DNA from: Stegostoma tigrinum
Taxonomy: Eukaryota
Length of the DNA stretch: 64,000 nt
NCBI RefSeq assembly: GCF_030684315.1
Contig: NC_081374.1
Span: 12,264,837-12,328,836 of the forward strand
Reading direction: 5' to 3'
Under the pieces are notes generated by a model, which saw only the letters and a program-made list of their open reading frames with translations, did no database searches and had not been told where the DNA came from. Shown piece by piece: positions 1 to 64,000 of the stretch. The translations under genes and the position numbers were made by a program. How positions within the stretch are numbered: position 1 is the first letter of the stretch; the number at the start of each line of letters is the position of its first letter.

Positions 1-629
1 TGGATTTGTTGGGTTAAATGGCCTGTTTCCACACTGTAGGGATTCTTTGATCTTCTATGATTATCACTACGAGCAACTCTATAAATTTCCACGTTTAACA
101 CATTTGTTCAGATAATAGAGGCTGCTGTCATTTTCACACAGCAATGTTGATGCCTTCACTGAAATAACAACTGAATACTGTAGGCCCGTACAAGGAGCTT
201 CAAAGCTGACGGAGAAGCAGGGAGAGAGGGAGATGGACAATGATATTTTGCACGAGTATTACTAATATCTCACAAGTGACTAATTAATGAATCAATTACA
301 ATACATTTGAAACCAATGAATTCTGTAACTGAACACAGCCTCCGGATGGCATGATAAGAAACTATAATTCTTTAAGCTATCTTACAGAGGAATAAAATCT
401 CTGCGGAGCCCGGTAGCTGGTGAAGCATAAATTCAGTGAATTAACAAACTGGAATTGAAACATGGATTGTTGTAAAAATGTATCTAGTCACTGATGTCCT
501 TTGGGCCTGGTCAATATGTGCCCTCCAGAGTGGCCAGGTAAACCATACAGTTCAATGCATTGTCAGCAACACCCACATCTAGAGAGGAAAAAAAATGTAA
601 AATGCTCCTATTATAATTTTATTTTTCAG

Positions 630-682
630 TCACAGTTGAACGGAATGCAGCTGGCTTTGGTAGTCTTGCTTCCTCCGTCACG
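630..682 (+). CDS. Paralogue 1 penultimate cytoplasmic exon (xTVERNAAGFGSLASSVT)
   Basis: Acceptor ttttatttttcag, donor cg|gtaaga. 53 nt, phase 1 to phase 0, the same phases as exon 21858-21898 of paralogue 2, and it joins in frame to 4244. Confidence 0.65.
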
Positions 683-3600
683 GTAAGAAGATTCTATGTC
701 AAGCTCACATGATGACAAAAGGTCCAAGGCAACATTTGATAACTCTGATTGGATACAGCATGGCATGACAATCTGACTACATGACACTCGCACACGTGAC
801 CACTGATCACATGATGCTTAATTGCAAACATTAGTGCATTTACTTCAAAAAGGTCAGGTCACCTAGAGTTGCTCCTGGATGAGCCACTGTCTCACAGAGA
901 GAACTGAAAGGTCACAAGTGCACTGATGGTAAGGAAACATAGGGGTCAAAGATGAAGAAGCAATTTGTGGAGGGGAATCCAAATGGGAGGACCTGTTGTT
1001 TCAACATTAGCTAGAAGCGAATCATTGGAGAAGTGTTGGTAACTCATATTAATGTTCTGATGAAGAGTCATCTGGACTCGAAACTTAGCTTGCTTTCTCC
1101 CCATGGCCCACTGTCATTTCCGGTAACAAGGTGTAGCGCTGGATGAACACAGCAGGCCACGCAGCATCAGAGGAGCAGAAAAGCTGACGTTTCGGGCCTA
1201 GAGCCTTCTGAAAAAGTGATCTCCAGCATTTTTTTCTGTTCTCAGTTAATGCTAGTAACATTCAGGTTCCCCTTGTAAGTGAAAGCCATAAAATAATCAT
1301 TGATAGTCCTAAAATAATTGGCATTATTAGGTGTGACACCATAATATCTTGGCTATGACTAGTCATAATCCTCAACCCACCAATATTCACCCTGAAACCA
1401 CAGATGGATTCCTGTTGTTGAAAAAGATGCAGCCAGGCTCCCGCTTTTAACAGACATGCTCTGTCCCATAGGAACATAGAAACACTGGAACAGGAGTGGC
1501 CTATTCAGCTACCATTCAATACAATCATGGCTGATTAATTTTTTAATATCTTGTCTGTATAACCCTACATGTTGTTGGTAAGCAGAAATCTGTCAATCTC
1601 TACCTTAAACATTAGACAATAGACAATACGTGCAGGAGTAGGCCATTCTGCTCTTTGAGCTAGCACCACCATTCGTTACGATCATGGCTGATTATCCACA
1701 ATCAGTATCCTGTTCAAATATTGTCAAATATTGAACTCCCACAGTCCCATGTTGTAGAGAATTCCAAAGGGTAAAAACCCTCTGAGTAAACCCTTCACCC
1801 AGAGATTTGTGAGCGTATGGAATAGTTTACCAGTGGTAGTCGTGGAAGTGGAGTCATTAGTGACACTTAAGCGACTGCTGGACAAGCACATGGACTGCAG
1901 TGAATTGAGGGGAATGTAGGTGAGGTTATTTTATTTTTGGATTAGGATTATTCCATGGCACAACATCATGGGCCGAAGGGCCTGTACTGTGCTGTACTTT
2001 TCTATGTTCTAAAATCATTTCTCCTTGTATTGGACCTAAATGTATTTCTCCTTATTTTTAATTTGTTTCCTTTGGTTTTGGACCGCCAGGCCAGAGGAAA
2101 CATTTGACCTGCATCTACTCAGTCTATCCATTCAAGTATTTTATCAGTTTCAAAGAGATCATATCTCATTCTTTGAAACTTTTGGGAATATGGGCACAGT
2201 ATGCCCAATCTCTCTTCATAGGATATTCCTGCCATCCCAGAAGCAAATCCAGTGAACTGTCACTGCACTCCCTTTATAGAGTTAAGGAGAGGGAAATGAC
2301 ACAAAGTACTCTGGGTGTACTTAACCAAGTTCCCATACAATTGAATTAAGACTTTACTACTCCCGTGCTCAAATCCTCTTGCAATAAAGGCTAACATTTG
2401 ATTAGCCTTTCTAATAAATTGCTGTAGTCTTCTTAGAACTTGGTTCAATTTTTCTAGCTCCTTGTCAAGGAATTAAGAATGAGCTGTATACATCAGTCAG
2501 AGCTGACCTTTAGTTAGGCTTCACATAACAAAACCAACCATATCAAATTCACCTGAAGTGAGCAGAGAGATTGCAAATGGGAAAAGGAGGTTAACACAAT
2601 CCTCACAGGATGGCCAAATTATCAGGTTTATTCAAGAGGTTCCATAAATGCACAGGGAAAAGCTAGAGCATCTGCGCAGCCCCCAGCCATCTGCATTGCC
2701 ACACACTCCCAGGGCTGGGTTTGAGCAATTAGCTGTCATGAAGGAGCGAGTGACTTCTGAGTTTACTTATTTGGAATCTTAGAATTTTGCAATATAGAGG
2801 GAGGTCATTGGGCCCATTGTGTCTGTACCAGCTCCTGGAAGAGCTATCCAGCTAGTCCGAATTTCCAGCCCTATCCCTGCAGCCCTCTGAATTCATCACT
2901 TTCAAATATATATCCAGTATATGTAGTGAGTGCACATTCCTGGGAGCCAATAAATGGCATCCTTATTGGCTGAGTTTAAGGTGATTAGTCTGTCACTTAG
3001 TCTGTAGAGGGACACCCCTCGATAAGGTACAGCCTTGTTAATTTTTCTGTCCACAAGCGCATGCAGGGTTTCTTCTGAGGGCCCAATGGTGGAGATTGAC
3101 TGGCTGTCCAGGGCCTCATCTTCTCCTGAACCTGTTGAACAAGGATCATGGTGACGTTAATAGTTCAAAGCCTACCATGTGATTGATGTAGTGAAAGACA
3201 CAGGGGCCATGAAGAATGGATGCTTGAAACAGGGTTGTAAGAAGTGAAGACCATCATTGATTTGGTGCAGGAGTCTGAGTCCAGGAGGGGAGGGAGTTTG
3301 GGGTGCATGTGTCAGTTTACAATAAAATCTGAGTGGAATTTATCCCTGTTCTGTGGTGAGTTTGATGGTGGGGGGGGCACTTAACCATGAAGGAGAGAGG
3401 GAGGTGGGGACTGCCATTTTCCTGCCTCCCCTCCTTGATGAAATGCATGGTAGTCAGTCCCAAGGTTGACGCCATCACCAGGCAATGTCACTCTCAGGGT
3501 TTAAGCCAACAATGGGCCATGCATGGCTCTCTCAGGCCCCCAGAGAGGGCCCTCAGTTAAAGACAATCAGTGTCTTTGAGGACCTGATACAGGCAGTGGT

Positions 3601-4465
3601 GGAAGGGCAGCTGTGACCCACTGCACACCCACACTCTGCACTGCACCCCTTCCTCGCCATAGCTCCAAGCCCCGTTCTCCATGAACCTTCGCTCTCTAGT
3701 TGCCTGGGTGCAAAGACCTTACTGGACCTGGTGTGTCATACCACCACCTCCCAGCCGACGCTGCTGCTCACAGGAGCTGCCAGTCCACGATGACCCCCCA
3801 AAGTAAGTACCTGAGTGGTACTTAATGATTTTTCTGAAGAAGGGTCTTGACCCGAAACGTCAGCTTTCCTGCTCCTCTAATGCTGCTTTGCCTGCTGTGT
3901 TTATCCATGTTATCTCAGATTCTCCAGCATCGGCAGTTCCTACCATCTCAGTACTTAATGCAGCTGGCTTTGCCTAAAAGACAGGTGGAGGGGGCACTCT
4001 TGTGGCACAGTGGTAATGCCCCTACCCCTAGACCAGAAGGCTAAGTCCCCAACCTGCCCCAGAGTTGTGTAATAACATCTCTGAGCACAGAGATAGAAAC
4101 ACAGATTAAATAGGGGGTGGCCTAGCTGGCTAATTAGCCTTTGGGCAAGACCACTGTCCCCACATTTAAATACCCCTCTAGGATCTGATTAACATTGTTC
4201 CATTATTGCATTAACAGTTTCCCTTTTGTCTTGGTTTCCTCAGGAGGATACAACTGTGATGTATTCCACTGTGAAAGTGGTACCCAAAGCTGACTTGGAA
4301 AGTACTTACATTAACCTGCAGGATCTTCAATGTCAAGGAACAGCTAAAGACCAAAGTTCTTCAGACTCTGTAGAATATTCCACGATTGTCTTCAGATCAC
4401 AACGAAATAATCCAAAAGAGGAGCCACGTGTGCTTTCTCCAGGCAATGTCAACAATATGTCGTAA
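630..4465 (+). CDS. CD300/pIgR-like inhibitory receptor, paralogue 1, 3' part only (exons 630-682 and 4244-4465; upstream exons lie outside the window)
   Basis: Two phase-compatible exons encoding a cytoplasmic tail. Their layout and sequence match the last two exons of the complete gene at 12302-26125. The family call comes from that paralogy, since no Ig exon of this gene is in the window. Confidence 0.75.
1057..1088 (+). ncRNA. Minimal hammerhead ribozyme-like motif from a second Penelope-like family, probably degenerate
   Basis: CTGATGA-A-GAGTC-atctg-GACTC-GAAAC; perfect 5-bp stem II with a sequence different from the main family. Confidence 0.5.
1472..2430 (-). mobile_element. Degenerate CR1-type LINE 3' fragment with a younger + strand CR1 3' end nested at about 1793-2010
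   Basis: ORF 2260-2448 (KANQMLAFIARGFE...LIQLY); the nested piece ends in TGTACTTTTCTATGTTCT. Confidence 0.7.
3834..3863 (+). ncRNA. Minimal hammerhead ribozyme motif in a Penelope terminus (3828-3950)
   Basis: CTGAAGA-A-GGGTC-tt-GACCC-GAAAC-GTC. Confidence 0.6.
4244..4465 (+). CDS. Paralogue 1 terminal exon with ITIM-type motifs VMYSTV, STYINL, VEYSTI
   Basis: Acceptor ttggtttcctcag|GAG. Reads EDTTVMYSTVKVVPKADLESTYINLQDLQCQGTAKDQSSSDSVEYSTIVFRSQ...NMS*. Aligns with exon 25946-26125. Confidence 0.85.
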   Translation, partial: EDTTVMYSTVKVVPKADLESTYINLQDLQCQGTAKDQSSSDSVEYSTIVFRSQRNNPKEEPRVLSPGNVNNMS

Positions 4466-6094
4466 CTTCGAATTCAAACGAACCCCACTATACAATTTCT
4501 CAATAAGTTCGTACATATGAACTTACTGTTGTTTTAAAGCTATTTTTTGATAGATCTATTGAGTCATTCTGTTGAAAGATTACAGCATTGGCCCTCAACA
4601 CAGACTTGACTTCATTATTTCCCTTTTGAAATTTGCCATTATCATCTAAAATAAATACATCGTGCAGCCATAAAACACAAACATTCTCTTGCAAAGAGTC
4701 AGCCTGACTTGAGGCTTTGTTTGAAGTATACTTAGCCATGTCAGTTAAGAGGCTGTAGATATTCTAACGCTGGTTTCTTATGTTACTGAAGACTTTCCCT
4801 GTCTATTCCAGAAGTGCTCTCATTTCCTTATACTTTTGTTAACTTTGATGCTTGAAGTGTGGCAGCTAGCAAACAGAAACATTTAAAGACATGAGACATA
4901 TAGTTTTATTCTTTTATCAGTTGTAACTTTGGTGGAAATTATTTGACCACATCTGTTTTGTTTCATGGATGTGTAAATAAGTTGTCTATAGAATTAAAAT
5001 AAATACCGATACTGACTGCAAATGTGAAACCAGATATAAAGTATTGACACAAAAATAATTGTCTACTTCTGTGCACATCATTTGGGAGGTATTTCCCATT
5101 AACCTCTTCAAACATGTTATTGAATAACTCTGGAACAGACGTGACTTGAACCTGAACCTTCTGGTTCAAAGGTATAGGCATTACAATTTTGCTACAAGAA
5201 TCTCCATACTTACAGATCTCAGCTCCAACAGATGAGCTATCGACGGGGAGTCACCACAAGTCCACTTTAGTGTTGGGTCTTCTACAATATTAAATAAGAA
5301 ACTGACCCAATAGCCTTTATTGCCACATGCACTCGAGTGAATGCAGTGAAATGTTTGTAATGCCACCTATTTGGCGCTATCTTACACACACGGTTCCTAG
5401 GTACAGATAGCTTAATGTTGTTAGAGTTGAAAGAGTAAAAGAAAGACTGGCACGGGAATACAAAATTTAAGAAGTCCGCAATGGGAATAAAAGGTATCTT
5501 TGAAATACTCAATTTATTCTCCTTCTCACTGACGCTGTCTACACCAGGCTTCACTGCCTTCACGTGCCGTCCTTCCTCCCGGACTCGTCTCCCCCACCGG
5601 CCTGGGCTCAATCTGCTCCCTATCGGGCCCCAATCCCCAACTCGGATCCCAGCTGAGCCCGTGCTCCGGCCGCAACTCGCTCCCAGGACTCGCCTCCCTA
5701 GTGCGCCCAGGCTTGGTCTGCTCCCACTCCGGGCTCTGGCTGTGACTCACTTGCCATGCTGGCCTGGTCTCGGACTTGACTCCCACTCTGGGCTGGACTC
5801 AGACTCGCGACCAACCTCCATTCCCGCCAGGTAAGGTCGTTTAAGAAGTTAAAATTTGTTGGGGGAGGTCGAGGAGAAAAACTGCAGTAAATGACAAGAA
5901 AAGGAATTGGCAGGTAGAGGAGTTCCAGCTGATGTGTTTTACTCTGCTCCTGATGAGAACAGTCCCACTTTTTCCAAAAAAGTATTTCTGTATAACTTTG
6001 CATTCATATTTCTAACGTCTTATAGACAGCACATTATTCCTTGGGTAAAGATAATGAACTGTGCACTGAGTGCCAATCACACTATGAAAACATA

Positions 6095-7217
6095 GATAAT
6101 AAAATGTGAGGCTGGATGAACACAGCAGGCCAAGCAGCATCTCAGGAGCACAAAAACTGACGTTTCGGGCCTAGACCCTTCATCAGAGAGGGGGATGGGG
6201 GGAGGGAACTGGAATAAATAGGGAGAGAGGGGGAGGCAGACCGAAGATGGAGAGTAAAGAAGATAGGTGGAGAGAGTGTAGGTGGGGAGGTAGGGAGGGG
6301 ATAGGTCAGTCCAGGGAAGACGGACAGGTCAAGGTGGTGGGATGAGGTTAGTACGTAGATGGGGGTGCGGCTTGGGGTGGGAGGAAGGGATGGGTGAGAG
6401 GAAGAACCGGTTAGGGAGGCAGAGACAGGTCGGACTGGTTTTGGGATGCAGTGGGTGGGGTGGAAGAGCTGGGCTGGTTGTGTGGTGCAGTGGGGGGAGG
6501 GGACGAACTGGGCTGGTTTAGGGATGCAGTAGGGGAAGGGGAGATTTTGAAACTGGTGAAGTCCACATTGATACCATTGGGCTGCAGGGTTCCCAGGCGG
6601 AATATGAGTTGCTGATCCTGCAACCTTCGGGTGGCATCATTGTGGCAGTGCAGGAGGCCCATGATGGACATGTCATCTAAAGAATGGGAGGGGGAGTGGA
6701 AATGGTTTGCGACTGGGAGGTGCAGTTGTGTGTTGTGAACTGAGCGGAGGTGTTCTGCAAAGTGGCCCCCAAGCCTCCGCTTGGTTTCCCCAATGTAGAG
6801 GAAGCCGCACCGGGTACAGTGGATGCAGTATACCACATTGGCAGATGTGCAGGTGAACCTCTGCTTAATGTGGAATGTCATCTTGGGGCCTGGGATAGGG
6901 GTGAGGGAGGAGGTGTGGGGGCAAGTGTAGCATTTCCTGCGGTTGCAGGGGAAGGTGCCGGGTGTGGTGGGGTTGGAGGGCAGTGTGGAGCGAACAAGGG
7001 AGTCACGGAGAGAGTGGTCTCTCCGGAAAGCAGACCGGGGTGGGGATGGAAAAATGTCTTGGGTGGTGGGGTCGGATTGTAAATGGCGGAAGTGTCGGAG
7101 GATGATGCGTTGTATCCGGAGGTTAGTAGGGTGGTGTGTGAGAACGAGGGGGATCCTCTTAGGGCGGTTGTGGCGGGGGCGGGGTGTGAGGGATGTGTTG
7201 CGGGAAATGCGGGAAAC
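6095..7217 (-). mobile_element. Penelope-like retroelement, 5'-truncated (GIY-YIG endonuclease region plus 3' terminus)
   Basis: ORF 6411-7292 contains CNRRKCYTC and NVVYCIHCTRCGFLYIGETKRRL...FAEH; the terminus carries a hammerhead motif. Confidence 0.9.
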
Positions 7218-7410
7218 AATGTGTTTAACAAGGGGATAGGAGCAGCAGATTGATAATCTCTGCCCATCTTCTGATGGGAATATGCACACCATACCATTAG
7301 TTATTTTCGTATTTCTGTTCCTTTCTGGAATTGGATATCCAGATACAACAATCTTAACTGTGGCCTAACCCCACTGTCTGTGAGAACGGTCACTGTAACA
7401 GTTTCCATCA

Positions 7411-8274
7411 GAGACTCCCTTGTCCGCTCCACACTGCCCTCCAACCCCACCACACCCAGCACCTTCCCCTGCAACCGCAGGAAGTGCTACACTTGTCCCC
7501 ACACCTCCTCCCTCACCCCCATCCCAGCCCCAAGATGACATTCCACATTAAGCAGAGGTTCACCTGCACATCTGCCAATGTGGTATACTGCATCCACTGT
7601 ACCCGGTGCGGCTTCCTCTACATTGGGGAAACCAAGCGGAGGCTTGGGGACTGCTTTGTAGAACACCTCCACTCGGTTCACAACAAACAACTGCACCTCC
7701 CAGTCGCAAATCATTTCCACTCCCCCTCGCATTCCTTAGACGTCATGTCCATCCTGGGTCTCCTGCAGTGCCACAATGATGCCACCTGAAAGTTGCAGGA
7801 ACAGCAACTCATATTCCACTTGGGAACTCTGCAGCCCAATGGTATCAATGTGGATTTCACAAACTTCAAAATCTCCCCTTTCCCCACTGCATCCCAAAAC
7901 CAGCCCAGCTCGTTCCTGACTCCCTAATCTGTTCTTCCTCCCTCCTCAAGCTGCACATCCATTTCCTACCTACTAACCTCAACCTGCACCCATGACCTGT
8001 CTATCGTCCCTGGACTGACCTATCCCCTCCGTACCTCTCCACCTACACTCACCTCTACAGGCTCCATCCCCGCCCCTTTAACTTGTTTGTCTCTCTCCAC
8101 CTATTTTCTCCTCTATCTACCTTCGATCCGCCTCCCCCTCTCTCACTATTTATTTCAGAACCCTCTCGTCATCCCCCTTTTCTGATGAAGGGTCTAAGCC
8201 CGAAACGTCAGCTTTTGTACTCCTAAGATGTTGCTTGGCCTGCTGTGGTCATCCAGCTCCACACCTTCTTATCT
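7411..8274 (+). mobile_element. Penelope-like retroelement fragment, more diverged copy in the opposite orientation
   Basis: ORF 7484-7789 has GIY-YIG motifs; same 3' terminus with CTGATGA...GAAAC at 8182-8206. Confidence 0.88.
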
Positions 8275-8714
8275 CCATCAATAGAACTTTTTTTGTGGTC
8301 CATTGTGCCATCTAGTGATTATTTGAGAAACTGTCCAAAAAGCATGTCTTGAATGCTTTGACAACTTTAACATGTAAGTTTCTGATTAGAAAAGATTAAA
8401 GCATTTAATTGCTGAACAGGTCTCTGAAAAATATTATCTTATTTTTTAATAACAATGATTCAGACTCACACTTCCTCCATCTTTATTTTGTATCCCACAT
8501 GAACAGACCTCTAAAGGGGAGAGGATGGCCAAAGATGTACAGGGTCTCCCTTCATCTAACAGTTACTTACCAGCTCAGTGGGTAAGAAACCTGAATCTCA
8601 CTCGGTCAGTTAAGCACTTTAGTTACTATTAATGTTTTTTTAGGATTAATTTTCCAAGATCGAAGCAAGTTAACTGCAGAAGGCCATCAGGAGCTGATTT
8701 CCCAGCATTACATT

Positions 8715-9410
8715 AACTCATTAGGGTACGAGTCCATAGCTCCCTGAGAGTAGCCACGCAAGTAGATAGGGGGGGTAAAAAGGATGTACGGCTTCTTGCC
8801 CTTATTGGTCGGGGATTTGAGTACAAGAGTCAGGATGTAATGTTGCTTTATAAAAGTTTGGTTAGGCCACACGTAAAGTATTGCATTCAATTCTGATTGC
8901 CACATTACAGGAAGGATGTGGAGGTTTGGGAGAAGGTGCAGAAAAGGTTTATCAGGATGTTGCCTGGATTAGAGGGTATGAGCTATAAGGAGAGGCCAGG
9001 AAATCTCACAATGTTTTCTCTTGAGTGGCAGAGGCTGGGAGGAGACTTTGAAGAAGTTTAAAAAATGGAGATACATAGGCACAGTTGATGATTGGAATCT
9101 TCTTCCCAGGGCTGAAGACGTCTAATACGCGTGCATTTAGACTGTGAGGGGAAAGTTCAAATGAGACATGGGGGCAATTTCTTTTACCACAGAGCGTGGT
9201 AGAAGTTTGAAACGTGCTGCCAGGGGACGATGGTGGAGGCAGGCACAATAGGGGCGTTTAAGGGACTTTTAAATAAGCACACGAATATGCAAGGAATGGA
9301 CGGATATTGACCAATGGCAGGCAAAAGGGATTAGTTTCATTTGATATCATGTTTGGCACAATATCGTGGGACAAAGGGCCTGTTTCTGTGCTGTACTCTT
9401 CTAAGTTCTG
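8715..9410 (+). mobile_element. CR1-type LINE 3' fragment
   Basis: Frameshifted YRKDV..LEKVQ.RF.RMLPGL homology and a 3' tail similar to 9872-10452. Confidence 0.8.
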
Positions 9411-9871
9411 TGACCAGATCACCCCAACACAGTTGTTTTCCTTCAGGCTGTAAGCAGTTTTGGAGAGTGTACTTTATTTTAATAATAAATTGCTTGATGC
9501 TTATGAACATGCACCAATAAAATTTAACGATGCATCTTCTCATTTGGAGCAACAGAGGAATTGAACCGATTAAAAATTAGTTCAAGTTCCACGTAGAATG
9601 CCCTCTCCAGCATGATAAATCATAGATCTGTATGTAATAAATGAACAACATGGTTTACTGATTTCAATAAAAAGCTAATCAATGGAGGGTCTTGCAGTGT
9701 AGTGATAGTGTACCTACCTCTGAGCCAGGAGGCCCTGGCTAAAGCCCCATCTGTACCTGAGATGTTTAACTACATCTCTGAGCAGGTGCTTTAAAAGTAT
9801 GTAAAATGTTGAACATCTAATACAGCACCAGAATAAGTGGCACCTGTGGAGACAACTAAAAGTCAACATTT

Positions 9872-10452
9872 CGACAAATCTGATGTCATGCTGCAACTGT
9901 ACAAAACGCTAGTGCGGCCTCATTTGGAATATTGCGTGCAGTTCTGGACGCCCCATTACAGGAAGGATGTGGAAGCATTGGAAAAGGTGCAGAGGAGATT
10001 TACCAGGATGTTGCCTGGTCTGGAGCGCAGGCCCTATGCAGAAAGGCTGAGGGACCTGGGTCTGTTCTCATTGGAGAGAAGGAGGCTAAGAGGGGATCTA
10101 ATCGACACATTCAAGATGACCAGAGGATTAGAAAGGGTGGACAATGAGAGTCTTTTTCTAAGGATGATGACTTCAGCTTGTACAAGGGGGCATAGCTACA
10201 AATTGAAGGGTGATAGATTTAAGACAGATGTCAGAGGCAGGTTCTTTACTCAGAGAGTGGTAACGGCATGGAACGCCCTGCCTGCCAATGTAGTTAACTC
10301 AGCCACGTGAGGGGCATTTAAACAGTCCTTGGATAAGCATATAGATAATGATGGGATAGTGTAGGGGGAGGGGCTTAGATTAGTTCACAGGCCGGTGCAA
10401 CGTCGAGGGCCGAAGGGCCTGTTCTGCGCTGTATTGTTCTATGTTCTATGTG
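9872..10452 (+). mobile_element. CR1-type LINE 3' fragment, relatively young
   Basis: ORF 9837-10310 (LYKTLVRPHLEYCVQFW...FFTQRVV); tail TATTGTTCTATGTTCTATG. Confidence 0.92.
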
Positions 10453-10699
10453 CTAAATCATTAATATACTCGAACAGTTGTAGATTCTCCTACAAGAGGA
10501 AACATCCTTTCCACGCCAACCCTCTCTGGATCTTGTAAGGTTCTATCAAGTCACCTCTTAGTTTTCTATACTGCAGCAAATCCAAGCCTGGCCACTCAAA
10601 CCTTGCCTCATGAAACAACCTATCTGTGCTGGGATTAGTCTTGTAGACCTTCTGATTTCGCCAGTCTTCGTGTGGATTAAAATTCCCATGGCCGGGATA

Positions 10700-11860
10700 T
10701 CGCTGCTTTAGACAAGACAGAGGAGGAAGCAAATGGGGTGAAGATGTCACATTAGGTTAGGGAACATACCACTGCTACATTGAGGGAGGATTCCTTGGAA
10801 TGATGTTGCAGCAAGGAATTATGGTTACAGCTCAGGAATAGGAAGGGTGCAATCACAATGCTGGGATTGTATTACAGATTTCCCAGCCGCCAACAGGAGA
10901 TGGAGGGAGAGGTATGTAGTCAGATTCTGGAAAGATATGAAAATACCAAGGTAACTTCCCCCCCTATTTACAGGAACTCCTTTAGTACTGCGGGTTTGGA
11001 AGTATGTTAGCGAGGTGTATCCAGGAGAGTTTTCTGAAACATTATGTGGATAGTAGCTACAGGACCTGGTACTGGAAAATTAGCTGGGCCAAGTGATCAA
11101 AGTTTCAGTGGGGGAGCATTGTGGGAACAATGACAATAATTCCATAGAAGTTTTCAAATACTTATGTATAAGGACAAGAGTGGACCTCGGTTGATGCTGT
11201 TGAATAGGGAAGGCTAACTAAGGTAATTACTCAAGAACTGAGCATGGGAGTGGCTGTTTGAGCATAAATCCTCATCTGACGTATGGGAGTCTTTTAAGGA
11301 CCAGTGGACTAGAGTGCAAGGCAGGCATATTCCTGCAAAAATGAAGAATGGGAATGGCAAGATTCAGGAACCTGGGATGATAGGGGAAATTGTCAGGTTA
11401 GTCAAAAAGAAAAGCAAGCATTTCTAAGGTCTAGGCAACTAAAAACAGAAGTCTTTGAAGAAAACAGTGAAAGTATGAAGGAGCTAAAATGGGGAGTTAG
11501 AAGGGCTAAAAGGGGCTATGAAATATCCTTGGCCAGCAGGGTTAAGGAAAATCCAAAGGCATTTTATACATCTATTAGGAACAAAAGAATAGCTAGGGAA
11601 AGAATAAGTCCATTCAAAGATAAAGGACGGAAGTTATATGTGGAGCCAGAGGAAATGGCTGAGATCCTTAATGAGCACTTTACATGTGTACTCACCAAAA
11701 AGAGGGATGTGAGAGATATTGGCGTTAGAGGAATTGGCATGAATACTCTCAGGCAGGTCAACATAATGAAGGAGGAAGTGTTGGGTGTTTTGAAATATGC
11801 TAAAGTGGGCAAGACCCCAGGGCCAGATAGGATCTGTTCAAGGAGGCAAGGGAGGAAATA
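10700..11860 (+). mobile_element. Degenerate CR1-type LINE ORF2 internal fragment
   Basis: ORF 11475-11861 (KENPKAFY..I..KR, K.PGPD.I). Confidence 0.75.
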
Positions 11861-12067
11861 AAAGATTTGAAATCTGATTAACTCAAGACACTGGATCCAA
11901 CAAACCTAAAACACCTCAGTTTGAGATGCTATGCAAACAGCTAAGTGAGAGTGCCCCTCCAACACTCTCTCAAAAGCAATTGCCAATGAACCTATCCCTC
12001 AAATTGAATTAGTGTTCATGATCAAAAAAAATCCGTCTGAATTGCTTTTCTACATTTACTTATTTTT

Positions 12068-12231
12068 TGCACATGACAGAGGAAAGAAGCTACCAAAGTT
12101 CGGAATTTAAAAAACAACTTCCTCAAACTGGAACTGTTTACATCAAAATTGGGAAACAGTCTGTTTTATTGACTCTTAGCCTGCGCATACAAGGAAAATA
12201 TTTGCAATTCTATAAGGAAGTAAATGATTCA
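12068..12231 (+). promoter_or_regulatory. Putative leukocyte/myeloid-type proximal promoter of paralogue 2
   Basis: CACATGA (M-box) 12070-12076, GAGGAA 12079-12084, GAGGAAGT on the - strand at 12117-12124, TTTGCAAT about 12201, TATAA 12211 overlapping AAGGAAGT 12214-12221. All lie within 240 bp of the ATG. Motif evidence only. Confidence 0.4.
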
Positions 12232-12301
12232 GCACAGACCATTAAAGAGACACAGAGATACATGTATAACACAGAAAACTGTGGATAACTTCACTGGAAC
12301 C

Positions 12302-12341
12302 ATGAAGTTCACTGCACTGCTGGTCCTCAGTCTGATATCAA
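12302..12341 (+). CDS. Paralogue 2 exon 1, leader peptide MKFTALLVLSLIS
   Basis: accATGa Kozak-like context, hydrophobic core, phase-1 donor A|gtaaga. Confidence 0.85.
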
Positions 12342-15300
12342 GTAAGATTTTTCTCTTCTATATTTGGAATCACTGCTCTCATTTATGTAGTGTCTTCATC
12401 TTAGAAAATTGGCTCAAACTTCTTAACAAAGAAGGAAAAGAAACATTTTTTTCTGTGTGAAAGGGGAAATTGGGTGTTCTGATCACTAGCTTTGTTGAAG
12501 AGACAGCTTTAAATAGAACCCCTCCCTGCAGTGTGGAAATAGGTTGCTAATCAGAGAAGGAGTTGATGAGGGCAAGGGTTTTAACTGTGGAGTTCCAGAA
12601 AGTTGGACCTAATTGAAAACAGACCTATTAATGGCACAGTGGGAGCGGACGAAGCTAGATTCGGAGAAGTAGAATTCCCTCAGGGAAGGGAACAGTAGTG
12701 TATTGTAGGACATCACAGGAATTTGAGGAGATTGGTACAAGCTATTAAGGAATGTACTAGCCAGAATTGTAACAGAGGAAAGTTCAATTGAAGCATCAAA
12801 GAAGGCACTGGATGGTTATTTGTACAAAAGTCATGTGCAAGAATATGGAGAAAAACAGGAGATTTGGCACAAGGTAATGATTCTCATTTGAAGAGTTAGT
12901 TCAAGTACAGTGAGTGAATAATACTGTTGTATCAGTGATAATGGGAACTGCAGATGCTGTAGAATCCAAGATAACAAAGTGTGGAGCTGGATGAACACAG
13001 CAGGCCAAGCAGCTCCTGCGATGCTACTTGGCCTACTGTGTTCATCCAGCTCTACACTTTGTTATCTAGAATAATACTGTTATTCTGTTGTGTAATCAAA
13101 AGGACCACTGAACAAAACACATATCCTGCCTTCCAGGGGAAGAACCATTTGAATAATTGTAGTAACCAGAACAGTCAATGTTAAAACCAAGCAGAAGCTT
13201 CCTTCATCACTTGAAGTCATCATGATAGCTCTATAGATCAATCTCATAATCATTTATAGGCAGTACCTCTATGGATTTGGAGTGATGCACTAAATTGCAC
13301 AAAGCCCTTATTGACTGGCTTCTGATCCTTGCTAGATTCATCCCAGATGGGTTCCATGTCTCATTTCTCAAGCCGCATTAGCCTTGTTGCTCTTAGAACT
13401 GATTTTTGGGTTCCTGATGTCCAAAGAACAAAAACAGAGGACTAATGGGCATTTCTTTGTTATTAGGTGCAAGGGATAGACACATGGCAGATGCAATATA
13501 CTGTAGATAAGTGTGAATTAATGCACTTGGAGAGAAGAACAATACCAATGAGGAGGAACACAATAACCTGAATAGAACTACTGAGGGGGTGGGGGTGTGC
13601 ATGACCTAAGGATCCTGGGGGGGTGCCCATTCATTCAGGCAGCAGAGCAAGTTGACAAAGCAGTTAGGGATTCTTGGATGTGTAAATAGTCACACTGAAC
13701 AGAAAAAGAGAAAACCATGCTAAACCTTTACTGGGCAGATGATATGCTTCAGCTGAAGAACTGTGTTAAATTCTGGGACCACACTTTAGGAGCGTCAAGG
13801 AGCGGACCAAGGCACAGACATTCACCAGGTTGATATCAGGGGTGATGGTGGTTGTTTATGTGAAGAGATTAGAGAAGCTTGTCTTCTGTAGAGAGGTTGA
13901 GCAATTTAAGCCTGCCCCGTCTGGAGTTTAGAATAATGAGAGGAGATCTAGTTAGCAAAGTAGACAGAGAAAGGATTTTTCATTTGGGCAATGTAGAATG
14001 AGGGGTCATTTTTTTAAGATAGAGAGTAGCAAATTTAAAACAGAAGTGAGGAAAAATTATTCCTCTCAAATGGTTGTGAACCTGTGGCCGAACCCAAAGC
14101 AAGGTGGATCCCCGAGCATTGAATAAATTTAAGGAGAATGACAGAGTTTTAATTAGTAACGAGTTGAAGTCTCATGGAGAGCAAGCCAGAAAGTAGATCC
14201 GAGGCCAAGATGAGATCAGCCATGATCGTGTTCAATGGCGTTTCAGGCCCAAGGGGCTGAATGGTCTATTCCTGCTCCAAGTTCTTACGTTCTTAAATTC
14301 GATTGTTGTTCTTTAGTGCAGGTTAGGGGAAACTGATCCAGGTACTGAAAACTAGAAAGGATTTTGATGCAGCAAGTAGGGAAAAATATGTCATTTGGCA
14401 AGTAGATTTGTAACCAGTGATTTAAAATTATCAGTTTAAACATTAGTGGAGAAATGAGGAGGAATTATTTCGTAGAGAAGATTGTTGGGATCTGGATTGC
14501 ATTTCCTGAAGTAGTAAGGAAGTCAGATTCCACAGAAATGTTCAAAAGGCATTTGGATACCTATTTGAAGATGAGGGTTATAGAGGAATCCAGGCGTGGA
14601 TTAATTTGACCAGCTCTTTAAGGAGTTGCCGTACACACAAAAGGCCAAATGACCCCTGCTTTGCTCTAAGATTTGATGATTCCATTCTCTTCCAGCACCT
14701 TTACTTCTTCCCCTTGGTGAAATGTTTGCTGTTGTTTTTTGTGACTTTTAAAAACAATTGTCTAAAATTGATTGTTGTAATACAATTCTCACTTATTTGT
14801 AACATTTCATACAATAGCTTCATGGACAGAAATCACATGGACAGTGTTGAAAGCTGCAGCAGGGAAAAATATCACTGTCAAATTCCCGTGGAAATGGAAT
14901 CAAAGAGATGTTGCAATCTGGTGTAAAACATATTCGGAAACTCGCTGCAATGTTATAGCAAGCTTTAAGAAGGGTATGAACAAAAGTTTTCAAAGTAAAA
15001 CATCCATCTCTGAAGCACATGGGTCAATTTTTATTACCATGCAACCTCTTTGGAAGAATGATACAGGAACATACTGGTGGGGAGCAGCAGATCAACAGTC
15101 CATCATTGTTTCAGATGGTACATTATTGAAGGTTTTTACAGGTAAGAGTATTTCAGAAGATTATAAGGCTGCTAATGTCATCTGGCTGCAGTAACACTAG
15201 GCCTACTAAACTTCAGGGTGGTGCTATCAAGTCAAGGCTGATCCCCTCAGAACTAAAACCGTAAGACTCAAAGAAGAGCACTTTGCCCTATGACCTGTAA

Positions 15301-18300
15301 AAGGGAGTGTGAGGTGTAACTACCTCTTAGCAACTTCTAGCGGTTAAATAAAACAAATCCCAGGCACCCACTTTAAAATCAACAAGTCGCAATATATTTA
15401 CCAACTCTAACACTGAACAATTTAACTAAACTATTAACAAATTGAATAAATCCTTTCTGGTACTAACTATTCCTGAATAAAATGAGATTCTAATGGTGTG
15501 CTGTTCCAATAAATTTAAGTCCTACTTATATCAAAAAAAAATTAGGATTTAGTCTCTCAAAGTTACAGCCAGGTTACGGAATGTTCTGTGCCTTCTCCAT
15601 TGATTCTTTTATCAGGAACATTAACCAGTTGTGCCATTGGTACTTTTGTCATTTAGATGGTGCTTTCCCGAAGATATAGAAGGGGCTGTGAGGGCCAGCA
15701 ATTCTCTCTTCGGAGCTGAGGGCTGTTAGCTGTGGCAGGTAGTAGCTAGCACTGCTGTCTTTGTCCACTGCCCCCTCCTTTTTATACCCTTGATGACATA
15801 TCAATATTCCTTACAATAAGGTTGGTCCTATGTTGTCAAAACCAAGAGATTTAAATTTGAGATAACAAAGTGTGGAGCTGGATGAACACAGCAGGCCAAG
15901 CAGCATCTTAGGAGCACCAAAGCTGACGTTTCGGGCCTAGACCCTTCATCAGAAAAGGGTCTAGGCCCGAAACGTCAGCTTCTGTGCTCCTAAGATGCTG
16001 CTTGGCCTGCTGTGTTCATCCAGCTCCACACTTTGTTCTCTGTATACTTGCAAACCTTTGAGCTGCTGTACACAGACATCTACTTTAAATTTCTAAGTAC
16101 AGAAAAAACACATGATCTTGTAAAGAGATCATGCAATGCTTCCAACCCCCACCATTCACCTAGCATTTTACAAACATCAAATTCTAACTACATGCCTCCC
16201 AATTCACAAGTACTTTATCCAACTTCACAACACTGATGTGCTACAGAATATGAAAAGATCAACACAGGTCCCTGTATCCAAACGTTTCTGCAAAATTGTG
16301 TGACTAAACAACTTTGAGTAGGTGACCATCTCACTGATGTTGGCGTAAGACACTGCTACCATAGGATTCATACATGAAGGGTTTTGGTCAAAGATATGTT
16401 CAATTTTGTTGAACAACAAGTAGGTTTATTACATATTGCTTAATAGCTAGTTACATTGCATCTATGATACCTGATGGTCTCCTGTGAGAAATTAGCCTCA
16501 ACTTGAGAGTGAGCACACTTTACTGCCACTGAAACATTCTGGTACACAACTTAAAATAAGTGATCGACTCCATATCTGGTGTGGTAACCTAAAACAAGAA
16601 CTAGCCTGCTCCTCCCAGAAACAGTCCTTTAAGCATTTTCATTGGAGTTATGGAGAACAAGAAGGAATTACCAAACTTGGACAAACATATCTCCTAGGTA
16701 TAGTGGAAAATATACACAATTAAAAATGTAACATGAACAACAAAGAACACAAGAGCTTTCAATGCTCACACTGGGCTCTATGTCTCTAAAATTCTGTTTG
16801 TATTTCGAAACAGAAAACATTTTTAACATTCTCAAAAGTTACCTCATTTATTTTAGTTTTTTTGTAATTAAAAATATTCAGCTTTTCTTCATTCTTTAGT
16901 TTTAATGACTTTCTTTTTCACATTTACCAACAGATTCAGAGGAATCCATCCCAACAGAGATCAATAATGTAATGGAAAATACCACAACTGTTTCGTGTCT
17001 GTACACACAACAGGAGGAGATAGACTATAAGAAATTCTTTTGTAAAGTAACCTCTGTAAATAAGTGCACTGTTATCGCCGATTCAAACAAAAATATAGGA
17101 AACGAGTATAAAGGGAGAGTTTCAATCATGACAAACAAGTCTCAAAATTTTACAATCACCATGAGTAATACAAGTAAAGCAGATGAAGGACAGTACTGGT
17201 GTGGATCAGTAAAAATAGATGACGTAAAGATCACACAGGTTAAAAACCTGACAATTGCTAGTGGTAAGAATCAACTTGTAATTATTATAATTCAGTTGGT
17301 CATCCATAGCACTTGACAGAATAGACACACTTGGTCACTACCAGTGTTCATGCTTCACAAGCACCTTCTCCAGCCCCATGTCATTTCACCCTTACAACAC
17401 GTCCTTCTATTACTCCACTATATCTCAATGTGTTTCCTTCACTACCCGTTCTTGCCTCAAGGACGTCCTGTATGAATAAGTTCAGTATTTTGCAACTTCC
17501 ACATTCTGATCATTCTCCAGGTAAAGAATATTCTGCCTGAAGTTCTTATTGAATATTTAGTGACTATTTTAGATTAAAGACGTCCAGATTTTGCCTCCAC
17601 TGTAAATGTGGACATCCCTGCTTTTCTCGTTCACAGGGACATGGGTAAGGCCAGGTTTTATTGTCCATCCCAAATCACTCTTGAGAAGGTGATGTTGCTA
17701 TCTTCTTGACCACTGCTGTCACATGAGGTAGGAACACCTCCTCAAAGGGTGGAGTTGTTAGGGACAGAGTTCTTGGATCTTAATCAGTGACAGTCAAGGG
17801 TGTAACCCTAAATCTTGATAGGATGCTAAACATTCACGTACCCTAGACTTCAGTTAAATTATTATTTGCTGTAATATATAACACATAGCAAATGAATCAG
17901 TATCTGAAATTAGATATAAAACAGACATTGTAATTACTTTCAAATAATACCCGTTCAGGACGAGCAATCCATGTCCCTGGTTAATTACTCTTTCTTCCAG
18001 TTCTTGGCCCAGTGCCGTATATCACTCCAGTCATGGAAGAAGGAGGGAAAAGATATTGAGGCAGATTTGTGGTAAATTCACCCACATTTTTGAATGGATC
18101 CTCAAGTGCCACACTGGACAGTGAGGTGTACTGTCGCATTTCCATGCACAAGAGGCAAAGTTTGCAGAGGGTGTGGTCATGGCCAGGTGATTTCAGCCAC
18201 TCTGGGTGGGATCTTCCCTGCTCTGCATGGTGGTGATTGGGGTGGTAGGGGAGGGGCATGCAGAGAGCTTTGGTTCAAGTCACCTCTGACTGCTGTCCCA

Positions 18301-21300
18301 CCTTCTGGATGAATTTCCCTGGGCAGGACCCCATAGGAATCATCTACCCACTTCCGTGGGGCTATAAATAATAATGAAGCCAACTAGGAGTTGACAGAGC
18401 AGGTATTTTCAAAAGCCAGTGGCATTTTTCTTGGTGCTGGACCATCCCATTCTCCATGAACCAGTGAGGCACAGGTCCAGCAACTATGTGCAGTTGATCT
18501 CCAAATGACAGGCCTTGAGGCTATGACAGTCTCCACCCAATCCCTAATTCATGGAAACAAATAGATATAAGAGCCACTTTTACAGCACTAATTCCCCTCC
18601 CCTCTGAGGGCCCTGACAGATGTAGACTTCCTTTATTTTTAAATTCCCCCAAGGGCTGCTAGGAACTTCTCCATTTCACACTGCCCTAACATTACCCGCT
18701 GCCTTTCCTCCCACTGGCTCTCCCTCAAATCCAACTCTCCATCATTTCCTTTTCACAAGATTTCATGACCCTATAAAGACAAAGACATTCATTCAACCAA
18801 TTCTTGTTTACCATCCTGAATTTGAGCAATTGCCTTAAGAAATCTTAAACAGCTGGTGTTCAGAATTACTGAATATATTCCCCCTCCACCAATTGCCTTC
18901 AGGAATCTTAAACAGCTAGTGTTCAGAATTACTGAATATATTCCCCCTCCACCAGTGAACCTCCCATACCACTCAACATACCCCCCTCCCTCCACTTCAT
19001 CCTCACCAGTCATCATTCCCCTTCCTCTCCTCCTGTATCCCTCCAAAACAGAACCCTTCCATTCACCTGCACCAGTCACTACCCTCCTCTGCTTCATTCC
19101 CAAAACCAAATAAACCGCTCCCTCTTGCCACACAACTGCCAAACATCCCCCCCTCCCATCCACCCCCAATCAACCTCTACGGTGCTTTCTTTGGTCGTGT
19201 TAGAAGGAGCAAAGTTATGCTTGTATTGTTGATGGTTTTCTGTTATTCATCCAGTTATTCATTCATGTTTCTTTGCAACAGAGGGGATTCCAGCAGTTTC
19301 CATTGACACCCCAAGGTAACATTTTAATAGTTTTCTTAGAATAATCATTTTTGGGTCATTCTGATTGAAGTTGATGTATACTTCCGGTCTCTTGACCATA
19401 CACAGCGATGTTAGGTAATAAAAACGGGCTCTTACCCTTTTTGGTGCCATATCTTTCCTCACGATACTGCTCCTAATTGTTTTTCCTTAATTAATACCAC
19501 TGTCAAAGGCAGGTAGCAAAGTTTACATAGGTCATGGCAGCAATCATTCAACTGATAATAAGCTTTGTATTCCCCCTTATTTCTCATTTCTGTTCACTGT
19601 GAGAAAGCTGCACTTCACCCTAGTGCATTATTCGTTCACAAGCTGTGGGCATCATGGACAAGGCCAGCATTTATTTCCCAGCCTTCACTGACCTTGAGAA
19701 GGTAGCAGTGAGCCACACTCTTGAGCTGTTGCAGCCCACATGGTGTCAGTACTTCCCACAATTTTATTATGGAAGGGAGCTCCAGGATTTTGAAGGAATA
19801 TAATTCAGTGTCAAGATGGTGCATGTCATGGAGGGAAAGAGGCAGATGGTGGTGCTGCCTTTATCTTTAGAAGGGGTAGACGTTATGGGTTTGGAAGGTA
19901 CTGCTAAAGAAATTTTTACAGGTTGCTGCAGTGCATCTTCATGAGAGAGGTAGAGGCACAGGAATGTAACGCATCTTCCAATTCAGAGATAATTAGGTTT
20001 AAAACCAATTCCTCTATCTAGTTTACATCCAAAAAGTGTTTGTACATTTTTGCATTGTTCTATTGAGTCCTCAAAGCTTTAATTTTATCAGTTCTGCTTC
20101 ATTTTCTTTTAGCAATATCACTCCGCAAAAATGGTACATCATCCTTGCTGTTTTGTTGGGACTGTTAATCTTATCGCTGCTGATTCTGTTTACGTGGAAA
20201 AGAAAAGTGACAAAACGAGCAGGAAATGAGGGTATGTAGCCAAGGAAATATTTTTCTGCAATAAATCAGCATGTAAAATCAGAAACTGATTCCTGAACAG
20301 ACAATAGTAAAATGTTGATATAATATTGAAAATACTTACAATCCAATCAGAAACAAATAGGGCAAAATTGTCACTGTTCTACACAAGTGATTTGGGAAGT
20401 AGGACCAGGAGCAAAGGTACAAAGTAGTGTGTAGGTTTGGCTACCAGAATCCTACCCGCCTCAGAGTGCTCTTGCACAAGGTGGGTTAATGTGGCAGAAG
20501 CTATCACCACATACGTAACTTATACTCAAGTAGGACCATTAGAGTGACAACCTGGCAAGTCTAACTTAAGTATATTTTTGACCTAGGTCCAAGAGCAACA
20601 GGTTACTGAAGAACAGCTCCTGGAGCTAATGCTGAGGGCCATCGATACCTCCAGTCATTTAACCCACTGGGATGTTTGGACTCAGTTTGTGCTATTTGCT
20701 TACAACGACAATTAAATGGCGAAATTACTTCTCCAAAGTCTGACCTGTTGCAATCATTTATTAGGCTTCTTGTGCATAATGTGTCCAACTTCTTGGCCAG
20801 GAGGCTTGGGTTCAAAGATGCATACTAACATCTTTCATCATCATTGTATCAAAATTCTGGAACTCCCTTCCTTTCAGCTCTGTGGAGTACGTACTCTAAA
20901 TGAGTTGCAGTAAGTCAAGAAGACGCGTTCTCCAGGCACACAGGGATGCTCATGGAATGTTGGCCTCACATCCCATGAACAAATATTCTCAGACAACAGT
21001 GACATGGTGCCAAATCAGGATGCCGTTGTAGGTTGGAGGGTAACTTGAAGGTGGTACTATTCTGGTGCAAGACCACCTTTGTCCTTGTGAATGGTAGAGG
21101 TTATGGATTTGGAAGGTGCTGTTAACGGTGATGTGGAATAGCTTGTCAGTGCAACTTATAGCTGATACACAGTTTGCTGGAAAAGATGGGAGTGAACATT
21201 TAAAGCTTCAAATGTTTTTACAGTATATAATCTCAGAATTATTTCAAAATCCATCATCCACTATCTTTGTTAAACATTTTATAAAGAATGAAATGAGTAA

Positions 21301-24300
21301 AATCAAAACATCTAGAGTAAACTGATGATCGTATATACACTTTAGAAAAACATCTGAAGTAATTTAATTGATTGAAGGCTGAGATTTGGTCTTGCTGATT
21401 TGGATTAAACTCTAGCATGCCTCCATAATTTACAATATAATTTGAATTTCTATCTTGTAAGATATGCATTGCATTGGAAGCAGTGAAGTGCTTGCATGCC
21501 TCAGAGTTGTCACACAATGTTTTCAGAAACAGGTTACCAACATTAGCAGATGAAATTAGCGGAGTTGAAATTATCAAGTTGAAAGACAGAGCAAACCAAA
21601 AATTTTCCTTAACATCTTGAAGGAAGTGGTTTACCATCATACAGCTCGGAAATAGCAAGTAATTGGGGCTTCCTGTAGTAGGTTAGAAGAACGTGGTTGG
21701 CTTGATGCGAGTGGCTGAGCGTAAGTGTGAAAGAGAGTGAGAGATTGAGGTTTTTGTAGTGGTTTATATTTCAAACTGGAATAAATCAAAACTATTGTGG
21801 CAAGAATGAATGAAAGTAACCTTGTTGGAAGTGAATCATTTCTTATTTACTTTGCAGCTAAAAATGAAAATCCAGAAATCCCAGACATGACTAGAAAGGT
21901 AAGAATAGAAGGTATCTAAAACTATGGCTATTGTTCCACTTATCTCACAATTACGCTCTGAAGCATTACATTTATTGGGTGTTGAAAACCGCCATCTCCA
22001 ATTCCCCTCCAAATCATACACCATCCTGATGTGCAACTATATTGCTGCTTATTCACTGCTACTGGATTAAACCTAGAAACTCACTTCCTAACTGCACTGT
22101 GGATGTATCCACGTCTGAAAGACTGCAGCAATTCAAATCAATCAGCTCACCATTATATTCTCAAGGGCAATAAAAGATAGGCAATAAATGCTGGTCTAAG
22201 CATCTGATGACAGAATAGAAATTGAATTTTGACAAGATACTCCAGTGATAGACTCTAATAAGGTTCAACGTCATGGGATTAAAGGAAAAATTGAAGTAAA
22301 TGTGGAATTACTCTCATCCTCATAGACATACAGGCAAGCGTTGCAGCAAGAGGTTCTGCTCAGAGAAGTTGACTTGAATCTCGACAGTCTGTCTAGCATT
22401 GGTTCACCCTTAATTCAGTTAGGGAAGGAATTCGAGTATTTGTCCCAGTGCCAGTGAAGGGATATGTTCCAAAACAGGATGGTGTGAGCCTTGGAGGTGA
22501 ACCTGCATCTGATGCAGTTTAATTTCTAGGTGGTAGGCTGCTGATTTGGAAGCAGCTATTAGACCATAAGACGTAGGAGTGGAAGTAAGGCCATTCGGCC
22601 CATCAAGTCCACTTCGCCATTTAAACCATGGCTGATGGGCATTTCAACTCCACTTCCCTGCACTCTCCCTGTAGCCCTTGATTCCTTCTGAGATCAAGAA
22701 TTTGTTGATCTCTGCCTTGAAGGCATCCAACGTCCCGGCCTCCGCTGCATTCCGTGGCAATGAATTCCACAAGCCCACCACTCTCTGGCTGAAGAAATGT
22801 CGTCTCATTTCAGTTTTAAATTTACCCCCTCTAATTTTAAGGTTGTGCCCATGGATCCTAGTCTCCCCCCGCTAACGGAAACAACTTCCTAGCATCCACC
22901 CCTTCTAAACCATACATTATCTTGTAAGTTTCTATTAGATCTCCCCTCAACCTTACATGAGTACAATCCCAGGATCCTTAGCCATTCATCATACATTAAA
23001 CCTACCATTCCAGGGATCATCCGTGTGAATCTCCGCTGGGCACGCTCCAGGGCTAGTATGTCCTTCCTGAGGTGTGGGGCCCAAAATTGGACACAGTATT
23101 CTAAATGGGGCCTAACTAGAGCTTTATAAAGCCTCAGAAGCACATCGCTGCTTTTATATTCTAACCCTCTTGAGATAAACGACAACATTACATTCGCTTT
23201 CTTAATTACGGACTCTACCTGCAAATTAACCTTTAGAGAATCCTGGACCAACACTCCCAGATCCCTTTGTACTTCTGCTTTGCGAATTTTCTCACCATTT
23301 AGAAAATAGTCCACGCCTGTATTCTTTTTTTCAAAGTGCAAAACCTCACATTTACTCACATTGAATTTCATCAGCCATTTCCTGGACCACTCTCCTGAAC
23401 TGTCTAAAATCTTTCTGCAGCTTTCCTACCTCTTCAGTACTACCTGCCTGTCCACCTATCTTTGTATCATCAGCAAACTTCGCCAGAATGCCCCCAGTCC
23501 CTTCATCCAAGTCATTAATGTATAAGGTGAACAGCTGCAGCCCCAACACTGAACCCTGCAGGACACCACTTGTCACCGGTTGCCATTCCGAAAAGGAGCC
23601 TTTTATCCCAACTCTCTGCCTTTTGTCAGACAGCCAATCCTTAATCCAAGCCAGTAGCTCACCTCGAACACCATGGGCCCTCACCTTGCTCAGCAGCCTC
23701 CCGTGAGGCACTGTATCAAAGGCCTTTTGGAAGTCTAGATAGATAACATCTACTGGGTTTCCCTGGTCTAACATACTTGTTACCTCTTCAAAGAATTCTA
23801 ACAGGTTTGTCAGGCACGACCTCCCCTTAGTAAATCCATACTGACTTGTTCTAATCTGACCCTGCACTTCCAGGAATTTAGAAATCTCGTCCTTGACAAT
23901 GGATTCTAGAATTTTACCAACTACCGAGGTTAGGCTAATCGGCCTGTAATTTTCCATCTTTTGCCTTGATCCTTTCTTAAACAGGGGGAGTTACAACAGC
24001 AATTTTCCAATCATCTGGGACTTTCCCGGACTCCAGTGACTTTTGAAAGATCACGACCAAAGCCTCCGCTATTTCCTCAGCCACCTCCCTCAGAACTCTA
24101 GGATGTAGCCCATCAGGGCCAGGAGTTTTATCAATTTTTAGATCTTTTAGCTTTCTAGCACTTTCTCTTTTGTAATGCCTACCATACTCAACTCTGCCCC
24201 CGGCTTTCCCTAATTGTTGGCATACTACTCATGTCTTCCACTGTGAAGACTGACGCAAAGTACTTATTAAGTTCTTCAGCTATTTCCTTATCTCCCATCA

Positions 24301-26125
24301 CTCGCCTTCCAGCATCAGTTTGGAGCGGCCCAATGTCTACTTTTGCCTCTCATTTGTTTCTTATGTATTGAAAGAAGCTTTTGCTATCATTTCTAATATA
24401 ACTAGCTAGCCTACCTTCATATTTGATCCTCTCCTTCCTTATTGCTCTCTTTGTTATCCTCTATTTGTTTTTGTAAGCTTCCCAATCTTCTGATTTCCCA
24501 GTGCTCTTGGCCACCTTATAGGCTCTCTCTTTTTCTTTGATATATTTCCTGACTTCCTTTGTCAGCCATGGCTGTCTAAACCCACCCCGGATAATCTTTC
24601 TTTTCTTTGGGATGAGCCTCTGTACTGTGTCCTCAATTACACCCAGAAACTCCTGCCATTGTTGGTCTACTATCTTCCCCGCTAGGCTCTGCTTCCAGTC
24701 GATTTTCATCAATTCCTCTCTCATGCCCCTGTAATTATCTTTATTTAACTGTAATACCATTACATCCGATTTTGCCTTCTCTCTTTCAAACTGCAGACTG
24801 AACTCTACCATATTATGATCGCTGCCTAAGTGCTCCCTTACTTTAAAGGTCTTTTATAAAGTCTGACTCATTACATAGCACTAAGTCCAGAATAGCCTGC
24901 TCCATCACAAGCTGTTCCAAAAAGCCATTCTGCAAACATTCCATGAATTCCTTTTCTTTGGATCCACCGGCAACGTTATTCACCCAATCCACCTGCATAT
25001 TGAAGTCCCCCATAATCACCATTGAATGTACTTTACTGACAATGCTCTCTCCAAGTTGAGTAGAGAGAGTCACTGGGACATTTTGTGCATCCTGTTCAAT
25101 GTGCTGAAATGCAATGGCAAGAAAAGTGAGAAGAACTGTTTCTTAGCAAGTTGCTGCAGTGAATTTTAAAGGTGGTATACATTAACAGCTCTGTGTATCA
25201 GTGATGGAGCAAATATATGCTGAAGGTAACAAAAACAAGAAATGCTAGAGGTCAGCAGGATAGCACCATCGATAGCGATGGAAAAAATTGATCTACTGAG
25301 CTTCTCCAGCATTGTGTTTTTATTTCAGATCTCCAGCACCGCAGTATTCCATGTATTTGAATATTGAGGGTGTTTAATGGAGTGCCAAACATGTAGGTGT
25401 TTTGTCCTGGACAGTGCCACATTTCTTAAAATATTATTGAAGCTGCACTGAACAAACTAGGGGATGGGAGATATTCCAATATGATCACTCCTAACTTATG
25501 CCTTGTAGGCTGACAGGCAGCCAGAGTTTGGGAACTCTGTTTTGAGTAAGTGCAGTTTTGCATCCCCACTCTCCATCATCAAGGTCAGTTAGTTCAGTTG
25601 GCTGGACAGCTGGTTGCAAAGCAACAGCCACAGTGTCAGTTCACTTTTGATACCAGAAGCAGTCACCGACCTCAATCTCTCCCCTCACCCAAGTCATCAT
25701 GACCCTCAGGTTAAAGACCTTCTAATAAACACACAGCAGTCTTTCCCTCTGCAACTATGGTGACATGTTTTTACTGAGAGCTGCAATAGCTGTAGGGTTG
25801 ATTCAGTTCAGTTCCTTGACAATGGTAACTCCCAAATATTGATGGTGGGAGTTTCAGTGAGGATAATGTCATTCAATGTCAATTTTCATACTTTAGCACC
25901 ATGTCTTTGTTACTGGTCCAAATGTGATTGAGATGTTTATTTTAGTCTGACAGGGAAATGGAAGACACTGTCATTCATTCCACTATGACCCTTCAATCAT
26001 CTGCTCAAACAAAGGAAGATTCTGTAACTTATGCTAATTTAAAGGATTTGAAACAGCAAAAAGAGAACATCAACATCAATGCTTCAGAATCAGTGGAGTA
26101 TGCAGCACTGCAATTCAAATCATAG
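12302..26125 (+). CDS. CD300/pIgR-like two-V-domain ITIM receptor, paralogue 2; join(12302-12341,14818-15141,16934-17263,19282-19315,20113-20231,21858-21898,25946-26125), 1068 nt, 355 aa
   Basis: All introns are GT-AG and the phases chain 1,1,1,2,1,0 into one open frame. Encodes a signal peptide, two V-set domains with the extra Cys-x7-Cys pair typical of CD300/pIgR/TREM, a hydrophobic TM and two ITIMs. Confidence 0.88.
12933..13068. mobile_element. Short fold-back Penelope-terminus insertion
   Basis: Inverted arms of the Penelope end; TSD GAATAATACTGTT at 12916-12928 and 13069-13081. Confidence 0.8.
13500..14296 (+). mobile_element. Degenerate CR1-type LINE 3' fragments
   Basis: Nucleotide similarity to the other CR1 3' ends; ends in CCTGCTCC...TTCTTACGTTCTT. 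Confidence 0.6.
14818..15141 (+). CDS. Paralogue 2 exon 2, Ig V domain 1 (atypical, lacks the B- and F-strand Cys)
   Basis: Acceptor acaatag, donor G|gtaaga. Motifs GKNITVKF, IWCKTYSETRC, IFITMQPLWKNDTGTYWWG, LLKVF. Confidence 0.88.
15859..16041. mobile_element. Short fold-back Penelope-terminus insertion
   Basis: Near-perfect inverted repeat with arms of about 85 bp, centred near 15951. Confidence 0.85.
16934..17263 (+). CDS. Paralogue 2 exon 3, Ig V domain 2 (four Cys, CD300/pIgR type)
   Basis: Acceptor ccaacag, donor G|gtaaga. Motifs TVSCLY, KFFCKVTSVNKC, GRVSI, FTITMSNTSKADEGQYWCG. Confidence 0.92.
18827..18952. repeat. Tandem duplication, 2 x 63 bp
   Basis: CAATTGCCTT...TATATTCCCCCTCCAC occurs twice, with 3 mismatches. 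Confidence 0.9.
19282..19315 (+). CDS. Paralogue 2 exon 4, short stalk (EGIPAVSIDTP)
   Basis: tttctttgcaacag|...CCAAG|gtaac. 34 nt, phase 1 to 2, exactly the shift needed to link the V2 exon to the TM exon. Confidence 0.75.
20113..20231 (+). CDS. Paralogue 2 exon 5, transmembrane (WYIILAVLLGLLILSLLILFTW followed by KRK)
   Basis: Acceptor attttcttttag, donor G|gtatgt. 22 uncharged residues followed by a basic stop-transfer cluster. Confidence 0.9.
21858..21898 (+). CDS. Paralogue 2 exon 6, cytoplasmic (AKNENPEIPDMTRK)
   Basis: tttactttgcag|...AAG|gtaaga. 41 nt, phase 1 to 0. Confidence 0.8.
22560..25020 (-). mobile_element. CR1-type LINE, about 2.5 kb, from endonuclease to RT, frameshifted
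   Basis: ORFs with VIMGDFN, NYRPISLTS, YLDFQKAFD, QGSVLG, FADD and RPHLEYC; lies in the last intron of paralogue 2. Confidence 0.93.
25946..26125 (+). CDS. Paralogue 2 terminal exon with ITIMs VTYANL and VEYAAL
   Basis: Acceptor tttattttag|TCT. Reads SDREMEDTVIHSTMTLQSSAQTKEDSVTYANLKDLKQQKENININASESVEYAALQFKS*. Not in the ORF track (too short from its first ATG). Confidence 0.85.
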   Translation, partial: SDREMEDTVIHSTMTLQSSAQTKEDSVTYANLKDLKQQKENININASESVEYAALQFKS

Positions 26126-27660
26126 AGTTATTACCTCCTGGACTAAAGATGATGTTCTATGAATGCCTTAAAATCTTTATTTAAAAAATATAGTCAGCAA
26201 CAGGAATAGTCAGCAAGTCAAGCAGCACCACAAAGAGAAACCTTACATCCTCTGGGAGCAGATCGGCAGCCAGGGACGACTATGAAGTCTGGGGTCAAAC
26301 CGATCACCATTGGTATTTTGCAAGCAAGGGGGTGGTGTCAGTCTTGAACCAAGTAAGGGCCAATAGTCAGAGTTTGCAGCATTGCATCCACATCACTCAA
26401 ACATGTATCTAGCCCAAGAATTGAGTACTTGACTCATGGCTTTAGATGATCATTTTACACCACTGCATATAAATACATTTAGAATGGTGAGACAGCTCTC
26501 ACCTCTATCATCCTTTCAGGCTCTGAATTTCCAGAGACCCACCACTGAGTAAACACGGTTTTCTTTTAGACCCACCTAAATCTCCTGCTCCTTATCACGG
26601 TCCCACACCCCCTGGTTATTGACCCCTCTTCTACTTTTTAATCTACTCTCAATTTTCTACAATCAGGTTCTTGCTCAGCCTTTTCTGGTCCAAGGAAAAC
26701 AATGTCAGCCTATTTAGTTTTTCTTCATAGCTCCAGCGCAGGCAATATTGAGGTGATCCCACACACACGCACGCCCGCCCCCGCCCCCGCCCCCACCCCA
26801 CCCTACACCTTGTCTAGCATCATCACAGCCTTCTAATACAGTGGTGACCCAAAACTGCATGCACTATTCCAGTTATAGCCTTACAACATTGTACACAGTT
26901 CCAAAATAACAGCCCTGCTCTGGTATTCTATGCCTTGATGATGGTCTCATGCATCTGCCCATTCCTTCAATTACTCTTCTATGGCAAATCCTGCAGGCCA
27001 TGCAGTGGAGGTGGTGAGCACCGCTCCTTTACCAACAGCTTATTCTCAACAAAGCACTACTCTCCCCCCACCCCCCAATCGCCTCCAAGTCCTCCTGTGC
27101 AGTGCTAGTCCAGTCAAAACCCTCACTCACTTCTTCATGCTGACCCTTTGCTCCACAGGATTAGGAACTGCCTGCAATTTCTGCTACCTCTAGCAACCCA
27201 GCTTGGGCTAAAGAACTGCCAACTCTCCAACTGGCCAACAGCTCTCAAAATGCAGAACTTCTTCCTGTGACAGAGAAGAAATCTCACTGAGCTGAACGCT
27301 AGCACCAGCCATGAAATCACTTCAGGACAATCTAAAAGAAGGCTCACCCAACATTTAAGATAATGTGTTTTGACCATAACATCTAAATTAAATTTCACCC
27401 AAGGTTTCAGGTCAGAGTTTTGATGGAAGGTGATTGACCTGAAACATTAACTACCTGTCTCTCCAACTGCTGCAGCACTGCCCTATATTTGCTCATTGCC
27501 ACTCTAAACATAATTTTTCTGACATTCCAAAATCACTTATTAAACAGTAAATAAAAAGTATGACAGATCTATCAAAACCTGGTTTTCAGACACATCTGAA
27601 TATACTTTGAGATCCTCACTTGATTTTCCTTTGCACTCTATCTTACAAGAGAGCAGGCTA

Positions 27661-28800
27661 ATAGAACATAGAACATAGAACAGTACAGCACAGAACAGGC
27701 CCTTCAGCCCACAATGTTGTGCCGACCATTGATCCTCATGGATGCACCCTCAAATTTCTGTGACCATATGCATGTCCAGCAGTCTCTTAAATGACCCCAA
27801 TGACCTTGCTTCCACAACTGCTGCTGGCAACGCATTCCATGCTCTCACAACTCTCTGCGTAAAGAACCCGCCTCTGACATCCCCTCTATACTTTCCACCA
27901 ACCAGCTTAAAACTATGACCCCTCGTGCTAGCCATTTCTGCCCTGGGAAATAGTCTCTGGCTATCGACTCTATCTATGCCTCTCATTATCTTGTATACCT
28001 CAATTAGGTCCCCTCTCCTCCTCCTTTTCTCCAATGAAAAGAGACCGAGCTCAGTCAACCTCTCTTCATAAGATAAGCCCTCCAGTCCAGGCAGCATCCT
28101 GGTAAACCTCCTCTGAACCCTCTCCAAAGCATCCACATCTTTCCTATAATAGGGCGCCCAGAACTGGACGCAGTATTCCAAGTGCGGTCTAACCAAAGTT
28201 TTATAGAGCTGCAACAAGATCTCACGACTCTTAAACTCAATCCCCCTGTTAATGAAAGCCAAAACACCATATGCTTTCTTAACAACCCTGTCCACTTGGG
28301 TGGCCATTTTAAGGGATCTATGTATCTGCACACCAAGATCCCTCTGTTCCTCCACGCTGCCAAGAATCCTATCCTTAATCCTGTACTCAGCTTTCAAATT
28401 CGACCTTCCAAAATGCATCACCTCGCATTTATCCAGGTTGAACTCCATCTGCCACCTCTCAGCCCATCTCTGCATCCTGTCAATGTCCCGCTGCAGCCTA
28501 CAACAGCCCTCTACACTGTCAACGACACCTCCGACCTTTGTGTCGTCTGCAAACTTGCTGACCCATCCTTCAATTCCCTCGTCCAAGTCATTAATAAAAA
28601 TTACAAACAGTAGAGGCCCAAGGACAGAGCCCTGTGGAACCCCACTCACCACTGACTTCCAGGCAGAATATTTTCCTTCTACTACCACTCGCTGTCTTCT
28701 GTTGGCCAGCCAATTCTGTATCCAAGCAGCTAAGTTCCCCTGTATCCCATTCCTCCTGACCTTCTGAATGAGCCTTCCATGGGGAACCTTATCAAATGCC
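27661..28800 (-). mobile_element. Young 5'-truncated CR1-type LINE (RT C-terminal part intact, 312 aa)
   Basis: ORF 27750-28688 (GVPQGSVLGP, FADD); tail (TATGTTC)n. Confidence 0.95.
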
Positions 28801-31800
28801 CCAATAGTTTAATGTCCTGCATTTGAAAGTGCAGAGGAACAGCCTATTATTTCTTCATGTGCAAAAACACGATAAATTAAGATTAGTGTATGGAGGAATT
28901 ATAGCTGTAATATCCACAATGCTATTGTAGAGAATGAAATATTCATTTGTGCAACCTGAAACTGTGATTCCATCTCAAATATTATGTCAAATTGCTTTCT
29001 AACTCTGAGTGTGCGATTTTAAAGCATTGCTAATGTCTTGAGACTATATGGTGTACAGCATAAATTATTTTTAAATGTAAAAATGCCTTAACAAGGACAG
29101 CATTTAATAAAGAACAGATTCTTTGTCCTGGGCAGCAATTTTTGCCAAGTATTTCCTGCATATTTTATTGATTTCCAGTATCTTCACTTTTACTTCTGTT
29201 AAATATAACGTGCAATTTCATTTGTCAACCAGATAGAACGCCATTCAAATTGTTCTGCCTATGAAAGTTATCTTAATTGCACAGTCCATTACTTTGATAT
29301 ACCTTGGGAAAATATTTTTAAATAAACTGTGCATCATTTTGTTTTCAGGTAAAATTATGCACAGCAGAAATTCCTTGAATCATCTCAGCCATTATGGTGC
29401 AAAGTGGTTTATCTAATCAGTCAAGGATGTTGGAAGCCTTTCCAAATCTGGCTAAGCCCGGTTTCTGTCACAGCGAAGCCGGCTGAGAATAGTTGAGTGA
29501 GTGATAGTCTCTACAACAGCTGAGATACTGCAAACACCTGGGCAACTAGATAAGTCACAAGGACAGGCCAGCTTTTCTTGAATTTCTAAGTAAATTCTAC
29601 GAATACAACCTTTTTACTACAAATCGTTGGACGTGAGTGCTACTGGCAAGGCCAGTATTTATTACCCATCATTAATTACCCAGACGTTAGTTACGAATCA
29701 GCCACATTGCTGTGTGTCTGGAGTTACATACAGGTCAGACCAAGTAAGGTGGTAAATTAATGGATGTTCCTCAAATACATTAGTGAACCAAATGGATTTT
29801 TACAAAAATTGACAGTAGCTGCCATAAGGGTGGTATCAATTTTTTTTTACATCCCATGGTGAGATTTGAGCTCATGTCTCCAGAACAATAACCTGGTGTC
29901 TGGTTTACTAGTCCAGTGATATGCTCATGACATCAACACCTCATCGTCTGATCTTGGTGAGAAGGAAACGAGGAACAGATTGAGGTATTGTTTACTTTTC
30001 TGTCCCATGAAATGATAATTAGTCCCTCCGAATCTATTTACTACAGTGATATCTATTTTTTCTTGGCTTTTCCTTCCCAGTCTGAAAAGCATTTTCAGTT
30101 TTTAGGCCATTTGTTCAAGAAGCACCCAAGTAATCTGGACTAGAGAGATTTTACTACCAAGAAAGCAAGATCCAGAATGAAGCTGGGCTTCTTATGGCAA
30201 AATATTTCCTTCCTGCTGGCACAGACTTGATACCAAAACGGTTCATTGCTCAGAGACTGTGACACAGTGCTGCAGGAATGACTTTGCTTCATACCCAATT
30301 TCATACAGCACTGTGGCTTTTCACACAAGGAAAAACTGAAGGGCTGTAGTTGTCAACAGCCAAGTGAGTCTAGTGACCAGATTAGTCCATTTTGGACAAA
30401 TGATAAATAAGGAGTTTGCTTTGTATCTCATTGGCTTAAGGGTGGAACAAAGTTGAAGATTTTGAACCTTTAAAAAAACTTTAATGTTTATGCTGAGATG
30501 ATAGATGGGGAAGAATGTGAGCACAGAACCTCACCACACAAGTTGACATAGATCACATGTCCAGACATAAATTGGAAAAACACTTAAGGGTACAGCAATT
30601 AAAGTGTCCTTTAAAAATCTGGATATGGTTCAAGTACTAAATTCCATTTTTTTTACAAACGTCCATACATAAAACATTAGGTAGCTTCAAAGAGAGAAGA
30701 ATAAATATTGCAAATTCCCCAGAGGTAAAGAGCAAAGGTAAGTGAAGTGAAAACAAACTGACAAGATGACTTGGGAGGGAACCAAGACTGTTAATTGCTT
30801 CCTAAGCATTTAGTAATATTAAGATAATAAAAACAATTTGCATTTTTACAATGAGTTAAATAGCCTGGAAGAAATGTGGCACTGAGTGCGTGTGTGCATT
30901 TTTACAGTGATTTATGCCTCTCAAAATATCCCAAAATACTGTGACCAGGGAGGTTCCTGAAAGGAATTACCATTGTTTATATGTAAATAAATAGCCCAAG
31001 TGATAAACTTGTAGCTTTCAAAATCAGTAAGGTTTATACTTCATAATCCTACTTTAATTATTGAAGCAATACTATACACAACACGAACAATGGGCAAAAC
31101 CAGCAACACATTTCTGCTGCAGTAGGTGAGCACTAAACATGAGCAACAGGAAAATCGAGTGCTTTCGTAAAATATACTGGAGCACAAAAATGCATCTGAC
31201 ATTCATGGTTGATAGCGGATTTTGATAATGGCTCTATCACCAATAAAGATTTGGGTTAGCAGATTATGTCAAACTTTGATCACAGCGCTTCCACTCAATG
31301 CTGGATGATTTTCAGTTTCTCAGCACTGACATACAATGCACAAGAAACACGTTTTTAAATCTCTCAGAAAAGATAAAATGCATATAAAAAAGAATAGTTG
31401 TTCAGGAGACCTTTATTCAGGTTAAATGACAATTTTCCATCTACTTCTCTTCACAGTACAGCAATGAAGAAGGTTGTATGCAACAGAAATGATCAAATAA
31501 TATTCAGACTAATGTTTTCTCTTCTTTCAACATATCAAGTATTACTTAAATAGCTGAAGTGGAGTAAGACTTTTTTTGATCTCACCCAATGGCCTTTTAG
31601 ATTTTCAAGCAAATGCCTTGTCCTTTGAGAAATCAGGCTGAAAATAATGGAGTAGTACTAGTGAGGAACTGCATCACCCATTTTTAAATTATCCACTAAC
31701 CAAATATCCAGCTAAGATGACAGCAATGACCTTGCATTTACAGAGGTAATACCATACTGCAGAGACAGAGACAGAAACTTTCACTATCTTAAATTGATAG

Positions 31801-34679
31801 TGTATACAGAAAGCCACAAGGATCATCTACCCATGGCAATGTCCTTCCCTGTCTACACATTTCTATTGTCTTCACTGGCTGTTTCATATTCATCCAAATG
31901 ACAGCACACACTGGCATATAAAAGTCCAAACTTTCAGAGAAGGTTGGCTCACCAAATTCACAGTTACAATTCTGCAGGTACTAAAGTTAACTAATAGGAT
32001 ATTGCACTCATTCTGGTATAAATAGGTTTCTTTTCAAGCCATGATGAATGCATTGCTTGCACATATTACATGTGGCACTGAATTATAAATCTTCCACCAC
32101 AAATGAAATTAGCCCACATAAATTGACTACCACCAAAGGTAGTGAGCTAGTTTTCTCATTTATTATACATCAATTAAAATTTAAAATCATAAAGGACAAG
32201 GTTTCATTATTTCAAAAAGTTAATGATAATATTTCAATAAATAGCACAGATTTTGTTGTGAATATGATTTGGTATATTTTCAGATTTTCCTCAATTGTGT
32301 CTATTTTATTCTTTCACAAAGGCAACGCTGGGAGACAAACAACAGAATATTGAGCAGGCTTTTATGGAAAGAAAATGTTTAAAGAATCCTGAATGCTTTA
32401 GTCAACACACACCTGCAGTAAATATATGGCATGAGTGTGCAATAATATTCTTATAAGTCCAGTATTGTTTTATATTGGTGACAAAATAGAGGGCTGCGAG
32501 GATACTGAAGATCTGAAACAGAAATTGCTGAGAAACTCAGGCGATCTGGCCGCATTTGTGGAGAGAAAGCAGAGTTTCAGTTTAAAGGCAAGTGAGCTTT
32601 CTCCAGAGGTGACTGGACTATGTTTTCTCCGTACAGATGCTGCCAGGCTACTGAGTTTCTCCAGTAATTTCTGCTCTTGTTTTTATTATTTCATTACTAC
32701 TGTGATGCTAGTGTTGATGACCCCAAAAGGAACTGTAATCAATGTTTTACAAAGCAAGCGTTAGTTATTTCATTTTATCAAAATGCTGTAGGATAAGGCA
32801 ATGGGATTTCTCCATTTTTTTTGACACCTTGCAGCAATTAACAGACCTCCAAATAAGATTTGAAAAGAACCAGTGACGACAGCCACAGCAAAACCAATTC
32901 CGCCTCCCAGTTATATTATACCTGCTGCCTTATGACCACATTTTTCAGGTATAAATTACTGGTGGTCATTGAGAAGTGCACACTAAATTCCAAAACCAGT
33001 TTCTCCCAATTCTTGCCTATCTTTCATTAGAAAAAATTTCAACGCTCAATAATAAATCATGTGTATTATTGAAATGGATGCAGTCAGCATTGTTGATTTT
33101 TCTGTCAAAAAATACTGTACAGAATCAGCTGCCTCGTACATCCCATGAACTTGTATACACCACTGCAAACATACTTCATGTGGAGAAGCTTTCCCTTCTC
33201 AGTGTTAATTGTTCTCAAAATCTTTAACTTTTAATCACAGAACTAGTTTACCAAATTCTGGACACTATTCTGCTTTTGAATTATCTACACCAGAGGGTTG
33301 TGGGTGTTCAGTCAATGAGTTATAATCAAGGCCCAGATCATTAAGACTCTAAAGAGATCAAGAATATCACAAAAAAAAAGTAGAAAGGTGGAATTAATGT
33401 TGATGGTGGCTTGAAGTGGTTTGGTCTACTCCTACTTATATCTCAGGATGTCAGTCAATGGGGAGAATCATAGAAAGGAGGGATATCCTCAGTGTCCACT
33501 GAGCTGTCATGTTTAGTGAGCTTTTAGTCTTAGGGATTCAAGCAGAGGGTGTGTTGCTGGGGTGTTGCGGGTGGGTGGGTGAAGTGGTTGGGGCAGGGAA
33601 AGAATGGAGAAAGAACAGGAGGAGAAGACAGAGGTAGATGAAAAAATTTTTCCCAAGTATCTGCCAATATTGCCAGCAAAAGGCCACCGGAAGAAAACCC
33701 ATGTCACTTAAATGAGGTGCTGTGGAGGACTATCCTGTTATATGTATTGAATCCTTTGGTATGGCTAAAATAGATCTTTGAGGAGCTCAAAAAGCAAAGA
33801 CCAAAGTAGTTATTTCCAAATACGTTGAGTTATCTTTCTATTATTCAATACAAGTTCATGGAGGAACAAAATGTTTATCATCCTGGGCCATGCTTTATTG
33901 ACATCCCTTCCTCCCTCAATTGTGCAAGAAACAATGGTACTCAGCATGAAATAATTTCTCCCGCTCTGTAAGCTTGTTGCAACACGATTACTGGATTAGT
34001 CATCATTGTTTTTCATTGGGATAATTACTTTTATACACACCACATGTATACAAGGAGCTCAAAAATCCTACTTAAAAGAAATTGGTATCATGAACAAATC
34101 AGATACAAGACTGTCCCATCACTAAGCCGAATCAAAACAAAAATCACTTCAACACAAGAAAACAAACTCCTGTTTCTTATTAGAACATCTTCATGCTCCA
34201 AGAAATAATCTCCCACAGACATACCAAGAAATAAACTGATTAGGTTGAAAGATGTTAACAGTACTATAGAGACCAGTTGATCCTTTCTACATCCTTCAAA
34301 GTAATCTACAAGAACAGAAACTGGCTGAAGTATATGGGTGAGTTTAGTTAGTACATCTGTTGTGCTCCTTTTTGGTCAGTTTTTTTTAAAAAATAAGTTT
34401 AGACAGTCTAAGAACTTGGACCAGGAATTCATCCCCACAAGCTTGCTCCAACATTCAATAAAATCATGGCGGTTCTCATCTCTGCCTCACCTACACTTTC
34501 CCACTGGCTCCCATTAACCCTTCAATCCAGTACTCATTAAATAAGTCTCTCTCCTTTTTAAATTTACTCAAGGTCCTGGCGTCCATCACAGTCTGCAGTG
34601 AATTCCATAAATTCACAATCATGAGCAAATTAATTTATCCTCATCTGTTTTAAACTGGCTACACCTTAGCCGTTCCAGA

Positions 34680-36040
34680 AACAACAAAAATCAAACTGCT
34701 GTTTGGAAGGTGAATGGCAGGTCTGGAAGCATCCAAAGAGAAAAATCAGAGTTAACATTTCAGGTCCCGTGACCCTTCTTCAGAAGTGATGACAGCTAAG
34801 AAATGGTGGATATTTATGCAGAAGAGGTGGTGAGGGAGAAGGGGGAGAGTAAATGATAAGTGGAGATAGGGGCCAAACAGAGAGATAAACAGTTGGACAG
34901 AGTGGGTAAAGGTCCATGTAGGAGAATGAATAGCTGCTAATGGGGACTAATAGCTGACAATGGGTATTGTGTGGTTGCAGCCCACGTGATGACAAGACCT
35001 GGTGTGAGGGGTTTGGGGGTGAGAACATGGAAGGTGGTGCCTCAAGGCCTAAAATTGTTGAATTCGATGTTAAACCCAGAAGGCTGCAGAGTTCCCAAGT
35101 GGCAAATGACATGCTGTTTTACCAGCTTGCTCGGAGCTTTGCTGGAGCACTGCAGCAAGCCTGTCTCCCAAGACAAAGATGTTGACCAGGGAACACTAAT
35201 ATTTTGAAGTGTCAGGCAACTAGAAGCTCAAGGTCTTTTTTGTAGACACACATAGGTATCCTGCAAAGTAGTTAGCAAGGCTGCACTTCATTTCCCCAAT
35301 GTACAGGAGACCACACTGTGAGCAGCAAATACAGCAGACTAGATTGAGTGGTGAGGTAAAGCAATGCTTCACCTGGAAGGTGTGTCTGGGATCTCGAATA
35401 GCGTGAAGGGAGATCTTCTGCGATTGTAGGGTCATGGAGGGGCATTGGAAGTGAAGAAGTGGACCAGGGAGTCCCAGAGGAAACAATCCATGCAGAAAGC
35501 TGACAAGGAAAAGGAGGGGATATTGTGATGGTGGTGGCATTAATGACAGTTAAAATGATCCTATGAATGAGGATGCAAGTGGGACAGTAGGTGAAGACAA
35601 GCGGGGCCCTAATGTTGTTTTGGAGGAGGGGGGGCACGAGGGTCAAGGCGTATGAAATAGGTCGGACCTGGCCGACAGCCCTGTCAACTATAATGTTCAA
35701 GAATCCTCTTTTAAGGATTCATTTCAGAATCCCTTGTCAAAGTAGGCATCCTCAGAGCATATGTGCAGAGACAAAGATGGAAGAGCTAGGAGAATAGAGT
35801 TTTTACAGGAAGCAGGGTATGAGGGCGTGTAGTCAAGGTAACTGTGGGAGATAGGGAGTTGGTCGTGGATATTTGTGGCCAGCCTATCCCCAGAAATGGG
35901 ACCGATGTTAAGGGAGGGATGGGAAGAGTCAGAAATAGACTAGGTGAAGTGACAGCAGGGTAGGCATTGGAAGCGAAACAGATAAACCTTTCAAATTCTG
36001 GGCAAGAGAGGGAAACAGCACCAATTTACTGGAGGAAGTT
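34680..36040 (-). mobile_element. Older, degenerate Penelope-like element nested in a CR1 fragment
   Basis: Frameshifted GIY-YIG remnants (CICCSQCGLLYIGEMK, APLVFTY) and a terminal hammerhead-like motif near 34751-34783. Confidence 0.75.
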
Positions 36041-39000
36041 GCACAGTCTGCTCAAAGGAAATTCTTGACCATAGGAATATGGTCTTTCCAGGTTGCCCCG
36101 CAAGGAAACATGTTCTCCATGTCTACATCATCAATACCCTTCAGCATCTCATATACCTCAATTAGATCTCCTCACATTTTTCTAAAATCCAGACAGAACA
36201 AGCCTGAACCACTTAATCCATCTCAAAAGACAAAACCTTCACCTCTGTAATTAATAAATCGCCTCTGAACTGCCTCCAATGCAACTTCATCTTTTACAGT
36301 CATATTGAAGCCACAGTACTTATTCTTTCATTAGCAAAGGCTGATATTTGGGCAGGACCAATGCATCTTAGTGTGCAGAGAGGACATTCAATGAAAATAC
36401 CCGGTTCTCAACATTTACAAACCAGTCACTTAGGGATGGTCCGCAGCCCTGGGGCTTTCCTACCTTCCTGATGCCACAGTCCTAGGTCAGAAACCTCCTC
36501 TCTTTGCCAAATTTTCAATACTGCCTCCTGCTCCTCTACAGTAGCTATTTATATCCTCTTTTGGTCTGTCTTTAGTCTGTTTGTCACTAAATTTTAGTTT
36601 TCCTTATTTCCTTTTGTCATTTATTCACTCCTGTGCTCTATTCCATCAGTGTTCTCACCTATATATCTTCCCTGCATAAATCAACTTGAAAAGTACTTTT
36701 CATCTAAAAATTTCCCGTTCTGACAATAAGTCATCCAGAAAGGGCTTAATGCAGATGTTTCCTGCATTTTCTGTTTTAATTGTGGATTAACATTTGCAGT
36801 GTTTAAAACAAGATGACAATTCTTCACCTCACAAACAAATTCTAAGTTGAGGTCTAAGTTTGTGAAAATAATTGTTAATTTTCACATTTAAGACAACACA
36901 AATTCTACAGTACTGCATAACACAGCAGCTTATTTTCGCAAGAGCAATGCTGCCAGTGTAAATGCAGCTAAACAGTTAAAGAGTAAAATTCATGCCTGTT
37001 AAAAATGGTCGTAATTGCTCTGGCATGCCTCCATTTAAAAAGCTCTCTTCCACTTCCAGATGGGCAGTGTTGGCAACTTCTGATAAAGACAAAATGTCTA
37101 ATCCACCAAACAGTTCTGTCTCCTCCTCCTAGCTTCTGGAGAAAGTATCTCAACAATTTTGGAGAGAAGAAGAGAGCATCACAGTCAAAACAAGCGCACT
37201 TATCAACTCCACTAACAAATTGTTATTTTTAAATTCACACTGAAAGCTTTCAGTGTTGTATCTTTAATCCATTAGCTTCTATCAAATGTTGAAGCTCAAT
37301 ACACACTGGACAAAGTTTAATTACCAACAAACAAGATAGCATTAAGAATTTTTTACCTGAAGTTGCCATTGAGGTAGGACTGCAATGAGTTTTTAAATTG
37401 TCCAGTAACACAGCATGTATGATGGAGGGGGGAAAACAGCTACATTTATGATTAATCAGAGTTGGAGGTACAATGTCATCTCACAGCTCATTTTACTATG
37501 GTCAAGAATTCCTAATTTAAAAGCAAGACTAGTCTACTAACGTTCACCACCATGCCCTTACATCTTACTATAATTCCCAGGGCTCTGTACATCAGATTTC
37601 TCAACAACTGACCTCTCATCATTGGCGCTAAGATGATGCACTATTGGTAAGACTGATGCTTGTAGATTCCTATCTGCATGAGACAAAGCTTTCAAAATGT
37701 ATGGACTCATCAATCAAGATCAAACAATCTCTTTCTCAACAAGGACAGATGCAGGACCAGTATCACATTGTTTAAAAAGGGACCAATTCAATCCTTATTA
37801 TATATTGACAAAAACAGAAATTGCTGGAAAAGCTCAGAGGTCTGGCAGCATCTGTGCAGAGAGAGATCAGTGGAGTTAACAATCCAGGGGTCGAGTGACC
37901 CTTCCTCAGAACTCCACTTTCCTCATCTTGCAATGTGCGTCCTCGCAATTAAAGAGTAGTATCCAAAATCCCAAGAATTATTGTGGTGATGCCAAAAGAA
38001 AGTTTGTGTGGTACACAACATGAGAAGAAGTCCACAACAATAAAGCATGGTCAGAACATTTTTAGGAAAGGCTGCGTTAGACCCATCAGAAAAGGCATGT
38101 ACATTCAGCAAAGGAACCAAATTAATATACTGGATTGGTGGGGAGAAACAAAAGGCTTTTTAAAAAAACTCAGTTGTTTTTAAAATCGGGAACATGGCAA
38201 AATTTGTAGGCAATGGAGAAACAGTGGAGTGCAGAGGGCCTAATTTAATAACCCTTCCCAGAAAGTGATGATCTGAATGAGCTCTCCATATGTCGTTTGA
38301 TCACACTAGTGAGATCATGCTTTGAAATATGCATCACAAACTAGATACATCACTCCAAACTGAGACAATGGTAGTCATAACAATATTGTCAGGGAAATTT
38401 ATTCCCTTCTCCTTTCCTATATAATAATCTAACATTAACACACAAAAGAACACAAAGCAAGAAGCACATTTCACCGGAGTTCAAATGCTTTCCATTTAAG
38501 GTTCAATATCAGGAGATTCAACATTCTCAAAATCAGAATCATTCTCACCCATGTGAATCCCCATAAGACAACACAGAAGCAATTTTTGATCGAAAAATTG
38601 GTCATGTTTCTACAATATTTTTAAATTCTTTATTTTTTTTAAATATATCTTTTTCATGTAACTGGAGTGAAAGTATTTTCTGGTCCCACCATTAGGTATA
38701 TAGCCTTAGACAGGCTCATTGGCATAAAACCCACAAGTATGAAGAGAGGTCACCAGCAGAATCCAGTGCTTGTTCAGGTCCAAGAAAAGCATTTGCAAAA
38801 GAAAAAGTCTTATCACAAGAAGTACATAATTGCAGAAATGCTTTTTTGTGTGTGTTACAGCAAGTGTTTGTGCAATATGAAGCTATCAAGACTCAAGCAG
38901 AGATTCATGCTTGTCACCACAAACTCAATTTGGCACAATCTTATGATTCTGTCAAAATATACCCATCTAGAATTAGAATACTGACACCTTAAATTATGTT

Positions 39001-39806
39001 CCCTGTTAAATCAGCAGATGTAAGCTTTAATTTCTTTGCCTGATTGATAATAGTTTGTGTCCTGAAATGTAACATCTAGTGGTGTCCATATATTAAAATG
39101 CATAAGTAAGGCTAGCATTGCAATCAGAGGGGTGAACTCAAATTCTGCATGAACAAAACCATTCACATTTTTTTGGCTACACAGTGATATTTACAATGAT
39201 TTAGTACTGAATCAGGTTTGTTTACAGGTTTGTTTAAAAGTTGATACTCATCATTTATTACAGTTAGCGCTGGTTCCTGAAAAGATATGAGTATCGTACA
39301 ACAATAAGGGCAAATACCAAATTGGTTTCGATTGCCTCCATGAAAAGAGTGTTTTAAAATAAAAGTTAAAACCAGAGAATCCTTTGGAACATTTTGAACT
39401 GAGCTTAAAGCACAGATTCTAAACTAAAACAAAATAGGAAAGACAAAGCAGAACAAAAAGATTTTTTCTTAAATTATTACAGTACTACTTGTTTCCACAT
39501 CAATCATATACAGGCTCAAGTGATTTTATGGAGACTGTGCTGTCACAACATGACATGACAGTTACATCCCCCGGCAGTAAGTTAGAAAATCAAAACACTC
39601 ATTTATAATTAAAAGGAGTATAGAAAAGAAAATGCAAGCAAAAAAAAAAACCAGGCTTAAAAGAATAAGCAGCCTAGGATTGCAGAAATGCTCTTTGAAT
39701 AAGTTTGCTGAGCATTTAAACAGCTAGGCAGGCTCCTACTATACATTCTTCTATTGAGGTTTCAGACAACTTGGTCCTTCTTCAGATCGTTTTGGTTCTG
39801 CGCCAT

Positions 39807-62400
<22,594 letters not shown>

Positions 62401-64000
62401 CTAAGAAGGAAAAAAAAGGTGTCACTTATTTTTGCATTTGTAAGGAAATTTACACATTTAGGCTATGAGGAAAGGTTAAGGAAATTAGGTACAGCTTAGT
62501 TACAGGAATGGAGACAAGGTGAATGCGTGTTAAGTCCTTTAGCAAGCGACTTTAATCAAGCTTCTGTTGGCATTACAGTTATACACCCAACACTAACCGG
62601 ACAAAGACTTGGAAAACTTTAATTGTATACTTTGTAACCTGCAATTATCAGTCAACAAAAGCTTTTTCTTAAGAAGCACTTGACTAAACCTTTGATGTTA
62701 CTCGATTTTGCACAATTGTCTCTGGAGCTACTGCAGTGGATTTAATTACCTCGGTCAATGTTATCCAATAGAACAGAAAAAGGAATGAAATTTTCCATGC
62801 CTTACTTTTCCAGGGTGAAAATTAACAAGGTTCAGGGCCCTATAAAATAATTATTTGATAACGTATCCTACAAGAACACATTAAATTAATCTCAACTGCT
62901 GCAAGGTCACTCCTCGCTACACTCCTCTTTAAACAACCCTGCATTCCCAGATTTTAGAAGTCTTAAATGATAATACAACCTGAAATAAATTTCTATGCAA
63001 TGCTCAGCACATGGCATAATATTTCTATGCATCAAATGCAATGTATTACTAGATTACCTCCTCCAGGGGGCACTATTAACTAACAGCTACAGTATTTAAA
63101 ATGTACTTTGGATTTGAGTGACATTTCTGAATGGCTGTTTTCATCTTCTCAAAAAAACCTCAATGTTTCAATAATTCCAGTTCAGGGACATAAAGAAACC
63201 TGCGCTGCAATGGATATCGCAGATTTCAAAATACTGTTGTATATCTTTTTGCAGCCTATTTTAAAATCAAAAATTACTGTCTTGCAAATATTTATCTTCT
63301 GTAAAGTTCTCAGTTATATTTTTCAGGCTATTTAATCTCCTTGTTCCAATTAAGGAAAGCTTAGTCACACTTAGAAGGTCTAAAGAACCAAAATAATTGG
63401 ATGTTGGCTCTCCACTCCACAGGCTTATTCCAGCAAGACCACATTACCATTTCAGAAAAGGGAATGAGAAAAGTTTGAAGAGTTGTAACTGCTTGCATAT
63501 TTCCTCAGAGCTGGAGAACGATTGGGAGTACAGGAAGAGAACAAAGGGTATTATGATGTTTTTTTTTAAAAAAGAATTTGGTACTCATTAAGAAGATTGA
63601 AAGTTTATTAATTACTGCAACCTCGTAATTATCAAGAAAGCACGTGGAACGCCAGATTGATTTGGAAATCTTTACAGCTCAATCACCTCCAAGATAATTT
63701 TAAGCACACTGTCCTTTAGACTCTAGGACCTGAACCTGAAACTTGCCATAACTTGTGGCATGAAAATCCTACTTCAAACACATTGGAACCACATGCGCCC
63801 AGACACAGGCATGTTACATACAAATCATTTGATGCAGGTTGGCAACTTAAGTGTGAGAACACACAAGTAACTGGTGCTAAAAAAACAGAACTCCATATTG
63901 CTACAATCATTTCCAAATGGATTTAATGGAAATGATGACAAAAAGGTGAGAAGAGGTTTCCCAGTGCAGGCACCACATTTTTCTTCAGAAAGGAGAAAGG

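Follow-up and report, generated by a model that had tools for sequence, protein, structure and literature searches.

A transcribed gene for a putative inhibitory receptor with two CD300/pIgR/TREM-type V domains in Stegostoma tigrinum

Gene structure and transcripts

The window analysed here, a whole stretch of 64,000 nucleotides of Stegostoma tigrinum contig NC_081374.1, contains one receptor gene and, upstream of it, a fragment of another. The main gene consists of seven plus-strand exons, from 12302 to 26125, with AG/GT borders. Together they sum to 1065 nt, exactly 355 codons followed by TAG, in agreement with a sequence-only reading of this DNA that had proposed a complete receptor of 355 residues. 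Homology searches, alignments and folding were performed exon by exon or through database homologues. The features and the evidence for each are the following:

630-682, + strand: small cytoplasmic exon predicted for the upstream gene, 53 nt, phase 1 to 0; splice signals and phase only
4244-4465, + strand: last coding exon of the upstream gene, with VMYSTV, STYINL and VEYSTI; homology to family C-termini
12302-12341, + strand: leader exon, ATG at 12302, encoding MKFTALLVLSLIS plus 1 nt, phase-1 donor; from sequence
14818-15141, + strand: V1 (D1) exon, phase 1-1; Pfam V-set, PDB matches, AF2, Foldseek
16934-17263, + strand: V2 (D2) exon, phase 1-1; Pfam V-set, PDB matches, RNA contigs
19282-19315, + strand: stalk exon, 34 nt, phase 1 to 2, (E)GIPAVSIDTP(S); both joints in RNA contigs
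20113-20231, + strand: transmembrane (TM) exon, NITPQK-WYIILAVLLGLLILSLLILFTW-KRKVTKRAGNE; contigs and tblastn matches to P0004 and P0160
20587-20706, + strand: alternative exon, joint 20231/20587, GT..AG, in an X9 contig of 1051 nt; one run
21858-21898, + strand: cytoplasmic exon, 41 nt, phase 1 to 0, (A)KNENPEIPDMTRK; homology and run X1
25946-26125, + strand: last coding exon with TAG stop, coding to 26122; motifs, homology, run X1

The predicted product has a signal peptide, D1, a conserved D2, a short stalk, an uncharged TM helix and a 72-residue tail, so that every part named in the earlier reading (leader, V, V, short stalk, uncharged TM, ITIM tail) is present. The leader exon is homologous to the N-termini of the family members P0006, P0002 and P0029, and the stalk resembles those of P0003 and P0160. 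The membrane span WYIILAVLLGLLILSLLILFTW carries no charged residue, as expected of a receptor that does not pair with an adaptor. The cytoplasmic exon shares 85% identity with residues 281-293 of P0160, and the last coding exon 76% with the P0160 tail. With the consensus (S/I/V/L)xYxx(I/V/L), two ITIM motifs were found in the last exon, VTYANL and VEYAAL, whose tyrosines are 23 residues apart; both are kept in orthologues, and conservation of the tail motifs extends through the whole family. A further sequence in this exon, VIHSTM, is a first motif lost by a Tyr to His change, one of three ancestral tail tyrosines being gone. The inhibitory design that had been proposed, with an uncharged TM and ITIM motifs, is therefore borne out at the level of motifs.

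Spliced RNA-type contigs from public runs were compared over window positions 16800-22000. The V1 to V2, V2 to stalk and stalk to TM junctions occur at 100% identity to the window in three runs (X9, X10, X7), with the joints 17263/19282 and 19315/20113 both GT..AG. The same three runs cover the V2 exon at 100% identity and show the 3' end of V1 as a loose contig end joined to V2. In the X9 contig, 444 nt precede V2, corresponding to V1 (324) plus 120 nt, which leaves room for the leader exon and a 5' UTR. The path from TM through 21858-21898 to 25946 was seen in run X1, a relative about 95% identical, in which the loose end past 21898 reads the start of exon 25946 with one mismatch. RNA support thus extends to the predicted junctions V1 to TM in the species itself and to the tail junctions in this relative. 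Over V2, the 13 listed base changes of X1 with respect to the window fall in 11 codons, 5 of them synonymous and 6 non-synonymous; since these codons are too few and run X1 may be a paralogue, we make no claim on selection.

No own-species contig (X9, X10, X7) runs from the TM exon into the ITIM tail, and depth over 21858-21898 is zero in all three runs. The sole own-species contig running past the TM exon (X9, one run) takes the exon at 20587, which adds GPRATGY and a stop and gives a product without ITIMs; this exon has no second copy in the window. Together with the first tail tyrosine already gone, these observations could indicate that the main product in this species is incapable of signalling, a tail-less form that ends 7 residues past the TM exon and serves as decoy or non-signalling binder, with little use of the ITIM exons. 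We consider this unlikely. Assembly into contigs loses minor or branching paths, and of the three own-species contigs two simply stop within the TM exon. Besides, the cytoplasmic and tail exons are open, are bordered by canonical splice sites and remain 76-85% identical to the orthologue in Hemiscyllium; both ITIMs are intact, and the close relative in X1 splices these exons. The ITIM path is demonstrated only in that ~95% identical relative and by homology.

Upstream, about 7.8 kb separate the tail exon 4244-4465, which has the orientation of the main gene, from the leader. It shows 42-49% identity to the C-termini of family members, the best match in the local set being the C-terminus of P0022 from Heptranchias (49%, E 4e-13). 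Within positions 1-4243, splice signals and phase single out exon 630-682 as the best candidate, and a motif search for a KNENPE-like exon of the upstream gene found none; the remainder of that gene precedes the window start. These exons had been taken for the tail of a diverged paralogue about 8 kb upstream in the same orientation. The larger one is real by homology, and the upstream phases (1 to 0, then 0) equal those of the main gene, while the tail belongs to a different subfamily rather than to a close paralogue, and 630-682 stays a prediction from splice signals and phase. Compared as DNA, 1-12000 and the remainder of the window share only interspersed repeats, the two tails being too diverged to match at this level. 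No further V exon was found in the 64 kb on either strand, so the tandem array that had been proposed reduces here to one gene and a fragment. A search for an Arg-containing TM exon (P0002/P0163 type) gave a single match in the window, near 41100 on the minus strand, rejected as a chance match in a LINE fragment.

V domains and relatives in cartilaginous fishes

V2 matches the Pfam V-set PF07686 with E 7.4e-10, and V1 with E 1.8e-5 and 25.3 bits, just below the gathering cutoff of 26. By sequence, V1 matches pIgR and CD300 in the PDB, V2 matches pIgR and CD300LF (7e-10), and the nearest solved structures for the two domains are pIgR, CD300LF, CD300C, CD300A, NKp44 and FcmuR. The AF2 model of V1 has nine strands and a pLDDT of 89.4; its best Foldseek matches are NKp44, TREM2 and CD300A/C, followed by others that include TLT-1, pIgR D2 and FcmuR. 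V2 has the canonical pair Cys21/Cys89 and an extra pair Cys36/Cys44. V1 has neither canonical cysteine (Phe at the B strand, Trp at the F strand) and retains the C-C' pair Cys35/Cys43 (exon numbering) together with the core Trp, Leu and Tyr positions invariant in the family. The C-C' cysteines fall on the WC...C pair seen in CD300 and in pIgR domains, and in the family alignment they are invariant or nearly so. Since V1, unlike V2, lacks the canonical B-F disulfide, the family assignment rests on V2 and the other features of V1. Sequence and predicted fold together place the V domains in the CD300/TREM/pIgR/FcmuR (NKp44) group, as had been read from the extra C-C' pair that both carry.

The nearest proteins are all elasmobranch, the closest from Hemiscyllium and Chiloscyllium, in agreement with the cartilaginous-fish origin suspected from the letters alone. 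Homologues with the same architecture occur in 15+ sharks, rays and a chimaera, and RefSeq labels most family members 'polymeric immunoglobulin receptor-like'. The orthologues in Hemiscyllium ocellatum (XP_060701239.1), Chiloscyllium plagiosum (XP_043572434.1) and C. punctatum (XP_072419274.1) are automatically annotated as 'polymeric immunoglobulin receptor-like' or 'CMRF35-like molecule 1'. They share the seven-part architecture, with a length of 352 residues versus 355 in the window gene; identity is 80-82% in V2, 76% in the tail and 85% in the cytoplasmic exon, and only 58-63% in D1. In the tree, Hemiscyllium D1 is the sister of the window V1 and Hemiscyllium D2 that of V2 (support 100/99), and the D1 and D2 clades each contain Callorhinchus; conservation of the family goes back beyond the shark-chimaera split. 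With P0004 and P0160 as queries we obtained no Stegostoma protein, although the gene may still be annotated in this species. To our knowledge, none of these family proteins has been examined experimentally.

Several family genes exist per species, activating forms included. In Scyliorhinus, Callorhinchus, Hypanus and Mustelus, ITIM forms and Arg-in-TM forms occur with near-identical ectodomains, and the activating siblings in other chondrichthyans combine an Arg in the TM with a short tail. The suggestion of a paired-receptor family thus holds for other species and not for the window itself, whose one Arg-TM match was due to chance.

The loss of D1 cysteines is stepwise in the alignment with the three hemiscylliid orthologues. 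Phe in place of the D1 B-strand Cys is common to the window gene and these orthologues, as are VTYANL and VEYAAL, whereas the F-strand Cys to Trp change and the Tyr to His change in the first tail motif occur in the window gene alone. By this pattern, the B-strand change predates the split from bamboo and epaulette sharks, and the replacement of the then unpaired F-strand Cys came after; the two positions are Phe/Trp in the window gene, Phe/Cys in bamboo shark and Cys/Cys in horn shark. The tip branch of the window gene is 0.39 for D1 versus 0.064 for D2. Loss of both canonical cysteines of D1 and of one ITIM tyrosine might be seen as relaxed constraint on a gene decaying toward a pseudogene, for which the long D1 branch, the D1 score below the Pfam gathering value and the Tyr to His change could be cited. 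We regard decay as extremely unlikely, given that none of the seven exons has lost its open frame or its splice sites and that the gene is transcribed and spliced correctly. Moreover, the prediction of a V fold for D1 is a confident one, D1 keeps its C-C' pair and invariant core residues, swapping an unpaired Cys is a change expected under continued selection, and D1 is the faster-evolving domain throughout the family.

Comparison with known receptors and proposed function

Mammalian CD300 receptors (CD300A, CD300LF/CLM-1) resemble the window receptor in having a V-set domain with an extra C-C' disulfide and, as in its family, inhibitory members with an uncharged TM and an ITIM tail alongside charged-TM activating partners. 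CD300LF is the best single-domain sequence match of V2, and the leading fold matches of V1 include CD300A and CD300C. However, CD300 has one V domain and two V exons are spliced into the window transcript; identity is only about 25-35%, and named CD300 proteins were outside the tree.

The pIgR likewise has V domains of the same subtype in tandem, all of them bearing a C-C' cysteine pair; there are two in teleosts (5f1s), as in the window receptor, and five in mammals. It ends in a transcytosis tail, whereas the window receptor has an ITIM tail. A shark functional equivalent of pIgR, in which the two domains bind polymeric IgM with J chain and carry it across epithelia, would agree with the RefSeq naming of most members, with the summed PDB scores, which are highest for pIgR, and with the two-V layout of 5f1s (54 bits with V2). 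Such a role is very doubtful. The high scores of pIgR add up five domains, and as a single domain V2 scores best with CD300LF (42 bits, versus 21-31 for single pIgR domains). Arg-in-TM siblings and several copies per genome form a paired-receptor pattern, unlike a single-copy transporter. The V-domain phylogeny, which the sequence-only reading had proposed, gives no support for a grouping with the rabbit pIgR domains D1-D5 or with teleost pIgR-like proteins, its deep nodes being weak because alignment columns are few. Also, a review holds that the shark J chain is ill suited to secretory component binding (PMC4279169).

Close in description are the modular domain immune-type receptors (MDIR) of the clearnose skate, Raja eglanteria (MDIR1-5), reported by Cannon et al. 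(2006, Immunogenetics 58:362, as cited in PMC3031540) and described in PMC3031540 as multigene CD300/pIgR-like V receptors with inhibitory and activating forms. The family of the window gene answers to this description, and the two are likened here by description only, as receptors of the same general kind. A search with the little-skate family member P0046 returned only 'pIgR-like' models, none named MDIR, so the two-V family may be a different branch. The view that this group is poorly characterised in cartilaginous fish overlooked the MDIR family and the many automatic RefSeq models. Our literature searches found nothing specific on shark CD300, pIgR-like or CMRF35-like proteins, and no experimentally characterised shark Fc or poly-Ig receptor.

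Taken together, we favour, with a probability of about 0.8, a gene that is intact and transcribed and encodes a type I membrane receptor with two CD300/pIgR/TREM-type V domains, putatively inhibitory, from a family spread throughout the cartilaginous fishes. The analysis establishes how the gene is built and spliced, its domain family, its orthology and its motifs, while for ligand, cell type and phosphatase recruitment we infer the following course. D1 and D2 would bind a ligand, upon which Src-family kinases may phosphorylate both tail tyrosines; tandem-SH2 phosphatases (SHP-1/SHP-2 or SHIP) would then dock on the phosphotyrosines and damp activating signals in leukocytes.

Significance

The family was already known from automatic annotations in bamboo and epaulette sharks, and CD300/pIgR-like receptors of a cartilaginous fish have been on record since 2006 with the skate MDIR. 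The single gene is in itself ordinary, its orthologues having been predicted by pipelines. What is new is small: the two-step loss of the D1 disulfide, a D1 that evolves much faster than D2, the lost tail tyrosine and the tail-less splice form. The two-step loss of the canonical D1 disulfide constitutes a small natural experiment in Ig-domain stability.

The same type of V domain is found in the CD300 lipid sensors and in the IgM/IgA receptors pIgR, FcmuR and Fc-alpha/muR. It is conceivable, though quite improbable, that the two-V family with its inhibitory and activating pairs is the missing IgM/IgW/IgNAR receptor system of cartilaginous fishes, the fast and disulfide-less D1 being the putative Ig-contact domain. 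Splice evidence now documents a member of this old paired-receptor family of chondrichthyans. With a V-domain type common to lipid sensors and IgM/IgA receptors, the family is a reasonable place to seek shark antibody receptors or sensors of dead cells and lipids.

Structure and transcripts of the receptor gene

Exons were located by direct reading of their borders, by listing phase-compatible AG...GT intervals and by tblastn with homologues, and all comparisons were made on single exons or on homologues from the databases. AG/GT was found at every internal border of the seven exons.

Exons of the window gene (V1 encodes the membrane-distal domain D1, V2 encodes D2)
12302-12341, + strand, leader exon, ATG at 12302
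14818-15141, + strand, V1 exon, phase 1-1
16934-17263, + strand, V2 exon, phase 1-1
19282-19315, + strand, stalk exon, phase 1>2
20113-20231, + strand, TM exon, membrane span uncharged
21858-21898, + strand, cytoplasmic exon, phase 1>0
25946-26122, + strand, last exon, TAG directly after

These exons sum to 1065 nt (355 codons), exactly the 355 aa of the sequence-only reading, whose observation of the receptor gene is confirmed in detail. RNA-type contigs were aligned to positions 16800-22000. Those from three runs of organism B (X9, X10 and X7) are 100% identical to the window and omit 17264-19281 and 19316-20112, both gaps having GT..AG ends, and their sequence ahead of V2 is the final 30 bases of the V1 exon. 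V1, V2, stalk and TM are therefore spliced exactly as modelled, which gives the predicted junctions spliced support at full identity, and since these contigs enter V2 from V1, the V1 lacking its canonical cysteines belongs to the mature transcript. The X9 contig carries 444 nt ahead of V2, namely V1 (324) and a further 120 nt, into which the 40-nt leader exon and a 5'UTR would fit.

In X1, a run from organism A (~95% identical), 20231 is joined to 21858, and the bases past 21898 match the start of the 25946 exon with a single mismatch, which supports the path from TM through cytoplasmic to tail exon. In the window's own species, the sole continuation beyond the TM exon leads, in one run (X9), to an alternative exon at 20587-20706 that encodes GPRATGY and then a stop (seven codons), giving a tail-less form without ITIMs; the remaining two own-species contigs terminate within the TM exon. 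As isoforms cannot be ranked from contigs, the tail-less continuation is a caveat on the ITIM path and no contradiction of it.

Surroundings of the gene

The window is vertebrate DNA of ~40% GC, rich in interspersed repeats, with a single N gap of 818 bases at 44744-45561 (assembly gap or mask). A six-frame scan of the entire window for the V-domain signature yielded two V-like exons and no more, at ~14.8 and ~17.0 kb on the + strand. The tandem array that had been proposed is thus overstated within the window, which holds one gene and the upstream tail of a member of another subfamily.

Upstream gene and repeats (LINE fragments: Pfam RVT_1, E 3e-25 and 3e-13)
4244-4465, + strand, tail exon of the upstream gene, motifs VMYSTV, STYINL and VEYSTI
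630-682, + strand, predicted exon of the upstream gene, from splice-signal prediction alone
9837-10310, + strand, LINE reverse-transcriptase fragment
22889-23957, - strand, LINE reverse-transcriptase fragment
27750-28688, - strand, LINE reverse-transcriptase fragment
1124-1208, 3830-3949, 6094-6193, 8175-8275, 12969-13068, 15855-16041, 42506-42684, 58383-58555, 59484-59632, short interspersed element copies

In the local homologue set, the best match of the tail exon is the C-terminus of Heptranchias perlo XP_067863879.1 (P0022; 49%). In this protein two V domains, TM and tail are followed by another signal peptide, a single V domain, TM and an ITIM tail, as though the annotation pipeline had merged two CD300-like genes that lie side by side. 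Since the exon matches the single-V second half of the protein, the upstream gene belongs to a different CD300-like subfamily; the upstream receptor tail with tyrosine motifs stands, its close kinship with the window gene does not. Between 26 and 64 kb, nothing was found apart from LINE reverse-transcriptase fragments and further repeats, and the window gene's position is consistent with the downstream edge of a cluster.

One LINE fragment lies within the big intron separating the cytoplasmic and last exons. Big repeat copies, 92-97% identical and in both orientations, occupy 6083-8275 and 47041-49459, with an ORF of up to 444 aa (47286-48620, minus strand) without a Pfam match; it includes the stretch ...CGFLYIGETKRRLG..., which on visual inspection looks similar to the GIY-YIG endonuclease motifs found in Penelope-like elements. 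The short interspersed element (~70-100 bp) has many copies, frequently in head-to-head inverted pairs.

Domain family and relatives among cartilaginous fishes

Pfam V-set is matched by V2 with E 7.4e-10 and by V1 with E 1.8e-5 (25.3 bits, barely below the gathering score of 26 bits). Against PDB, the best single-domain match of V2 is CD300LF/CLM-1 (42 bits, E 7e-10), followed by CD300C, CD300A, NKp44, single pIgR domains and FcmuR; the very low E-values of full-length pIgR are five domains summed, of 10-24 bits each. V1 finds the same families with weaker scores, and its AF2 model (15-row family alignment, pLDDT 89.4) has NKp44, TREM2, CD300A (IRp60), CD300C, TLT-1, pIgR D2 and FcmuR as top Foldseek matches. 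Both domains have the additional cysteine pair between strands C and C' that is characteristic of the CD300/TREM/pIgR/FcmuR group. Together, sequence matches, fold matches and cysteine pairs show that the original placement in this group was correct.

A full HMMER scan was run with the V2 exon, a word search being blind to full-length kin of this 107-aa query. Among its 771 matches, the nearest are without exception two-V proteins of chondrichthyans, 280-390 aa long; this bears out the assignment to a cartilaginous fish. They come from sharks (Pristiophorus, Heterodontus, Scyliorhinus torazame, S. canicula, Mustelus, Carcharodon, Cetorhinus, Heptranchias), rays and skates (Pristis, Leucoraja, Amblyraja, Hypanus, Hemitrygon, Mobula) and a chimaera (Callorhinchus), and carry the RefSeq names 'polymeric immunoglobulin receptor-like' or 'CMRF35-like molecule', so that to call the group poorly characterised was an overstatement. 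CD300/pIgR-like receptors termed modular domain immune-type receptors (MDIR) were reported from skate in 2006, as cited in PMC3031540. A query with a little-skate member of the two-V family gave no match named MDIR, and a literature search found no paper dealing with this shark receptor family. The orthologue is Hemiscyllium ocellatum XP_060701239.1 ('CMRF35-like molecule 1', 352 aa), which shares a 90% cluster with two Chiloscyllium proteins, also orthologues; identity between the Hemiscyllium protein and the window gene is 80-82% in V2, 58-63% in V1, 85% in the cytoplasmic exon and 76% in the tail. An annotated isoform of the Hemiscyllium orthologue (P0165) lacks most of D2, and one in Heterodontus (P0006) omits the TM exon, with the last exon translated in a different frame; this out-of-frame peptide can also be read in the window at 25944-25985.

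A V-domain tree (59 domains, 108 columns) contains a single chondrichthyan D1 clade (94/87) and a separate D2 clade (98/78). Callorhinchus lies inside both, so the two-domain design is older than the shark-chimaera split. V1 and V2 of the window gene each pair as sister with the corresponding Hemiscyllium domain (100/99), and no supported link was found to any rabbit pIgR domain or teleost pIgR-like protein, deep nodes being weak in an alignment this short; with that reservation, the gene appears not to be orthologous to any characterised receptor.

Paired design and remodelling of D1

In several species the ectodomain recurs almost unchanged in sibling proteins whose membrane and tail regions differ, the activating ones having Arg in the TM (...IFRWLL...) and a short tail. 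Distances between ITIM and activating D2 are 0-0.009 in S. torazame (P0159 / P0161) and 0-0.03 in Callorhinchus (P0166 / P0038). By sequence, these siblings follow the classical pattern of inhibitory/activating paired receptors, and the near-identity within species suggests concerted evolution or gene conversion. The suspected pairing is thus upheld in other species but not in the window, where no Arg-TM exon was found. The window gene itself is of the inhibitory type, as had been claimed, with an uncharged TM span and the ITIM-consensus motifs VTYANL and VEYAAL; signalling and ligand are deduced from this design alone. These two motifs are retained from three ancestral tyrosine motifs, the first being VTYSNV in hemiscylliids and VIHSTM in the window gene.

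D1 evolves much faster than D2 (window-gene tip branches 0.39 vs 0.064). Its motif is TVEC...YWCG in all non-orectolobiform members, TVQF...YWCG in three hemiscylliids, where the B-strand Cys is gone and the F-strand Cys unpaired, and TVKF...YWWG in the window gene. This series indicates that the canonical D1 disulfide was lost stepwise, the orphan cysteine being removed second, while the C-C' pair of D1 stayed invariant throughout. Stepwise loss with the C-C' pair kept, the confident fold prediction and splicing argue for a D1 under maintenance and not decaying. The window gene is an ordinary immune receptor gene, of a kind already known, with a few neat evolutionary details.

What the first reader, a model, noticed from the sequence alone, without database searches (positions are those of the whole stretch)
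14818..15141. Ig V domain that has lost both canonical cysteines (C to F, C to W) but keeps the CD300-type second pair
Seen: the B-strand Cys position reads ITVK-F (TTC, 14883-14885) and the F-strand DxGxYxC motif reads DTGTYW-W (TGG, 15078-15080). Each codon is one base from a Cys codon. The core Trp and the WCK-x6-C pair remain, the frame is open and the splice sites are intact. Domain 2 has all four Cys but Phe in place of the core Trp (KFFCK). Inference: paired loss with bulky aromatic replacement looks more like a compensated, repacked core than random decay, and would give a membrane-distal domain held only by the non-canonical disulfide. Some Ig domains (for example CD2 domain 1) lack the canonical bond, but I do not recall this in CD300/pIgR-type domains.
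Basis: partly seen in the sequence, partly recalled or inferred. Interest (0 to 1): 0.7.

Follow-up and report, generated by a model that had tools for sequence, protein, structure and literature searches.

The report
Shark receptor lost Ig disulfide stepwise
In this zebra shark immune receptor the two cysteines that normally staple an antibody-like domain are replaced by phenylalanine and tryptophan; the change is real and transcribed, likely arose in two steps, and a frog receptor family carries the same pair, so it is likely a repeatable repacking of the core rather than decay.

Summary
Observation confirmed. Exon 14818-15141 is domain 1 (D1) of a two-V-domain pIgR/TREM/CD300-type inhibitory receptor. 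The B-strand Cys is Phe, the F-strand Cys is Trp, and the C-C' pair is kept. Both codons stand in two DNA runs and two spliced contigs of the same coded organism and in a close relative.

The loss was not paired. Bamboo and epaulette sharks have Phe but keep the F-strand Cys; 11 other chondrichthyan species keep both. Phe likely came first, then the orphan Cys became Trp.

D1 of a frog two-V-domain receptor has the same Phe/Trp pair, likely by the reverse route: Trp in 14 of 14, Phe in 8 of 11. A shark+frog clade is rejected (AU p=0.012).

AlphaFold2 gives a V fold, but only with an alignment. D1 evolves fast (dN/dS 0.51, not significantly below 1), so relaxed constraint is not excluded. D2's missing core Trp is ancestral.

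V domains without this bond are known (CD2). The scan earlier noted only the converse loss (C-C') in skates. New variant of a known kind.

The parts
12302..12341 (+). Exon 1, start codon and signal peptide (MKFTALLVLSLIS)
   Evidence: matches the N-termini of orthologues; its junction to exon 2 was not seen in the contigs laid
14818..15141 (+). Exon 2, V-set domain D1 without the B-F disulfide (the finding)
14883..14885 (+). Phe22 (TTC) at the B-strand Cys position; shared with three hemiscylliid species and organism B
14919..14948 (+). Core Trp34 and the retained C-C' cysteine pair (Cys35, Cys43)
15078..15080 (+). Trp87 (TGG) at the F-strand Cys position; shared with organism B, Cys in hemiscylliids
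16934..17263 (+). Exon 3, V-set domain D2 with four Cys and Phe at the core-Trp position (ancestral trait of this gene)
   Evidence: junction from exon 2 seen in the X5 and X6 contigs
19282..19315 (+). Exon 4, short stalk
   Evidence: boundaries read by hand from the printed bases; the 33-letter insert in the X5 and X6 contigs fits it
20113..20231 (+). Exon 5, transmembrane helix without a charged residue
20587..20760 (+). Alternative exon joined to exon 5 in run X5; stop at 20607-09 gives a short tail with no ITIM-like motif
   Evidence: one contig of one run
21858..21898 (+). Exon 6, cytoplasmic
   Evidence: RefSeq model XP_059509195.1; conserved in orthologues
25946..26125 (+). Exon 7, cytoplasmic tail with ITIM-like VTYANL and VEYAAL, stop codon
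   Evidence: conserved in orthologues

Best explanation
This exon encodes the membrane-distal V domain of a transcribed two-domain pIgR/TREM/CD300-type receptor, which lacks both canonical cysteines, likely lost them in two steps, and is predicted still to fold, held by the C-C' disulfide and an aromatic core. Shown: both codons, the spliced exon, and the states in relatives. Inferred step 1: in the common ancestor of zebra, bamboo and epaulette sharks the B-strand Cys became Phe; the second disulfide of this family made the loss tolerable and left a buried free thiol on strand F. Inferred step 2: on the branch to the zebra shark and organism B that orphan Cys became Trp, removing the thiol and filling the space beside Phe22 and Trp34. 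Frogs likely took the two steps in the reverse order and ended with the same residues, which suggests position-specific packing limits the choice. The long isoform likely signals as an inhibitory receptor through its ITIM-like motifs; the ligand is unknown.
For: Both codons in runs X1, X2, X5, X6; exon 2 joined to exon 3 in spliced contigs. Organism B (3 of 3 runs, 3 studies) has Phe (TTT) and Trp (TGG), with no stop or indel in the exon. D1 states: F/C in 4 rows (3 hemiscylliid species), C/C in 14 of the 18 rows aligned to the query (11 chondrichthyan species and the coelacanth). Zebra shark groups with hemiscylliids at 100/100. Zebra-vs-hemiscylliid differences hit 10 of 43 conserved columns against 29 of 64 variable ones (one-sided Fisher p=0.016; 0.028 and 0.007 at two other thresholds). 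AlphaFold2 with 19 rows: pLDDT 87.9, V topology; nearest solved folds NKp44 and TREM2. Frog D1: Trp at F in 14 of 14 rows that have the strand, Phe at B in 8 of 11, Cys in Ascaphus, Pelodytes, Mixophyes. AU test on both domains rejects zebra shark + frogs as one clade (p=0.012) and carpet sharks + frogs (p=0.017); fewest changes 4 at B and 2 at F. Chance that a second lineage picks F and W among one-step neighbours of Cys: 0.006-0.02; 0.03-0.11 if only aromatics are allowed.
Against: dN/dS of D1 against organism B is 0.51 (9.5 silent, 18.5 replacement changes; p=0.09 for a difference from 1), and these changes do not significantly avoid conserved columns (4 of 43 against 13 of 64, p=0.10). D1 is 63-64% identical to hemiscylliids while D2 is 78-83%; terminal branch 0.38 against 0.067 (quick tree). 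Pfam V-set score barely passes (26.5 bits, cut-off 26; D2 42.8). Single-sequence AlphaFold2 gives pLDDT 48.5, so the good model leans on Cys-bearing rows. A D1-less isoform is annotated in Chiloscyllium punctatum (P0013). On D1 alone the AU test did not reject shark + frog (p=0.175). The model's side-chain packing could not be inspected. In run X5 the spliced contig ends in a tail without ITIM-like motifs.
Confidence: 0.64

Rival explanations
1. D1 was remodelled under positive selection (new ligand, or escape from a pathogen that binds it); loss of the disulfide is part of that adaptive change rather than a tolerated accident.
For: Long D1 branches on the carpet-shark stem and the zebra shark branch; dN 0.077 against organism B is well above the per-chromosome medians of 0.015-0.034 published for zebra versus whale shark (PMC13100897, passages; used for scale, organism B is coded); 8 Trp in D1 against 1-4 in the four-Cys rows; paired activating-type relatives with a charged transmembrane residue exist.
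Against: dN/dS is below 1 on the one pair that could be computed. D1 is less conserved than D2 also in 14 of 15 pairs of sharks that keep both Cys. Hemiscylliid D1 is as conserved as D2 (0.90 against 0.91). No ligand data.
Confidence: 0.18
2. D1 is becoming dispensable in the zebra shark lineage and is drifting; the second Cys was lost because nothing constrained it, and the domain is poorly folded or often spliced out.
For: dN/dS not significantly below 1; 9 of 13 polarised differences are derived in the zebra shark, some at conserved positions; marginal Pfam score; D1-skipping isoform annotated in a bamboo shark; low single-sequence confidence.
Against: Frame open in both species; Trp34, Cys35, Cys43, the DTGTYW corner and strand G are kept; changes since hemiscylliids avoid conserved columns (p=0.016); the exon is included in both spliced contigs; frogs keep F/W in seven genera.
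Confidence: 0.15
3. Both cysteines were replaced together as one compensated event.
For: Both replacements are bulky aromatics and the pair recurs in frogs.
Against: Single-loss states exist and are conserved: F/C in three hemiscylliid species, C/W in three frogs.
Confidence: 0.02
4. The two codons are assembly errors or a private mutation of one animal.
For: Each codon is one base from Cys.
Against: Four runs of the same coded organism and three runs of a relative carry the same residues.
Confidence: 0.01

Closest known systems
Predicted chondrichthyan 'pIgR-like / CMRF35-like' two-V-domain receptors (XP_060701239.1 Hemiscyllium, XP_041051253.1 Carcharodon, XP_042198079.1 Callorhinchus)
   Same: Orthologous gene: same two domains, stalk, transmembrane helix and, in most, the same ITIM-like tail; 72% identical to the Hemiscyllium protein over its length.
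   Different: Only the zebra shark and organism B lack both B and F Cys in D1; hemiscylliids lack one; the rest lack none. None has a tested function that I found.
Frog two-V-domain 'pIgR-like' proteins (P0033 Discoglossus, P0081 Ascaphus, P0100 Xenopus laevis, P0103 Bufo and others)
   Same: D1 with Phe at B, Trp at F and the C-C' pair retained; two V domains.
   Different: Separate clade; Trp is the shared state and Phe the variable one; transmembrane segment carries Arg and the tail is short. Orthology to the shark gene is unresolved.
Mammalian TREM2 / NKp44 / CD300 V domains
   Same: Best fold matches (NKp44 TM 0.74, TREM2 0.72-0.78, CD300a 0.72); C-C' cysteine pair.
   Different: These have one V domain; CD300 is described with two disulfides and a YWCR motif (PMC3031540, passages).
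Tetrapod pIgR
   Same: Best sequence matches among solved structures (E 4e-16 summed over domains); tandem V domains.
   Different: Two domains instead of four or five; the VNRH loop seen in pIgR D1 is absent.
CD2 domain 1 and other V domains without the B-F disulfide
   Same: V fold without the canonical bond; CD2 is named as the exception in PMC12051499 (passages). Disulfide-free scFv were evolved from an antibody naturally missing one Cys (PMC5734687, passages).
   Different: CD2-type domains have no C-C' bond and use mostly aliphatic residues at these positions (recalled, not tested); this domain keeps C-C' and uses two aromatics.
Skate modular domain immune-type receptors (MDIR)
   Same: Cartilaginous-fish multigene family described as similar to CD300, TREM and pIgR (as cited in PMC3031540).
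   Different: The primary paper was not held and no MDIR sequence was compared, so identity with a named MDIR is open.

Membership tests
Ig V-set domain | V-set profile match | tested here: met
   PF07686 26.5 bits, cut-off 26, E 8e-06
Ig V-set domain | Nine-strand V topology | tested here: inconclusive
   pLDDT 87.9 with alignment, 48.5 without; a prediction, not a structure
Ig V-set domain | B-F disulfide cysteines | tested here: not met
   Phe22 and Trp87
Ig V-set domain | Core C-strand Trp and DxGxY tyrosine corner | tested here: met
   Trp34, DTGTY
CD300/pIgR/TREM superfamily (broad) | C-C' cysteine pair | tested here: met
   Cys35 and Cys43; the bond itself is not testable here
CD300/pIgR/TREM superfamily (broad) | Closest sequences and folds are family members | tested here: met
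CD300 proper | Single V domain with two disulfides and YWCR motif | tested here: not met
   Two domains; D1 has one Cys pair and IWCK
CD300 proper | Linkage to a Tweety gene (TTYH2 neighbourhood recalled) | tested here: not met
   All 14 Tweety matches lie on C26 and C27, none on C25
Tetrapod pIgR | Four or five V domains and the D1 VNRH loop | tested here: not met
Tetrapod pIgR | Binds and transports polymeric Ig | not testable with these tools
   needs binding and transcytosis assays
TREM/NKp44 or pIgR chromosome neighbourhood | Linkage to NFYA (TREM cluster) or IL10 (pIgR cluster), both recalled | tested here: inconclusive
   NFYA at C25:9.86 Mb and an IL10-family match at C25:17.94 Mb, gene at 12.28 Mb: same contig, 2.4 and 5.7 Mb away
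MDIR of skates | Sequence orthology to MDIR1-4 | not tested
   no MDIR sequence or primary paper available
Inhibitory paired receptor | Uncharged transmembrane helix and ITIM-like motifs | tested here: met
   phosphatase recruitment untested; a short-tail isoform exists in X5

The most novel reading that the evidence does not exclude
Phe on strand B plus Trp on strand F is a position-specific, repeatable replacement for the canonical immunoglobulin disulfide in V domains that carry a C-C' bond. Sharks and frogs reached it independently, by opposite routes through viable single-Cys states, in the distal domain of related two-domain receptors, because the aromatic core is favoured over both the orphan thiol and other substitutions. 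Nature thus supplies all four states (C/C, F/C, C/W, F/W) for a double-mutant cycle on the most conserved bond of the Ig fold.
Probability: 0.3. Interest if true: 0.58.

Novelty: new variant of a known kind. Interest (0 to 1): 0.38.

Why it matters
The B-F disulfide is the hallmark of the Ig fold. Exceptions are known, but intermediates and repeats are rarely in hand. Here natural proteins show both single-loss states and the same double-aromatic end state in two vertebrate classes. That makes a small, direct test possible of how an Ig core replaces its disulfide, and whether the family's second disulfide is what licenses the loss. It could inform design of disulfide-independent V domains. It does not change what is known of shark immunity: the receptor's ligand is unknown and the gene is one member of a fast-evolving cluster.

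Tried and rejected
Paired loss and assembly error: rejected.

D2's Phe for the core Trp as a second oddity: rejected, ancestral.

No RNA holder was listed on record; X5 and X6 are read as RNA only because their contigs join exons at the splice sites. Exon 6 had no cover in X5 or X6, and exon 7 lay outside the stretch laid: not evidence either way. The exon 1-2 junction was not among the pieces shown.

Search with D1 among longer proteins found only the window's own model (1 of 32 candidates). The Atlas look-up returned no result. Single-sequence folding failed. The D1-only AU test had too little power and one row (Heptranchias) was mis-cut. The 111-row tree is the quick version; the careful search did not finish. 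The profile comparison is circular (both alignments share rows) and was not used.

The survey (289 domains from 97 of 98 proteins searched; P0031 left out as a non-Ig hit; 236 with all four Cys, 2 FCCW, 5 FCCC, 2 CCCW, 3 with Tyr at F) is biased towards D1-like hits and is no family-wide frequency.

Paper searches showed no report of this domain or of the frog F/W domain in their listings. The library lacks most subscription papers, and four papers asked for were not held. No supplements were opened; alignments in supplements may already show these residues. No complex prediction was sent, as no binding partner is claimed.

Full report
What is there. Window 14818-15141 (+) is a phase-1 exon with intact splice sites and an open frame. 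It encodes a V-set domain that just passes the Pfam cut-off (26.5 bits against 26). Phe22 (TTC, 14883) and Trp87 (TGG, 15078) sit in the columns of the B- and F-strand cysteines; Trp34, Cys35 and Cys43 are present. A source-named record that matches the exon at 100% is XP_059509195.1 of Stegostoma tigrinum. That model fuses an upstream one-domain gene to this one. Mapped back, this gene has seven exons: leader, D1, D2, stalk, uncharged transmembrane helix and two tail exons with ITIM-like VTYANL and VEYAAL (four boundaries corrected by hand from printed bases). It lies at one end of the cluster found on contig C25 (11.71-12.28 Mb). All 17 of the 17 other V exons found there keep both canonical Cys.

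Is it real and transcribed. DNA contigs of runs X1 and X2 cover the exon without a difference. Runs X5 and X6 (two other samples, one study, kind not on record) each hold one contig that joins exons 2, 3 and 5, with an insert the size of exon 4, and covers both codons with a single synonymous difference at 14909. In X5 the contig continues into an alternative exon at 20587 that ends the protein after a few residues, without ITIM-like motifs. Contigs cannot show levels or exclude minor skipping.

History in sharks. Organism B (coded; 3 of 3 runs from 3 studies; about 92% identical) has TTT and TGG, so the same two residues, with no stop or indel in the exon. The full-length search returned 7 shark proteins and 2 weak teleost hits among 2203 candidates; the representative search added rays, a chimaera and the coelacanth. 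Of 18 rows aligned to D1, 4 rows (Hemiscyllium ocellatum, Chiloscyllium plagiosum, C. punctatum twice) have Phe at B and keep Cys at F; 14 rows keep both. The zebra shark groups with the hemiscylliids at 100/100. The simplest reading is Cys to Phe on their common stem, then Cys to Trp on the branch to the zebra shark and organism B. The single-Cys state is stable: hemiscylliid D1 is as conserved as D2 (0.90 against 0.91, 3 pairs). So the loss was not a paired event. D2 has Phe or Leu at the core-Trp position in all 17 chondrichthyan rows, so that trait is old.

The same end state in frogs. A tally of 289 domains from 97 proteins found 236 with all four Cys and one other FCCW domain (biased towards D1-like hits). 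It belongs to a frog family of two-V-domain receptors (17 hits among 4226 candidates, 15 of them frogs). One frog row has no D1. In the other 14, the F-strand position is Trp in all; the B-strand position is Phe in 8 of the 11 rows that reach it (Discoglossus, Xenopus laevis, Engystomops, two Bufo, Hyla, Leptodactylus, Dendropsophus) and Cys in Ascaphus, Pelodytes and Mixophyes. The C-C' pair is kept in those 11. On both domains (21 rows, one per species) the AU test rejects zebra shark + frogs (p=0.012) and carpet sharks + frogs (p=0.017); the tree needs at least 4 changes at B and 2 at F. On D1 alone the test did not reject (p=0.175). Both changes are one base from Cys, so some convergence is expected: 0.006-0.02 for a second lineage to match both among all one-step neighbours, 0.03-0.11 among aromatics. 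This is suggestive, from two end-state lineages, and was noticed after the fact.

Does it fold. AlphaFold2 with the 19-row alignment gives pLDDT 87.9 and nine strands in V order; the nearest solved folds are NKp44, TREM2 and CD300a/c. Without an alignment pLDDT is 48.5, so the model borrows from Cys-bearing relatives and says nothing on stability. Differences from hemiscylliids avoid columns conserved in 11 outgroup species (10 of 43 against 29 of 64; p=0.016), which fits continued structural constraint.

Results against. D1 evolves fast: 63-64% identity to hemiscylliids against 78-83% for D2. Against organism B, dN is 0.077, dS 0.152, ratio 0.51, not significantly below 1 (p=0.09), and those 17 replacements do not significantly avoid conserved columns (p=0.10). 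For scale, per-chromosome medians between zebra and whale shark are dN 0.015-0.034, dS 0.061-0.111 (PMC13100897, passages). A D1-less isoform is annotated in C. punctatum. D1 is the less conserved domain also in 14 of 15 pairs of four-Cys sharks, so speed alone is not tied to the lost bond. Relaxed constraint and positive selection both remain open.

Mechanism. Most likely (0.64) the family's C-C' disulfide made loss of one canonical Cys tolerable; the orphan Cys was later replaced by a bulky aromatic that removes the thiol and fills the core. The codons, splicing and states in relatives are shown. The order of events, the packing, the C-C' bond and inhibitory signalling are inferred. Cysteines of this family are labile both ways: S. 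canicula D1 lacks the C' Cys and most neobatrachian D2 rows lack the C-C' pair while keeping B-F. No full domain in the shark or frog orthologue alignments has lost both pairs. Two earlier notes of this scan describe the converse loss in skates (unchecked AI notes).

Comparison with what is known. It works like a TREM/CD300/pIgR-type receptor but fails the stricter tests for CD300 (two domains, no second disulfide, Tweety matches on other contigs) and for tetrapod pIgR. NFYA and an IL10-family match lie on the same contig, 2.4 and 5.7 Mb away; their link to the TREM and pIgR clusters is recalled. V domains without the B-F bond are known: CD2 (PMC12051499, passages) and engineered scFv (PMC5734687, passages). 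Papers seen as passages only: PMC3031540, PMC12051499, PMC9321927, PMC5734687, PMC13100897, bioRxiv 10.1101/2022.10.17.512540; all others as search listings. Ten searches listed no report of this variant, but the primary MDIR paper was not held and no supplements were read.

Verdict. Real, transcribed and shared with a relative; stepwise rather than paired; likely convergent with frogs. A new variant of a known kind. Interest 0.38.

Noticed in passing
P0033, P0053, P0081, P0100-P0110 (frog proteins): Frog two-V-domain receptor family whose D1 has Trp at the F-strand Cys in 14 of 14 and Phe at the B-strand Cys in 8 of 11; in most neobatrachian rows D2 has lost the C-C' pair instead, so each domain keeps a different single disulfide.
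   Followed up: partly
window 20587-20760: Alternative exon joined to the transmembrane exon in run X5, giving a short tail without ITIM-like motifs; a possible non-signalling or decoy isoform.
   Followed up: partly
window 4244-4465 and 12224-12341: RefSeq model XP_059509195.1 fuses the upstream one-domain ITIM receptor to this gene, giving an impossible two-transmembrane protein; likely an annotation error.
   Followed up: partly
L007 (G000:C25:12235211-12235453) and L017 (G000:C25:11945601-11945837): Two V exons of the cluster carry an in-frame stop; L007 is a near copy of L006. L010 has lost the first Cys of the C-C' pair with a short deletion.
   Followed up: no
P0008 (Scyliorhinus canicula), P0005, P0028: S. 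canicula D1 has Phe for the C' Cys; Pristiophorus and Callorhinchus D1 have Leu for the core Trp.
   Followed up: no
P0013 (Chiloscyllium punctatum isoform X2): Annotated isoform that joins the leader directly to D2, skipping D1.
   Followed up: no
window 14820-15140: D1 has 8 Trp (hemiscylliids 6, four-Cys rows 1-4), including a WKW stretch in the B-C loop; could form an exposed hydrophobic ligand patch.
   Followed up: no
G000:C25:9.86 Mb and 17.94 Mb: NFYA and an IL10-family match lie on the same contig as the receptor cluster, which may reflect an ancestral TREM/pIgR chromosome.
   Followed up: partly
window 27753-28808 (-), 22892-25142 (-), 47289-48686 (-), 6414-7364 (-), 12930-13067, 15860-16041, about 44741-45560: LINE-like reverse-transcriptase fragments, two copies of another retroelement-like frame, short high-copy inverted repeats, and an assembly gap (818 N). 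Labels recalled from the translations, not tested.
   Followed up: no
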